Shown: positions 1 through 64,000, counted from the stretch's first letter. The stretch: DNA of 64,000 nt from an uncultured bacterium (GCA_963825135.1 CAWGRW010000009.1:2506443-2570442); one strand, 5' to 3'. Notes: a model not told the origin generated them from the letters alone. Numbers and translations are program-made.

Positions 1-1489
1 TTACCACCTGTATAGCCTGTTTCTTTCCGGTCCCGAGGTCCTTCGCGGACACGTGCAGTATTCCGTCCGCATCGACTTCGAAAGATACCTCTATCTGGGG
101 AATGCCCCTCGGCGCGGGCGGTATTCCGATGAGGTTAAAGTTGGCAAGCGATATATTGCCGTCAACGAGGTCCCTTTCCCCCTGCAGTACGTGGATACCG
201 ACGAACTCCTGGTTGTCGAAAGCCGTCGTGAAAATCCTGCTCCGCTTTGTCGGAATCGTGGTGTTTCTTTCTATAATTTTGGTGAACAGGCCCCCTCTTG
301 TCTCGACTCCGAGTGAGAGCGGTACTACGTCCAGCAGCAAGACCTCTTCCACTTTCCCCTCGAGGACTCCCCCCTGTATGGAGGCTCCGATAGCCACGAC
401 CTCTTCGGGGTTTATGCGTGTCTGGGGTTCTTTCTTGAATATGTCTCTGACTTTATCCTTAATTCTCGGCATCCTGGTCATTCCGCCGACAAGGACGACC
501 TCCTCGATCTCGGACGGATTGAGCCTCGCGTCCTGGAGCGCTTGCTTGCACGGGATTTCGAGCCTGTCTACGAGGTCGCTGACCAGGTGCTCGAACTCGT
601 CCCTTGTAATCTTGTAATTGAGGTGCTTGGGGCCCGTCTGGTCTACCGCAATGAACGGCAGGTTAATCGTCGTCTCCTGGACGGAGGAGAGCTCGTGTTT
701 CGCCTTTTCACAGGTCTCCCGTATCCTCTGAAGCGCCATCTTGTCGTCTCTCAGGTCTATCTCGTGCTGCTTTCTGAAGTCCTCGAGCACCAGTTCTATG
801 AGCAGCTGGTCGAAATCGTCCCCCCCGAGGAACGTGTCTCCGCTCGTGGATTTAACCTCGAAGACTCCGTTGGCTATTTCCAGGATCGTTATATCGAATG
901 TGCCTCCGCCGAGGTCGAAAACGGCAATTTTTTTATTCTCCGTTTTTTCGAACCCGTAGGCGAGCGCCGCTGCCGTGGGCTCGTTAATAATGCGCCTTAC
1001 GTTAAGTCCTGCTATGCGCCCCGCGTCCTTTGTCGCCTGCCGCTGGAGGTCGTTGAAATGTGCCGGGACGGTGATCACGGCGTCGGTTACCTCGTATCCG
1101 AGATACTCCTCGGCGACCTGCTTCATCTTTAACAGGACTATGGATGATATTTCCTGCGGGCCGTACATCCTTGCGTTGGTCTCTATCCAGGCGTCTCCGG
1201 ACTCGTTGGGCACTATATCGTAGGGCACTATGCCCATTGCCTTCTGAACTTCGGGAGAGTCGAACCTCCTGCCGATGAGCCGCTTCACGCCGAATATGGT
1301 GGTAGTGGGGTTCACCACCGCCTGCCTCTTTGCGACCGCGCCCGCGAAACGGCTGTTGTCCTCCGTGAAGGCTACTACCGATGGGGTGACCCTGCTGCCT
1401 TCCTCGTTCGGTATGACGACCGGGCTCCCTCCCTCGATTATGGCGACGCATGAGTTGGTTGTTCCGAGATCTATCCCTACTATAGCCAT
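1..1489 (-). CDS. dnaK: Chaperone DnaK (Hsp70), paralogue 1; 3' end runs off the window
   Basis: Not in the ORF track because it has no stop in the window. Manual translation from ATG at 1489 gives [13 protein letters not shown], with INEPTAAA and DLGGGTFD motifs. Lies directly downstream of grpE. Confidence 0.95.
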
Positions 1490-1507
1490 TTTAGCCTTCC
1501 GTCTATC

Positions 1508-2152
1508 CTAGTTAGATTCATCGTCGGTAAGATCGAAAACATCTGCGGAATTTGATCTGTCCGCGCCCGGTGCCTGGCTGTTCTCAGCCTGACCGCTCGG
1601 ACCCTTCGATACGACTACCAGCGCCGGTCTCAGGAGCCTGTCCTTGAGCACGTATCCCCGGAGCATTTCAGAAATTATCAACCCGGGCGTAAAGTCGGGT
1701 GACTCGACCCTCTCGATAGCCTGGTGTATTCTCGGGTCGAAGTCCTCTCCCGGCTGAGCGTCCACGAACTGGACGCCGAATTTCTCAAGGCAGCTTAAGA
1801 ACTGCTTGTGCACGAGCCTGACCCCTTCAATCAGAGGCTTCGGGTCGTCCTCTGTCTTCGTGTGACCCAGGGCGCGTTCCAGATTATCTATAACGTTGAG
1901 GAGCGCCTTTATAAGCTCTTCGTTACCGTAGGCGATGACGTCCGCTTTTTCTTTTGCGAGCCTCTTCTTATAGTTCTCGAAATCAGCCGCAAGCCTGACG
2001 TATTTCTGATATAGATCCTGGTAGTCATTTCCGCCGCTTCCGCGCTTTCCTTTTGATTCCGCTTCGATTTCAGTTTCATCCTCCGGATAAGCTTCCCCGT
2101 TCTCGCTCAATTCCATATCTCCTTCTTTTTCGTCGTTGTCGTTCTGATTCAT
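1508..2152 (-). CDS. grpE: Nucleotide exchange factor GrpE
   Basis: RLAADFENYKKR, DNLERAL, FDPRIHQA and GYVLKDRLLRPALVVV motifs; AGGAGG precedes the ATG at 2152. Confidence 0.95.
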   Translation of the reverse strand: MNQNDNDEKEGDMELSENGEAYPEDETEIEAESKGKRGSGGNDYQDLYQKYVRLAADFENYKKRLAKEKADVIAYGNEELIKALLNVIDNLERALGHTKTEDDPKPLIEGVRLVHKQFLSCLEKFGVQFVDAQPGEDFDPRIHQAIERVESPDFTPGLIISEMLRGYVLKDRLLRPALVVVSKGPSGQAENSQAPGADRSNSADVFDLTDDESN

Positions 2153-2286
2153 ATTTACCTCCTGCATTCAATTAACCGGCAACCGGGCATAATTCCATGT
2201 AATTATAGCGCTTATATAATGCGTCAGCGTATAACGCTAAACTTATGTCGTGCGGTAGAGGGCTGTGATTCTAAATCCTTATGCAA

Positions 2287-2315
2287 AATATAATAATCCT
2301 TCGATAATTTGTCAA
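2287..2315 (-). promoter_or_regulatory. Sigma70-type promoter for grpE-dnaK
   Basis: Minus strand reads TTGACA-N17-TATATT. Confidence 0.6.
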
Positions 2316-2362
2316 CGTAAACGCACCCTCTATTAAACGCTGTCATATCACCCGGCCGCCGG

Positions 2363-3289
2363 TCAGCGTATCATATTATACGCGATCCCCTCAAGAAGCC
2401 CGGAGTCGCTGACGACCATCGCTGAGGACCCAAACCTGTCCATCGTCTTGAGCACTATGATTATGCCGGAAATGATGAGGTCCTCTCTCCCCTTTTCGAG
2501 GCCCGGGACGGTTACACGTTCGGGTTTAGGGATTTTCATGAGCCGATTGAAGGTACGCTCGGCCATTTCACGCGTCAGGGTGAAATTGTTTACGAGGGCC
2601 GGGTCGTATCGGGTCAAACGAAGCTCTATCGAGGCTAGCGTCGTGGGGGTTCCGGCGGTGCCTATGAGAGTAAGGTCTCTTCCGCCCGCTGCGGGGAACG
2701 AGGAAAGGCCTTCCGTGATCGCCTCGCCGATGTGCCTGCCGAGCGCCGCGATGTCGGAGTCCGTGTCGGTGTCGTTGCCGAGGTATTGTTCAGTGAGTCG
2801 TACGACCCCGAGGCCCGTGCTCGTAATGTCTGTTATCACTCCCTCTTTCACGTAAACGTATTCGGTGCTCCCGCCGCCTATGTCGAATATAAGGCAGTCG
2901 GGTGTATGGTATTTCACCGATCTGAGCGCTCCCGCGACCGTAAGCCTCGCTTCTTCGTCGCCTGAAATTACCTCTACCGGAATGCCCGTTTCCTCCCTGA
3001 CCCTCTTTACGAACTCCCGGCCGTTCGCGGATTCTCTCACCGCGCTCGTGGCAACGGCTCTCAGCTCTCCGACTCCGTATTCTTTAATTTTGAGGGAGAA
3101 GCCGGAGAGCGCTTTCAAAGACCTATCTATGGCGTTCGGATTTATGAGCATCCTGCCGGGCGAGAGCCCTTCCCCGAGCCGCGTTATCTCGCGCGCTATA
3201 TAGAGCTTTTTAAGGGAATTCCCGTGATCGGGCTCCGAGACCAGAAGCCTGAAGGTGTTCGTGCCTATGTCTATAGATGCTATTCGCAC
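2363..3289 (-). CDS. ppx: Ppx/GppA family exopolyphosphatase (short form)
   Basis: IDIGTNTFRL, ATSAVRE, SGDEEARL, DIGGGSTE and GLLEG motifs. Confidence 0.9.
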   Translation of the reverse strand: MRIASIDIGTNTFRLLVSEPDHGNSLKKLYIAREITRLGEGLSPGRMLINPNAIDRSLKALSGFSLKIKEYGVGELRAVATSAVRESANGREFVKRVREETGIPVEVISGDEEARLTVAGALRSVKYHTPDCLIFDIGGGSTEYVYVKEGVITDITSTGLGVVRLTEQYLGNDTDTDSDIAALGRHIGEAITEGLSSFPAAGGRDLTLIGTAGTPTTLASIELRLTRYDPALVNNFTLTREMAERTFNRLMKIPKPERVTVPGLEKGREDLIISGIIIVLKTMDRFGSSAMVVSDSGLLEGIAYNMIR

Positions 3290-3482
3290 TTTGCAGTCTC
3301 TCGTGAAGGAGATTTAATACCGTCCCCCCCGATCCGCGTGGACACTATAATGATATACCAGATTTATAAAGGAATGAAAGGGCAAACGCAAGCAAACTTA
3401 AAGAACTTGTGTAGAAAAGGTAAACCTTTATATGTCCCGCCGCATGCTTTCGGGGACTATGTTTAGATCCGTAGTCCCTGCA

Positions 3483-5564
3483 TCAGTGCTCCTGAGCGGC
3501 TTTGGAGCCGCCCGCTTCTTCTATTATCTTCGCCGTGAGATGATCGGGGACCTCTTCGTAATGAGAAAAATCCATGGTGAACGTGCCCCGGCCGCTGGTG
3601 ACGGATCTGAGCTCGGGCGCATAGGTGAGGACCTCGGCCATCGGGATGAGCGCCCTTATCACGTGGGTCCCGGCAAGGGAATCCACCCCGGAGACCTTGC
3701 CCCTTCTCGAGTTTACGTCCCCTATTACGTCGCCCATGCATTCGTCAGGGACCGATATGTCCATCTTCATGACCGGCTCGAGTATTACGGGTTTCGCCCC
3801 TTCCATCGCCTTCCTGAAACCCATGGAGCCCGCTATCTGAAAGGCGATGTCCGACGAGTCGACAGGATGGTACTTGCCGTCGAAGAGACTGACCTTCATG
3901 TCCACTACCGGATAGCCCGCGGCCACGCCCTTCTTCATCGCCTCTATGACCCCCTTTTCCACCGAGGGTATGAAGTTCTTGGGTATGACGCCCCCGACTA
4001 TGTTATTTACGAATTCGAATCCCTTGCCCCTGGGCAGCGCCTCGACTTCGAGCCACGCGTCTCCGTACTGCCCCCTTCCGCCCGTCTGCTTGATGTATTT
4101 ACCCTCAGCCTTGGCTTTACCCCTGACGGTCTCTTTGTAGGGCACCCGGGGCTTCTTCAGCTCTACGTTGACCCCGTATACGTCCCTGAGCTTGTGTACG
4201 ATTACCTCGACGTGGGACTGCCCGGTTCCCGAAAGAAGGAATTCCTTTGTCTCTTCGTCGAGTCTGTAATGTATGGTCGGGTCTTCTTCAGCGATCCTGG
4301 CGAGGGACGGGTTCAGCTTGTCTTCGTCGTTTCGGGTCTTGGGCTCGATTGCGTAGGAGAGCACCGCCGCCGGAAGCTCTACCGGAGGGATGACGAGCTG
4401 GTGGGCCTCGTCCGTGAGCGTATCCCCCGTGGACGCGTCCTTGAGCTTGTTGACAGCGACTATGTCGCCGCACGATGCCGGGCTGTAGGGGTATTCCTTT
4501 TTGCCGACGAGCCTGTGGAGATGCCCGAGCTTTTCCTTGACCCTCTTGCTGGCGTTGTATATGCTCGAGTCCCCGTTGAGCGATCCCGAATACACCCTGA
4601 ATATCGATATCTTGCCCGCGTAGGGGTCGGATACGGTCTTGAAAATGTACGCCGTGAAGGGCTCTTTTTCATCCGGCTTCCTCTCCGCTTTCTCGCCCAC
4701 CGGGTTTAGTCCTTCGATGGTTTTTCTCTCAACCGGAGACGGGAGGTATTTCGCTACCGCGTCGCTGAGCACGTTTATCCCCACCATGTGGGTCGCGGAG
4801 CCGATGAACACGGGGAATATCTTCGCTCCGAGTATCCCTTCATGGAGCATCCCGATTATCTTTCCCTCGTCGATGGCCTCTCCTTCGAGATATTTCTCAA
4901 GGAGCTCGTCGTCGAGCTCCGCGATCGATTCCAGCACCTTCTCCCTCTGGGACCCGGCTTCTTCTTTCATATCCTCCGGGATCGGAATCTCCTCGTAATT
5001 CGCGCCGCCTCCGTATTTATAGGCCTTCATTTCGATAACGTCTATGACGCCCTTGAAATCGTGGTGCTGGCCTATGGGGAATGTGAGCGGGAGGAGCTTT
5101 ACCTTGAGCTCTTTCGATAAACTGCCGAGAGTCGCGTCGAGGCTCGTGTTTTCCCTGTCGAGTTTATTTATGAAAATTATCTTCGGCAGGTCGCCCGTCA
5201 TGTCCCAATATTTCCGGACCTGAACGGCGACGTCGCCGCCCACGGCGCCGACCACTATGACCGCGCCGTCCACTACTCTTAATGCGTTTTCAGTTTCGTA
5301 TAAAAAATTTAGAAATCCGGGTGTGTCTATCAGGTTTATGAGGTGGGTTTTGGTTTCGAAGAACGCTACGTGGGAATTTATAGACATCCTCCGGTGTTTC
5401 TCTTCGGATTCGTAATCCAGCACGGAGCTGCCGTCGTCGACTTTTCCCTGTTTATCGGTGGCTCCGTTGAGGAATAAGAGCGCTTCGGCCAGAGATGTTT
5501 TACCTGCGCCGTGGGGAGCAACGAGCGCAATATTCCTTACGCTTTCCCGACCATACTCCTTCAT
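3483..5564 (-). CDS. fusA: Elongation factor G paralogue (EF-G2 type)
   Basis: 693 aa; GAGKTS, DTPG, NKLD, KQTGGRGQYG and YHPVDSS motifs; G1/G2 deviate from canonical EF-G; not in a str operon. Confidence 0.9.
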   Translation of the reverse strand: MKEYGRESVRNIALVAPHGAGKTSLAEALLFLNGATDKQGKVDDGSSVLDYESEEKHRRMSINSHVAFFETKTHLINLIDTPGFLNFLYETENALRVVDGAVIVVGAVGGDVAVQVRKYWDMTGDLPKIIFINKLDRENTSLDATLGSLSKELKVKLLPLTFPIGQHHDFKGVIDVIEMKAYKYGGGANYEEIPIPEDMKEEAGSQREKVLESIAELDDELLEKYLEGEAIDEGKIIGMLHEGILGAKIFPVFIGSATHMVGINVLSDAVAKYLPSPVERKTIEGLNPVGEKAERKPDEKEPFTAYIFKTVSDPYAGKISIFRVYSGSLNGDSSIYNASKRVKEKLGHLHRLVGKKEYPYSPASCGDIVAVNKLKDASTGDTLTDEAHQLVIPPVELPAAVLSYAIEPKTRNDEDKLNPSLARIAEEDPTIHYRLDEETKEFLLSGTGQSHVEVIVHKLRDVYGVNVELKKPRVPYKETVRGKAKAEGKYIKQTGGRGQYGDAWLEVEALPRGKGFEFVNNIVGGVIPKNFIPSVEKGVIEAMKKGVAAGYPVVDMKVSLFDGKYHPVDSSDIAFQIAGSMGFRKAMEGAKPVILEPVMKMDISVPDECMGDVIGDVNSRRGKVSGVDSLAGTHVIRALIPMAEVLTYAPELRSVTSGRGTFTMDFSHYEEVPDHLTAKIIEEAGGSKAAQEH

Positions 5565-5683
5565 GGAAGATTACCTCCGTAGTCTGTCGTTGACAAAAAT
5601 ACTCATAGAAGCCCTTTGTCGTCTCTCCTCAGTAAATAATGTTCCCTAAAGCTGATGGCTTATTGATTCCCAGGTCGACGGCC

Positions 5684-5887
5684 CTAGTTCTTGGCGTACT
5701 TTCTTCTGAACCTTTCGACCCTGCCCTTGGACTCGGCCGCCCTTTCTTTCCCCGTGTAGAATGGATGACAGTTGGAGCAGACCTCTACCGTGAAGTCATT
5801 AAAACGCGTGGACTTGGTTTTATATTGGGTGCCGCAGGAACAGCTTATGGTGACCTCTTTATACTCCGGATGGATTCCAGCTTTCAT
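5684..5887 (-). CDS. rpmE: 50S ribosomal protein L31 (zinc-binding type)
   Basis: [22 protein letters not shown] and [10 protein letters not shown]. Confidence 0.95.
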
Positions 5888-6010
5888 TGAAAATGCCTCC
5901 TTGTATGCCGGCAATGTATATTTTTGTTGATAAGACCCCCCACCCCTTAATATTAAATTAACATTTAAAAACTAAGTGGGCAAGAGCGGACTCGAGTCTC
6001 GCGGGTAAAT

Positions 6011-6038
6011 AAAAAGGCGGCATACGGCCGCCTTTTTT
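6011..6038. terminator. Intrinsic terminator downstream of dnaK paralogue 2
   Basis: AAAAAGGCGGC-ATACG-GCCGCCTTTTT hairpin with A/T tracts on both sides. Confidence 0.8.
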
Positions 6039-6069
6039 GTCGTTTCAATTGCCAATTTCTCTGCTGGTC

Positions 6070-8016
6070 TTATTTTTCAGTGAATTCGGCGTCTATTACG
6101 TCGTCGCCGTCCTTGCCGCCGTCCCCTTCCTTGCCGCTCTCGTCTTCCGGCGCCTGCCCCGAGCCGTCCTGTCCGGCGCTGGTCTCCTGCGCCCCCGCCT
6201 CGCCCTGGGACTGCTGCTTGTACATGAGCTCGGCCAGCTTGTGGGAAGCCTGGGTTATCTTTTCCGTGGAGGATTCGATCTCGCCGGGGTCGCTGCCCTT
6301 TACGGCTTTGCGGCCCTGCTCGAGGGCCTCTTCGAGGTCCTTCTTATCGCCCTCCGGGAGCTTCCCTTCGAATTCCTTAAAGCTCTTTTCCGTCCTGTAG
6401 ATAAGCTCGTCGAGCTTGTTCTTCTTCTCCACGAGCTCGTGACGTTTCCTGTCGTCCTCGGATTTCTCCTCGGCGTCCCTGATCATCTTGTCCACCTCGT
6501 CCTTGGAGAGTCCGCTCGAGGCCTCGACCCTTATCTTCTGCTCCTTCTGACTGGCCAGGTCCTTCGCGGAAACGTGGAGTATCCCGTCGGCGTCTATATC
6601 AAACGCGACTTCCACCTGAGGGATGCCCCTCGCGGACGGCGGTATGCCGTCGAGTATGAACCTCGCGAGCGTCCTGTTGTCGGCCGACATCTGCCGCTCT
6701 CCCTGGAGCACGTGGATTTCGACGGACGTCTGATTGTCCTCCGCGGTCGTGAACACCTGGCTTTTCTTTGTCGGTATCGTCGTATTCCTTTCGATTATCT
6801 TCGTCATGACTCCGCCCAGCGTCTCGATTCCGAGCGAAAGCGGCGTTACGTCGAGCAGCAGGACGTCCCTTACCTCGCCGCCGAGCACGGCTCCCTGAAT
6901 GGCCGCTCCCATAGCCACGACCTCGTCCGGGTTAATCCCCTTGTGAGGCTCCTTGCCGAAGAAATCGGTGACTACCTTTTGGACGAGCGGTATTCTGGTC
7001 GATCCTCCGACGAGAATCACTTCGTCTATGTCGCCCGCCTTGACCCCCGCGTCCTTGAGCGCCTGACGGCAGGGCTCGAGCGTGCCCTTCACCTTCTCAT
7101 CGATGAGCTGCTCGAACTTGGAACGCGTAATCTTCATAACGAGGTGCTTGGGCCCGGAGGCGTCGGCCGTGATGAACGGCAGGTTGATCTCTGTTTCGAG
7201 CGTATTGGAGAGCTCGATCTTCGCCTTCTCCGATTCCTGTCTCAGCCTCTGAAGGGCCATCTTGTCGTTGCCTAGGTCTATGCCGGATTCCTTCTTGAAT
7301 TCGCTGATTATGTAGTCCATTATCAGCCTGTCGAAATCGTCACCGCCCAGGTGAGTGTCGCCGTTGGTGGATTTGACCTCGATTACGTTGTCGCCCACTT
7401 CGAGAATGGATATGTCGAACGTGCCTCCGCCCAGGTCGTATACCGCGATCGTGCCCTCGCCCTTCTTGTCGAACCCGTACGACAGGGCCGCAGCCGTGGG
7501 CTCGTTGATTATCCTCTTCACTTCAAGGCCCGCGATTTTACCCGCGTCCTTGGTCGCCTGCCTCTGGCTGTCGTTGAAATAAGCGGGGACCGTGATCACG
7601 GCCTCCTTTATTTCGCCCCCGACGTAGTCCTCGGCCGCCTTTTTCAGTTTCATCAGGACGTGGGAGGAAATCTGCGGCGGGGAATACTGCTTCCCCATAG
7701 CCTCCACCCATGCGTCGTCGTTTTTAGTCTTTACCATTTTGTACGGGAGTCTCTTGGCTTCGCCCTCGACTTCCTCGTAGCGCCTCCCCATGAGTCTCTT
7801 CACGGAGAATATCGTGTTTTCCGGATTGACGACCGCCTGCCTCTTCGCGGGACCTCCCACGAGGATGTCGCCGTCCTTGGTAAAAGCCACGATCGACGGT
7901 GTGATGCGAGCTCCCTCTTCGTTTATGATTACCTTCGGTTCTCCGCCTTCGACTATAGCCACCACCGAGTTCGTAGTTCCGAGGTCGATTCCGATTATCT
8001 TGCCGCTTTTCGCCAT
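6070..8016 (-). CDS. dnaK: Chaperone DnaK (Hsp70), paralogue 2
   Basis: Full-length 648 aa; [27 protein letters not shown]; acidic tail ending DAEFTEK. Confidence 0.97.
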
Positions 8017-8044
8017 TTTCCTGGCCTCCTGATCGTTATATTCT

Positions 8045-8902
8045 TTATGACTTACCCTGAGTGACCGTCGTTTCGACCTCGCCTCTCAGCTTTTTGAGCG
8101 CCTGAACCTCAATCTGCCTGACCCTTTCCTTGGATATGCCCAGCTCATCGCCGAGCTCCCTCAGCTTGCCCTGCGGCATGGAGAGATACCTGCTCTCTAT
8201 CACGCGCTTCTCGCGGGGCGTCAGTTTCTTTAATCCGGCCTTAAGACCTTCCCTTGCCAGTCCGGACTCCTCAATGGATTCGAGCACCTCTTCCTGGTTG
8301 GAACCCGAGTCCGAAACGGTATCGAGATACGTTATCGATTCGTCTTCATTTACTGTCGTATCCAGAGAGAAGTCTCTCGATGCCGTCCTGAATTCCATGT
8401 TTATCACGTCTTTGTCTCTGACGCCGAACACCTCGGCGACCCTCCGGATATCGGAATCGCTCATGTCGTCGTGCCTGATATTAAGGTTCTTCTTGGCCCT
8501 TCCGATTTTATGGAACAGCTTCCTCTCCGCCTGAGTGGTGCCTATCTTGACCTGGCTCCAGAATTGCATGATGTGGTTCTGAATCCTGGCCCTTATCCAC
8601 CATACTGCGTACGAGATCAGCCTGTAGCCTTTGTAAGGGTTGAATTTTTTAACAGCGTTCATGAGCCCGATAGTGCCTTCCTGTACGAGATCGCCAAGAG
8701 GGAACCCGTAGGAGATATACTCGGACGCTATCTTAATTACGAACCTGAGGTTGGATACAATAAGCTTGTTGGCCGCTTCCAGGTCGTTTTCCTCGTAATA
8801 TCTGACAGCGAGGCTGTATTCTTCTTCCTTGCTTAGAACCGGGTATTTATCTACTTCCTTTAAAAAAATACCCATCGGCTCTCTTATAGCTACCGCCTTC
8901 AT
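8045..8902 (-). CDS. rpoH: RNA polymerase sigma factor, RpoH (sigma32) family
   Basis: [19 protein letters not shown], RpoH-box-like [12 protein letters not shown], region 4 [10 protein letters not shown]. Confidence 0.88.
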
Positions 8903-9097
8903 AAGTTATAAAACCTCCTTTTTCAAAACTAATCATCATCGGGGAAATGTCAAGGGGGCCGATCTTCGGACCGATAAATATATTATCTCAATTATGGAAG
9001 ATAGTTAGAGTGTAATTATTGATGTTTTTCTTAAAATTATCCGGGTGTCGGGGACATGTGTACCCCCACCCGGCCTGCCGCGAGTCCCGGACTGCGG

Positions 9098-10264
9098 TCA
9101 GCCGGCCTGAGCGGCCTCGACGACTCTCCCCGCCGCTTCCCTCATATCCCCGCCGGTGATTATGTTGAGTCCTGATTCCGACAGCATTTTCCGTCCGAGC
9201 TCCACGTTCGTCCCCTCGAGTCTGACTACCAGCGGGACGCTTATGCCTACCTCTTTCGCGGCCGCGATTATACCCTCGGCTATAGTATCGCATTTCATTA
9301 TGCCGCCGAATATGTTCACGAATATGGCCTTTACGTTCGGGTCGCTCAGTATCATCTTGAACGCCTGTGTTACCTGCTCGGTATTCGCCCCTCCGCCGAC
9401 GTCGAGGAAGTTTGCGGGCTCCCCCCCGTGGTGCTTGATTATATCCATCGTGGACATGGCGAGGCCTGCGCCGTTCACGAGGCAGCCAATGTTGCCGTCG
9501 AGCTTAACGTAGCTTATTCCCCACTTCTTGGCCTCGAGCTCGGTCGGGTCCTCCTCTGAAGGGTCGTGGAGCTTTTCGATGTCCGGGTGCCTGAAAAGGG
9601 CGTTGTCGTCGAAGTTCATCTTCGCGTCAAGCGCCAGCACTTCCCCGCTCTTCGTCAGTATGAGGGGGTTAATCTCCGCGAGAGAGCAGTCCTTTTCGGT
9701 GAATAACTGGTAGAGGCCGGATATGAATTTCACGGCCTTGTTGACGGTCTTGCCTTCGAGTCCCAGGAAATAGGCGATTTTTCTACACTGATAGGGAAGG
9801 AGCCCGACGGTGGGGTCTACGTATTCCCTCGTTATTTTTGAGGGGCTTTTCCTTGCCACCTCTTCGATCTCCATGCCGCCCTCGCGGCTCGCCATGACGA
9901 CTATCTGCTCCTTTGACCTGTCGATGACCATGCCGAGATAAAATTCCTTCTCTATATCGGAGGCCTCTTCCACGAGCACCTTCTGTACGAGCTTGCCCTC
10001 GGGGCCCGTCTGATGGGTCACGAGTATCATGCCCAGTATCTCGGACGCAATCCGCTTAACCTCTTCGAGAGAGCTTGCGAGCTTGACACCCCCGCCCTTA
10101 CCCCTCCCCCCGGCGTGGATCTGGGCCTTTATGACGACCTTCTCTACGTTGAGGTCCTTCGCTATCTGGTGCGCTTCGTCGTGGTGGAAAGCGACCTTTC
10201 CGGTGGGCGTGGGTACTCCGTACTGGGAAAGAAGCTCCTTGGCCTGGTACTCGTGGATATTCAA
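9098..10264 (-). CDS. sucC: Succinyl-CoA synthetase beta subunit
   Basis: [30 protein letters not shown] and NIFGGI; TTG start after GGAGG. Confidence 0.96.
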
Positions 10265-10291
10265 TTTGAATCCTCCTGTGAAAGACTGAGT

Positions 10292-11032
10292 TTACTGCTT
10301 CGGGCCGCCCTTGAATTTGTCGAGAAGCCACTGAAGCGGATCGAAATACGTATCGGCAACCCTTTCCTTCAAGGGGATGATGGCGTTATCGGTTATATGT
10401 ATGTGCTCCGGGCACACTTCCGTGCAGCATTTAGTGATATTGCAGTACCCTATGCCCGCCTGGCCCCTCAGGTACTCCTTGCGGTCGAGCGTATCTAGGG
10501 GGTGCATTTCGAGCTCGGCAACTTTTATAAGCATCCTGGGGCCGATGAATTCGTTTTTCTTGTCGTGGTTTCTCAGGATGTGGCAGACGTCCTGGCAGAG
10601 GAAGCACTCGATGCACTTCCTGAACTCCTGGCCCCTCTCGACGTCTTCCTGATACATCACCCATTTCGTGTCCTTCGCAGGAGTAAACGGGGGTATCGTT
10701 TTTCTGACCTTATAGTTCCATGAGACGTCCGTGACGAGGTCCTTGATTATCGGGAACGTTTTGACCGGGTATACGGTTACGGGCTTGTCGAGGGGGAGCG
10801 TATCGAGCCTGGTCTTGCAGGTGAGCTTCGGCATGCCGTTTATTTCCGCGCTGCAGGAGCCGCATTTGGCGGCCTTGCAGTTCCACCTCACGGCCAGGTC
10901 CCCGTCGTAATTCGCCTGAATGAAGTGGATGGCGTCAAGGACGACCATTCCCTCTTCGAGAGGGACTTCGTATTCCTTTTCCGCGCCCCCGTTCGAGTCT
11001 CCCCTGTACACACGCATTTTCACGACAGCCAT
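10292..11032 (-). CDS. sdhB: Succinate dehydrogenase/fumarate reductase iron-sulfur subunit
   Basis: Cys clusters CKAAKCGSC, CIECFLC..C and CNITKCCTEVCP. Confidence 0.93.
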   Translation of the reverse strand: MAVVKMRVYRGDSNGGAEKEYEVPLEEGMVVLDAIHFIQANYDGDLAVRWNCKAAKCGSCSAEINGMPKLTCKTRLDTLPLDKPVTVYPVKTFPIIKDLVTDVSWNYKVRKTIPPFTPAKDTKWVMYQEDVERGQEFRKCIECFLCQDVCHILRNHDKKNEFIGPRMLIKVAELEMHPLDTLDRKEYLRGQAGIGYCNITKCCTEVCPEHIHITDNAIIPLKERVADTYFDPLQWLLDKFKGGPKQ

Positions 11033-12760
11033 TTATTTGTGACCTCCCTCTACGATCTTCTTGAGCTCCTCGGGCATCTGGGGAAGCGGGGACGTGCCTA
11101 TTTTCATGGCCCCGTTATCTTTCGAGATTACCGAATTCACATTCCCCCACTTTTCATTATCGTATTTAGGGAAATCCACCCTGCTGTGGGCGCCCCTGCT
11201 CTCTTCCCTCTGGAGAGCGGATTTCGCAATGGCCTCGGAAACGATGAGCATGGATTTCAGGTCTTTGCAGAGGTGCCAGCCGGGATTGAACATTCGCGAG
11301 CCTTCTATCCTCAGCTGAGAGGCCCTGTCTTTGAGCACCTGTATCTCTTCGAGTCCGTCCGCGATTTTCTCTTTCGTGCGGAAGACGCCTATGTAAGTAC
11401 CCATCGCCTCCTGGAGCGCCTGGTGAACCGTATAAGGGTTCTCGCCTTCTGAGTTCTCGAACGGCAGGAGCATCTCCTTCGCGGCCTTTTCGAGGTCTAC
11501 GTCGTCTATTTTGAGGGCGTTGTCCCTGAGCTCGTTCGCGTACTGAGCCGCTCCGAGGCCGGCCCTCCTCCCGAATACCAGGAGGTCTGAAAGGGAGTTG
11601 CCTCCGAGCCTGTTGGCCCCGTGCATGCCTCCCGCCACTTCTCCGGCGGCGAAAAGACCGGGCACGGTGCTCCCCGTGGTGTCGGCATCGACGCGGACCC
11701 CGCCCATCATGTAGTGAGTGGTCGGGAATACCTCCATGGGTTCTTTGGTTATATCAATCTCCGCGAATTCCATGAACTGGTGATACATGCTCGGGAGTTT
11801 CTTCTTAACGTATTCGGCTCCCCGGTGCGAGATATCGAGGTAAGCACCGCCGTGGGGCGTGCCGCGCCCTTCCTGGACCTCGATATAAATGGACCTCGCG
11901 ACTACGTCTCTCGTCGATAGCTCCATCCTCTCGGGATCGTATTTTTCCATGAACCTTTCGCCGTTCCTGTTGGTGAGTAAGCCGCCCTCGCCCCTTACGG
12001 CCTCCGTGACGAGCAGGCCCTTTACGCTCGGGGGCCATACCATCCCGGTCGGGTGGAACTGTACGAATTCCATGTCGATGAGCTCGGCGCCGGCATCATA
12101 GGCGAGCGAGTGTCCGTCGCCCGTGTATTCCCAGGAGTTGGAAGTGACCTTATAAGACTTCCCTATCCCGCCCGTGGCGAGGACCACGGCCTTGGTCTTG
12201 AACAGGACGAACCTGCCGCTCTCCCTCCAGTAGCCGAAGGCCCCGGATATCCTCTCGCCGTCCTTTATCAAGTGAGTAATAGTGCATTCCATGTACACGT
12301 CCATTCCGGAGTGTATGCCCCTGTCCTGGAGCGTGCGTATCATCTCGAGCCCGGTCCTGTCTCCCACGTGGGCGAGACGCTTCCACGTGTGGCCGCCGAA
12401 GGCCCTCTGCATTATCTTACCGTCTTTCGTCCTGTCGAAGAGAGCGCCCCAGTGCTCGAGCTCTCTCACGCGGTCGGGAGCCTCCTCTGCGTGGAGCTGC
12501 GCCATGCGCCAGTTATTCAGCATCTTCCCGCCGTGCATCGTGTCGTGGAAGTGGACCTTCCAGTCGTCCTTCGTGTCCACGTTCGCGAGCGCCGCCGCGA
12601 CACCGCCCTCGGCCATTACCGTGTGGGCTTTGCCGAGGAGAGACTTGCAGACGAGCCCTACCGAGGCCCCCTGCGCGGATGCCTCTATGGCGGCCCTGAG
12701 ACCGGCGCCTCCGGCGCCGATTACTATGACGTCGTGCGTATGTGTTTCGTACTTCTCCAT
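11033..12760 (-). CDS. sdhA: Succinate dehydrogenase/fumarate reductase flavoprotein subunit
   Basis: GAGGAG, AHTVMAEGG (FAD-binding His), QFHPTG, HYMMGG, HGANRLGGNSL and ESRGAH. Confidence 0.95.
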   Translation of the reverse strand: MEKYETHTHDVIVIGAGGAGLRAAIEASAQGASVGLVCKSLLGKAHTVMAEGGVAAALANVDTKDDWKVHFHDTMHGGKMLNNWRMAQLHAEEAPDRVRELEHWGALFDRTKDGKIMQRAFGGHTWKRLAHVGDRTGLEMIRTLQDRGIHSGMDVYMECTITHLIKDGERISGAFGYWRESGRFVLFKTKAVVLATGGIGKSYKVTSNSWEYTGDGHSLAYDAGAELIDMEFVQFHPTGMVWPPSVKGLLVTEAVRGEGGLLTNRNGERFMEKYDPERMELSTRDVVARSIYIEVQEGRGTPHGGAYLDISHRGAEYVKKKLPSMYHQFMEFAEIDITKEPMEVFPTTHYMMGGVRVDADTTGSTVPGLFAAGEVAGGMHGANRLGGNSLSDLLVFGRRAGLGAAQYANELRDNALKIDDVDLEKAAKEMLLPFENSEGENPYTVHQALQEAMGTYIGVFRTKEKIADGLEEIQVLKDRASQLRIEGSRMFNPGWHLCKDLKSMLIVSEAIAKSALQREESRGAHSRVDFPKYDNEKWGNVNSVISKDNGAMKIGTSPLPQMPEELKKIVEGGHK

Positions 12761-13492
12761 TTAGATTAACCTCACGTCTGTGATAACGCCCCTCGCGAGT
12801 AGGAATATGTAGAGGTCCGCGAGCGCGACGCCGAAGAGGCTCACCCAGGCCCACAGCATGTGGTGCTCGTTGAGCGCGCTCGCCTTACCCCATAGCATGA
12901 ACCGTGTAGGGCATTTCGAGAATACATCGAGATTGCCGCCTATAAGGTGGCGGAAAGAATGGCATGACAGTGAATAGAACGTAAGCAAGGCGGCGTTCGC
13001 GAAAAGAACGAGCGTGCCCACGCCTACTCCGAACCCGTCTTCGAATTTAAGGGCCTTGAACGCGTCCACCCAGAGGAAGAAAAGAATCACCGCGGCGGCG
13101 TAGAAGAAATAGCGGTGTATGTTCTGGAGTATGAACGGGAGCTTCGACTCCCCCGTGTATGAGCCTTCCTTCGCGAGAGGGCGCACAGCGCACGCAGGCG
13201 GGGAGAGGAAGAACGACCTGTAATAGGCCTTCCTGTAGTAGTAGCACGTCGCCCTGAACCCGAGGGGGGCCCAGAGAATCAGTAACGCCGGGGAAAACGG
13301 CCACCAGGAGGCGAGTATGTAAGGCGAGTAAAAGGGAGAGATGTAAGGCGCGACGAAATAATCGGCGTTTGAGAACGCGCGCCATGTGGAATAGATACCG
13401 AACGACCCGAGCACTACCGCCGTTACCAGCGGAGCAACCCACCACGTGTCCCGCCTCAATGTCATCGCGCTCTGCGCGGATCCGTTTGCCAT
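12761..13492 (-). CDS. SDH membrane anchor, mycobacterial Sdh1 (Rv0249c)-like
   Basis: About 5 TM segments; FRATCYYYRKAYYRSF, HRYFFY and SCHSFRH motifs; first gene before sdhA-sdhB. Confidence 0.8.
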   Translation of the reverse strand: MANGSAQSAMTLRRDTWWVAPLVTAVVLGSFGIYSTWRAFSNADYFVAPYISPFYSPYILASWWPFSPALLILWAPLGFRATCYYYRKAYYRSFFLSPPACAVRPLAKEGSYTGESKLPFILQNIHRYFFYAAAVILFFLWVDAFKALKFEDGFGVGVGTLVLFANAALLTFYSLSCHSFRHLIGGNLDVFSKCPTRFMLWGKASALNEHHMLWAWVSLFGVALADLYIFLLARGVITDVRLI

Positions 13493-13639
13493 CTCGGCAC
13501 CTCCGTAAGTAATCTCAGTAGATGTATTTTGGTGTCACGGGCTTATTTTTTTAACGACTCGGGAAATCGGCCTGTAATATTATATAAACGCTAAGTTCTA
13601 GTCAAGCTGCCCGATACGCCGAGAGGGCCGTGATTCCTC

Positions 13640-14618
<979 letters not shown>

Positions 14619-14675
14619 TTATCGTTATTTATTTCCTGTTGTTATCTGCCGGATATTTACGATCGTTGCATGGAT

Positions 14676-15929
14676 CTAAACCAGCACCCTGTCCATGTTG
14701 GCTGCAATCGCCTCGCCGAACTCCGAGCACTTGAGGAGCTTCGCATTCTCCAGCTGACGCTCGAGGTCGTACGTGACCGTCTTGTCGAGTATCGTAAGCT
14801 CCATCGCCTTTACTATGAGGTCGGCGGCTTCGTTCCAGCCCAGGTATTCGAACATCATGACGCCCGACAGTATCAACGAGCCCGGGTTCACCCTGTCCTG
14901 CCCCGCGTACTTGGGGGCCGTCCCGTGGGTGGCTTCGAAGAGCGCGAGGTAATCGCCGATGTTTCCCCCAGGGGCCATTCCGAGCCCGCCCACCTGCGCC
15001 GCGCACGCGTCGGACAGGTAATCGCCGTTTAAGTTCGCTGTAGCTATGACGTTGTATTCCCTCGTCCTCGTGAGTATCTGCTGCAGCATGTTGTCGGCTA
15101 TCCTGTCGTTTATTACAACCATCCCCTCGGGTCTCTTTCCGCCGTGTTTATCCCAGAGGTCCTCTTCCGTTATCACCTGGTTAGGGAATTCTTCCCTCGC
15201 GAGCTCGTAGCCCCAGTCCCTGAAAGCGCCCTCGGTGAACTTCATGATGTTCCCCTTGTGCACGATTGTGACGCTCTCCTCCCCCTTTTCGATCGCGTGT
15301 TTTAGCGCCTTGCGGACGAGCCTCTTCGTTCCGAACGGGCTAATGGGCTTTATGCCGATGCCGGAGCCTTCCCTGATGTTAACGCCGTATTTATCGACGA
15401 GGTAGTTTCTTATATCTATCGCTTCCTTCGAGCCGCTCTGCCATTCTATGCCCGAATAAACGTCCTCCGTGTTCTCCCTGAATATGATCATGTCCATATC
15501 CTCGGGCCTCTTTATCGGGGACGGAGTGCCTTTTATATACCGCACGGGGCGGACGCACGCGTAGAGGTCCAGCATCTGCCTGAGTGCGACGTTAAGGCTC
15601 CTGATCCCTCCGCCTATGGGAGTGGTGAGGGGCCCTTTAATCGATACTACATATTCCCTCAAGTCCTCGAGTGTCTCTTCGGGCAGCCATTCGCCTTTTT
15701 GCTCGAACGCCTTCTCTCCCGTCAGCACCTCGCGCCACGCTATCTTTCTTTTGCCTTTGTAGGCCTTTTCCACGGCGGCGTCGAACACGATCTTGGACGC
15801 TCTCCAGATGTCGGGACCCGTGCCGTCCCCTTCGATGAATGGTATTATCGGATGGTCCGGGACTATGATGGCTTCGTTCTTTTTGTCGATTCGAATTTTT
15901 TGTCCCACACTCGGTTTTGAGGATGACAT
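14676..15929 (-). CDS. icd: Isocitrate dehydrogenase (dimeric type)
   Basis: [33 protein letters not shown] and HGTAPKYAG. Confidence 0.95.
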
Positions 15930-16101
15930 CGTTAAAACTCCTGTTGAAAAATTTGGACTGAAATATAAATAATAAACGCCTGAAATTCAAATAATTTAAG
16001 AGCGAATCCTATTCAGGGCATAGTCTGCCCGTACCCGGCCGCCCTGCGTAAAGACAATTGACATGGATGGTATAAATACCGCCTTGACTGAGAGGGGTGA
16101 A

Positions 16102-18799
16102 TTATTGCTTCATCATCTGTCTCAGCACCGTTTGCAGTATCCCTCCGTTTCTATAATATTCGACCTCGATCGGACTGTCCAGACGGCATATTGCGTTAAA
16201 CGTAAAGTTATCCCCTGTCTTTCCTGGTAACGCTGACCGGTATGTCCTTGCCCGGTCTCAAATCCTCCGTGACGCCATTTATGTCGTAAGTCTCGTAACC
16301 GGTGAGCCCGTACGTGCGGGCGGTTTCCCCGTCCTTGAATTGCAGCGGGAGGACGCCCATCCCCACGAGGTTGCTCCTGTGTATCCTTTCGAAGCTTTCC
16401 GCGATTACCGCCCTGACGCCCAGGAGTACGGTGCCCTTGGCGGCCCAGTCGCGCGAGCTGCCCGTGCCGTATTCCTTGCCGCCGATTATGATGAGCTGTG
16501 TCCCTTCCGCCTGATATTTCATCGACGCGTCGAATATGCTCATCTGTTCGCCGCTCGGTATGTGTTTCGTGACGCCGCCCTCTATCCCCGGCAGCATGAG
16601 GTTTTTTATTCTTATATTGGCGAAAGTCCCCCGTATCATGACCTCGTGGTTTCCCCTTCGGGACCCGAAGCTGTTGAAGTCCCCGGGCTTGACGCCGCGG
16701 GCGATGAGGTATTTCCCTGCTGGGCCGTCTTTCGGTATGGAGCCCGCGGGGGAAATGTGGTCGGTCGTTATGGAGTCCCCGAGGAGCGCGAGCGCTCGTG
16801 CTCCGCTGACGTCTTTCGTCCCGGGCACGTCGAGAGAGAACTCCTCGAAGAACGACGGGTTCTGGATGTACGTGGAGCCCTTGTCCCACTTGTAGAGGTT
16901 CCCCTCCGGAACCGTGAGGTTCTTCCAGGTCTCGTCCCCTTCGAAGACGTGTTTATACTGCGCCCTGAACATCTCCGGATTCAGCACCCTGTTCACCGTA
17001 TCGCTTATTTCTTTCTGAGTCGGCCAGATGTCCTTCAAATATACGGGCTTTCCGTCGGACCCCGTGCCGAGCGGTTCTTTGTATACGTCTATGTCCACCG
17101 TGCCCGCGAGCGCGAAGGCCACAACGAGCGGGGGAGAGGCGAGGTAGGAAAATTTAACGAAGGGATGGATGCGTCCCTCGAAGTTCCTGTTCCCGCTCAG
17201 CACGGCAGCGCAGGTGAGGTCGTTCGCCTTTATGGCCTCCTCGACCGGGGCCGGCAGCGGGCCGCTGTTCCCTATGCAGGTCGTGCAGCCGTATCCGACG
17301 AGATCGAAGCCGAGCTTGTCCAGATATTCCGTCAGTCCCGCGGCATCGAGGTAGTCGGTCACGACCCTCGAGCCCGGGGCGAGGCTCGTCTTGACGGAGG
17401 ACTTTACGGTCAGTCCCTTTTCTACAGCTTTCTTGGCGACAAGCCCCGAGGCCACCATGACGGACGGGTTCGAGGTGTTCGTGCAGCTCGTTATCGCCGC
17501 AATCGCAACGGAGCCGTTGCCGATAACTTCCTTTTTGCCGTCGAGTTCAATCTCTACTTTTTTATTGAGGTCTTTCCCCTCGCCCCCGGCCTTGGTCTTG
17601 AGGACGGTCTCATATGATTTCTTGAGTGATTTAAGGGAGACCCGGTCCTGAGGGCGGCTCGGTCCGGCAAGCGACGGCTCTACCTTCGAGATGTCGAGCC
17701 CTAGCGTGTCCGTATATAACGGGTCCGGGGTGTCGTCCGTCCTGAATAGTCCCTGCTCTTTCGCGTACGTCTCCACGAGCTCGACGAGCTTCCTGTCCCT
17801 TCCGGTTATCCTGAGATAAATGAGTGTTTCCTCGTCTACCGGGAAAAAACCCATCGTCGCGCCGTATTCGGGCGCCATGTTCGCGATAGTGGCCTTGTCC
17901 GAGAGCGCGAGCTGGCTCAGGCCCGGCCCGTAGAACTCGACGAACTTTCCGACGACGCCCTTTTTCCTGAGCATCTCGGTCACCGTGAGCACAAGGTCGG
18001 TCGCCGTAACGCCCTCCGAGAGCTGTCCGTAGAGCTTAAAGCCTATAACGTCCGGCATGAGCATGTAGAGGGGCTGCCCCAGCATGCACGCCTCGGCCTC
18101 TATGCCCCCGACGCCCCATCCGAGAACGCTGAGACCGTTAATCATGGTCGTGTGCGAGTCCGTGCCCACGAGTGTGTCGGGATAGGCTATGGTCTTGCCG
18201 TTTATCACGGCCGAGGAGACGACGCTTGCAAGGCACTCGAGGTTCACCTGATGCACTATGCCGGTACCCGGGGGGACGACCCTGAAATTATCGAAGGCCT
18301 TCTGCGCCCATCTCAGGAATGCATACCTTTCGCCGTTTCTCTCGTATTCGCGCTCGACGTTAAGAGTGAACGCCTTATCGTTTGCGAAATAATCGACCTG
18401 CACGGAGTGGTCGATGACGAGGTCGACGGGGACTATAGGATTGATCTTCTCGGGGTTCCCCCCGAGCCTGTTTACGACTGTCCTCATGGCCGCCAGGTCG
18501 ACGACGCAGGGCACTCCGGTGAAGTCCTGGAGTATTACGCGGGCGGGACAGTAGGGTATTTCTTCGGCGTTCTCGTTCTCGGGACTCCATCCGGCGAGAG
18601 CGCTCACGTGATTGTCGTTTATTACGGACCCGTCATAATTCCTTATTACGTTCTCGAGCAGTATTTTTATCGAAACCGGGAGGCGGGAAATATTCTTCCC
18701 GAGGGATTTTTCTATGGACTTCAATGAATAATAATTTACCTCTCCCGAACTCGTTTTAAGCGTAGCAAGGGCATTCAGTTTATTGTTGATTTCACTCAT
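16102..18799 (-). CDS. acnA: Aconitate hydratase A with one frameshift near 16216
   Basis: [32 protein letters not shown] and [10 protein letters not shown]. Removing one base after RKD gives the normal tail [23 protein letters not shown], with TAA at 16102-16104. Confidence 0.93.
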
Positions 18800-19026
18800 T
18801 CTATTCTCCTTAGCTTGCTGGTTAAGCGGAAGGTTTACCATAACATTCTACAGTTGAATCGGGACAAATCAAGCGTACCGGGACGTCGAATCGGGGTGAA
18901 TTTATATGACTCGAATGAATCCCAGGGGGGCGGTTATATATCGCAATTCCGTGGGGCCCTCGCCCGGTCAGACGGTGCGCGGGAATTATAACGATCCGGG
19001 GCCGGGAGCCGCCGCCTCTGCCCGAG

Positions 19027-20259
19027 TCAATCGACCTTTCTGAATATCAGGGAGGCGTTCGTGCCGCCGAAGCCGAACGAATTGCTGAGGGCGGTCTTGA
19101 TGACGGCCTTCCTTGCCGTGTTCGGTACGTAGTCGAGGTCGCATTCCGGGTCCGGAAACTCGTAGTTAATAGTCGGCGGGAGGGTGCCGTGTTCGAGCGC
19201 GAGCACGGTGAACGCCGCCTCGACCGCTCCCGCGGCGCCGAGGAGGTGACCGGTCATGGACTTCGTGGAGCTCACCGGAATCTTGTAGGCCCTGTCTCCG
19301 AAGACTTTTTTGATCGCGTTCGTTTCGTTAGAGTCGTTCAGCTGGGTCGATGTCCCGTGGGCGTTGATGTACTCAATTTCTTCAGGGTTTATTCCCCCGT
19401 CCTTCATGGCCGCGAGCATGCACCGCTCGGGCCCGTCGAGAGACGGCGCCGTTATGTGGCTCGCGTCGCTGCTCATACCGTACCCTACTATCTCCGCGTA
19501 TATCCTGGCCCCCCTCTTCTTCGCGAGCTCCATCTCTTCGAGTATGAGCATCCCCGAGCCTTCGCCGATGATGAAACCGTCCCTTTCCTTGTCGAACGGC
19601 CGTGAGGCGCGCTCGGGCTCGTCGTTCCGCGTGGAGAGCGCCCGCATGGCGTTAAACCCGCCGAACGTGAGCGGGATGATGGGGGCCTCCGTACCGCCCG
19701 CGAACATAACGTCGGCCTCGCCGTTCCTTATCGCCATTGCGGCGTAGCCGATAGCATGGGCGCTCGCGGCGCACGCCGTGGTCGTGCAGCAGTTGGGGCC
19801 CTTGGCGTTAAAGAATATCGATACGTATCCGGCGGCCATGTTGTTGATAATATTTGTAATGAAGAACGGGGATAGACGTCCGGGGCCTTTTTCATCCAGT
19901 ATGTGCACCGTATTGACGTATGTCTCCATACCGCCGATGCCGGAGCCGATGATGGTCCCCGTGAGCGGGGAGAGCTCTTCCGTTATCTCGAGCCCCGAAT
20001 CCTCGAGCGCGAGCTTCGCGGAGGCGACGGCGTATTGTATAAACGCGTCCGTCTTCCTCGCCTCCTTCGGGTTCATGAAAAGCTCCGGGTCGAAGCCGTG
20101 GATCTCGGCGGCTATCTGTGTCTTGTGTTCGGTCGGATCGAACTTCGTGACCCTCCGCACGCCCGAACGCCCGGCGCAAACCGCGTCCCAGGTCTCCTTG
20201 TTCCCGATACCGAGAGGCGTAACGAGCCCTACTCCGGTAACCGCTACCCTTCTTTTCAT
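19027..20259 (-). CDS. fabF: 3-oxoacyl-ACP synthase II
   Basis: TACAAS, NAHGTST, SMTGHLLGA and NSFGFGG. Confidence 0.96.
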   Translation of the reverse strand: MKRRVAVTGVGLVTPLGIGNKETWDAVCAGRSGVRRVTKFDPTEHKTQIAAEIHGFDPELFMNPKEARKTDAFIQYAVASAKLALEDSGLEITEELSPLTGTIIGSGIGGMETYVNTVHILDEKGPGRLSPFFITNIINNMAAGYVSIFFNAKGPNCCTTTACAASAHAIGYAAMAIRNGEADVMFAGGTEAPIIPLTFGGFNAMRALSTRNDEPERASRPFDKERDGFIIGEGSGMLILEEMELAKKRGARIYAEIVGYGMSSDASHITAPSLDGPERCMLAAMKDGGINPEEIEYINAHGTSTQLNDSNETNAIKKVFGDRAYKIPVSSTKSMTGHLLGAAGAVEAAFTVLALEHGTLPPTINYEFPDPECDLDYVPNTARKAVIKTALSNSFGFGGTNASLIFRKVD

Positions 20260-20504
20260 TACTTTTTGCGCTCCAATATGAAGTTGACCGCGTCCTGAAC
20301 CGTTATGATGGACTCCGCGTCCTCGTCGGATATCTCAAGACCGAACTCATCCTCCATCGACATGATTAGCTCTACCAGATCGAGGGAATCGGCTCCGAGG
20401 TCTTCGATGAACGAAGATTCCGGAGAAATCTCTTCCTCAGTTTTACCCAACTGACTCGCCACCATCTCTTTGACTTTTACGAGTATTTCCTTGTCCTGAG
20501 CCAT
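20259..20504 (-). CDS. acpP: Acyl carrier protein
   Basis: [11 protein letters not shown]; AGGAGG before the ATG at 20504. Confidence 0.96.
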
Positions 20505-20526
20505 ATCAAACACCTCCTGTTTTATA

Positions 20527-21273
20527 TTAAGTGTATATTCCGCCGTTAACCCGTATCACCTCGCCCGTGATGTACGAGGCATCTTCCGAAGTCAGGAATG
20601 CGACCACGCCGGCGATGTCCTCGGGCGAGCCGTACCTGCCCATGGGTATCCTTTCTATGTACTGTTTCTTTATATCTTCCGGGAGACTGTTGTTGATATC
20701 CGTCTCTATAAAGCCGGGGCTAATCGCGTTTACGGTTATGGACCGGGGCGCCATTTCCCTGGCCGCTGCCTTCGTGAAGCCGATGATGCCCGCTTTGGAC
20801 GCGGCGTAGTTCGTCTGACCGGCATTCCCCATCTCCCCCACGACCGACGTCAGATTTATGATCCTTCCCCACCTCTGCTTCATCATCGTGCGCGTTACGG
20901 CTTTCGTACAGTTAAAGACCCCGTTGAGGTTGGTGGAAATCACCCTGTCCCAATCCTCTTTGTTCATCCTTACCAAAAGCGTGTCATGAACTATCCCGGC
21001 GTTATTTATGAGGATGTGTATCCCCCCGTGCTCAACTATGATCTCCTCGATCATCTTCTGCGTCGTTTCGTAATCGGAGACGTCGAATTTAGAGACTGCG
21101 CCCTTCCCTCCCGCTTTTTCTATCTCCGTGATGACGTCCCGGGCCGCCGATTCGTTCCTGGCATAATTGACCACTACGAATGCGCCCCCGGCCGCGAGCC
21201 TGAGCGCAACAGCCTTTCCGATCCCTCTCGATCCCCCGGTTACGAGCGCTATCTTTTTTTCAGTTTCAGCCAT
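20527..21273 (-). CDS. fabG: 3-oxoacyl-ACP reductase
   Basis: [12 protein letters not shown] and YAASK; position in the fab operon. Confidence 0.95.
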
Positions 21274-22192
21274 TTTTGAGTGACTCCAGTTGTGACCTGT
21301 TTTCGAGATTGCATACCGCCGCGTCGGGAAGCGTCCTTTTTATCAGGCCCGCGAGCACGTTCTTTGGGCCTATTTCAACGAACTTGCCGACCCCCTCTCT
21401 CCCGAGGGTCTCCACGGATTCGTACCACCTCACGGGGCTAGTGACCTGCCTGACCAGGAGGTCCCTGGTCCTGGCAGAATCGCTGTTTACGGCGGCGTCG
21501 CAGTTAGTCACTATCGGCGCGTTCATTTCCGTAAATTCGATTGTATCCAAGACCTCCGCCAGCCTCTCGGCGGCGGGCTTCATGAGTATGCAGTGGAAGG
21601 GGGCGCTCACGTCGAGCGGCACGACCCTTTTCGCGCCTTTAATTTTAGCTTCCTCGGATGCCTTCATTACGGCTTCCCTGCTCCCCGAGATTACTGTCTG
21701 ACCGGGGGCGTTGAGGTTCGCCGGGCTCGCGACCCCGGAACCGACGGACACCGCTTCGCATATCTCCCGGATGGCTCCGATTTCAAGCCCGAGGATCGCC
21801 GTCATAGCCCCTTCTCCGACGGGCACCGCTTCCTGCATAAACTCACCCCTTTTTCTTACCACAAAAACGGCGTCTTTGAAAGCCATCGACCCGTTCGCGA
21901 CAAGCGCCGAATACTCCCCGAGGCTGTGACCGGCGACGAAGTCGGGTTTGATGCCCGCTTCGCCGTCGAGGACCCTGAGGGCCGCCGTAGAAGCGGTAAG
22001 TATAGCAGGCTGGGCGTTTGCGGTCAGTGAAAGCTCGCCGGGGTCGCCTTCGAAACAAAGCCGCGCCATATCGAAGCCGAGAACGTCGCTCGCCTCTTCG
22101 AAGGTCCTCTTCGCGGAGGCGAACTCTTCGTAAAGCTCCTTGCACATTCCCGTATACTGGGAGCCCTGGCCGGGGAACACGAAAGCAATCAT
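21266..22192 (-). CDS. fabD: Malonyl-CoA:ACP transacylase
   Basis: FPGQGSQ, GHSLGE and SAPFH. Confidence 0.96.
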   Translation of the reverse strand: MIAFVFPGQGSQYTGMCKELYEEFASAKRTFEEASDVLGFDMARLCFEGDPGELSLTANAQPAILTASTAALRVLDGEAGIKPDFVAGHSLGEYSALVANGSMAFKDAVFVVRKRGEFMQEAVPVGEGAMTAILGLEIGAIREICEAVSVGSGVASPANLNAPGQTVISGSREAVMKASEEAKIKGAKRVVPLDVSAPFHCILMKPAAERLAEVLDTIEFTEMNAPIVTNCDAAVNSDSARTRDLLVRQVTSPVRWYESVETLGREGVGKFVEIGPKNVLAGLIKRTLPDAAVCNLENRSQLESLKNG

Positions 22193-22223
22193 CGGATTAT
22201 TTCCTTAATTGACGGAGAAAACC

Positions 22224-22415
22224 TTATGAAAGCTCTTGCTGTTTTTCTTTTATGTATGTCTTGCCCTTGTGAAACCCGCAGCTGGGGCACGCCCTGTGCT
22301 GCGGTCTGTGCTCGCCGCAGTTCTTGCAAACGGAAAGACCGGGCACCGCAACTTTATAGTGGGTCCTGTTTTTCCTGGACCTGGACCTGGAATGTTTTCT
22401 TTTCGGAAGTCCCAT
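22224..22415 (-). CDS. rpmF: 50S ribosomal protein L32
   Basis: PKRKHS, CKNC and HRACPSCG. Confidence 0.93.
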   Translation of the reverse strand: MGLPKRKHSRSRSRKNRTHYKVAVPGLSVCKNCGEHRPQHRACPSCGFHKGKTYIKEKQQELS

Positions 22416-22445
22416 TTTTCATTCTCCCTGTGTCTTCTTCGTAAT

Positions 22446-22958
22446 TTATAGTTTCAGTTTCTTGAGCACGGCGAACCTGGGGTCTTCCCATTGCTTCTCG
22501 CAGTCGCAAGATTCTCTGTTCAAATTGGCCCCGCATTTCGGGCACAGACCCCTGCAGTCCTCGCCGCAGACGACCTTTACCGGCAGCGAAACGGCAATGA
22601 GCCCTCTTAAGTAATCATCGAGGTCGACCTCGTCCCCCCTGTAGGTCTCGTGATCGATGTCACCGACGTCTTTGACCTTGTCGGCCGGTGAAAGCATGAG
22701 CCTTATCTCGGGCTTTATATCGAGCCTTACCGTATCAAGGCATCTGGAGCACGGGGCCTCTATGGAAAAAGAGAGATTCCCCAGCACCGTGACTTCCCTG
22801 AGCGCCTTGGTCAGCACCAGGTCCACATCTATATCGGATGCGAGCCTGGTGTTCTCCTCGCCCGACTGCAGCTCCGGAATATTATCGAGCCACCCGGGAC
22901 TCATGCGCGTATGAATGTGGAGCCCCTCGTCCCTGATATCCGATACGCTGATTTTCAT
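22446..22958 (-). CDS. yceD: YceD/DUF177 family protein
   Basis: CSRCL, CRGLCPKCGANLN and DPRFAVL; directly upstream of rpmF. Confidence 0.88.
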   Translation of the reverse strand: MKISVSDIRDEGLHIHTRMSPGWLDNIPELQSGEENTRLASDIDVDLVLTKALREVTVLGNLSFSIEAPCSRCLDTVRLDIKPEIRLMLSPADKVKDVGDIDHETYRGDEVDLDDYLRGLIAVSLPVKVVCGEDCRGLCPKCGANLNRESCDCEKQWEDPRFAVLKKLKL

Positions 22959-23055
22959 TGCCCCGACCCTTGTCAAATAACTATTTAAAATTAACGGGTC
23001 TAAATAATAATACAAGATGAGAGGTTTGCAAGTAAAACTTGAAAGCCGGGGGATG

Positions 23056-24024
23056 TCAGGCGAGATGGCAGGAGACCAGGTGTCCCCCTCCCGCGTCCCT
23101 GAGCTCGGGAGTGACGGAGCCGCACTTTTCGACCGCTATGGGGCAGCGGGGATGGAAGCTGCAGCCGGAGGGAGGGTTTATGGGGCTCGGCACATCCCCC
23201 TTGAGCACTGTCATTTTTCTCTTCTTTTCCGGGTCAGCTACCGGGACGGAGGATATAAGTATGCGGGTATAGGGGTGCAGCGGGTTCTTGTAGAGCTCTC
23301 CGCTCGGGGCGAACTCCACTATCTTCCCCAGGTACATGACCGCCACCCTGTCGCTTATGTGACGCACCACCCGGAGGTCGTGGGATATAAAGAGGTAGGT
23401 GAGCCTGAATCTTTCCTGAAGCTCTATGAAAAGGTTGATAATCTGGGCCTGTACGGAGACGTCGAGCGCCGATATGGGCTCGTCGCAGACGACGAACTCG
23501 GGGTTGAGCGCGAGCGCCCTCGCGATGGCTATCCTCTGCCTCTGCCCCCCGCTGAATTCGTGGGGGTAGCGCGACAGGACGTCTTCCCGGAGCCCGACCG
23601 TCCGCAGGAGCTCGCGGACAATGCCCCTTCTTTCGCCGGGCGAGGAGATGCCGTGTATTACGAGCCCTTCCGCTACTATGCTCTCGACCTTCATCCTGGG
23701 GTTAAGCGAGCCGTAAGGGTCCTGGAAGACTATCTGCATCTTTTTTCTGTAAGCGCGCATACCGGAGGGGGCGAGCTTGGTTATATTGTTCCCTTCAAAG
23801 AATATTTTGCCGTCCGTGGGCTCAAGGAGCTTGATTATCGTCTTTCCGAGCGTGGTCTTGCCGCATCCGCTCTCCCCGACGAGTCCGACCGTCTCGCCTT
23901 CGGATATCGTCATGTCCACGCCGTCGACGGCCTTGACGAAGTTGGTAACCCTCGAGAGGACCCCTGACTTCACGGGGAAGTATTTTTTTATTCCTTCCAG
24001 TTTAAGAATCTCTTTTAGCGGCAT
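23056..24024 (-). CDS. Peptide ABC transporter ATP-binding protein (OppF/DppF-like)
   Basis: [20 protein letters not shown] and C-terminal GCSFHPRC. Confidence 0.93.
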
Positions 24025-24031
24025 ATCGCAC

Positions 24032-25009
24032 CTAAATGGTAACCTCGTCCGCCCGCCAGCACGCGGAGTAGTGTTCCCGCGCGCGCTCCGCGAGCGGGGG
24101 CTCCTCTCTCCTGCATTTGTCTATTACGAGCGGACACCTGTCCTGGAACCTGCACCCGACGGGGAAGCTGTCCGGGCTCGGCACAGTGCCGGGAATGGCG
24201 TCGAGCCTTGCCTTACTCTCCCTGAGATCGGGTATGGAGTTTAGGAGCCCGACCGTATAAGGGTGCTTCGGATTCTTGAACAGCTCCATGGTAACCGCGT
24301 GCTCGACCACCTTCCCCGCGTACATCACGTACACGGTGTCGGCCACCTCTGCGATTATCCCGAGGTCGTGAGTTATGAGGAGGACCGCCATCCCCATCTT
24401 GACCCTGATGTCGTCTATGAGCTCGAGGATCCCCGCCTGTATCGTGACGTCGAGAGCCGTCGTGGGCTCGTCCGCGATGAGCACTTCGGGGCCGCAGGCA
24501 AGAGCCATGGCTATCATGACCCTCTGCGACATCCCTCCCGACAGCTCGTGCGGGTAGTTTTTGACCCTGCTCTCGGGGTCCGGTATCCCCACGAGCCTGA
24601 GCAGTGCGACTACCCTTTCTTTCTCTTCCTTCCTTGAAATGTTTAAATGAGTCCTGAGCGCCTCCCCCACCTGGTCCCCTACGGTGAAGACCGGGTTAAG
24701 GGAGCTTATGGGCTCCTGGAATATCATGGAAATCCTGTTTCCCCGGAGCGCGCGCATGTCCCTCTCCGTGTAATCGAGTATATTGGCGCCGTCGAACAAT
24801 ATCTCGCCCCCATCTATCCTGCCCGGGGGCTCGGGGATGAGGCGCATTACCGAAAGCGCCGTGACGGTCTTGCCGCAGCCGCTCTCCCCGACGACGCCTA
24901 CGATCTTGCCCTGCGGTATCCTGAGGGTCACGCCGCTTACGACCTCCACCCTCGTCCCCTCGCTTGCGAACGATACCCTCAAATCCTTTATCTCGAGCGC
25001 GTTATCCAT
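24032..25009 (-). CDS. Peptide ABC transporter ATP-binding protein (OppD/DppD-like)
   Basis: [16 protein letters not shown] and DEPTTALD. Confidence 0.93.
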
Positions 25010-25033
25010 GTCCGTGTCTTCGTTCTCTTCCCG

Positions 25034-26038
25034 TCATTGGTTACCCGTAAATTTGGGGTCTATCGCGTTCCTGAAACCCTCTCCCAGGAGGTTGAAAGCG
25101 GTCACCGTTAGAAATATAGCCGCGCCCGGAAATAGGACAAGCCACCACGCGAAATCCACGTACCTCTGGGACTGAGAGAGCACGTCCCCCCAGCTCGGGT
25201 CCGGAGGGGGCACGCCGAACCCCAGAAAGCTGAGCCCGGATTCGACAAGTATCGCCCCTGCAATCCCGAATGTAGAGTCCACGAGCACGGGGGCGAGCCC
25301 GTTCGGAAGCATGTGCTTCATCATGACCCTCAGGTCGCTGCCGCCTAACGCGACCGCCGCCTCGACGTATTCGTATTTCCGGAGCTTTAAGAACTCTCCC
25401 CTTATCAGACGCGCCACGCCCGTCCAGCTGGTGGCCCCTATCACTATCATTATGTTATATATGCTCGGGTCTCTGAAAGCGAGTATGGTCAGTATGAGGA
25501 AAAACACCGGGAACGTCATCATCACCTCGAAGAGGCGCGATACTATAAAATCTGTCGTCCCCCCGTAAAAACCTGCGATGCCGCCCAGTATTATTCCGAT
25601 TACCGCCGATATGCCGACCGCTATGAACCCTATCGAGAGCGATATCCGCGCCCCGTAAATCATCCTGGACAGAACGTCCCTCCCCCTGTCGTCCGTGCCG
25701 AAGAGGTGCTCGCCCGAGGGCGGGTCCAGTATGGCCATGAGGTTATTTTCCGTGGGGCTGTATCTGACCGGCGGGAACACTGCGAAGTCCCCGGGCGCGA
25801 GCTTTTTGTCGAGGTCCTTAAAATCCGTCTCGAAGAACTCACTGTAGCGAAAGAGCACCGGGAAATAATAATGACCCTCGTACCTGAGCACTATGGGCTT
25901 GTTTCCGGCGAGAAAGCTCTCGAATACGGCTACGAATACCAATAGAAGTATAACGATAAGGGCTCCCAGCGCCATCCTGTCCCTTTTGAATTTCCTCCAG
26001 ACGCTCCCCCAGTATCCGACGCTCTTTTTCTCCGTCAC
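25034..26038 (-). CDS. Peptide ABC transporter permease (OppC/DppC-like)
   Basis: HLFGTDDRGRD, EYVEAAVALG and LSFLGFG. Confidence 0.92.
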   Translation of the reverse strand: MTEKKSVGYWGSVWRKFKRDRMALGALIVILLLVFVAVFESFLAGNKPIVLRYEGHYYFPVLFRYSEFFETDFKDLDKKLAPGDFAVFPPVRYSPTENNLMAILDPPSGEHLFGTDDRGRDVLSRMIYGARISLSIGFIAVGISAVIGIILGGIAGFYGGTTDFIVSRLFEVMMTFPVFFLILTILAFRDPSIYNIMIVIGATSWTGVARLIRGEFLKLRKYEYVEAAVALGGSDLRVMMKHMLPNGLAPVLVDSTFGIAGAILVESGLSFLGFGVPPPDPSWGDVLSQSQRYVDFAWWLVLFPGAAIFLTVTAFNLLGEGFRNAIDPKFTGNQ

Positions 26039-27036
26039 CTTCTGCCCTCGAAGCTGATCCTCGGGTCGATGAGCACGTAAACGAGGTCAGATATAAGGAT
26101 TCCGATAAGGGTTAGGAAAGCGGATATGGTGGCGATAGCCATAATCATCGGATAGTCGCGGGCGAGCACGGACTCGAACCCGAGCTGCCCTATGCCGGGT
26201 ATGGAGAAGATGGTCTCGATTATGACGCTCCCGCCTATCATGGCGGGGAGTATCCCGGCCAGTATCGTGATAATCGGTATGAGCGCGTTCCTGAGCGCGT
26301 GCTTGAGGAGCACCTTGGACCGCGGCAGCCCCTTGGCGGTGGCCGTCCTCACGAAATCCTCCCTGAGGACCTCCATCAGGCTCCCCTTCTGGAACCTCGA
26401 AAGGTAAGCGAGGCTCCCGTACGTGAGGCAGAACACGGGCAGCACTATGTGCCAGAGGAAATTCGCCGCTTTCTCTATGAATGGGTAGTTCTCCGCCCCC
26501 GGCGAGAGAATTCCGTAAACGGGGAAGACGTTCCAGTACTCGCCCCCGCCCAGAAAGAATATAAGTATCATGGCCATCCAGAAGCTCGGGATCGAGTAGA
26601 GTATGAAGAGGAAGAACGTGCTCGCCCTTTCTCCGGGGCTCCCGTGCCTTACGGCGGAATACACCCCTACCGGTATGGCGATTATATATATGAGGAAGAT
26701 CGATATTACGTTGAGCGTAATCGTGATGGGCAGCCGCTCGGCAATTTTGTCTATGACGGGGCGGTGGTCCTTATACGACCGGCCGAAGTCAAGCGTGACA
26801 ATCTGCTTGAGCCATATCCCGTAGCGGATGTATATCGGCTTGTCGAGGCCGTAGAGCTTCTTCGTCTCCTCGACTATCTCCTTCGTTATGGCCTCGGATT
26901 TTATCCCCTCGTCCAGCTGGAGCTTCCTTTCGACGGGGTTTCCGGGGGCGAGCTGTATTATAAAGAAGGTGATTACCGTTATGCCCAGCATTGTGGGAAT
27001 AAGGAGCAGGAGCCGCTTTATGATGTAGTCTCTCAT
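26035..27036 (-). CDS. Peptide ABC transporter permease (OppB/DppB-like)
   Basis: DFGRSY, TATAKGL, HALRNAL and ETIFSIPGIG. Confidence 0.92.
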   Translation of the reverse strand: MRDYIIKRLLLLIPTMLGITVITFFIIQLAPGNPVERKLQLDEGIKSEAITKEIVEETKKLYGLDKPIYIRYGIWLKQIVTLDFGRSYKDHRPVIDKIAERLPITITLNVISIFLIYIIAIPVGVYSAVRHGSPGERASTFFLFILYSIPSFWMAMILIFFLGGGEYWNVFPVYGILSPGAENYPFIEKAANFLWHIVLPVFCLTYGSLAYLSRFQKGSLMEVLREDFVRTATAKGLPRSKVLLKHALRNALIPIITILAGILPAMIGGSVIIETIFSIPGIGQLGFESVLARDYPMIMAIATISAFLTLIGILISDLVYVLIDPRISFEGRR

Positions 27037-27191
27037 GTCCGGGTCAAAGGGAATTATATGCGGTTATCGGGAAAATATTAAGCGCGGAATATAAAACGGC
27101 GCCCGAAGTCCCCGCCCGGCTTAAAATTATACGGGTATTCGGGAATGAATCTCCTCTCAACTGCAGGCGGTTCAGCAGTCCGTTCCCTGCG

Positions 27192-28865
27192 TCACTCCGT
27201 ATATTTCTGAAGCCCTTGAGGCACGTACCATTCCAGGGGGTCTACGCCCAGGGGATAGACTATGACGTTCTCGAACCGTTTGGCGACGGCGACGGTCGCC
27301 TTTCTGCAGAAGAGGAACGTATAGGGCTGCTCGTCGTTTACGATCTCCGAGAACTTTCTGTATAGCTCTATCCTCTTTCTGTCTGTCGAACTCCTGGCGC
27401 GCCTGCTCGATTAATCTGTCGGCCTCGGCGTTCTTGAACCCGACGAAGTTGGAGCCGCTCTCGGCCTGTGTCGAGCTCCATATCTGGTAGGGGTCCGACT
27501 CTACCCCCATCGACCAGGCGAGCGTCACGGCGTCGAACTTCCTTTCGTTTAACCTCATCGTGAATACGGCCCACTCGGTCTTGCGTATGTCCATCGCTAT
27601 CCCCACGTGGTCGAGCTCTTCCTTGAGAATTGTCGCTATCTTTTCTCCCGTCTCGGAGCCGCCGGGTATGAGGAATTCGAAAGCGAACTTTACGCCGTCC
27701 TTGTCCCTTATGCCGTCCCCGTCGTGGTCTGTCCATCCGGCCTCGTCGAGGAGTCTTTTGGCCTCCGCCGGGTCGTAGGAAATGGGCTTTATGTCCTTAT
27801 CGTACTCCGGGCTGTTGATGTAAAAGGGGTTCGTCACGACGGCCCCCAGGTTAAACATTATCTTCTCGAGGATGAGCTCCCGGTTTACCAGGTGCGTCAT
27901 CGCGGTCCTTACGCGCTTGTCCGAGAAAAAGGGCCTCGCCGAATTCCAACCTATGTAGCTGTAGTTGGGAGTGTAATAACTATACTTGTCGAAGTGCTTT
28001 TCAAAATCAGGGGAGCTTGTCTGCTTCTCCCATTGTATGGGGGTGAGGCTCGCGATGTCGAGCTCCTGCCGTTTCAGCACCTGGAGCGCGACCGAAGGGT
28101 CCGTGATTATCCTGAACACGATCTTATCGAGGTGAGGCTTTTTTCCCCAGTAGTCGTTGTTCTTCTCGAGCACCACTTCCCTGCCCGTAGTCCACTTGAC
28201 GAACCTGTACGGGCCCGTGCCCACCGGGGCCCTCCCCGCGGGATTGGTGTTGAAGTCCCCCTTCTCGAATATGTGCTTCGGCACTATGGGGATGCCGCCG
28301 CAGAATTCGAGCGCGAGGAAGTAGGGCCTCGCGTAAGTGAACTTGACCGTATGCTCGTTCAATCGGCCTCGACGTTCTTTATCTCCTGGTAGTAGCTCCT
28401 TAGCTGGGGGGCGTCGACCTTGGGGTCCATTATCGTCTTGTACGAGAACACTATGTCGTCAGCCGTGAAAGGGACGCCGTCCTGCCATTTTACGCCCTTT
28501 TTTATCGTGAACGTGTACGTGAGCTTGTCGTCCGATATGGTCCAGGACTCGGCCAGAAGCGGTTTCAATTCGAGGGATTTGTTGTCGCGCTTGACGAGGG
28601 TCTCGTAGATATTCCCGCCAGTGATTATCCCCTCGTACGCGTCCGTCGCCGTTATGGGGTTGAGCGTAGCGGGCTCCGCGCCCAGGTGGTAGATGAGCCA
28701 GTCGCCGTCGGCCGGCTCAGGCGCGGGGTTGTCCGGGGCTCCGGCGGATGTCTTTTTCTCCCCGGAGGCGGGTTCCGTCGCTTCATCCCGCGACTTGCAC
28801 GAGATCAGAGCGGATATCAGGGCTATAGAAAGGACGGCGAAGAGGAAAGTTCTTTTCAATTTCAT
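27192..28865 (-). CDS. Peptide ABC substrate-binding lipoprotein (SBP family 5), interrupted by frameshifts near 28361 and 27377
   Basis: Lipobox LISC, PLLAESW, KWQDG, GTGPY and RVRTAM. A third frame continues RIELYRKFSEIVNDEQPY... to TGA at 27192-27194. Confidence 0.88.
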
Positions 28866-28891
28866 CTCCTTATTTTGTACTCTTTCGTGAA

Positions 28892-29653
28892 TTAATCGTT
28901 GCCGGGTTTGTCGAGCTTCCTGAGAAGAGGTGTAATTAGGTCTATAGGAAGCGGGAATACTATCGTCGTGTTCTTTTCCGAGGACATTTCGAGCAGCGTC
29001 TGGAGATATCTCAGCTGTAAAGACATCGGATTACGGGACAGAATATCGGATGCGTCGGCGAGCCTGGTCGCGGCCTGGTATTCGCCCTCCGCGGAGATGA
29101 CCTTGGCCCGCCTCTCCCTCTCCGCCTCCGCCTGCTTGGCCATGGCGCGCTGCATCTCCTGGGGGAGGTCGACATACTTAACCTCTACGAGAGTGACTTT
29201 TATTCCCCAGGGGTCGGTATGCTTGTCGAGCACCTCCTGGAGCTTCATGTTGAGGGTCTCCCTCTCGGCCAGGAGCTCGTCGAGCTCCACCTGCCCGAGT
29301 ATGCTCCTTAGCGTGGTCTGCGCGAGCTGGGAGGTGGCGTAGAGGTAATTTTCAACCTGTATCACCGCCTTCACCGGGTCGACGACGCGGAAATATACGA
29401 CGGCGTTCACCTTGACCGAGACGTTGTCCTTCGTGATTATGTCCTGGGGCGGCACGTCCATCGTGATCACCCGGAGGCTTATCTTTATCATTTTATCCAC
29501 CATCGGGATTATCCACTTAAAGCCGGGCCCCTTGGGCTCTACTATCCTGCCCAGCCTGAATACCACGCCCCTCTCGTACTCGTTCAGTATTCTTACTCCG
29601 GACAGTATCAGCAGCACTAAAATTCCGACGAATATTATTAGCGGTGAAAACAT
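28892..29653 (-). CDS. SPFH/stomatin-like (slipin) protein
   Basis: [30 protein letters not shown] and LQLRYLQTL. Confidence 0.93.
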
Positions 29654-29676
29654 AATTACCTCCTCGGCAAATTGAT

Positions 29677-31095
29677 TCAGATCTTTTTTACTTTAAGCTT
29701 GAACCCCGAAAGCGCTTCCGTGACCCTGACCCTGTCCCCCTTTTGCACCGGCTCGTCGCTTACGGCGTCCCAGTATTCGCCGTCGATGAAGACCTTGCCC
29801 GCGGCGTGAATTTCCGAAACCGCGCCGCCCTCTTTCCCTACGAGCCCCTCGTACCCCATGCCGGGCGATAACCTCTGCGCCTTGATCAAATAGAATATCA
29901 CATATGCGAAGAAGAGTCCGAAGGCGAGCGTAGAGGCGATCACGGAATCAAACCCGACCCTCACATCGGACTCGGGGGTGTCGAAAAGAAGAAGAGCCCC
30001 GAGGGCGAAGCTTATGAGCCCGCCCAATATCAGCACGCCGTAGCTCGTGACGTAGATTTCGGCTATGAAGAGCGCTATGCCGAGGACGAGAAGCGCTATG
30101 CCCGCGTAGTTAAAAGGGAGTATCTGGAAAGAGACGAACCCCATGATCAGGCACACGGCCCCGGCGACTCCGGGGAAGACGAGGCCCGGGTGGTAGAATT
30201 CGAGGAGCAGGCCGAGCGAGCCCAGGGACAGGAGGAGGAACGCTATATCGGGAGTGCTCAGAATGTCGATGAGCCTCTGCTTGGCGTTCATCGGGATTCT
30301 CGATATTACGGCCCCTGTCGTGTGAAGCGTCTTTTCGGCGCCGGGCAGTTTCACCTCCCTTCCGTCTATATCTTTAACGAGGCCGTCGAGGTCGGGGGCG
30401 ATCAAGTCGATGACGTGCATCCTGAGCGCCTCGGTCGATGTGATGGAGGAGCTTTTCCTCACGGCCTGCTCCGCCCACTTCACGTTCCTGCCCCTCTCCT
30501 CGGCGATGCTTTCGATAAAGGACGAGGCGTAGTTCTCGAGCTTCTCCCCCATGATGTCCTTCGCCGGACCATCGCCAGGCGGATTGCCTGCTCTTTTAAC
30601 GGGCGTGTTATCCCCGCCGTTATTCCCTTCCTGTCCGTCCTTTCTGCCGGGCTCCTCTCCCGACGGTTCGAGCGAGACCGGGTGGGCCGCCCCTATGCTC
30701 GTGCCGGGGGCCATCGCGGCGATATTCGCCGAGAGCGTGATGAATACGCCCGCCGAGGTCGCGGAAGCCCCCTTGGGAGAGACGTAAACGACTACGGGGA
30801 CGGGGGAGTTGAGTATGAGTTTCACGATCTCCTTCGTGGAGTTGAGCAGCCCTCCGGGGGTGTCGAGGAGGATTATCAGCGCCTCCGCGGATTTTCCCTC
30901 CGCCTCGTCTATTCCCGTCCGGATGTAATCGAGCGCTGCGGGGTTGATCATTCCGTTTATTTCTATTACGACTATTCCGGGAGAGGGTTCTTTGCCCGCG
31001 GGCGCAGATTCGGCCAGCGGGTAGGCCTCATTAATGTTTATCGGCGACAGATAAAATGACAGTGTTATTAATATTAAGGGGATTAGCCTGATCAT
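29677..31095 (-). CDS. nfeD: NfeD family membrane-bound serine protease (long form)
   Basis: LDTPGG, SAG, GAAHP, TM region and C-terminal GEYWDA domain; paired with slipin. Confidence 0.9.
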
Positions 31096-31231
31096 GCCCT
31101 CGCTCCCGGTTTAGTTTAGCCCCGCGGGCGGTAAACCGCAAGGAAAAGCCCCCGCCTGGGTGCGCGCCCGGGGCGGGGGGAAGGGTCGAAATAACCTTGT
31201 AATTCCGATACCTCTGATTATAATTCTCCCC

Positions 31232-31912
31232 ATGGCTACGAAAATTAAATACACGCGGAAAGAGCTCAAGGGCCCGGATAAGTTCAGCAGCACGGTCATC
31301 GCGGGCTTCGAATATTTTTCCGATCACTCGAAAAAAATAGTACTGGTGGTGGCGGCCGTGATCGTGGTGCTCGTCGCCGCTTACGCTATAAACCGTCACG
31401 GCGAAGGGAACCAGGACAAAGCGGCCATGATGTTCACGGGCGCGGTTGAAAAATATAACGCGGGAGATCTAAACGGGGCGGTCTCGGAGTTCCTTTCGTT
31501 AAAGAGCGCATACCCTGACGCCAAAATAACGAAAATCGCGCTCTACTACGCGGGGCTTATTAATTTCAAGCTCGGGAAATACGACGAGTCCATAAACGAG
31601 CTCGATGAATTTCTGAATTCCGGCGTCAAGGAAGACATGCTTAACCAGTCGGCGCTTCTGACCCAGGGGCTCGCGAGGTTCGAACAGGGCAACTGGCAGC
31701 AGGCGGTCGAGTTCCTTTCGCAATTCCAGAAAATGCCAGATGGACCTTTACGGGACCGGGCAAACGTCCATCTGGCCATGGCGTATGAAAAGATGGGGCA
31801 GCCGCAGAAGGCGAAAGAGATATACAGGGAGATGAATAAAGCCTCTTCCGGCATGAACCGCGGCCTGCCGCCGGTCAGCGTCAACACCTCTTCGGCAAAA
31901 AAACAGAACTAG
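31232..31912 (+). CDS. Single-TM tetratricopeptide repeat protein (YfgM-like)
   Basis: N-terminal RKELKGPDKF, one TM helix, TPR-like helical repeats; ATG at 31232. Confidence 0.7.
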   Translation: MATKIKYTRKELKGPDKFSSTVIAGFEYFSDHSKKIVLVVAAVIVVLVAAYAINRHGEGNQDKAAMMFTGAVEKYNAGDLNGAVSEFLSLKSAYPDAKITKIALYYAGLINFKLGKYDESINELDEFLNSGVKEDMLNQSALLTQGLARFEQGNWQQAVEFLSQFQKMPDGPLRDRANVHLAMAYEKMGQPQKAKEIYREMNKASSGMNRGLPPVSVNTSSAKKQN

Positions 31913-31949
31913 TTTCGGCTATTGCGACACGGGGGAACAGGGGTGAGGA

Positions 31950-33278
31950 TTATTGGACTTCCCTTACGACCTTCTCTGATATCCAGCCTTCTTTACCGTC
32001 TGACGCGACTATCTTTACCCACCTGCCCTTCTTTTCGCCGAGCCCCCTGAACACCTCTCCCTCTTTTACTATCGTAACGACTTCGCTGCCCATTCCGGGG
32101 CCGCTCCTGACGTTGGCCCCTACCCCGATGACCGTGTAATTTACGGAGGCTCCGGGCTGAGATGAAGCGGGTACGGTGGCGGGCTCTTTTGCCTGAGGAG
32201 GGATTGTAAAGGACTTATCCTTCACCGCGGCGGAGTCCGCGTCCGCAACTGTTTTCTCGTCTCCGGGCACGGCCGGCCGGATCAATTTAGAACTCTCTTT
32301 CGCTTTATCCCGGTCAGAATCGGCTGCTGCGGGGGCAGCCGGTTTTTCTTTCACCGCGGGAGGCGGAATCTTCGGCTTCGCGTTATTTAAGCTCACGGCG
32401 TTTGAAGATGTTTTTAAATCCACTACTGACACCTCCTCTACCCCCCACATTCTCATAAGCATATCGTAGAACAGCACCCCCACGATGATGCCGAGTATGA
32501 GGAGGCCCGCTCCCAGGATGTATGAATTCTTTATCTTCGCCTCTTTATCGGATTCTTCGGTAACGGCATTGGCAGTCGATTTTATCTCCGGCTTCGGCTT
32601 TGCGTCCTGCGCCTGCGCCGCGGGCCTCTGCGGCGGCTGCTTTTTCGGCTCGTCGGGTCCTATGTAATCGATATTCCTATCCCTGGGCTTCACCGTCTCA
32701 GTCTGATGCAGCGACGGCTTCACGTAATCGATCCTGGTTACGTCCCCCGGGGCTTCTCTTTCCTCGACGCTCGAGCCGTTTGATTCGGAAATGCGCGATA
32801 TCTCCTTCTGAAGCTCCCTCAGCTTGAGGTCGAGGTCCGTCTGGGACGCGCCCAGCTGGAGGTTGTACACCGAATAGACGGAATCGAGCCTGCCGAGATA
32901 TTCGTTCTTGTTTTTCTCAATCTCGGTGCTGATGTCGTCCAGGTAATCCCTTATCTCGCCTACTATGCCGGCCACGGAGGCGGGGCTGAGCTCGGTCTTT
33001 CCGGGAGGGGCGAAAAGGTCGTCAGGGCCCCTGACCGGGGCGGGCTCGCGGGACTTCCTCTCGATGTCGAGGAGCTTGATCGTAAAGCCGCTCAGGCCGA
33101 GTTTATATTTGTCGGTGAGGGCCTGAATAAACGTAATCTGCCCCTTGTAGAGCTCCTTTGACTGTGAAATAAGGTTAAGCGTCTTTATCAGGCGCAAGAG
33201 CTCAAGCTCAAAGTTGGCGGAAATCCTTTTAAGGCTCTCACGAGCTATACCGCTGTCAATATCCCCTTTCATTTTCAC
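31950..33278 (-). CDS. Membrane protein with helical N-terminus, Pro/Ala-rich linker and C-terminal SH3b domain
   Basis: Central TM segment (ILGAGLLILGIIVGVLF); C-terminal ANVRSGPG...WVKI...GWIS. Confidence 0.72.
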   Translation of the reverse strand: MKMKGDIDSGIARESLKRISANFELELLRLIKTLNLISQSKELYKGQITFIQALTDKYKLGLSGFTIKLLDIERKSREPAPVRGPDDLFAPPGKTELSPASVAGIVGEIRDYLDDISTEIEKNKNEYLGRLDSVYSVYNLQLGASQTDLDLKLRELQKEISRISESNGSSVEEREAPGDVTRIDYVKPSLHQTETVKPRDRNIDYIGPDEPKKQPPQRPAAQAQDAKPKPEIKSTANAVTEESDKEAKIKNSYILGAGLLILGIIVGVLFYDMLMRMWGVEEVSVVDLKTSSNAVSLNNAKPKIPPPAVKEKPAAPAAADSDRDKAKESSKLIRPAVPGDEKTVADADSAAVKDKSFTIPPQAKEPATVPASSQPGASVNYTVIGVGANVRSGPGMGSEVVTIVKEGEVFRGLGEKKGRWVKIVASDGKEGWISEKVVREVQ

Positions 33279-33469
33279 CCGTTTGACGTTTTAATCATAG
33301 TATATATGCACAAAGAATGGAATTGTAAATAATTTTTTATCTCCCCCTGCTCCTCCGGAGGGTTTACCGGAGGGCGCGGGCTTCGCCGTATTAACAGCCG
33401 GGGAGCCGGCCACGCGCTGACTATCGCGGATAATTTATCGTTTAATAATGGGGTATTAATAAGACCGGT

Positions 33470-33709
33470 TCAACAGGGTTTCATCTTCGATTTGAGAAGG
33501 ACCTTGAGCCTGTTTCTTATCTCCGGGGTCACGAACGATCTGTCCCCGAGCTTCCCGGCGAGCTCGAGCATCCTTTTATACGTATCGACGAACGCCCTGC
33601 ACTCGGGACACTCCCCGGCGTGCTTCTCGAGCTCTTCGAGGGTCTTCATGTCGAGCTCGTTATCGATGTAGCCCATGATATTCTCTACTAAGTCTTTACA
33701 CATGAACAT
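33470..33709 (-). CDS. zf-HC2 (ZAS) anti-sigma-factor-like protein
   Basis: C...YIDNEL...HAGECPEC (HxxxCxxC); GGGAG before the ATG at 33709. Confidence 0.82.
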   Translation of the reverse strand: MFMCKDLVENIMGYIDNELDMKTLEELEKHAGECPECRAFVDTYKRMLELAGKLGDRSFVTPEIRNRLKVLLKSKMKPC

Positions 33710-34092
33710 GCTGTGATTGTCTCCCGCCCGCGGGCGGATTTCAGATCCGCGCCGCGTCCCGCGCAGGTCCCCCGGACCGGGCGGCAAACCCTGGACGCCG
33801 CCAAGGCTTCCCTCGGCGCCATACGACATCTTAGATGTAAACTGCCGCGACTCGATTCAGCGCGCGCTTTCGCGCCGCGCTGCCGCTGAACCCTGATTAT
33901 ATACCCTGCGGTATATCATTGAAAGCCCGGAGTATATGGAAGCAGGGGGCGCGGGCTTCTATCGTGCGTGGATTGCAATTATAATTTTCTGTGTAAACTT
34001 GTAATTCAGGGCCGCCGCGCCGGGAGCGTACCGGCGCCTGGGCCCCTCGATAGAACGGCAATAAAATACGCCTGCTCCGGAGGGAGAAAATA

Positions 34093-35490
34093 ATGTTCCA
34101 GAAACCCGCGACCATCGGGGAGCTCAAGGCGAGCGAGTACAGGGTCCTCTCCGTAAGGGAGGAGATGAGGAAGAACCTCATCAGGATGCTGAGGGGCGGC
34201 GAGACCCCGTTCCCTGGCATAATCGGATACGAAGAAACCGTTATCCCCCAGGTGGAGACCGCCATACTCGCGGGGCACGACATCATCTTCATCGGGGAGA
34301 GGGGCCAGGCGAAATCCCGGCTCATCAGGGCCCTCACGAACCTCCTCGACGAGGAAGTGCCGATAATCAAGGGGGGCGAGCTCAACGACGACCCCTACGA
34401 CCCGATCACCAGATGCTGCAGGGACCTCGTACGGAAGTACGGGGACGACACGGAGATCGAATGGGTGGGGAGGGAGCACAGGTACAGCGAAAAGCTCGCC
34501 ACGCCCGACGTCTCGATCGCCGACCTCATTGGCGAGGTGGACCCTATCAAGGTCGCCGAGGGCAGGTACCTGTCCGACGAGCTCACGATACACTTCGGAC
34601 TCATACCCAGGACCAACAGGGGCATATTCGCCATAAACGAGCTTCCCGACCTGGTCGAGAAGGTGCAGGTCGGGCTCTTCAACATCATGGAGGAGAAGGA
34701 CATACAGGTAAAGGGCTACAAGGTCAGGCTCCCTCTCGACATATGCATCGTGGCTACGGCCAACCCGGAGGACTATACGAACAGGGGCAGGATAATCACC
34801 CCTCTCAAGGACAGGTTCCAGTCCCAGATAAGCACCCATTACCCGAAGACCCGGGAGACCGAGATAATCATAATGGAGCAGGAAGCCTTCGTGCCCGATA
34901 TAGACGGTATAACCCTCAGGGTGCCGAGGTTCATAAAGGAGATAATCGCCGAGATATCGTTTCAGGCGCGGGGTTCGGCGGACATCAACCAGCGCTCCGG
35001 CGTGAGCGTAAGGACGTCGATCGCGAACTACGAGAGCGTCATCGCGGCGGCGGAAAAGAGGGGGATAAGGCTCGGGGAGCGCGAGGTCGCGCCCAGGATA
35101 ACTGACTTCCCGTCTATCGTGCAGTCTACGAGCGGCAAGATAGAGCTCGAATACCTGGGGGACGACTCTTCGGAGGCGGCCGTGGTGGAAAAACTGATAA
35201 GGCGCTCCATCAAGACCGTCTTCGACGGCTATTTCCCCTCCCTCGACTTCATGTCGGAACTCATAAAGAGCTTCGAGCACGGCTACGTCGAGGTCGCCGA
35301 CGTTATGCCGTCCGAGGACTACATGATGGGGTTAAGAGAGATAAAGGGCCTCCAGGGCTGCGTCGACTCGCTCGGCGTAGCGGAATCTCCCGCCGAGATC
35401 GCGGCCGCCGTGGAATTCACGCTCGAAGGGCTCCACCTGAACAACAAGCTCAACAAGGAAAACGTCCGGGGAAAGATAATCTACAAATGA
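34093..35490 (+). CDS. AAA+ ATPase, Mg-chelatase-like (Rv0958-like)
   Basis: Walker A GERGQAKS, Walker B variant FAINELPDL, ATANPEDYTNRGR. Confidence 0.85.
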   Translation: MFQKPATIGELKASEYRVLSVREEMRKNLIRMLRGGETPFPGIIGYEETVIPQVETAILAGHDIIFIGERGQAKSRLIRALTNLLDEEVPIIKGGELNDDPYDPITRCCRDLVRKYGDDTEIEWVGREHRYSEKLATPDVSIADLIGEVDPIKVAEGRYLSDELTIHFGLIPRTNRGIFAINELPDLVEKVQVGLFNIMEEKDIQVKGYKVRLPLDICIVATANPEDYTNRGRIITPLKDRFQSQISTHYPKTRETEIIIMEQEAFVPDIDGITLRVPRFIKEIIAEISFQARGSADINQRSGVSVRTSIANYESVIAAAEKRGIRLGEREVAPRITDFPSIVQSTSGKIELEYLGDDSSEAAVVEKLIRRSIKTVFDGYFPSLDFMSELIKSFEHGYVEVADVMPSEDYMMGLREIKGLQGCVDSLGVAESPAEIAAAVEFTLEGLHLNNKLNKENVRGKIIYK

Positions 35491-37091
35491 CCACCTCGTA
35501 CAGGTACAGGAAGTGGGACGGAAGTCAGTCCGGGTTCGACCCGGGGGTAGAGGACTTCTTCGGCGAATTCTCCGATTACCTGATGGAAGGGTGGACCCCT
35601 GACGAGGCATACGAATGGATACTCAAGCAGGGGATTAAGGGGCTCAGCGTGAGGGTGATGGGCATAGACGACCTCCGCTCCGAGCTCGCGGCCTGGAGAC
35701 AGAGGGCCTACGATAAATACAATTCCAGGACAGCGCTCGCCGGGATAAAGAACGAGCTTTCGGACATCGTCAACCGGGAGCTCGAACACATCATGCGCTC
35801 GCTCTCCCCGGATTCGGCGGACCTGAAAACGAGGGAAGCCTTGCTGAGAGGCCTCGACGGCAAGCCGGGCGCGGCGATAGAAAGCCTGAGGGACTATGAG
35901 TTCCTCGACGAGGAAGCCGCTCAAAGGTTCCGCGCGCTTCTCGACAGGCTCGAGGACATAAAGAAGGCCGAGAGGTTCATCAAGCGTTTCGGTGAAAGGT
36001 TCACGGGCGAGACCCCGATTGAGCTCGAGGGCCTCCTGGAATTGATAGAGAGGCTCGAGGAGCTCGAGCGGATGGAGAAGAGCCTGGTCTCGGGGAGCTT
36101 CCATGAAATAGACCCGGAGGGGATCGGCGGGGCGCTCAGCCCGGAGGGTTATAATTCTCTCCGCCTGTTAAAGAGCTTTAAGGCCGCGCTCGAGAACTCG
36201 GGCCTGATAAGGACGAGGGGGGAGCGCACGGAGCTCACCCCGAGGGGCATAAGGAAGCTCGGCGAGACGGCCGTCGCCGACATATTCTCGTCGCTCAAGC
36301 GGAACAGGGTCGCCGACCACGAGACGGAGTGGAGGGGGTCGGGATCGGCGAAGCCCGAGGAATCGAAGGAGTACGAGTTCGGGGACCCGTTTAACCTCGA
36401 CATCGTAAGCACGCTCAAAAAGTCGCTCCTCAGGGAGCCGGGAGGCGGGAGGGTAAGGGTCGATCCGGGGGATTTCGAGGTATACGAGACGGAATACCAT
36501 ACGCACGCGACGACGGCGCTCCTGCTCGACCTCTCCTGGTCGATGAGTTTTCAGGGGAGGTTCCCGGCGGCGAAAAGGGTCGCGCTCGCTCTCGACCACC
36601 TGATAAGGACCAATTACCCGAAGGACGATTTCCACATCATAGGGTTTTCGACCGGGGCGAGGAAGCTCACGACGAAGGAGCTTGCCGTGACGACGTGGGA
36701 CTCGAACGACCCGTTCACGAACATACAGGAGGCCCTATCCGTCGCGGCAAAGACGATCTCCAGGTCGAGGAACACGAATAAGCAGATAATCCTCATCACG
36801 GACGGCCAGCCCACGGCCTATTATCTCGACGGCTATCTGCAGGTAGAGCTCCCGATGTTCTTCGGCGGGCTCTCCCCGAGGGCCACTCTGGAGACGCTTA
36901 AGGAAGTGAAGCGCGTAACCTCCATGGGCATACGCATAAATACCTTCATGCTCGACGACAGCCCTTCTCTGAGACGCTTCGTCGACGAGATGACCCGCAT
37001 CAACAAGGGACGCGCCTTCTTTACCACGCCCGAGCACCTGGGGAAGTACCTCTTCGTCGATTATCTCAGGAGAAAGAGGAAGGTGCTGTGA
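35487..37091 (+). CDS. VWA domain protein (Rv0959-like), probable partner of the AAA+ ATPase
   Basis: MIDAS motif DLSWS, TNIQEAL and ITDGQPT; ATGA overlap with the ATPase. Confidence 0.85.
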   Translation: MTTSYRYRKWDGSQSGFDPGVEDFFGEFSDYLMEGWTPDEAYEWILKQGIKGLSVRVMGIDDLRSELAAWRQRAYDKYNSRTALAGIKNELSDIVNRELEHIMRSLSPDSADLKTREALLRGLDGKPGAAIESLRDYEFLDEEAAQRFRALLDRLEDIKKAERFIKRFGERFTGETPIELEGLLELIERLEELERMEKSLVSGSFHEIDPEGIGGALSPEGYNSLRLLKSFKAALENSGLIRTRGERTELTPRGIRKLGETAVADIFSSLKRNRVADHETEWRGSGSAKPEESKEYEFGDPFNLDIVSTLKKSLLREPGGGRVRVDPGDFEVYETEYHTHATTALLLDLSWSMSFQGRFPAAKRVALALDHLIRTNYPKDDFHIIGFSTGARKLTTKELAVTTWDSNDPFTNIQEALSVAAKTISRSRNTNKQIILITDGQPTAYYLDGYLQVELPMFFGGLSPRATLETLKEVKRVTSMGIRINTFMLDDSPSLRRFVDEMTRINKGRAFFTTPEHLGKYLFVDYLRRKRKVL

Positions 37092-37227
37092 CACACGAAG
37101 TGTGCTCTTTCGAATAGACAAGACTAAGGAAGGACAAGACAAAGGCTTTTTTTTATCTTTCTTTTCCTTGATGAACACACGTAGTGTGCTCTTTCGAAAA
37201 GACAAAGAAAAACAAAGGCAATATTAT

Positions 37228-37473
37228 TTCTTCTTTGTCTGGATACAAAGAAGCAAAAATCATCCGACTACAGAATTGTGCTAAAAATCTCATGTACTCG
37301 CTAAATCTTCCGATTCTACCCCATCGGAGCAATAGTTTAGCGATGTCCGTGGCTAACTAACGTCGTGCGGATAGGAGAGGGTGTCCGAATGCGCGCTCGC
37401 TTGCATTCGTTCCCGTGGAAGATTTTTAACGCTCGTACAATCGATTTTCTTAACGCAAATTCTCTAATGTCGG
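37228..37473. repeat. Long imperfect hairpin repeat, copy 1 (carries an 87-nt insert)
   Basis: Near-identical to 41119-41277; arms CCGAC..AGAATT..AAAATC..TGTAC..AAATCTTCC and GGAAGATTT..GTACA..GATTTT..AATTCT..GTCGG. Confidence 0.85.
37325..37411 (-). mobile_element. 87-nt structured insert (AAC...CCG type)
   Basis: Present in the loop of repeat copy 1 and absent from copy 2 at about 41215. Confidence 0.65.
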
Positions 37474-37498
37474 GGAGAGAAAAAGAAATATAAGGTAC

Positions 37499-37536
37499 AC
37501 CCTCACCCTATCCCTCTCCCCTCAAGGGAGAGGGAA
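37499..37536. repeat. Short palindromic repeat (CCCTCTCCC/GGGAGAGGG type)
   Basis: ACCCTCACCCTA-TCCCTCTCCC-CTCAA-GGGAGAGGGA. Confidence 0.7.
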
Positions 37537-37621
37537 TTAAAGAAAGGGTGAACGGTTTGGCTACGTCGCCGGTTTGAGCTTAGGGGGCCGGGAAGGGATC
37601 GTAGAACACACTATGTGTGCG

Positions 37622-38539
37622 TCAGTCGCACTTATAGGGCTTTGAGAGCGTGAAGACCTTGTCGAGGCCGGGGGTGTAGAAATAGCGCTCGTGGTTACGC
37701 GATCTTATAAGCACCTTGTCCGTGCCGCAGGCGAACGTGAGCACCCTCGATTCGGGCTCCTTCATGCCTCCGAGGTCGGGACGTATGGAGGATATCTCGA
37801 CGAAGACCGTGCCGTTCAGGTCTTTCTGCTTGACTATGGTGTCTATCATCTCCTGGGGTATGTGGAGGTGTCCCGAGAGCCATAGATCGACCTTGTATTT
37901 CCTGAGCACCTCTCTGAACCTCTTGGAGTCCGTTATCTGTCTCGCGGCTATGGACGAGAACATTATGCCGCTCCCCTGAAGGGGCGCGTGCGTAGTAACG
38001 ACAATTATCTTGTCCTGGTTGTCGATCACCAGATTTTTCCACCACTCGAAGGTCTCGTCCGTTATGACGGTCGCCTTGCCCGTGTCTTCGTTCGACATGA
38101 AGATGAAGAGGATGTTCCCCTTCTCGACCGTATAGTTGACGTCCCCTCCCCCCCTTAATTTTTTCCTGAATATATTCCCCTTGTCGGTTTTGTAATCGTG
38201 GTTCCCGATTATCTCGTGCCATTCCTTGATGTATGACCCGTCTCTCGTCCTGATGTACAGGTCGTAGCTCTCCGCGGTCGGGAAATTCACGACGTCGCCC
38301 GCGTTGATGGCCATATCGACGTCCGTGACGTTGTCGTTCATGTCCTCGACCGCGTTCCTGAAGGGTTTTATGTGCGCCTCGTCCGTGATATGGGTATCGG
38401 ATAGAGCCCAAACGGTGAGTGTTTCTTCCGGGACGTACCAGTTCTCGGCCGTGAGCTCCTTGCCCGAGGAATAACCGGTCTGGCACGACGTCAGCGTGAG
38501 GAATACGAGGATTAATAAAAGCGGGGCGCGTATTTTCAT
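37622..38539 (-). CDS. Calcineurin-like metallophosphoesterase lipoprotein
   Basis: Start MKIRAPLL with lipobox LTSC; SDTH, AGD, GNHD and SGHLH motifs. Confidence 0.85.
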   Translation of the reverse strand: MKIRAPLLLILVFLTLTSCQTGYSSGKELTAENWYVPEETLTVWALSDTHITDEAHIKPFRNAVEDMNDNVTDVDMAINAGDVVNFPTAESYDLYIRTRDGSYIKEWHEIIGNHDYKTDKGNIFRKKLRGGGDVNYTVEKGNILFIFMSNEDTGKATVITDETFEWWKNLVIDNQDKIIVVTTHAPLQGSGIMFSSIAARQITDSKRFREVLRKYKVDLWLSGHLHIPQEMIDTIVKQKDLNGTVFVEISSIRPDLGGMKEPESRVLTFACGTDKVLIRSRNHERYFYTPGLDKVFTLSKPYKCD

Positions 38540-38559
38540 TCTCGATAGATAATACGGGA

Positions 38560-39858
38560 TCAGGCGATGTCCCGGATCGGGGCGCCGAGCGCTTCTTCGC
38601 CCGAAACCCCTGTGATCGTGACCGTTATTTCGTCGCCCTGCGCGTGCGCTCCGCCCGTAATCCGCACCGGTATGTAGTTGGGCGTTGTACCCTTCCCCCC
38701 GGCCTCGACGAGTATCGGGAGGCTCCGTCCGATAAAGCCCCTGTGGAATTCGGCCTTCTTTCTCGTGCCGAGCTCCCGCAGGAGCGCCGCGCGACGCTTG
38801 ATAGTGTCCGGGTGCACCTGCCCGGGCATGGAGGCGGCGGGGGTGGCCCTCCGCTTCGAATAAGGGAATACGTGGAAGTACGTGAGCGCCGAGTTCCCGG
38901 CCGTCTCGTATGTGTTCCCGAACTCCTCCTCCGTCTCTCCGGGGAAGCCCACCATTATGTCCGAGCCTATGGCCGCGTCGGGAATGCTCTCGCGTATGAG
39001 GCTCGTGAGCTTTACGAACCTCTCCGGGGCGTATCGCCTCCTCATTCTCTTGAGCACGCCGGCGTCTCCGCTCTGAAGGGCGACGTGGAACTGCGGGCAT
39101 ATGGTCTCTGCGCCGGCGATAAAGCCTATGAGATCCTCGTCTATGTCGGCCGGGTCGAGCGATGTGAGGCGCACGCGTTTTACTATCCTCTCCCGCTCGA
39201 TGCTCTTTAAGAGCTCGGGGAAGCTCGTGCCGATGTCCCTGCCGTAGCTCGCGATATGCACCCCCGTGAGCACTATCTCTTTATATCCGGCAAGGGCCAG
39301 CTTCTCCATGCGCTCGAGTATGTCGGCTGCGGGGAGGCTCCTCGACCTTCCCCTGGCGCGCGGTATGATGCAGAACGTGCAGGCGTAATTGCACCCGTCC
39401 TGGACCTTTAAAAACGCGCGCGTCCTTCCTGGGAAGTACTCAATGCCGGGCGTCTCGAAGACCTTTTTCTTCTCGCTGAATATGTCCGAGATGAAGAGCC
39501 TGGGCTCGCTCTGCAGGGTTCCTTCCCTGATTATTTTAAGCAGTTCGGAGAACTTGTGCGAGTTGCCGATGACGTAATCGACGTCCCCGATCTGCCTGAG
39601 CTCTTCGGGCGAGACCTGGGCGTAGCAGCCCGTGACGATGACGACGCCCTCGGGGTTAGCGCGCCTGGCCCTGTGTATGTAGTGGCGGGCCTCGGCGTCC
39701 GCCTTGTGGGTCACCGTGCAGGTGTCTATGACGTACACGTCGGCCTTCTCGGGGAAAGGGACCCGGACGTACCTGCTTTTGGGCAGGCGGTTCAGTATGG
39801 CGGCCGTATCGTACTGGTTTACCTTGCACCCGAGGGTCACGACTGAAACGCTCTTCAT
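38560..39858 (-). CDS. mtaB: tRNA t6A37 methylthiotransferase MtaB
   Basis: TLGCKVNQYD, TCTVT, RAFLKVQDGCNYACTFC and HVFPYSKR. Confidence 0.92.
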   Translation of the reverse strand: MKSVSVVTLGCKVNQYDTAAILNRLPKSRYVRVPFPEKADVYVIDTCTVTHKADAEARHYIHRARRANPEGVVIVTGCYAQVSPEELRQIGDVDYVIGNSHKFSELLKIIREGTLQSEPRLFISDIFSEKKKVFETPGIEYFPGRTRAFLKVQDGCNYACTFCIIPRARGRSRSLPAADILERMEKLALAGYKEIVLTGVHIASYGRDIGTSFPELLKSIERERIVKRVRLTSLDPADIDEDLIGFIAGAETICPQFHVALQSGDAGVLKRMRRRYAPERFVKLTSLIRESIPDAAIGSDIMVGFPGETEEEFGNTYETAGNSALTYFHVFPYSKRRATPAASMPGQVHPDTIKRRAALLRELGTRKKAEFHRGFIGRSLPILVEAGGKGTTPNYIPVRITGGAHAQGDEITVTITGVSGEEALGAPIRDIA

Positions 39859-40946
39859 TGCGGGAGCACCTCTTTTATCCACCCCCCGCCGAGCACCGTG
39901 TCGCCGCTATAGAACACGACCGCCTGGCCGGGCGTGATCGCCCTCTGGGGGCTCCCGAATTCGAGGGTGCCCTCCGTGCGGCTCCACAACTTCAACTCCG
40001 CGTCGCTCTCGGGGTGCCTGTATCTGACCTTGGCCTTAACTTTAACTGTGCTATTTATCATATCGTCAATATTAGTGTTATCGACCCACGTAATGTCCTC
40101 CGCCACGAGCCGCGTCCTGTATAGCTCTCCCTCCCCTCCGACGAATACGCGGTTGGACGAGGGCTCTATGCGGGTCACGTACATGGGCTTTCCGGCGGCT
40201 ATGCCCAGGCCCCGCCTCTGCCCCACGGTGAAGGAGAAGACGCCCCTGTGAGCGCCGAGCACGTCGCCCGCCGAGCTTACTATCTCGCCGTTTGAAGGCG
40301 TGAACGCGGAGCGGGCCTCCAGGTAATCCCTGTAATTCCCGCCGGGTACGAAGCACACCCCGGTGCTGTCGGGCTTCTCCGCCTGTCTTAAGCCGAAGCC
40401 CTTCGCTATCTCCCTGACCTCGTCCTTCGTCATGTCTCCGAGCGGGAACATCAGGCGGCCGAGCTCCTTCTGAGTGAGAGTGTGGAGGAAATAGGTCTGG
40501 TCCTTGGACGCGTCTTCCGCCTTCCTGAGCGCGAGCCGTCCGTGCACGGGGTCCCGCTCTATCCTCGCGTAGTGTCCGGTCGCAAGGTAATCCGCCCCGA
40601 GCTCGAGGGCCTTTTGCAGGAGCAGGTCGAATTTGATGTGCTTGTTGCAGAGCACGCACGGTATCGGGGTCTTCCCCGACATGTACTTGTCCACGTAGTC
40701 GGTCAGGACGTATTTGCTGAACTCCCCGGTGAAATTTACGACGTAGTGGGGAAAGCCGAGCTCCGCGGCCGCCCTCCTCGCGTCAACTACCTGGTCGAGA
40801 GAACAGCACCCCCCTTCGGCGTCCCCGTAATCGAGGAGCTGCATCGTAATGCCTATAACCTCGCATCCTTCCTTCTTCAGCAGGGCCGCCACGGTCGTGC
40901 TGTCTACGCCTCCGCTCATGGCCACTACTACGCGCTTTCCGTTCAT
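39855..40946 (-). CDS. mnmA: tRNA 2-thiouridylase MnmA
   Basis: SGGVDS, PCVLCN, ATGHYA, KDQTYFL and AITPGQ. Confidence 0.96.
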   Translation of the reverse strand: MNGKRVVVAMSGGVDSTTVAALLKKEGCEVIGITMQLLDYGDAEGGCCSLDQVVDARRAAAELGFPHYVVNFTGEFSKYVLTDYVDKYMSGKTPIPCVLCNKHIKFDLLLQKALELGADYLATGHYARIERDPVHGRLALRKAEDASKDQTYFLHTLTQKELGRLMFPLGDMTKDEVREIAKGFGLRQAEKPDSTGVCFVPGGNYRDYLEARSAFTPSNGEIVSSAGDVLGAHRGVFSFTVGQRRGLGIAAGKPMYVTRIEPSSNRVFVGGEGELYRTRLVAEDITWVDNTNIDDMINSTVKVKAKVRYRHPESDAELKLWSRTEGTLEFGSPQRAITPGQAVVFYSGDTVLGGGWIKEVLPQ

Positions 40947-41018
40947 AATCAAGGTAGAAAGATTACACTAGCCGTTAAAATGAGACAAATCGGGGCGGGG
41001 CGGACGATAGGCGGCCAA

Positions 41019-41400
41019 AACCGTTTGTCCTGAGTCTGTCGAAGGATTGAACGGGTTTGGCTGTGCCGCCGGTTTAGCCTGAGGAGTTTGGGAGTGTCGT
41101 AGAGGCACACACAGTGTTTTCTTCTTTTCCTTGATGAAAAGAAGCAAAAATCATCCGACTACAGAATTGTGCTAAAAATCTCATGTACTCGCTAAATCTT
41201 CCAATTCAACCCCACCCCGTGGAAGATTCTTAACGCTCGTACAATCGATTTTCTTAACGCAAATTCCGTAATGTCGGTAGCGTGCTTCGACTAGCTCAGC
41301 ACGAACGGGTTGGGCTACGTTGCCGGTTTGAGCGTGAGAGTTTCGGAAGGATTATAAAACACACATTGTGTGTGCCCGCCGCAAATTTTGTAATGTCGGG
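41019..41400. repeat. Cluster of nested palindromic repeats
   Basis: CTGAG..GTCGAAG-type repeats at 41019-41056 and 41282-41309; CACAC-element right arms at 41050-41117 and 41304-41375; long hairpin copy 2 at 41119-41277 plus a fragment at 41380-41400. Confidence 0.8.
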
Positions 41401-41477
41401 AAAAGAGAAAGGCAAAAGATGGATTTCACGTTTTGGATTGTGCAGATTGTGCGCGGCTAACCCGGTGAAGCGGCGCT

Positions 41478-42713
41478 TTAGACTACGCCTTCTTCGACTC
41501 CGACGATGGAGTAATAGGGTTCGTTCCCGAGCTTGAGCTCCCGGGCGTCCACGTATTCCTTCACGATACCGTAGACGTCTGCCGACACTATGACCCTCCA
41601 GACGGGGGCTATGGTGCTGATTTTTCTGGCCATGTCCGTGATCTGCTTTACGCCGTGCGGCATGCCGGAGTCTTCGTACACGGGGATGGACTTCATGCCT
41701 ATTCCGATCTTCCCGCTTATGGGGGCCTTGCCCTCTATCTTTCTTTCCTTCGTAATGCTCGCAAGGAGCTGGAGCACCTCGACGGCCGAGCATACGGCCT
41801 TTAGTTCGGGATTCACCTGCTCGTCAGGGGCGTTGAAAAACGCCACGATCTCGTCCTTCAGGAGCGCCTCGATCACCCCTCCGTAGTTGGATATTATCGC
41901 CGACGCGGCTTTCCGGTAATCGGCCAGGAACGAGTTGAACTCGGACGGCTTGAGCGTGTTGGAAAGCTCCTGGAAGTCGGCTATCTTGGCGACGATGACG
42001 GTCACGTTACGGGGCCTGGACGTTGTCTCTTCCTCCTCCTCGTCCTCGTCGGAGGCAATGAGAGTCGGCTGGAACGGGGGTATCTCCTCCTCCATGTCCT
42101 CCCTCTTCCTCATTCTATCGACCATCTGGTTAAACGTCTCGTAGGCCCTGATTGTGGAAACGTCGTCGGAAGCTTCCGGGTCGAGCCTTGCGCCCGTGAG
42201 GTCCCCGCGGGAGACGCTCTTCATGGCGGATATCAGCTTTTCTATCGCGTCGTTACGGCCCGAGGAGAAGAGCGACAGTATGAATATGACTATCACGGAG
42301 ACCGCGACGCCTATGAGGACGCTCCACATGAGGGAGGAAAGGACGAGGCTCTTGAAGTCCCTCCCGGTGACCCCGAGCACAATCGTGTTGTTCTCGGGCG
42401 TGGTAATTGGGACGATCTCGAGATTCTCCGTGTCATCCCCTCCGAAGCTCTCGAGCATAACGCCGTCCGGGTTGAGGAGCTTTATATAAACTATGTCGTG
42501 TCTGGAGTTCAGTATCTCTTTAGAAGTGTCTGCGAAGGTCTTGCCCGGGGCGTTGAAGAGCTGGGCCAGCTCCTGGCCCCTTTGTTCCGTAATCGTGGTC
42601 GTGAAATAGTAGGAGTTAAATAGAGAGACGAGGACGGAGACGAGGATGAATATCAGGGCGAGAACAAGACTGTTTCCCGAATATATGTTCCCTAACCTGG
42701 ACTTGAATCCCAT
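41478..42713 (-). CDS. Two-TM HAMP protein with degenerate class III nucleotidyl cyclase domain
   Basis: TM-periplasmic-TM layout, HAMP (VSRGDL...FNQMVDRM), cyclase-like elements YGGVIE..DEIVAFFNAP and KIGIG. Confidence 0.7.
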   Translation of the reverse strand: MGFKSRLGNIYSGNSLVLALIFILVSVLVSLFNSYYFTTTITEQRGQELAQLFNAPGKTFADTSKEILNSRHDIVYIKLLNPDGVMLESFGGDDTENLEIVPITTPENNTIVLGVTGRDFKSLVLSSLMWSVLIGVAVSVIVIFILSLFSSGRNDAIEKLISAMKSVSRGDLTGARLDPEASDDVSTIRAYETFNQMVDRMRKREDMEEEIPPFQPTLIASDEDEEEEETTSRPRNVTVIVAKIADFQELSNTLKPSEFNSFLADYRKAASAIISNYGGVIEALLKDEIVAFFNAPDEQVNPELKAVCSAVEVLQLLASITKERKIEGKAPISGKIGIGMKSIPVYEDSGMPHGVKQITDMARKISTIAPVWRVIVSADVYGIVKEYVDARELKLGNEPYYSIVGVEEGVV

Positions 42714-43020
42714 GTATCTCGTTTCTCCGGCAGTTCGAACGCGCCGCGGTCAACAGCCGCCCGCGTTCATTTAAAGTGAAGACTTCGCATAGAAAAAGCT
42801 ACCTTATAATACTGAGTAAAATTTAACTAGTAAAGATTAATTTTAACAGAGTGTTAACAAAATCGCGGGCTCGTTCGGGGCCGCCCTGCGGAATGAATAA
42901 TTATCCGTGTTGATTGCTTATGGCTGAATGGCCGCCGTCCGGGCCGTCGTTTCCCGCCGGGAGCCGGGGGAGCCGCTCCGGGCTCCCGGCACGGCTGAAA
43001 TTCCGGATATTGGTCCCGGC

Positions 43021-43287
43021 CTAAGCCTGTGCCTGAACCGGCTGGATATTGATCTTTGTCTTGTTTTTCCTGAACGGCTGAAACTCCACCACGCCGTCCT
43101 TAAGCGCGAAGAGCGTGTGGTCGCGTCCCATGCCCACGTTGAGTCCCGGGTGGAACGTCGTGCCCCTCTGCCTCGCGAGGATGTTGCCGGCCTTTACGAC
43201 CTCCCCGCCGAATTTCTTGACCCCGAGCCTGCGGCCCCTGGAGTCCCTGCCGTTTCTGGTGCTGCCGCCGCCTTTTTTTGTTGCCAC
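43021..43287 (-). CDS. rpmA: 50S ribosomal protein L27
   Basis: [13 protein letters not shown] and RQRGT. Confidence 0.97.
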
Positions 43288-43306
43288 TTTGGGTTACCTC
43301 CCTGCC

Positions 43307-43618
43307 TTACTTTGAAATTTCCGTTATCTCGACCGAAGTGAACTTCTGGCGGTGCCCTGTCTTCTTCCTGAAGTCTTTCCTTCTCCTGAACTTGAAGATG
43401 ATGAGCTTCTCGCCCTTCTTCGTGCCGATTATCTTCGCCTTGACTACGGCGCTGTCTAAGACAGGCGAGCCTATGGCGGTCCCGCCCTCGTCCGCGACAA
43501 GCAGTACGTCCTTGAATTCGACGTCGTCGCCCGGGTTCCCCTTGAGGAGCTCCACGTCGATTACGTCGCCTTTGTTTACGATGTACTGTTTTCCGCCGGT
43601 TTTAATTACCGCCTGCAT
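43307..43618 (-). CDS. rplU: 50S ribosomal protein L21
   Basis: [12 protein letters not shown] and GHRQ. Confidence 0.97.
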
Positions 43619-44022
43619 GATGTACTCCTCCCGCTTCTGTGAAAGGGTAAAATTATTCATATTTATGGCGTGTTGTCAAATATTTGAATATTAGGGAAGC
43701 GGAATTCCAATGAGCCTGACCTTCTTCAGGCGCGCGTGTTTTTTTACGCGCATTTTTTTACTGTGTATTCATTCATTGTGTATTACTTATATGTGTATTC
43801 CTTAGGGGGCAAAAATTGACCCCCGGGGGGTCATTATTTGAGGGGTGGGGCTTCATATTTTGAAGGGGTGGGTGACAATTCCTTCACCCTCCCTCTTACC
43901 GCATTTAGACAATGGGACCAATGGGACATACGAGCGGGGAATATACCCTGATGATGTGTCCCGTCTGTCCCGCGACTGCCGGAGCGATTCTCCGGCTTTT
44001 CCGGCATACGCTATCGCATGAA

Positions 44023-45156
44023 TCAGAGGCCGAACCAGCGGGCGCGCCTGCTCGAACCGAAATGCTCCTTTGCGGTCCGCATGGCGACTGAAGGCTCGTG
44101 GTATATACCCGTGGGCGAAGGCCCCGAGAAGAAATCCACGTCTACCCGGCCGATCTTCCCGGCGCCGAACTCGATGTAGCAGGAACCCGCGCCGGTGTAA
44201 GCCCCTGACTGCCCGCCCCCGCGTATGCGCGCGATAAGCGAATCCGCGACGGCGCGGGCCGCGGCCTCGGCAAACACGCCCGCCTTGGGCGTTCCGGTAT
44301 TCGCGATGTCCCCGATTGCGTAGACCCCGTCGAATCGTGTCTCGAGCGTCCGCGGATTGACGGGCACCCAGCCGTTCTCGGCCATGCCGCTTTCCTCGAC
44401 AACCTTCGGCGCACAGTGCCTGGGCACGCCCAGGTATAAGTCGTAGGGCAGCTCGCTGCCGTCGTCCAGCACCGCCACGCGGCGGCCGGGGTCGAGCGAA
44501 GCCACGCGGCGGCCGGGGACAAACTTGATGCCGCGCTCAGAAAAGGCGGCGACGAGCGCCCTGGAAGTGTCGGGCGACGGCGGCACCGGGCTCCCAAACG
44601 GCAGCACCAGCGTAATTTCGCATCGGCCGCGGACGCCCTTTGTCCTCAGGTAGTCGTGCAGCAGAAGCGCGCATTCGCTCGGCGCCGGCGGGCACTTGTA
44701 CGGCGCCGCGGAAACGCCGATGACGGCCGGGCCCTTTGAGAAATTTTGAAGCATCCCGCGCAGCCGCTCCGCCCCGGCCGCGGAATAAAACTCGCAGCCC
44801 TCCTCGGCAAGCCCCGGCGTGGCGTCGAGGTCGTAGTCGGCGCCCAGCGCGACTACCAGGACATCTGACTCGAAGCCGCCGGCATCGGTAGTGACGCGCC
44901 GCGCTTCCGGATCAATCGCGGTAATCGTCTCCCGCACAAAGCGCACTCCCGTTTTTACAAAGTTACGGTACGGCAGACGGACCGCGTCAAACACCGTTCG
45001 GCCGAACATTACGTCGAGCTTCGAGTAGCCGAAAATAAAGTGGTCGTTCTTGTCGATGAGGGTCACATCGACCTCATCGCTGAGCGCCTCCGACAACAGG
45101 GTGCTGAGCTCGAGGCCTCCGAAACCCGCTCCGAGAACCAGGACGCGCGTCTTCAT
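44023..45156 (-). CDS. FAD-dependent oxidoreductase, SQR/FCSD-like
   Basis: GAGFGG, PYKCPPAP, VYAIGD, PKAGVFA and CYIEFG. Confidence 0.8.
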   Translation of the reverse strand: MKTRVLVLGAGFGGLELSTLLSEALSDEVDVTLIDKNDHFIFGYSKLDVMFGRTVFDAVRLPYRNFVKTGVRFVRETITAIDPEARRVTTDAGGFESDVLVVALGADYDLDATPGLAEEGCEFYSAAGAERLRGMLQNFSKGPAVIGVSAAPYKCPPAPSECALLLHDYLRTKGVRGRCEITLVLPFGSPVPPSPDTSRALVAAFSERGIKFVPGRRVASLDPGRRVAVLDDGSELPYDLYLGVPRHCAPKVVEESGMAENGWVPVNPRTLETRFDGVYAIGDIANTGTPKAGVFAEAAARAVADSLIARIRGGGQSGAYTGAGSCYIEFGAGKIGRVDVDFFSGPSPTGIYHEPSVAMRTAKEHFGSSRRARWFGL

Positions 45157-45237
45157 GGAGATATCCTCCCAAAAAAAGAATTGTCGATGCTCTCGCGGCG
45201 GGCAGCGCATTGCGATCGCAATGACATCTATTATTCT

Positions 45238-45380
45238 GTCATCGCGAGAACTGCTCTGATGAATAAGAAGAGCAGGTCGCCATTGGCTGAATACTGTGCT
45301 CTTATATGCTAAGGCACATAGAATATTAATCCAAAACGGAGCGACTGTGGCGATCTCGCTTTATTCATGAGATTACCGCG
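45238..45380. repeat. GTCAT.GCGAG...GCGATCTC-type palindromic repeat interrupted by an 85-nt insert
   Basis: GTCATCGCGAG at 45238 and CGGAGCGACTGTGGCGATCTC at 45337, followed by a partner arm GAGATTACCGCG. Confidence 0.6.
45249..45333 (+). mobile_element. 85-nt structured insert (AAC...CCA type)
   Basis: AA-CTGCTCT-N11-AGAGCAG-GTC ... TGTGC/GCACA hairpin ... TATTAATCCA. Boundaries inferred from the repeat consensus, with no empty site in the window. Confidence 0.5.
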
Positions 45381-45392
45381 GTATAAGAATTC

Positions 45393-46415
45393 CTACTTAT
45401 ACGCTATGGCGGCGCTCGAAGGGCCAATGAGGTGTATCACCTCGAACTTCCTGAACCCGGCCTCCGCGCACCACTCCGCGAAATCGGCGCCCGTGTAGTC
45501 AAACCCCTCGCCCGTCTCGATCAGCATGTTGAGGGACATCAGGAGACCGAACGTGTTCTCCCTGCGCTCGTCGTCGATAAGCTGCTCAATCACTATGAAC
45601 GCCCCTTTTTCAGGAAGGGCATCGTACGCCGCCCTTATCAGGGCCTTTTTCTTATCGAGGCTCCAGTCGTGGAGTATCATCCCCATCGTAATCACCTCCG
45701 CTTTCGGAAGAGGGTCGCGGAAGAAGTCTCCTGAGGCGGTGGATATCCGGTCCGAGAGGCCCGCGCGCTCGATAGACCTTTTCGCGATGGGCTCGACCTC
45801 CGGGAGGTCGAAGGACGTGCATTTGAGGTTCCTGTGTTTTTCCGAGACCGCTATGGAGAGCACCCCCGCCGCCCCGCCCACGTCGCAGAGCGTCCTGTAC
45901 CGGGAGAAGTCGAACTTCTGGGCGAGCGCGACGAAATTATGCCGCGATATGCCGGCCATCGCCCCCATGAACTGCTCGAGGCGCGGTATGTCCGAGTATA
46001 GCTCCTCGAAGAGGGACTTCCGGCTGTGCTTTATCTCGTTCTGCGCCATTCCGGTCTTAAGCGCGTCGCCGAGGTCGTCCCAGTATTTATAGAGCCGCTT
46101 GTTGAGCATTTCGAGAATGCCGCCCAGGTACGAAGGGCTCTCCCTGTCGAGATACGCGCGTGTGGCCTCGGTGTTGGAGTAGAGCGCTCCGGGACCGTCC
46201 CCTTCCCTGCCGAGGAATCCCATGGAGAGGAGCGCGTCGAGGAAGTCCCGGACGCCTCTCGGGTGCAGCGACAGCTTCTCCCCAATCTCTCCCGCGGTCA
46301 TGGATTTGTCGCCGAGCTCGGTGAACAGGCCGAACTCGACAGCCGTAAGCAGTACCTTGGATTCCCAGAATCCGAATCCTGTGCGCATTATCGAGAATGG
46401 GTCTTTCATGGGCAT
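45393..46415 (-). CDS. SAM-dependent O-methyltransferase with N-terminal dimerisation domain
   Basis: DVGGAAG, FDLPEV, GDFF and ILHDW. Confidence 0.88.
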   Translation of the reverse strand: MPMKDPFSIMRTGFGFWESKVLLTAVEFGLFTELGDKSMTAGEIGEKLSLHPRGVRDFLDALLSMGFLGREGDGPGALYSNTEATRAYLDRESPSYLGGILEMLNKRLYKYWDDLGDALKTGMAQNEIKHSRKSLFEELYSDIPRLEQFMGAMAGISRHNFVALAQKFDFSRYRTLCDVGGAAGVLSIAVSEKHRNLKCTSFDLPEVEPIAKRSIERAGLSDRISTASGDFFRDPLPKAEVITMGMILHDWSLDKKKALIRAAYDALPEKGAFIVIEQLIDDERRENTFGLLMSLNMLIETGEGFDYTGADFAEWCAEAGFRKFEVIHLIGPSSAAIAYK

Positions 46416-46481
46416 TAATATACCCGCTATAAGTAAACTTTTTTCCTTAATGGAAAAAACAAAGATACCACACGTAATACG

Positions 46482-46916
46482 GCACACAATGTTTGTTTTA
46501 TGAAAAGGCAAAGGAAGGAAATATTATTTCTTCTTTTCCTCCTCAAATTGCAGGAGCGGCTTCCAGCCGCGATCCGTTATTTTGAAAGGACTGGATTCCC
46601 GATAAAGGAATTCGGGAATGACAAATCATTTCCCCCCTTAGGAAAAGGGGAACAGTTCCGAACGTGTGAGGAATTGGTCGGAGTTGATTAAAAGCAAAGA
46701 AGTCCCATAATCGAAGTGACATGGTATTTGAAACCAGATTCAGGGGGATTTAGTCTTTGATGATGACTGTTGAGGGATTAACGAAAAGGCAAACGGAAAA
46801 TCCTCCCTAACCCTCCTTTTCCTAAGGAGGGAATTAACTATGCAAGGCGAACTTGCTGCAGTTGCTGGATTGAGCTGAAGAGTCTGGACAGAATCATAAA
46901 ACACACGTTGTGTGTG
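46482..46916. mobile_element. Second composite element bounded by inverted CACAC-N3-GTGTG-like termini, with nested repeats
   Basis: Left arm 46482-46536 resembles 37176-37236; right arm 46850-46916. Contains a REP-like palindrome (46550-46572), a GGATTCCCG..CGGGAATGAC palindrome (46591-46622) and CCCCCTT/AAGGGGG palindromes. Confidence 0.55.
46651..46736 (+). mobile_element. 86-nt structured insert (AAC...CCA type), copy A
   Basis: Splits AAGGGG|GATT of a CCCCCTT-N5-AAGGGGG repeat; homologous to 54036-54122. Confidence 0.7.
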
Positions 46917-48791
46917 TCAGCCCTCGAGCACGAGGTTGAACACGGAGGAGTCTACGTGCACCTTGTCGCGGAGCTTCTCGTTCACCGCTATGTATATCCT
47001 GTCCCCGTATCTCGACAGGCGGTTGATGAGCGTGTGCAGGTGATGGCGCTCGGCCTCGTGTATCTCCTCGATATTGAGCGTGACCGAGGAGGACGAGCTC
47101 TGGAGCACGTTTTCTATGTGCGTGCCCATGCGCTCGAAGAATTCCCCGCCGAGCACCCCTTTCATGGATATGGAGAGGTTGTGCGCCGCGTTCCTTACCC
47201 TATCGAGGGATACTTCGAGCACGCCCTTTTTGAGATAGCGCTCGAAGGTTTCCTCGAACGCCGCGAGGTGGTTCCTGGCGAGGCTGCCCTCTTCTTCCGT
47301 TACCCTTATGAAATGACGGTCGATGTAATTCCTCATCGAGATGCCTATGATCCAGTCCTGCACGACGAGCGGAACCATGCCCGGGTTCGTGAACGGGAAC
47401 GTCCTTAAGACATGATACGCCCTCGAAAACCCGCCCGGTATTATGCCGTTCACGATGAAGTTCTTAAGCGAGCGTATCTGGTCCCCGATGCCGTACGTGC
47501 TCCTGAAAATGGGGTTCTTCATGTATTTCATTTTATTCCCTATCCTCTCGGCTATGGTCGCGTCGTCAAGGAGCCTGTAGTAGAGCTCCCGGTAGCCGCT
47601 CACCATCTCGTCGTAGGACATCTGTTTCGGTATGAGGTTCGTGCCGAGCTTGGTGTTGTCGGTCCCGCTCGCTTCCTTGAGCAGGCGGCCGTCTTTCTCC
47701 AGACGCTCGTAAAGAGGCGTCTTGGGCACGGCCGTGAGGAGGCCTATCATCGCCGCCTGAATGCCGGAGCTCTGTATGAAATTGTACTGGAGGTCGAACG
47801 TGCGGACGGTATCGTTATCGAACCCGATTATGAAGCCCGCGAGCACCTCTATGCCGTATGAATAAACGTGCCTTATGGAGCTGAGTATGTCGCCCCTCGT
47901 GTTCTGGAACTTGAGCGTTTCCTTCAAGCTCCCCTCGTCCGGGGACTCTATGCCTATGAACACCCAGCCGAAGTTCGCCTTCGTGAAGAGCTCCAGAAGC
48001 TCGTCGTCTTGCGCGATGTTGAGAGACGCCTCGGTCCCGAAGAGGAATTTGTAGTCGTGCTCCTTCTGATAATCCGTCAGGTAAGCCATGAGCTTCTTGG
48101 CGACGGGCTTGTTTCCGATCAGGTTGTCGTCGACGAAGAATACGTTCGTGACGTTTAATTTCCTAAGCTCGTCGAGCTCCCTCCCCACCTGCTCGAACGC
48201 CTTGACCCTGGGCTTCCGCCCGAACATTACTATTATGTCGCAGAACTCGCACCGGTACGGGCACCCCCTGGAGAACTGGAGGCTCACCGCCTGGTACTTG
48301 TCGAGCTTGAGCAGGTCGAACCGGGGCGTCGGGGAGTCCTCGAGCGAGACCTCTTCGCATTCCTTATAGAGCTTCGCCGGGGAGCCGCTGTCAAAATCGG
48401 CGCAGAACCTCTTCCATATGTATTCGGCTTCGCCCGCGACCACGGTGTCGGCTATCGTCTGATAGTACTCCGGGCACAGGGAGGCGTAACTCCCGCCGGC
48501 GACGACGTAGTACCCCCTGTTCCTGTAAAACCTGAGAAGCTCCTTCTGTCTCAGGAACTGCACCCCCATCCCGCAGACGCCTATGACGTCGGCCACGGGG
48601 TTGAGCGGTATGGTCTCGATGTTTTCGTCTATTATTTCGATTTCCCACTCGGACGGGCTCAGGGCCGCGAGCGTCGCCAGCCCCAGGGGCGGGTTTATGG
48701 TCCTTATGTCCCGGGGCATGATGTTGTCGACCGCCCATTTGAAGCTCCAGAAGCTCTCCGGGAATCTCGGGTTAATGAGTAAAAGTTTCAT
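46917..48791 (-). CDS. B12-binding radical SAM protein (DUF4070-type) with C-terminal extension
   Basis: PPLGLATLA, VAGG, RGCPYRCEFC, FVDDN, IGIES and PKTPLY. Confidence 0.88.
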   Translation of the reverse strand: MKLLLINPRFPESFWSFKWAVDNIMPRDIRTINPPLGLATLAALSPSEWEIEIIDENIETIPLNPVADVIGVCGMGVQFLRQKELLRFYRNRGYYVVAGGSYASLCPEYYQTIADTVVAGEAEYIWKRFCADFDSGSPAKLYKECEEVSLEDSPTPRFDLLKLDKYQAVSLQFSRGCPYRCEFCDIIVMFGRKPRVKAFEQVGRELDELRKLNVTNVFFVDDNLIGNKPVAKKLMAYLTDYQKEHDYKFLFGTEASLNIAQDDELLELFTKANFGWVFIGIESPDEGSLKETLKFQNTRGDILSSIRHVYSYGIEVLAGFIIGFDNDTVRTFDLQYNFIQSSGIQAAMIGLLTAVPKTPLYERLEKDGRLLKEASGTDNTKLGTNLIPKQMSYDEMVSGYRELYYRLLDDATIAERIGNKMKYMKNPIFRSTYGIGDQIRSLKNFIVNGIIPGGFSRAYHVLRTFPFTNPGMVPLVVQDWIIGISMRNYIDRHFIRVTEEEGSLARNHLAAFEETFERYLKKGVLEVSLDRVRNAAHNLSISMKGVLGGEFFERMGTHIENVLQSSSSSVTLNIEEIHEAERHHLHTLINRLSRYGDRIYIAVNEKLRDKVHVDSSVFNLVLEG

Positions 48792-49018
48792 CGCGCCTCC
48801 GCTCTGGCCTCGATCATCATCGCGTGATATGGATTAATGGTGATGGGTCCTTTCTGTCTCCATTGTAGATTATATTCCAAGGTTAATCAATAGATTTTAA
48901 CGGCAGGAGTGGCATCGTCTTTCACGAGTTGCGTTCTCGCCCGATTTATAAGATTGCCGCGGTTACTGGTTTAGGCAAGGTAGTTCCGGTAGAATCGTAA
49001 GAACACACATTGCGTGCG

Positions 49019-49510
49019 TCACCCGCCAGGCATCCTGAGAGCCTGCGGGGACACTATGATCCCCGTGCCGTCGGCGTAGACGTACTCTCCGGGCAGGAAT
49101 GTTACCCCCGCGAAGGTCACGGCGACGCCCGTCTCTCCAGCTCCGTTCCTCTCGGTCTTGAGCGGTATCGAAGCGAGCGCCCTGATGCCGAGGTCGAGGC
49201 CCTTTAGAGCGTCCGCGTCCCTCACGGCGCCGTAAATGACGAGCCCCTCCCAACCGTTCTTCATTGCCGACTCGGCAATGAGGTCCCCCATAAGGGCCTT
49301 TCTCACCGAGCCTCCTCCGTCGACGACCATAACCTTGCCGCGCCCGGGCCTGCCGGCAATTTCCTTCACGAACGAATTGTCCTCGAAGCACCTGACGGTG
49401 ACGACCTCGCCCCCGAACGAGCGCCTGCCGCCGAAATCCCTGAATACGGGCTCGGCGATACGGACGAGCGCGGGATAGAGGTCACAGAGGTCCGGGGTCG
49501 AGTATTCCAT
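49019..49510 (-). CDS. rraA: RraA family protein (RNase E inhibitor / HMG aldolase-like)
   Basis: [22 protein letters not shown] and YADGTGI. Confidence 0.92.
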
Positions 49511-49558
49511 GCGGGTTTATCCTGATACCGGGAATTTATACAGCCGGGGTGAGAAATT

Positions 49559-50071
49559 TCAAGCCTGTCCCCAAAGCTTCTTCGGGTATTGGAAGTCGAG
49601 GAGCTTGCCTTTGCTCTTCCCGACGTCCTTCCATTTTTCTGCCCTGAATTCGAGGAGCACGACGCCGCATGTGGGGACGTTGTCTATCCCCGCGTCCGAG
49701 AGCTCGTTCACTGCGGCGGTGACGGCGGGGTTGTGGCCGACGATCATCACGGTGCCGTACTTGTCGTCGAGCCCCTTTATCACGTCAATAAGGCCGCCCC
49801 CATCGAACGTGTAGAGCCCCTCGTCGACGAGCACGTCCGATTTCTGAAACCCGAGCTCTTTAGCAATCTTCTCGGCCGTCTTGAGAGCGCGCACTGCCGG
49901 GCTCGACGTGACGAGATCAGGCCTCAGCTTGTAATCAGCCAGGTGCTTGCCCATTTTAGGCGCTTCTTCCTTGCCCCTCCGGTTAAGTGGCCTCTGCCTG
50001 TCGTCGAGCCCGGCGTCGTCCCAGCTCGATTTTGCGTGGCGGACGATGAAGAGTGTTTTTGATTTCGGCAT
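49559..50071 (-). CDS. sixA: Histidine phosphatase, SixA family
   Basis: RHAKS, RPLN.RG, SSPAVRA and VGHNP. Confidence 0.87.
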   Translation of the reverse strand: MPKSKTLFIVRHAKSSWDDAGLDDRQRPLNRRGKEEAPKMGKHLADYKLRPDLVTSSPAVRALKTAEKIAKELGFQKSDVLVDEGLYTFDGGGLIDVIKGLDDKYGTVMIVGHNPAVTAAVNELSDAGIDNVPTCGVVLLEFRAEKWKDVGKSKGKLLDFQYPKKLWGQA

Positions 50072-50182
50072 CGCGGATCTCCTCTCTCTAAAGGCTAACA
50101 TCCGCGAGAGGTATGGCAAGGCGATTAGCAGTCCGGTCATTCCCGGGTTGGATTATAACCGGGAGACCGGCGCGGTACTCTA

Positions 50183-50211
50183 TTGTTAATTCCCCCGATT
50201 TATTGTAAAAT
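50183..50211 (+). promoter_or_regulatory. Putative promoter of IPTL-CTERM gene 1
   Basis: TTGTTA-N17-TAAAAT, conserved at 50953-50981. Confidence 0.55.
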
Positions 50212-50246
50212 TGACAAATTGTACAAATTTACAGGAGGATAAATAT

Positions 50247-50780
50247 ATGAATATATACACCCATAAAGCATTACCGTTTTACGTTTTCGCGCTGTCCGTA
50301 TTGGGACTTTTGCTCATTCCGTCTTTTAGTAACACCGCCCACGCGCAGTGCGCGGTTATAATCTGCAAGAGCGCGCCTGAATTACCGGTAGTCGATTTCA
50401 AGGTCGCTGAGCTTGTCTTTCCTTTCACCGTGTCGCAGGGCGGTGACTCCGATACGTTCGAGCTGGTTCCAAACAGCGAATGCTTCGTCTCAGCTTTCAG
50501 CGGTGATAACTACGAAGTCGTCGAAGAACCCCTCCCCGGTTGGGTGCTGGACAACGTCGAGTGCAGCGATTCGACGCTTGTCGACGTGACGTTCATCAGA
50601 AACGGGATCAGCCTCGACTGTCTCGGAGGAACGGAGATAACGTGCACGTTCACGAACGTAACTGGACACGTGTCGAACATTCCGACACTTTCCGAATGGG
50701 GGATGATCGCAGCTGCGGCCGGACTCGCGCTCGTCGGCGTGTTCTTCGCTGTGAGGCGCAGGAAGGCAGGTGTGGTTTAA
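50247..50780 (+). CDS. IPTL-CTERM sorting domain protein 1
   Basis: Signal peptide, Cys-containing beta-rich domain ending CTFTN, then IPTLSEWG-TM-RRRK tail. Confidence 0.88.
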   Translation: MNIYTHKALPFYVFALSVLGLLLIPSFSNTAHAQCAVIICKSAPELPVVDFKVAELVFPFTVSQGGDSDTFELVPNSECFVSAFSGDNYEVVEEPLPGWVLDNVECSDSTLVDVTFIRNGISLDCLGGTEITCTFTNVTGHVSNIPTLSEWGMIAAAAGLALVGVFFAVRRRKAGVV

Positions 50781-50804
50781 GAAGGGATCAACAGAGTAAA
50801 AGAT

Positions 50805-50831
50805 GAGACCCTGAAACGAGTTCAGGGTGAC
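50805..50831. repeat. CCTGAA-N5-TTCAGG palindrome downstream of IPTL gene 1
   Basis: GAGACCCTGAAACGAGTTCAGGGTGAC; related copy at 51568-51593. Confidence 0.7.
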
Positions 50832-50842
50832 GAAAGAGTTGG

Positions 50843-50881
50843 AAGCCTCTTCCTCCCGAGCGGGGGAAGGGGCTTTTTTTT
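50843..50881 (+). terminator. Intrinsic terminator
   Basis: AAGCCTCTTCCTCC..GGGGGAAGGGGCTT hairpin followed by a T run. Confidence 0.85.
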
Positions 50882-50952
50882 GGAAACGGTTCCGTAATGA
50901 CTTGAAATGTCAAAGTGTGCCGCTGTCCCGGCCGGAAATGACGGACGTTCTA

Positions 50953-50981
50953 TTGTTAATCCCCCCGGTTTATTGTAAAAT
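50953..50981 (+). promoter_or_regulatory. Putative promoter of IPTL-CTERM gene 2
   Basis: TTGTTA-N17-TAAAAT. Confidence 0.55.
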
Positions 50982-51013
50982 GGACATATTTAAGCAACTT
51001 AAAGGAGGAATAT

Positions 51014-51550
51014 ATGAATTCGAACATGCGCGGGGGATTGCCCTTTTACCTTTTTGCACTGTCTTTATTGGGACTTTTGCTGATTCCGTCGTTCTATGAC
51101 ACCGCACTGGCACAGCCGGACTGCGGCATAACAATCTGTAAAAGCGCGCCCCAGCTGCCGGTGCCTCAATCCGAAGAAGAGTCGGTCTTCTTCCCGTTCT
51201 CCGAAATACGCGGACAGTCCGTTAACGACTTTTCCGTGGCAGCCAACGGAAGTTGTACAGGGGGCGGCCTCGGTACCGGTGAGAGCGACGAGATTATCGA
51301 GGATCCCTTCGAAGGGTGGGAACTCGTAGATATCAATTGCGAGGGAGACCCGGGCATAGTTGTTACGCTCATCGAGAACGGCGTGAGCGCCCGTTGTGAG
51401 TCTCAAGGATTCACCACCTGCACATTCACGAACAGGAGACTTCCGGCGGTACCGACTCTCTCCGAATGGGGGATGATCGCGGCTGCGGGCGGACTCGCGC
51501 TCGTCGGCGTGTTCTTCGCGGTGAGGCGCAGGAGAGCGCAATCGGCGTAA
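51014..51550 (+). CDS. IPTL-CTERM sorting domain protein 2
   Basis: Paralogue of 50247-50780; VPTLSEWG-TM-RRRR tail. Confidence 0.88.
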   Translation: MNSNMRGGLPFYLFALSLLGLLLIPSFYDTALAQPDCGITICKSAPQLPVPQSEEESVFFPFSEIRGQSVNDFSVAANGSCTGGGLGTGESDEIIEDPFEGWELVDINCEGDPGIVVTLIENGVSARCESQGFTTCTFTNRRLPAVPTLSEWGMIAAAGGLALVGVFFAVRRRRAQSA

Positions 51551-51605
51551 TTGGTGAATTAAAAGATGAGATCCTGAAATAAATTCAGAATGATTGAAAA
51601 TTTGG

Positions 51606-51640
51606 AGCCTCTTCCTCCGAGCGGGGGAAGAGGCTTTTTT
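51606..51640 (+). terminator. Intrinsic terminator
   Basis: Near-identical to 50843-50881. Confidence 0.85.
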
Positions 51641-51641
51641 G

Positions 51642-52130
51642 TTACGACCAGGGCTCCCTGTAGTAGTAAACGAAGTTGGCGACCGACGGCCTCTCCGTCC
51701 AGCCGAGCTTCTTGTAGAAACCGGTCTTGTACGAGAGCTTCTCCCTGCCGTTCGTGAGCATGAGCCTCATGCAGCCCCTCCTATTACCCTCCTCCATGAC
51801 GCGCTCGACGAGGGCCTTCCCGACCCCCATGCCGCCCGAGGCGGGGCTTACGAACACGTCCGAGACGTACCCCTCGAGGCTCCCGAGCATTATGAACGGG
51901 ACCCAGTGGACGTTCAGAAAGCCTATGACGCTGTCATTCTCATCGGCGGCGACTATTATAGAATGCCCCTCCCTGTCCCTCTCGCAGTGCTCGATGAGTT
52001 TTTCGATCGGCCCCGCGACCTCGTCCGGAGGAAGGGCGTTTCTCTTCTCCGACCACCCGATCTCCCTCAGTATCTCCGCCATGCGGACCGCGTCTTTAGT
52101 TCTTGCTTCACGGATTTTTACGTCTGGCAT
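51642..52130 (-). CDS. GNAT family N-acetyltransferase
   Basis: VFVSPASGGMGVGKALV acetyl-CoA motif and FYKKLGW. Confidence 0.85.
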   Translation of the reverse strand: MPDVKIREARTKDAVRMAEILREIGWSEKRNALPPDEVAGPIEKLIEHCERDREGHSIIVAADENDSVIGFLNVHWVPFIMLGSLEGYVSDVFVSPASGGMGVGKALVERVMEEGNRRGCMRLMLTNGREKLSYKTGFYKKLGWTERPSVANFVYYYREPWS

Positions 52131-52270
52131 TTGCGTCTCCGGTCCCGGGTATTTTTGATTTATATTAACATTAAAAATATGGAAGGGCGGGGATCGTGTG
52201 GTATTCTTGAATCATCCGCTCTGCCGGACCATCTAATCAATTACCGAATAGCATCCAGGAGGTATTACAT

Positions 52271-52885
52271 ATGAGAATCGCAAAAGGCATTTCGGCGCTG
52301 CTTGTCGCCGTAATCATGCTCACGCTCGCGGGCGTTAGGGAAACGCGCGCCGAGGCCGTGACATACGTGATCGACCCCGATCACTCGCAGGTCATATTCA
52401 AGGTCAAGCACATGGGGATAAGCACGGTCACAGGCAGGTTCGACCTGATGGAAGGCTCGTACACGTTCGACGACAAGGACATTAGTAAATCGAGCGTAGA
52501 GACGACTATCACCACGGCGAGCATCAATACGAACAAGCAGAAGAGGGACGACCACCTGAAATCCCCCGACTTCCTCGACGTCTCGAAGTACCCCGCTATC
52601 ACGTTCAAGAGCAAGGAAGTGAAGAAAGGTAACGGGGACGAATTCACTATAATCGGAGACCTCACTATAAACGGCGTTACGAAGCAGGTGGAGCTTGCGG
52701 CGGAGTACGGCGGCAAGGCCAAGGACCCGATGGGGAACGAGCGCACCGCGTTCACGGCGAAGACGAAAATAGACAGGAAGGACTACGGGATTACCTGGAA
52801 CAAGACGCTCGACTCCGGAGGACTCGTAGTCGGGGACGACGTGAACATCGAGCTTGATGTCGAGGGGATCAGGAAGAAGGGGTAG
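52271..52885 (+). CDS. YceI family lipid/polyisoprenoid-binding protein
   Basis: Signal peptide; IDPDHS, RDDHLKSPDF, GDLTING and IDRKDYG. Confidence 0.93.
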   Translation: MRIAKGISALLVAVIMLTLAGVRETRAEAVTYVIDPDHSQVIFKVKHMGISTVTGRFDLMEGSYTFDDKDISKSSVETTITTASINTNKQKRDDHLKSPDFLDVSKYPAITFKSKEVKKGNGDEFTIIGDLTINGVTKQVELAAEYGGKAKDPMGNERTAFTAKTKIDRKDYGITWNKTLDSGGLVVGDDVNIELDVEGIRKKG

Positions 52886-52921
52886 TAATAAATTTTAACT
52901 CCTAAGAATTTTAGACATCTG

Positions 52922-53266
52922 TAGGAGCGGGTTCCCGGGTCAAGTCCGGGACGGGCCAGCAGCGATTGATTTCGGAATCTGCCGCAGGAAGCCTGGAAAG
53001 CTAAATCCCCCTAAATCCCCTTTTTCCAAAGGGGGAAAATGTTTTAGTTCCCTCCTTAGAAAAAGGAGGGTTAGGGAGGATTTAAAAAATCACGCATACA
53101 ATGAACGGGTGGTGAGTCACCGTGGACGTGCGGGCGTATAGCTCGTTCAATCCTTCGACCCTCCGACAAGCTCAGGACAGGCGAGCTCAGGATAAACGGG
53201 CTGGCTTCTTTCGTTGGCGAAAGCAGAGGAGGATCGGAGAAATCGCGGAACACAATATGTGTGTGC
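52922..53266. repeat. Cluster of nested palindromic repeats between convergent genes
   Basis: GTAG-REP-like repeat with internal CCCGGGTCAAGTCCGGG (52922-52965); pair of CCCCCTT/AAGGGGG repeats (53002-53083); nested TTCGAC..GCTCAGG (53142-53200); CACAC-element arm (53194-53266). Confidence 0.8.
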
Positions 53267-53930
53267 CTACTCGACCTTTATTTCCTCGTCCGTCCGGTCC
53301 TTGATTTCGGTTTCGGTTATGACGGCCGAGCCGGTCTCGCAGATTCCTTCGGGCTCAGGCGCGTTCCGTTTGACCTCGACCGCGGTTTCCTTAACCGAAA
53401 TCTTTTCGAGGGCGAGCGAGGATTCGAGCTTCACGAGGTCTTCCGTGATGCATGTCCCGGCCCCTTCCCCGATCTTCCATTCGGTGCACTTCTCGCCGCC
53501 TACTGTCTTCTCCCCTACCCGCTTCGCGCCCATGTTGGTCATGAACTCCTCGGTGAACTCCCTGGGGTCCTTGCCCTTGATGCGTTTGTAGATTTCGGGG
53601 AACATCGGGTTCCTGACCTTCGTCCCCGTGTTGTCGTCCAGGTTGATTTTGACGATCCACTGCTCCCCGCCCGCGATGCTGGTTATCACCTTCTCGTTAA
53701 TCTTTAGCGGGGGGCCGCCCGGAACCCTGACCTCGGAAACCTCGACCCAGCAGAGCTTCTTTCCCCAATCGCCCGAATATTCGGTCTTCTCGCCCGCGCT
53801 ATTCCCCTCTATCCTGTATTTGACGGTGTAGCTCTCGAGCGGGTGGTACTTCTGCTCCTGGGCGTGGGAACCAGGAGCAGCCGAAAGGAGAAAAATTAAG
53901 GTAGAGATGTGGAAAATATATTTAATGTCA
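53267..53930 (-). CDS. Secreted hypothetical protein (start uncertain)
   Basis: Host-like codon usage over about 200 codons; hydrophobic signal-like LIFLLSAAPGSHA; no clean in-frame ATG near the signal. Confidence 0.6.
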
Positions 53931-54020
53931 TAGTTTAGAAATACATGACAACTATCTGTGTTTACTGTTAAATGAGGTAATAGATGTGATCTTCTTGTTG
54001 CTCTCATTCCATTCTTTGTT

Positions 54021-54191
54021 AAATCCCCCTTAATCTGGTTTCAAATACCCTGTCGCTTCGATCAAGGGATTTCTTTGCTTTTAATCATCTCCGACCAATT
54101 CCTCCGATTTGTCGGAATTGTTCCCCTTTTCCAAAGGGGGAAAGTAATTTTTGATTCCCTCCTTAGAAAAAGGAGGGGCAGGGAGGATTTT
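54021..54191. repeat. Pair of CCCCCTT/AAGGGGG palindromic repeats, the first interrupted by an insert
   Basis: Same layout as 53002-53083 except for the insert. Confidence 0.8.
54036..54122 (-). mobile_element. 87-nt structured insert (AAC...CCA type), copy B
   Basis: Reverse complement aligns end to end with 46651-46736. Confidence 0.7.
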
Positions 54192-54213
54192 TATTTATAT
54201 TTTTCTAGGCTAT

Positions 54214-54870
54214 TCAAAATTTCCTTATTTCGAGTGTGTTTATTTTATCGGTAATGTCGAGGAAGGCGTAGGAGCGCGTGCCGAGGGGGCCGGGATTGAC
54301 GATTTTGGTCTCTCCAAGCGTATCGATTCCGGGGGCCTCGTGTATGTGTCCCGTGAAGCATACGAGAGGCTTGTGACGTTCTATGAATTCCCTCACAGTC
54401 CTGCTGCCCACGTGGGACCCGTTCGTGAGCGTGTCGCTGAGCGTGCCGTATGGCGGCTGGTGAGAGACAAGTATCCGGGGCGCCCCGTCCCCGGAACCGT
54501 CGAGCGAACCCTCGAATATCTCCGCGTATTCCTCCTCCGTGTAAACGTTCGGGGTCGGGCTCGGGCATGGGAGCGAGCCCCCCGCCCCGGTGATGGAAAG
54601 TCCCTTAATATCTACGGTCCTTCCGTGTATGTTAAGGCCCCTTGCGGAGAGGTATTCGTCCACCCCTTTCGTGTCGCAGTTCCCGGTTACGGCGAGTATG
54701 TTTCTATTATATTTCGCGACCGAGGATATAACATCTTCGGCGTCCCTGCCGTCCCCGAAATGGGTGAGGTCCCCGGAGATAATGACGAGGTCCACCGGGC
54801 AGAGCGCCGCGCCCAGGCCGTCTATCGGCGTCAGGTTCCCGTGTATGTCCACTATGTTGATAATCTTCAT
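54214..54870 (-). CDS. Metallophosphoesterase (Icc-related)
   Basis: DIHG, SGDLT, GNCD, SHQPP and GHIHE. Confidence 0.88.
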   Translation of the reverse strand: MKIINIVDIHGNLTPIDGLGAALCPVDLVIISGDLTHFGDGRDAEDVISSVAKYNRNILAVTGNCDTKGVDEYLSARGLNIHGRTVDIKGLSITGAGGSLPCPSPTPNVYTEEEYAEIFEGSLDGSGDGAPRILVSHQPPYGTLSDTLTNGSHVGSRTVREFIERHKPLVCFTGHIHEAPGIDTLGETKIVNPGPLGTRSYAFLDITDKINTLEIRKF

Positions 54871-54881
54871 TACTCGTGCAA

Positions 54882-55487
54882 TCAGTTACGGGTGATGACC
54901 CCTTCTTCGGTGATAGCTTCGCCTACAAGCTGTTCGTTGAACTGGGCGCCGTACTGCCTCAGCATCCAGAGCTCGGGGATTATCTCACCGACTATGCCTC
55001 CGTTGTCGAACACCCGCACCATCGAGCTCTCGGAGACGACCACGGCTACGGCGCTCGTTGTCTTCGTTATGGACGCAGCGGCCATGTGCCTGCTCCCGAG
55101 GCCGAGCGGCAGGTCGAGCCCTTCCGACGTGGCGTCTATGTATCGGCATGCGGAAAGCACTACGCCGCTGTCGGTAATTATGAACGCGCCGTCTAACTGG
55201 GCGAGCTCCTTTAAGGTCTCGCGCATTCCGGGGTCGTCGATCCGCTTCGCGGTATCGGGATGGCCGTATAGCGGGTCGAGTATCATGGGGCGGGAGCGTT
55301 TGAGCGTGGAATCGGTGTCCGCTATTACGAACATGGTCCCTATCTTTCTGCCTTCCCTCCCCTCCCTGGCTATCTCCATTGCCAGGTTGAGCACGCTTTT
55401 CAAATTCTCGGGATCGACCTTGCGCTCCGGGCAGCATATGCCCGAAACGAGCCTTCTGTGAGCTTCTATCCTCTTCACGATGTCCAT
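54882..55487 (-). CDS. Stand-alone DAC (DisA_N) diadenylate cyclase, DacZ-like catalytic domain
   Basis: EGREGRKIGT, ELAQLDGA, GLGSRHMAA and VVSES. Confidence 0.85.
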   Translation of the reverse strand: MDIVKRIEAHRRLVSGICCPERKVDPENLKSVLNLAMEIAREGREGRKIGTMFVIADTDSTLKRSRPMILDPLYGHPDTAKRIDDPGMRETLKELAQLDGAFIITDSGVVLSACRYIDATSEGLDLPLGLGSRHMAAASITKTTSAVAVVVSESSMVRVFDNGGIVGEIIPELWMLRQYGAQFNEQLVGEAITEEGVITRN

Positions 55488-55618
55488 GTGTTTACGCCTC
55501 TCGTTCTATCTAGATTAATATAACCGATAATGGATTCACGCGCCCGTGCGCACGGACAATGTCCGCCGATAATCGATACTTCCGTTACCCGCGCGCCAGG
55601 CTGACAAACATAGCCCGA

Positions 55619-55776
55619 CCCGTTCGTCCTGAGCCCACCTGTCCTCGGGCGCAGAACCTGCGCTCGTATACGGTCCCTTTGTTGCTCTTCGGCTTTAGTC
55701 AGATAAAGGAGCCAGGTTTATCCTGAACTGCACGCCTGTCCTGAGCTTGTCGATGGGGTCGAAGGATTGAACGGGT
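55619..55776. repeat. Nested GTCCTGAGC..GTCGAAGG repeat with an internal structured segment of about 80 nt
   Basis: Bounded by CCCGTTC and GAACGGG; three TCCTGA(G/A)C starts; internal ACCTG...CAGGT-closed two-hairpin segment. Confidence 0.7.
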
Positions 55777-55907
55777 CATATTCCCGTATGTCAGCGGCGA
55801 CTCGCCGTTTTTGGTGTTATGTTTTAATGTGCGGATCCCGGCCGTGAACTCTGGCGTGTTCCGGCTTCGAGGAGCTGCTAATCAAGATACACCGGAGATA
55901 AAAACAT

Positions 55908-57602
55908 ATGAGCGCGGACAATCACGTTACCGTAGGGTCGTACGTTGCGTCGAGGCTTTCGGAGGCGGGAGTAAGACATTACTTCGCCGTACCGGGAGAC
56001 TATAACCTCATACTACTCGACGAGTTTTTGAAGAACGGGGATTTGAGGATGATAAGCTGCTGCAACGAGCTCAACGCCGGGTACGCCGCAGACGGGTACG
56101 CGAGGGCAAACGGAGTCGCGGCGCAGGTGGTCACTTTCTCGGTGGGAGGCCTGAGCGCCCTGAACGCGATCGCGGGGGCTTACGCCGAGGACCTGTCCGT
56201 GCTCATCATATCGGGCGGCCCGAACACGAATTCCGAAATGGAGAACCAGATATTACACCACACCTGCGGCGAGGTGCACTACGGGTATCAGAGGGACATA
56301 TTCTCCCATACCACGGCCATGTCGGTTATAGTGAGGCACCTGGGGGACGCGCCTTATCTGATAGACAAGGCGATAGAGGAGTGCGTCTTCAGGAAAAAGC
56401 CCGTGTACCTCGAGATTCCCTGCAACCTGGCCGGGCTCATGGTCCCCCCTCCCAACAGAAAGTATTTCGCCAAAGACCCCGTTAGCCATCCGGAGGCGCT
56501 CGAGGAGGCCGTAGAGAGGACCGCAGGGCTGCTTGGCTCGGCCGCGAAGACCGTGCTCGTGGCCGGGGCGAAGCTCCGCGCTTTCGGTGCGGCTGACGCT
56601 TTCAGAAAGCTCGTGGACGCGTCTCGCTGCGCGGTCGCCTCGATGCCCGAGGCAAAGGGAATAGTCCCCGAGGGACACCCCTGCTATATCGGCACGTACT
56701 GGGGACCCGTGAGCAGCCCGGGTACGGCGGAGATAGTGGAATCCGCGAACATGTACCTCTTCGCGGGGCCCGTGTTTACCGACTATACGACGTGCGGGTT
56801 CTCGGCGCTGATTAAACCGGAGAAGCTCATACACGCGGGGCCCGATTTCGTAAAGCTCCCCGGCGTCACGTACAACGATATAGCGCTTTCGGATTTCCTC
56901 GAGGCGCTCGCAAAGAAGATAAAGCCCAACGACGCCTCCCTCGCTGCCTATAAACGCATACGTGTCGAGCTCGCGCCCGAGCCGCCCCTGAAGAAGGAAG
57001 CCCCTATAACGACGAGGAGGCTATTCTCCCGCGTTCAGGAGGTCCTCACACCCGGCAGCGCGGTTATAGCCGAGACGGGGGACTCCTGGTTTAACGCCAT
57101 AAAGCTCAGGCTCCCCGAGGGGTGCGGCTTCGAGATACAGATGCAGTACGGCTCTATCGGATGGTCTCTGGGAGCGACCCTCGGCTATGCCCTTGGGAGC
57201 CCGGACAAAAAGCGCGTCCTCACGTTCGTCGGCGACGGCTCGTTCCAGCTCACGGCCCAGGAGCTATCGACGATGATACGCTACGGGCTCAACCCCATAA
57301 TATTTCTCATCAACAACGGCGGCTACACGATAGAGGTCGAGATACACGACGGCCCCTACAACAATATCAAGAACTGGGACTATGCGGGGCTGGTTGACGT
57401 ATTCAACGCCGGGGAAGGGAACGGGTTCGGCGTGAGGGTCAGGACAGAGGGTGAGCTCGATGAGGCGGTAAAGAAGGCCCTCTCCCACGACGGGCTCTCT
57501 CTCATAGAGGTAATCATAGACAGGGACGACTGCAGTAAGGAATTGCTCGAATGGGGGAGCAGGGTCTCCGCGAACAACGGACGCCCCCCGATGTGCGGGT
57601 GA
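55908..57602 (+). CDS. pdc: Pyruvate decarboxylase (ThDP-dependent 2-oxo-acid decarboxylase)
   Basis: [49 protein letters not shown] and KELLEWG. Confidence 0.85.
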
Positions 57603-57673
57603 TGTTCTTGTTTTTCTTCGCGCCGGTATGGCGCTTCTATTGATATTAGATATATTACGAATAGAGAACATCT

Positions 57674-58408
57674 ATGTCTGAAAAGGTTGCTCTTATAACG
57701 GGCGGGGCGAAGGGGATAGGGAGGGAGATCGCCCTTGCCCTTGCGGATAGAGGATGGTCCGTCGCCGTCTGTTACAGGAAGAGCAAAAAAGAAGCAACCG
57801 AAACAGTGAAGGACATAGAGTCCCGCGGGGCAAGGGGCATGCATTATAAAACGGACGTGTCTAACCCGGCGTCCGCCGTTGACCTCGTGAGGAAGGTCGA
57901 GGCCGAGTTCGGGAGGATAGACGCGCTCATCAACTGCGCCGGCCCCTATCACCGTATTAACTTGCTGAAGGAATCCGTCGAGGGCTGGCACGAGATGTTC
58001 GACAACAACCTCCACCCGGTGTTCTACCTCTCCCGCACCGTCGCGGAAGGTATGAAGACCCGCGGCTGGGGGCGCATAATCAACTTCGGCATGGCGAACG
58101 CCGATAAGCTGAGCGCCCAGACCGAGATAACGGCGCATTACATTGCAAAGGCGGGGGTGCTGATACTCACCCGATCCCTCGCACGTCTCCTCGCGCCCCA
58201 CGGCATTACCGTGAACTCCATATCCCCGGGGTTCATCGAGTCGGGCAGCGCCACCATGGAAGAGCTTCAAAATATGGTAAAGACGATCCCCGCCGGATAC
58301 ATAGGGAGCACAAAGGACGCGGTCGATGCCGCGTTGTTCCTCCTGTCCGACGAGGCCCGTTACGTGAACGGCGCGAACATACACCTGAGCGGCGGGTGGG
58401 GGCTCTGA
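57674..58408 (+). CDS. SDR family oxidoreductase
   Basis: TGGAKGIG, YIAK-like catalytic region, TVNSISPG. Confidence 0.88.
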   Translation: MSEKVALITGGAKGIGREIALALADRGWSVAVCYRKSKKEATETVKDIESRGARGMHYKTDVSNPASAVDLVRKVEAEFGRIDALINCAGPYHRINLLKESVEGWHEMFDNNLHPVFYLSRTVAEGMKTRGWGRIINFGMANADKLSAQTEITAHYIAKAGVLILTRSLARLLAPHGITVNSISPGFIESGSATMEELQNMVKTIPAGYIGSTKDAVDAALFLLSDEARYVNGANIHLSGGWGL

Positions 58409-58483
58409 GCCGCGTTCCGTCATTTTAACGCACTCCGCGCAGGCTGGATTTACGCGCGGCGTTAGTTATAATCAATTCACCCC

Positions 58484-59506
58484 ATGGATACCGGATTACT
58501 TAAGAAACTCTGCGAAGCTCCCGGGCTGCCGGGACACGAAGGACCAGTCAAGGAAATCATAAAAGAGCTGTTCTCCGAATTCACGGACGAGATCAAAGAG
58601 GACGCGCTGGGCAACATCATAGCCCACGTGCCCGGCAAGGGGCCGAGGCTCGTCATCGACGCCCATACGGACGAAGTCGGGTTCATGGTGAGCCATATAG
58701 ACGGCAAGGGGTTCCTCCATGTGATCCCGTTAGGCGGCATGGACCCCAGGGTCTTTTACGCGCAGAGGATAACCGTGTGGGGACGGAGGGCCGTCACCGG
58801 CACTGTAGCCGCGATACCCCCTCACGTAAGCAGGAACGCGAACAACAAGGAAGCGCCCGAGGTCGAGGACTGCGTCGTCGATCTGGGCCTATCAGCAGAG
58901 AAGGTGAAGGATATCGTCAGGGTCGGGGACGTGGCCTCGTTCTGCTACCCCTTCGAGGAGACTGAAGACGCGTTTATATCCAAGGCGATAGACGACAGGG
59001 TTGGCTTATTTGTAATGGTAGAAGCCCTCAGAAGAAAGCCAAGGCAGTCCTGCGACCTCTATCTCACCGCTTCGTGTCAGGAGGAGGTGGGACTCAGGGG
59101 CGCGCACGTGATAGTGCCCGCAATCGAGCCCGATTTCGCGATCGCCATAGAAGGGACGGTCGCCATGGACGTGCCGGGGATACCGGATTACAAGACCCTC
59201 GCCAACACCGGGAAGGGGCCCGAGGTCAGGCTCTCGGACAGGTTCCTCGTAGCCCACAGGCCCTTCAGCGACTTTATCATGAAAACGGCCGAGGAGGCGA
59301 AGATCCCTTACCAGATCACGGTGAAGAAGGCCGGGTCCACTAACGCCACGGCGATGCAGGTCACGGGAAAGGGCACCCGCGCCGCGTCCGTATCCGTGCC
59401 CGTAAGATACCTCCACAGCCCGAGCTGCCTCGCGTTTAAATCCGACATCGGGCACACTATCGACCTCATCCGCGCGGTCATCGAAAATATCGGGCATTTT
59501 GGGTAG
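58484..59506 (+). CDS. M42 family metallopeptidase
   Basis: AHTDEVG, KAIDDRVG, QEEVGLRGA and RYLHSP. Confidence 0.92.
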   Translation: MDTGLLKKLCEAPGLPGHEGPVKEIIKELFSEFTDEIKEDALGNIIAHVPGKGPRLVIDAHTDEVGFMVSHIDGKGFLHVIPLGGMDPRVFYAQRITVWGRRAVTGTVAAIPPHVSRNANNKEAPEVEDCVVDLGLSAEKVKDIVRVGDVASFCYPFEETEDAFISKAIDDRVGLFVMVEALRRKPRQSCDLYLTASCQEEVGLRGAHVIVPAIEPDFAIAIEGTVAMDVPGIPDYKTLANTGKGPEVRLSDRFLVAHRPFSDFIMKTAEEAKIPYQITVKKAGSTNATAMQVTGKGTRAASVSVPVRYLHSPSCLAFKSDIGHTIDLIRAVIENIGHFG

Positions 59507-59535
59507 TCCCCCTCTCTCTGATACACTTATTCCGA

Positions 59536-60387
59536 ATGATGCCGAATAAGACCGTTTTCGTGACGGCCCTGATCCTTCTCTGCCTCGCTCTGCTGTTCCC
59601 CGCCCGGGACGGTATGTGCGGAGACTCGTCCTTAAACGCGTCCGCCGATACCTCCGCGGGCGAAGGCGTGACGGACCCGCTCGCGCGGGCCAGAGAGGCG
59701 TTCGGCTCCTATAACGCGGACCCGGACAACATAGACAAGGCCATCGCCCTCACCGAGGAGGATTTGAAGCGGGACCCCTCGAACGTCCCGGCGCTCCTGC
59801 TCCTCTCGAGGGAATGGCTTACGTACGGATACGTGAAGGCGCGGACCAGGGAAGACTTTATAAGGGTATTCGAGAACGGCAAGAACGCCGCCGGAAAGGC
59901 CATAGAAATCGACCCCCGAAACGCGGACGCCCATTTCTTCTACGTCGCCAACCTCGCGTCGCTTGGGGACGCGAAGGGGCTCTTCAATTCCCTCTTCATG
60001 CTCCCTGAGGTCAGGAGGGAGCTCGAAACGGTGCTCGATCTCGATCCTAATCACGCGAACGGGCTCGCCATGACGGGCGCGCTCTATCTGTACCTCCCGT
60101 CCATACTCGGAGGGGACCTCCACATCTCGGAGGTATATCTGAAGAGGTCCGTATCGATCGACCCGCACGTATCCTCGGCCGGGCTATATCTGGCGGCCAA
60201 CCTCAAGAGGCAAAAGAAATACGACGAGGCTCTAGAGGTCCTCTACGGCATACTCGACGACAGGAACCCGTCCTTCTATCCCGACTGGGTCGAGAACAGG
60301 AAGTACGCTTATATGATGATCAGGGGGATAAGGCGGGAAATGGGCGGGGAGACCGCCAGAAAGGATGAGGGCAGCACGCTCAATTGA
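59536..60387 (+). CDS. Exported tetratricopeptide repeat protein
   Basis: Signal-like N-terminus; TPR-like repeats (AIEIDP, VLDLDP, SVSIDP); LPSILGGD. Confidence 0.7.
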   Translation: MMPNKTVFVTALILLCLALLFPARDGMCGDSSLNASADTSAGEGVTDPLARAREAFGSYNADPDNIDKAIALTEEDLKRDPSNVPALLLLSREWLTYGYVKARTREDFIRVFENGKNAAGKAIEIDPRNADAHFFYVANLASLGDAKGLFNSLFMLPEVRRELETVLDLDPNHANGLAMTGALYLYLPSILGGDLHISEVYLKRSVSIDPHVSSAGLYLAANLKRQKKYDEALEVLYGILDDRNPSFYPDWVENRKYAYMMIRGIRREMGGETARKDEGSTLN

Positions 60388-60422
60388 AATTGCGATACAC
60401 ATAAATTGGGTTTGAGGGACGC

Positions 60423-60782
60423 ATGTACATAGAAGAGTTGATAACACTATTCGAAACGGCGGCAGCGGAGGGCTTCCCCGCGCTTAAATCCGAACGCGTG
60501 AGGGAGGCGCTCAGGCGAGGGATCGAGTCGAGGAAATACGACCTCCAGGACGGGGCGCTGATCGAGGCGATTCTCAAGCAGGACAGCCGGGACCTCGTAG
60601 AGTCCTTTACGCAGGCGTTCGAATCTGTGTTAAGCGGTTTTGACGGGGAAGATGCGAGGAATGAATTTCTCGACGGGGACGGCGCCGGGAAAGAAGCGAT
60701 ACGTATATATATCGCCTCCCTTGAGCATCTGATTAATTACTACCATACGAGCCTTATAGGCAAGCACTTCTCGAGCACATAG
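60423..60782 (+). CDS. Hypothetical protein
   Basis: 119-aa ORF with GAGG RBS, co-oriented with upstream genes. Confidence 0.6.
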   Translation: MYIEELITLFETAAAEGFPALKSERVREALRRGIESRKYDLQDGALIEAILKQDSRDLVESFTQAFESVLSGFDGEDARNEFLDGDGAGKEAIRIYIASLEHLINYYHTSLIGKHFSST

Positions 60783-60889
60783 CCGGCGGGGGGGGAGCCA
60801 AAGCCCATTGCCCTCAATCGCTGCCCGCCTCTTCGCCGCGGCCGGAAGCCGCTGCCGAGGTACATACCGGCAGTTATGCCTGCGCCTGA

Positions 60890-62194
60890 TTAAGCCTTCT
60901 TCTTTTTGCCCCTTTCGGACATCGGAACGTACTTGCGGTCCATCTCTCCCAGGTAAACCTGCCTCGGGCGGGCGATCCTTCTCTCCGGGTCCTCAAGGAG
61001 CTCTATCCACTGGGCGAGCCATCCGGGGTTACGCCCTATGGCGAAGAGCACCGTGAACATATCGGTGGGTATGCCCATGCTCTGGTATATGAGGCCCGAG
61101 TAAAAGTCCACGTTCGGGTAGAGCTTGCGCTTTACGAAGTAGTCGTCCTCGAGCGCTATCTTCTCGAGCTCGAGCGCTATGTCGAGGAGCGGGTTCTTCC
61201 CCGAGACATCGAAGACGTCGTACGCGATTTTCTTTATTATCTTGGCCCTCGGGTCGTAAGACTTGTAGACCCTGTGGCCGAAGCCCATGAGCCTGAATTC
61301 GCCGGTCTTGGCCTTCTTGATGTATTCGGGGATGTTCTTGACGGAGCCTATCTCCCTGAGCATCTGGAGCACGCCCTCGTTGGCTCCTCCGTGGAGCGGG
61401 CCGTAGAGAGCCGCTATCGCCGCGGCCGTCGCGGAATACGGGTCGGGGAGAGAGCTTCCGACGTTACGCATCGCGCTCGCGCTGCAGTTCTGCTCGTGGT
61501 CCGCGTGGAGTATGAACAGCACGTCTATGGCCTTTTCTATCGCGGGGTTCGGCTTGTATTTGAGCTCGGTCATTTTAAATAACATGTTGAGGAAATTCCC
61601 GGCGTAGGAGAGGTCGTTATCGGGATACACGTAGGGCATGCCCATCGAATGGCGGTACGCGAAGGCCGCCATGGTCGGCATCTTTGCGATCAGCCTGTGC
61701 ACCTGTATATCGCGTATTTCCTTGTTGAATATGTCTTTCGCCTCCGGGTAGAAGGTCGAAAGGGCCCCGACGGTTCCCAAAAGCATCCCCATGGGGTGCG
61801 CGTCGTAGCGGAACCCGTCCATGAATCTCTTTATATTCTCATGCACAATCGTATGGTGAATGATGTTGTGCACCCACTGGTCGTACTCGGCCTTCGTGGG
61901 CAGCTCGCCGTGCAGCAGAAGGTACGCGACCTCGAGGAAGTTGCTCTTCTCCGCGAGCTCCTCTATGGGGTATCCCCTGTACTGGAGTATGCCGTTGTCC
62001 CCGTCGATGTAGGTTATCTTGCTTATACAGGCGGCCGTGTTCCCGAAAGCGGGGTCATAGCTCATCATTCCGAAATCGTCGTCCTTGACCTTTATCTGCT
62101 TTAAGTCGTTGGCCCTGATGGTGTCGTTCTCTATGGGTATCTCGTAACTCTTCCCCGTCCTGTTGTCTGTGATCGATAATGTGTCCTTCGCCAC
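60890..62194 (-). CDS. gltA: Citrate synthase
   Basis: LHADHEQN, GPLHGGAN, GFGHRVY, YPNVDFYSG and RPRQ. Confidence 0.96.
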   Translation of the reverse strand: MAKDTLSITDNRTGKSYEIPIENDTIRANDLKQIKVKDDDFGMMSYDPAFGNTAACISKITYIDGDNGILQYRGYPIEELAEKSNFLEVAYLLLHGELPTKAEYDQWVHNIIHHTIVHENIKRFMDGFRYDAHPMGMLLGTVGALSTFYPEAKDIFNKEIRDIQVHRLIAKMPTMAAFAYRHSMGMPYVYPDNDLSYAGNFLNMLFKMTELKYKPNPAIEKAIDVLFILHADHEQNCSASAMRNVGSSLPDPYSATAAAIAALYGPLHGGANEGVLQMLREIGSVKNIPEYIKKAKTGEFRLMGFGHRVYKSYDPRAKIIKKIAYDVFDVSGKNPLLDIALELEKIALEDDYFVKRKLYPNVDFYSGLIYQSMGIPTDMFTVLFAIGRNPGWLAQWIELLEDPERRIARPRQVYLGEMDRKYVPMSERGKKKKA

Positions 62195-62427
62195 GGTGAT
62201 TCCTCCTTCTACTGTATTTCCTGCGAGGTTTTTTGTTTTTTTGTAATAGCCGATTTAATTTTTAAGGATTTGTGTCCGAAATACGAGTGTTCGCGGACAA
62301 CTAAACTTACCCTAACTCCTGAAATTTTCAATATTCATAAAAAATTTCGGCAAATGGAATCATCACGCACCGGTCCGGGCGTCCGGGACCCCCGGCGCGG
62401 CCTTCGCCCCGCAGGCGGGAGCGCCGC

Positions 62428-63333
62428 CTACGACAGCTTGATCGGGACCGGCGAAATGCACCCTATAAATATCAAAAGGGCAATGAATCCGAGTATTTTC
62501 CTGCTGTAGTCGAGCTCCCCCTCGTCGTGAATCGTAGGGGGGTGCTTGGTCCCCATGAGCGTAAGCAGCACGGCCCACAAGACCCACCCGGGCCAGCCCT
62601 CGAATTGCGGGATGCGGTTAAGGAATTCGGGCAGGACGCCGCCCGCGAGTTTTTGATACTGCGTTAAGAGGGATTCGGTCCCTATGCCGAATATTACGAG
62701 CAGGGCTATCATGACTATGGACGTTATCCTGTGTGTCTTCTTCGAGAAAAGCGAATATACGATGTGCCCGCCGTCGAGCTGCCCCGACGGGATGAGGTTC
62801 AGGGCGGTCACGAAAAGCCCCACCCATCCTGCGAACGCGACCGGGTGGAGAAAGATGTCTTTCCCTTCGGGAATCTTCCCTATGATTATCCCCGAGAAGA
62901 AGGTGAATATGAGGGGCGAGCCCAGCGTGAGCCCCTGCCCTCCCGCCTTGTCCGCTACGTCCACTATCGTCGAGAGCTTGAGGCCTATTATCAATACCGG
63001 GATGCTGGCTATGATACCCGCGAGCGGCCCCGCGATCCCTATATCGAACAGCGCTTTTTTGGTCGATATGGGAGACTTGATTTTGATGAACGCGCCGAAG
63101 GTCCCTATGGGTGATATGATGGGAGGCGCCGGGATGAAGTACGGGGGGGTGATGTCGACCCCGTATTTCCTTCCGTAGAGATAGTGTCCCATCTCGTGAG
63201 AGCCGAGTATGAAGAGCAGCGCGCCCGAGAAGGCGAGAGCGCTCAGAATCGTCCCTCCGGACAATATCCCCGTGGAGAAAGTGGTGATGACCGTGAGCAC
63301 AAAAAGGATGATGTGTATTTTTCCGACTTTCAT
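62428..63333 (-). CDS. Site-2 protease (M50 family)
   Basis: HEMGH, AGPLAG and NLIPSGQLDGG. Confidence 0.92.
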   Translation of the reverse strand: MKVGKIHIILFVLTVITTFSTGILSGGTILSALAFSGALLFILGSHEMGHYLYGRKYGVDITPPYFIPAPPIISPIGTFGAFIKIKSPISTKKALFDIGIAGPLAGIIASIPVLIIGLKLSTIVDVADKAGGQGLTLGSPLIFTFFSGIIIGKIPEGKDIFLHPVAFAGWVGLFVTALNLIPSGQLDGGHIVYSLFSKKTHRITSIVMIALLVIFGIGTESLLTQYQKLAGGVLPEFLNRIPQFEGWPGWVLWAVLLTLMGTKHPPTIHDEGELDYSRKILGFIALLIFIGCISPVPIKLS

Positions 63334-63394
63334 TCGCAGGGAGAAAAAATACCTCAGTAATAGGAAATTGAAAGCGGTTATCTCAAGAGCCGGT

Positions 63395-64000
63395 CTATTC
63401 GATCTCTATGAGGGCCGGGTCGATGGCCTCGAGTGCTTCGATCAGGTATCTCTCAATATCGGACGTCTTCGTGATATCGAGTATGTCCCGTTTCACGGCC
63501 CCGAGCTTGTATTTGTCGAGCTTCTTGCAGAGGTACCTGATGTACGGGACGTGCGAGGGGGAAATGCTCAACTGCCTGTATCCGAGGGCGATAAGCCCGA
63601 GCGCCCCCGACGGCGTGCCCGCGAGCTCTCCGCAGACGGAAACTTCCATGCCCGAATGCCTGGTCTTCTGGTATATATCGTCGAGAACGCGGAGAACGGC
63701 CGGGTGGAACCCGGAGTAAAGGTGCCCGACGACGTTCGAGTTCCTGTCCACGGCGAGTATGTACTGAATGAGGTCGTTCGTGCCCACGGACATGAAATCG
63801 ATCATCTCCCTGTAGTCGTCGATCTGATAGAGGATCGCGGGGACCTCCATCATTATTCCGAGCTCCGGTCTGTCCCGGGCAGGTATGCCCATCTCGCCCG
63901 CCGTCTGCTCTACGATCTCTTTGGCGGTCTCCACTTCCCAGAGGTTCGTTATCATCGGAAGGAGTATCCTGAACCTGTGCCCCTTCTTGAGCGAGATCAA
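63395..64000 (-). CDS. PEP-protein phosphotransferase (enzyme I, PtsP-like), C-terminal part only
   Basis: ILLPMI, MMEVP, SVGTNDLIQY..AVDR and VCGELAG. Confidence 0.88.
   Translation of the reverse strand: MISLKKGHRFRILLPMITNLWEVETAKEIVEQTAGEMGIPARDRPELGIMMEVPAILYQIDDYREMIDFMSVGTNDLIQYILAVDRNSNVVGHLYSGFHPAVLRVLDDIYQKTRHSGMEVSVCGELAGTPSGALGLIALGYRQLSISPSHVPYIRYLCKKLDKYKLGAVKRDILDITKTSDIERYLIEALEAIDPALIEIE

Follow-up and report, generated by a model that had tools for sequence, protein, structure and literature searches.

Mobile inserts of 84-97 nt with a conserved 5′ hairpin in the palindromic repeats of an uncultured bacterium

Four inserts and their host repeats

The window, i.e., the whole stretch of 64,000 nucleotides analyzed here, originates from an uncultured bacterium (GCA_963825135.1, CAWGRW010000009.1:2506443-2570442) and contains four short inserts lodged in hairpin-forming repeats (Table 1). 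These inserts were reported in a preliminary description made from the sequence alone. All four have been re-located where they had been placed and, overall, this description was partly confirmed: the inserts, the empty sites and the 5′ hairpin stood, while several details did not.

Table 1. Elements, host repeats and empty host copies in the window (positions counted from its first nucleotide).
Feature	Position	Strand	Remarks
Host repeat A, right arm	37250..37324	-	
Element A	37325..37411	-	86-87 nt; covariance-model match
Host repeat A, left arm, split by element A	37412..37486	-	
Empty copy of host repeat A	41141..41277	-	One of 66 empty among 84
Element B host hairpin, left part TCTGTCATCGCGAG	45235..45248	+	
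Element B	45249..45336	+	88 nt; covariance-model match
Element B host hairpin, right part CGGAGCGACTGTGGCGATCTCGC	45337..45359	+	
Host repeat C (TTCCCCCCTTAGGAAAAGGGG^ .. ^GATTCAGGGGGATT) including element C	46630..46750	+	
Element C	46651..46736	+	86 nt, terminates CCA; covariance-model match
Empty copy of host repeat C	53004..53037	-	34 nt; one of 18 empty among 29
Host repeat C including element D	54022..54142	-	
Element D	54036..54122	-	87 nt; covariance-model match

Element A, whose 1-nt length ambiguity corresponds to a shared A, has the head AAC-CGAATGC/GCATTCG-GAC and a tail terminating in CTCCG(A). Its 10 copies in the genome are all located at the center of host repeat A, a palindromic repeat of ~150 nt. 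Element B occurs only once in this genome, other sites being occupied in relatives of the same genus. Its head loop is GATGAATAAGA, its tail terminates in TCCAAAA, and the left part of its host, TCTGTCATCGCGAG, belongs to the GTCATTGCGAG..GCAATCTC class of repeats. The right end of this element, which had been set at 45333 (85 nt), is most likely at 45336 (88 nt), since the host resumes with CGGAGC and the contig of a related strain breaks at 45337. Alignment of four public runs provided one informative joint, 45181/45337, besides many repeat-driven chimeras; the best public DNA run for this locus contained 0.26 of its words, in contigs only, and no RNA run with the locus was listed. Element D belongs to the family of element C with a different head loop, and an identical duplicate is present at C9:387639-387725 in the genome.

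The mobility of these elements is well supported. Empty homologous sites have been found for 53 of the 123 copies, the left junction being the base which precedes AAC, and these sites support the initial proposal of a minimal non-autonomous mobile element landing in palindromic repeats; copies are mutually related, and their counts are hence not counts of independent events. For host repeat A, the 84 pairs of left and right arms comprise 66 empty copies, 10 copies with element A (+86/87 nt) and 2 with a related insert, the other 6 rows being shorter variants or containing different or degenerate inserts. The empty site announced near 41215 is the junction 41214/41215 of the empty copy listed in Table 1, with the center ..CACGGG-GT-GGGGTT... 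In a tree of the host-A arms, filled copies are scattered: the 11 filled rows require 11 changes, at least 7 of which are forced by well-supported branches, and both filled and empty states are found within five sets of identical arms. Similarly, host repeat C (TTCCCCC..AAAAGGGG^GATT.AGGGGGATT), which is divided by elements C and D, is represented by 29 copies, of which 18 are empty (33-34 nt), 10 filled (+86) and 1 occupied by another insert. The empty site described for both elements at 53002-53037 is present, at 53004-53037.

Comparison of filled and empty sites also bore out the absence of inverted ends and of target duplication. Terminal inverted repeats were found neither in the four inserts nor in the 35 distinct elements listed, whose termini are AAC.. 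at the 5′ end and ..CCA or ..CCAAAWTA at the 3′ end, and no target-site duplication was seen in the filled/empty comparisons. At the right junction, 0-10 target nt are replaced by the element. This loss of target bases speaks against a single-strand reading; to our knowledge, no such loss at the right junction occurs with known HUH transposases. Additional candidates for syntenic filled/empty pairs, in which small variant contigs were set against the main ones, were judged to be paralogues or unclear because their flanks are 85-95% alike or repeat-rich.

A conserved 5′ head and shuffled tails

Although the inserts had been regarded as three unrelated sequences, they have a recognizable head in common and form one superfamily. 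In all four, this head consists of AAC, a covarying 7-bp stem, a purine-rich loop of 10-11 nt (mostly GA..GA) and GGWCG, the sequence of the stem being free but complementary. The 5′ hairpin and the G(T/A)C behind it were recovered as described, with 121 matches in a structural scan versus 7, 14 and 10 in shuffled genomes, and a covariance model of the head identified 135 copies in this 3.1-Mb genome. Double changes are present at 6 of the 7 stem pairs, a count which is partly circular since the heads were first gathered by a scan requiring pairing. An independent control was a sequence-only pattern without pairing requirement, for which 48 of the 120 distinct matches were fully paired versus 1 of 52 in the shuffle. 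Non-Watson-Crick positions of the stem include 17 G.T and 6 A.C, which fits the folding of one strand only.

Examination of 100 heads showed that 85 start with AAC, that the loop has 10 nt in 67 of them and 11 nt in 30, and that GTCG or GACG follows the stem in 80. Read on the opposite strand, about half of the heads contain CGAC, not CGTC. The hairpin is located 2 nt from the element end. The claim that all inserts follow a G proved to be a tendency only, the preceding base being G in 59, C in 28, A in 9 and T in 4 of these heads.

While the 5′ edge is exact, the 3′ end is loose. Lengths of 84-97 nt and unrelated tails were recorded for 35 distinct elements having fixed ends; CCAAA is found near the end in 15 of them, a CCA terminus in only 2, and A+T amounts to 62% over the terminal 12 nt versus 51% overall. 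Two features which had been proposed for the distal part are not general: TATT-N3-5-CCR is present in 2 of these 35 elements, and a second helix closed by GGWC in 54 of 98 cases versus a shuffle mean of 61.9. In the second domain of the C/D element family, compensatory changes were found at 0 of 18 pairs, and the domain changes solely via G-U pairs. Conservation by shape is a property of the 5′ head, which also retains sequence, and not of the remainder.

Heads and tails have been shuffled. Clustering of the 94 distinct copies yielded 28 groups of heads and 55 groups of tails; 6 of the tail groups are combined with at least two groups of heads, and 13 of the head groups with at least two groups of tails. 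Long (autonomous) versions were sought by locating the host partner arm up to 8 kb downstream; even at the normal distance, this arm was recovered for only 4 of 129 heads.

Targets, distribution and enzyme searches

By inspection, the 36 distinct sites are almost without exception within recognizable palindromic modules. A given element type occurs in a large number of host sequences unrelated to one another, as well as in phage contigs and gene 3′ ends. Nested insertions occur after loop base 8 of the heads of other copies (e0, e7, e97 and e113). In addition, arrays abut tRNA 3′ ends, and each array unit closes with 10-15 nt that duplicate this end of the tRNA. No fixed target word could be identified at the left end (left-flank bases of 100 heads; 36 distinct sites). 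Likewise, guide-like pairing or homology of heads or tails with their own flanks showed no excess over mismatched pairs, the longest common words being no longer than with the flanks of other elements. In the chromosome, orientation relative to genes shows no consistent bias (32 sense and 27 antisense), nor does orientation relative to GC skew, and this lack of a consistent strand bias counts against a single-strand reading.

The elements are present in chromosomes and in phages. Among 120 genomes examined in the phylum, 28 gave matches to the head covariance model, and nearly all of these belong to a single family (26 of its 32 genomes, together with 1 of 1 in a second family and the genome studied here; 0 of 86 in the others). 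The head is kept across genera. Tailed-phage contigs, which are partial and comprise mostly structural genes, contain 30 full-length heads in 82 kb, at seven loci on five contigs. At each of these loci, the heads are on a single strand, antisense to annotated packaging, head and tail genes. A cyanobacterial origin, hinted at by one GCGATCGC, was rejected, the nearest records being Thermodesulfobacteriota or "delta proteobacterium" MAGs. As initially supposed, the elements do not correspond to a named family: BLAST against plasmid and phage records gave no match, and Rfam gave no match at the gathering score in the window, with chance-level matches only at loose E-values.

The HUH and IS110 leads were followed by enzyme searches in the genome (a 94% complete MAG), which found neither of them. 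Y1_Tnp (PF01797, Y1 HUH/RAYT), RVT_1, the IS110 DEDD transposase (PF01548), TnpB, resolvase, Transposase_31 and DDE_Tnp_1 were all absent from these searches, and no core is shared at the junctions. This absence of an enzyme in the genome searches is another observation against a single-strand reading. Within the family, Y1_Tnp is encoded by 5 of 33 genomes without relation to element load. RVT_1, which does not track the elements in relatives either, is present in 2 of 5 element-rich ones. The search for Y2_Tnp (PF04986) in the genome was blank, its control being also silent in every genome. A Pfam scan of the ~160 ORFs of a repeat-rich 224-kb contig, and of the ORFs beside isolated copies, revealed no HUH or RT; it returned accessory and housekeeping genes, one rve fragment and integrases. 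The genome contains eight Phage_integrase matches, one of which is broken and located beside the tRNA-Arg(TCT) array.

Known systems and possible routes of movement

Transposase-less small hairpin repeats, such as CGTC REPs, cyanobacterial SDRs and organelle hairpin elements, are an old loose end in bacterial genomics. As described in three sources (PMC3733652, PMC3116915, PMC8266576), REPs and REPINs are short non-autonomous hairpin repeats with a conserved unpaired tag, mobilized by the Y1 enzyme RAYT (TnpA-REP); they reach tens to hundreds of copies, persist vertically in a lineage and are in some cases inserted within palindromes. The present elements are similarly non-autonomous and hairpin-built, without MITE-type inverted ends or target duplication. 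However, they have a 7-bp stem and a 10-11-nt loop in place of tight palindromes of 20-40 nt, a single head followed by a ~55-nt unrelated tail with no doublet, and a GGWC/CGWC-like tag with no GTAG (set against PMC3733652); moreover, no RAYT/Y1 gene, which REPs usually flank, was found in this genome, and Y1 does not track the elements in the family. On the opposite strand, the head reads GG-CG(A/T)C-C followed by the hairpin and GTT, a CGTC-like tag 5′ of a palindrome which is reminiscent of CGTC-tagged REPs. In the CGTC families described by Di Nocera et al. (2013, PMC3733652), loops have 4-5 nt and the 8-9-bp stems begin with AT, whereas our elements, about half of them with CGAC, combine the 7-bp stem and larger loop in a ~90-nt unit.

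Miniature elements derived from IS200/IS605 are termed PATEs (PMC6006769). Our elements share with PATEs and IS608 the lack of inverted ends and of duplication, a subterminal hairpin and strand-specific behavior. IS608 follows a strand-specific mechanism with insertion into single-stranded DNA, and in IS200/IS605 insertion takes place 3′ of a fixed tetra- or pentanucleotide. In contrast, the present elements have no fixed target word, show small target losses and are accompanied by no TnpA/TnpB. They also carry one recognizable, conserved hairpin each where IS200/IS605 ends carry two related ones, a difference which weighs against a single-strand reading. Rolling-circle elements, among them the Helitron Helraiser (PMC4778049), likewise combine one sharp and one loose end, a near-terminal hairpin, no inverted ends or duplication, and shuffling at the loose end. 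The elements described here differ by their length of 90 nt, and a Rep/Y2 gene was not detected in a search whose control was silent too. IS91/ISCR and Helitrons use a fixed AT or GTTC/CTTG target and capture sequence at their loose end; such a fixed target is not seen here.

SDRs, and ERIC repeats with internal inserts, are tiny repeats found inside other repeats and hairpins, a location shared by the present elements. The cyanobacterial SDR4-6, reportedly described by Elhai et al. in 2008, are said to be very small mobile repeats of 21-27 nt, whereas the elements here have 84-97 nt with a defined head, in a host which is not a cyanobacterium. Among other systems, MITEs differ by their terminal inverted repeats and target-site duplication, and IS110/IS1111 (bridge/seek RNA) by a DEDD transposase and a core dinucleotide common to both junctions, neither of which was found here. 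Empty sites lack the AA/TT that a crossover at integron attC (RYYYAAC..GTTRRRY) would leave, and retroelements (group II intron, retron, SINE-like) differ by RVT_1, which was not found in this genome.

Our preferred reading is that the four inserts represent a superfamily of 84-97-nt non-autonomous mobile DNA, moved in trans and single-stranded via the head hairpin, which we regard as a serious possibility while stopping just short of calling it probable. In its favor are the filled and empty sites, the exact 5′ edge and covarying head, the unrelated and shuffled tails, the hairpin targets, the restriction of heads to one strand at each phage locus and the spread within a limited lineage. The head would fold in single strand (the strand as written) and serve as the recognition site for a trans-acting factor, which might be encoded elsewhere or supplied by the host. 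This factor would cut precisely 5′ of AAC and copy or move the strand up to the loosely defined A-rich tail. The resulting piece would then be joined into hairpin-extruding DNA, i.e., palindromic repeats, head loops of other copies or the T-arm/acceptor end of tRNA, without duplication and at times with the removal of a few target bases. We infer a single-stranded DNA intermediate, one-ended processing and a dedicated enzyme. It is also conceivable, although doubtful, that an undescribed transposition system is common to one uncultured Thermodesulfobacteriota family and its tailed phages, with a factor that recognizes the hairpin of the head when the nucleic acid is single-stranded and inserts the element into further hairpins. 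Such a factor, not being of the Y1 HUH, RT, IS110, TnpB, serine recombinase or DDE_Tnp_1 type, would represent either a novel class of enzyme or a host enzyme recruited to this role. This lineage provides an unusually clean case (defined 5′ edge, covarying hairpin, within-genome filled/empty pairs, nesting, tRNA arrays and phage copies) in genomes seemingly without known single-strand transposases and RTs, and the question of the mover can therefore be put to direct tests, using proteins that bind the head and profiles of gene presence in ~30 related genomes. If new, this mover could expose a novel hairpin-specific DNA- or RNA-joining activity. The elements themselves remodel intergenic regions, gene 3′ ends and phage genomes in this uncultured group.

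A dedicated enzyme might not be required if the elements spread among the very numerous hairpin repeats of these genomes by template switching during replication, together with illegitimate recombination and gene conversion, the head being a member of the local hairpin repertoire. Consistent with this, heads resemble host hairpins, GTCATTGC-GAGCGAAGCGAA-GCAATC having the same loop type, and the presence of other palindromic modules (76-86 nt) likewise varies from one near-identical contig to another. The shuffling of heads and tails, the few target bases lost at the right junction and the lack of a transposase found in the genome point in the same direction. Nevertheless, we consider this route rather unlikely, as the AAC junction is exact in 85 of 100 heads, in unrelated targets without homology to the element, and element length is confined to 84-97 nt. 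The exact 5′ edge could alternatively be the 5′ end of a ~90-nt structured RNA (tRNA-sized and in some cases CCA-ended), transcribed, copied back to DNA from the A-rich tail and inserted. Such an RNA would fit an exact 5′ end facing a variable and A-rich 3′ end, the small target deletions, the prevalence of G.T over A.C in the stem (17 versus 6), the second domain of the C/D family varying only through G-U pairs and the arrays adjoining tRNA genes. This possibility appears decidedly unlikely: RVT_1 is absent here and present in just 2 of 5 element-rich relatives, CCA ends are found in only 2 of 35 distinct elements, no Rfam family matches and the C/D second domain has 0 of 18 compensatory pairs. 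Moreover, phage elements are antisense to genes, so that gene transcripts would not bear the sense RNA.

The tRNA-adjoining arrays, whose units end, in the manner of integrase attachment sites, with 10-15 nt repeated from the tRNA 3′ end, and the eight Phage_integrase matches, including the broken one by the tRNA-Arg(TCT) array, evoke small integrative modules whose placement would be due to an integrase- or Xer-like tyrosine recombinase recognizing hairpin or tRNA-end sites. Beyond these arrays, however, the target sequence is not repeated at the two junctions, targets are unrelated in sequence, and element ends and targets have no shared core, making this explanation very improbable. Finally, conservation of the head across genera and covariation of its stem would be expected from a functional, non-mobile family of cis-acting elements or small-RNA genes, empty sites then being deletions. 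We hold this to be most improbable: there are more empty than filled copies, and the intact hairpins formed by the empty ones are disrupted by the insert; orthologous spacers of related species contain different elements or none, orientation relative to neighboring genes is not fixed, and some copies are located within gene 3′ ends or nested in other copies.

A conserved head with variable tails

The four inserts of the window, A to D, were all found where they had been placed, and none of them has inverted ends or a target duplication. Only the 3' end of B was moved, from 45333 to most likely 45336, based on comparison with its host repeat class and on a breakpoint at 45337 in the contig of a related strain. 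While the preliminary description considered these inserts as three mutually dissimilar sequences, a structural scan, a profile and a covariance model place them in one superfamily, with a 5' part common to all, the head (AAC, a 7-bp stem, a 10–11-nt loop and GGWCG), followed by a tail.

This architecture proved commoner than in shuffled DNA: the structural scan, set to AC, a 7-bp stem (no more than one G·T), a 9–12-nt loop and G[AT]C, returned 121 matches, whereas three shuffled genomes gave 7, 14 and 10. A profile covering the initial 50 nt retrieved 129 copies and a head covariance model (A1/R1; 44 positions, 7 pairs) 135 matches at E <= 0.01, exactly four of them within the window; these genome counts are somewhat inflated because small contigs closely match stretches of the large contigs C9 and C10. 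Most of the small contigs (C1–C8 and C11–C17) are indeed 91–99% identical to such stretches and are strain variants or recent duplicates within the bin.

At least six of the seven pairs stand at the expected place in 100 of 107 distinct copies. Among these 100 paired heads, 85 start with AAC, 67 have a 10-nt loop and 30 an 11-nt one, the loop starts and ends with GA in 49, and GTCG or GACG follows the stem in 80; the preceding base is most often G (59), then C (28), A (9) and T (4). Compensatory double changes occur at six of the seven stem pairs, and 99.4% of the cells pair, against 10–48% in slid controls. As the covariation seeds had been selected for pairing, the test was repeated with a sequence-only pattern, of which 48 of 120 distinct matches pair at all six free positions, compared with 1 of 52 in a shuffled genome. 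Non-Watson–Crick stem positions are more often G·T (17) than A·C (6), a ratio which, being drawn from related copies, is weak evidence, and which suggests that the head hairpin matters on this strand only.

The tails are of another nature. In 35 distinct elements that an empty site allows to be delimited, length is 84–97 nt and tails are mutually unrelated across families. The TATT-N3-5-CCR motif, previously given as a general feature, is present in only two of these 35 elements, as is a CCA end, a more typical ending being A-rich with CCAAA (15/35). The second hairpin does not hold as a general feature either, since a helix closed by GGWC is found in 54 of 98 cases versus a shuffle mean of 61.9; in the predicted second domain of the C/D family, none of 18 pairs is double-changed and all changes are one-sided. 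Furthermore, 94 distinct copies fall into 28 head clusters and 55 tail clusters, with six tail clusters pairing with at least two head clusters, and 13 head clusters with at least two tail clusters. Heads and tails are shuffled among elements; in some cases, almost identical tails follow heads whose stems differ, each stem being complementary within itself.

Insertion into hairpin-forming sequences

Location of the inserts and of related features (inserts in window coordinates, other features by contig)
Feature	Location	Strand	Remarks
Insert A	37325-37411	-	10 near-identical copies in genome
Insert B	45249-45336	+	One copy in this genome; host is the GTCATCGCGAG..GGCGATCTCGC hairpin
Insert C	46651-46736	+	Splits the same 34-nt hairpin repeat as D
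Insert D	54036-54122	-	Splits the same 34-nt hairpin repeat as C
tRNA-adjoining array	C9:368200-369450		Outside window
tRNA-adjoining array	C9:331000-331400		Outside window
tRNA-adjoining array	C9:86250-86560		Outside window
tRNA-adjoining array	C9:2203000-2203560		Outside window
Element in IPTL-CTERM gene 3' end	C9:13706-13790
Element in IPTL-CTERM gene 3' end	C13:20289
Element in IPTL-CTERM gene 3' end	C9:662601
Element in IPTL-CTERM gene 3' end	C9:665278

Mobility of the elements is well supported by comparison of filled and empty sites. Each copy of A is centered in one ~150-nt palindromic repeat, host repeat A, for which 84 left/right arm pairs were collected: 66 are uninterrupted (..CGGG-xT-GGGG..), including the proposed empty site in the window (41141-41277), 10 are filled by A (+86/87 nt), two hold a relative with a similar head and a different tail, and six correspond to other or degenerate inserts or to shorter variants. 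On a tree of the arms, built from few columns, filled copies are scattered, 11 filled rows requiring 11 changes, of which well-supported branches force at least seven, and both states coexist within five sets of identical arms. Similarly, the host of C and D, TTCCCCC..AAAAGGGG^GATT.AGGGGGATT (^, insertion point), is empty in 18 of 29 copies, including the expected uninterrupted one at 53004-53037, filled by ~86 nt in 10 and occupied by something else in one. Relatives of B are present in other species of the genus, in which its spacer varies, being in one species 38 nt without the repeat and containing in others different elements, which lie in other hairpins and in the other orientation. In the related strain's contig, from a sediment metagenome, 155 nt of window 45181-45337 (a piece of the spacer, the host's left arm and B itself) are replaced by 22 other letters, the sequence resuming exactly at 45337.

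A homologous site with both flanks adjacent was found in the genome for 53 of 123 copies. In these filled/empty comparisons, the left junction is the base before AAC, and at the right junction 0–10 bases present in the empty site are missing from the filled one. By inspection of 36 distinct sites, almost every target is a module able to form a hairpin, and these modules are of several unrelated kinds. Elements are also found in the head loops of others, with insertion after loop base 8 and loss of 4 nt in four copies (e0, e7, e97 and e113) and of none in one (e79). The 3' ends or last codons of paralogous IPTL-CTERM protein genes are targeted as well (e103, e105 and e113); such insertions, sometimes nested doubles, would alter the protein's C-terminal anchor. 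Near-identical contigs likewise differ by the presence or absence of head-less palindromic modules of 76–86 nt (C13:13844-13929, C13:3720-3802 and C10:128882-128957), so that the host repeats may themselves be mobile units of similar size.

Occurrence in genomes, phages and tRNA arrays

In a survey of 120 genomes of the phylum (head model, E <= 1e-7), 28 were matched, this one included. Among the other 119, matches were obtained in 26 of 32 genomes of the window's family and in the single genome of a second family, and in none of the 86 genomes of the other seven families. Genomes are compared here by presence alone, since the number of matches per genome was capped, both in this survey and in that of a sample of the order. 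The exact head pattern also matches five IMG/VR contigs at seven loci (L126–L132), all from related tailed phages encoding large terminase, portal, major head, tape-measure and tail-tube proteins. Over 82 kb, these loci contain 38 head-model matches, 30 of them full-length, and the copies are complete elements within the same kinds of host hairpin as in the bacterium. The elements first noticed belong to a far larger, lineage-wide superfamily common to bacteria and phages. At each phage locus, heads lie on one strand, antisense to the annotated structural genes. In the bacterial chromosome, no strand bias was observed (32 sense versus 27 antisense between co-directional genes), nor any relation between element strand and GC skew.

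Tandem head-bearing units, up to ~10 per array, lie directly 3' of tRNA-Arg(CCT), tRNA-Glu(TTC), tRNA-Arg(ACG) and tRNA-Arg(TCT), at 6 of 48 tRNA rows (two rows being one locus and one row a variant contig). They are always antisense to the adjoining tRNA, a 10–15-nt copy of whose 3' end closes each unit. At C9:2203000-2205400, a 1.8-kb segment adjoining tRNA-Arg(TCT) and a broken integrase gene is flanked by two tRNA-Arg 3' fragment copies and a nested element; these copies resemble attachment repeats bounding a small island.

Known systems, mechanism and genomic setting

No matching family was found in Rfam, no match in plasmid and phage records, and no description of the head or of the elements in literature on REP/REPIN/RAYT, Helitron and organellar hairpin elements. 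With the filled and empty sites, these blank searches support the original proposal of a minimal non-autonomous mobile element belonging to no named family. Miniature IS200/IS605, integron cassettes and IS110 derivatives were each rejected on at least one tested defining feature; IS91/Helitron-type elements are a less clear mismatch, with a hairpin 2 nt from one end and no fixed target word. The very small cyanobacterial repeats reported by Elhai in 2008 also invite comparison. The closest described systems are REP/REPIN elements, and among them CGTC-tagged REPs, because the reverse complement of the head has a CGWC tag ahead of a hairpin. According to Di Nocera et al. (PMC3733652), these REPs have no dedicated transposase, frequently terminate in CCA and lie within palindromes in some species; membership is ruled out, as the families described there have 8–9-bp stems, 4–5-nt loops and a length of 20–40 nt.

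Our tentatively favored reading is a non-autonomous element whose head would be recognized in single-stranded form by a putative factor, the strand being cut exactly before AAC, processed up to a tail of loose definition, and inserted into DNA extruding hairpins. Such a mechanism would be closest in logic to HUH-type single-strand transposition or to rolling-circle "one-ended" transfer. It is suggested by the single conserved end with a covarying hairpin 2 nt from it, the G·T/A·C asymmetry, the strict strand bias in phage DNA, the hairpin targets, including the elements' own heads, and the shuffled tails. Three features match no known enzyme family: small target losses, a single hairpin and the lack of a fixed target word. 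That the elements are a non-mobile functional RNA or cis element is the least probable explanation.

Pfam-type searches, multi-copy ORFs and the Y1_Tnp and RVT_1 profiles of relatives disclosed no candidate mover. Y1_Tnp, RVT_1, IS110 DEDD, TnpB, resolvase, Transposase_31 and DDE_Tnp_1 were not detected in this 94% complete genome, the Y2_Tnp search gave no match, its control being likewise silent, and the few multi-copy ORF families include none that is transposase-like. Because MAGs often lose repeated IS copies, absence of transposase genes is not proof. Enzyme-free template switching or recombination among hairpins is considered unlikely. Of 33 genomes of the family, 5 have Y1_Tnp, some of these being without heads, most head-rich genomes lack it, and RVT_1 occurs in two of five head-rich relatives; this lack of correlation with heads argues against RAYT-type and RT-type drivers, and retroposition of a tRNA-sized RNA seems less likely still. 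Tyrosine-recombinase integration, to be set beside eight Phage_integrase matches (and one rve fragment) in the genome, is improbable, ranking below both.

The 2.79-Mb contig carrying the window belongs to a 3.13-Mb genome of 17 contigs. Among named records, the nearest are MAGs that carry the label Thermodesulfobacteriota or "uncultured delta proteobacterium" (MnmA 85–64% identical), which rule out the cyanobacterial source that a single GCGATCGC close to insert B had prompted. The window contains ordinary housekeeping and accessory genes, with the inserts in between. Heads and host repeats cluster in accessory regions (C10, 224 kb; C9:1-90 kb; C9:2.45-2.76 Mb), in which almost all spacers are mosaics made up of many short palindromic modules; in C10, all copies of host repeat A are on one strand. 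Cumulative GC skew of C9 is lowest near 1.26 Mb and peaks near 2.24 Mb, which divides the contig into very unequal arms, and the C9 repeat-rich regions fall within the longer one. At C9:1215546-1217767, leucyl-tRNA synthetase domains are divided between two ORFs separated by ~200 nt, and C9:1215195, just upstream of them, holds a head-bearing element.
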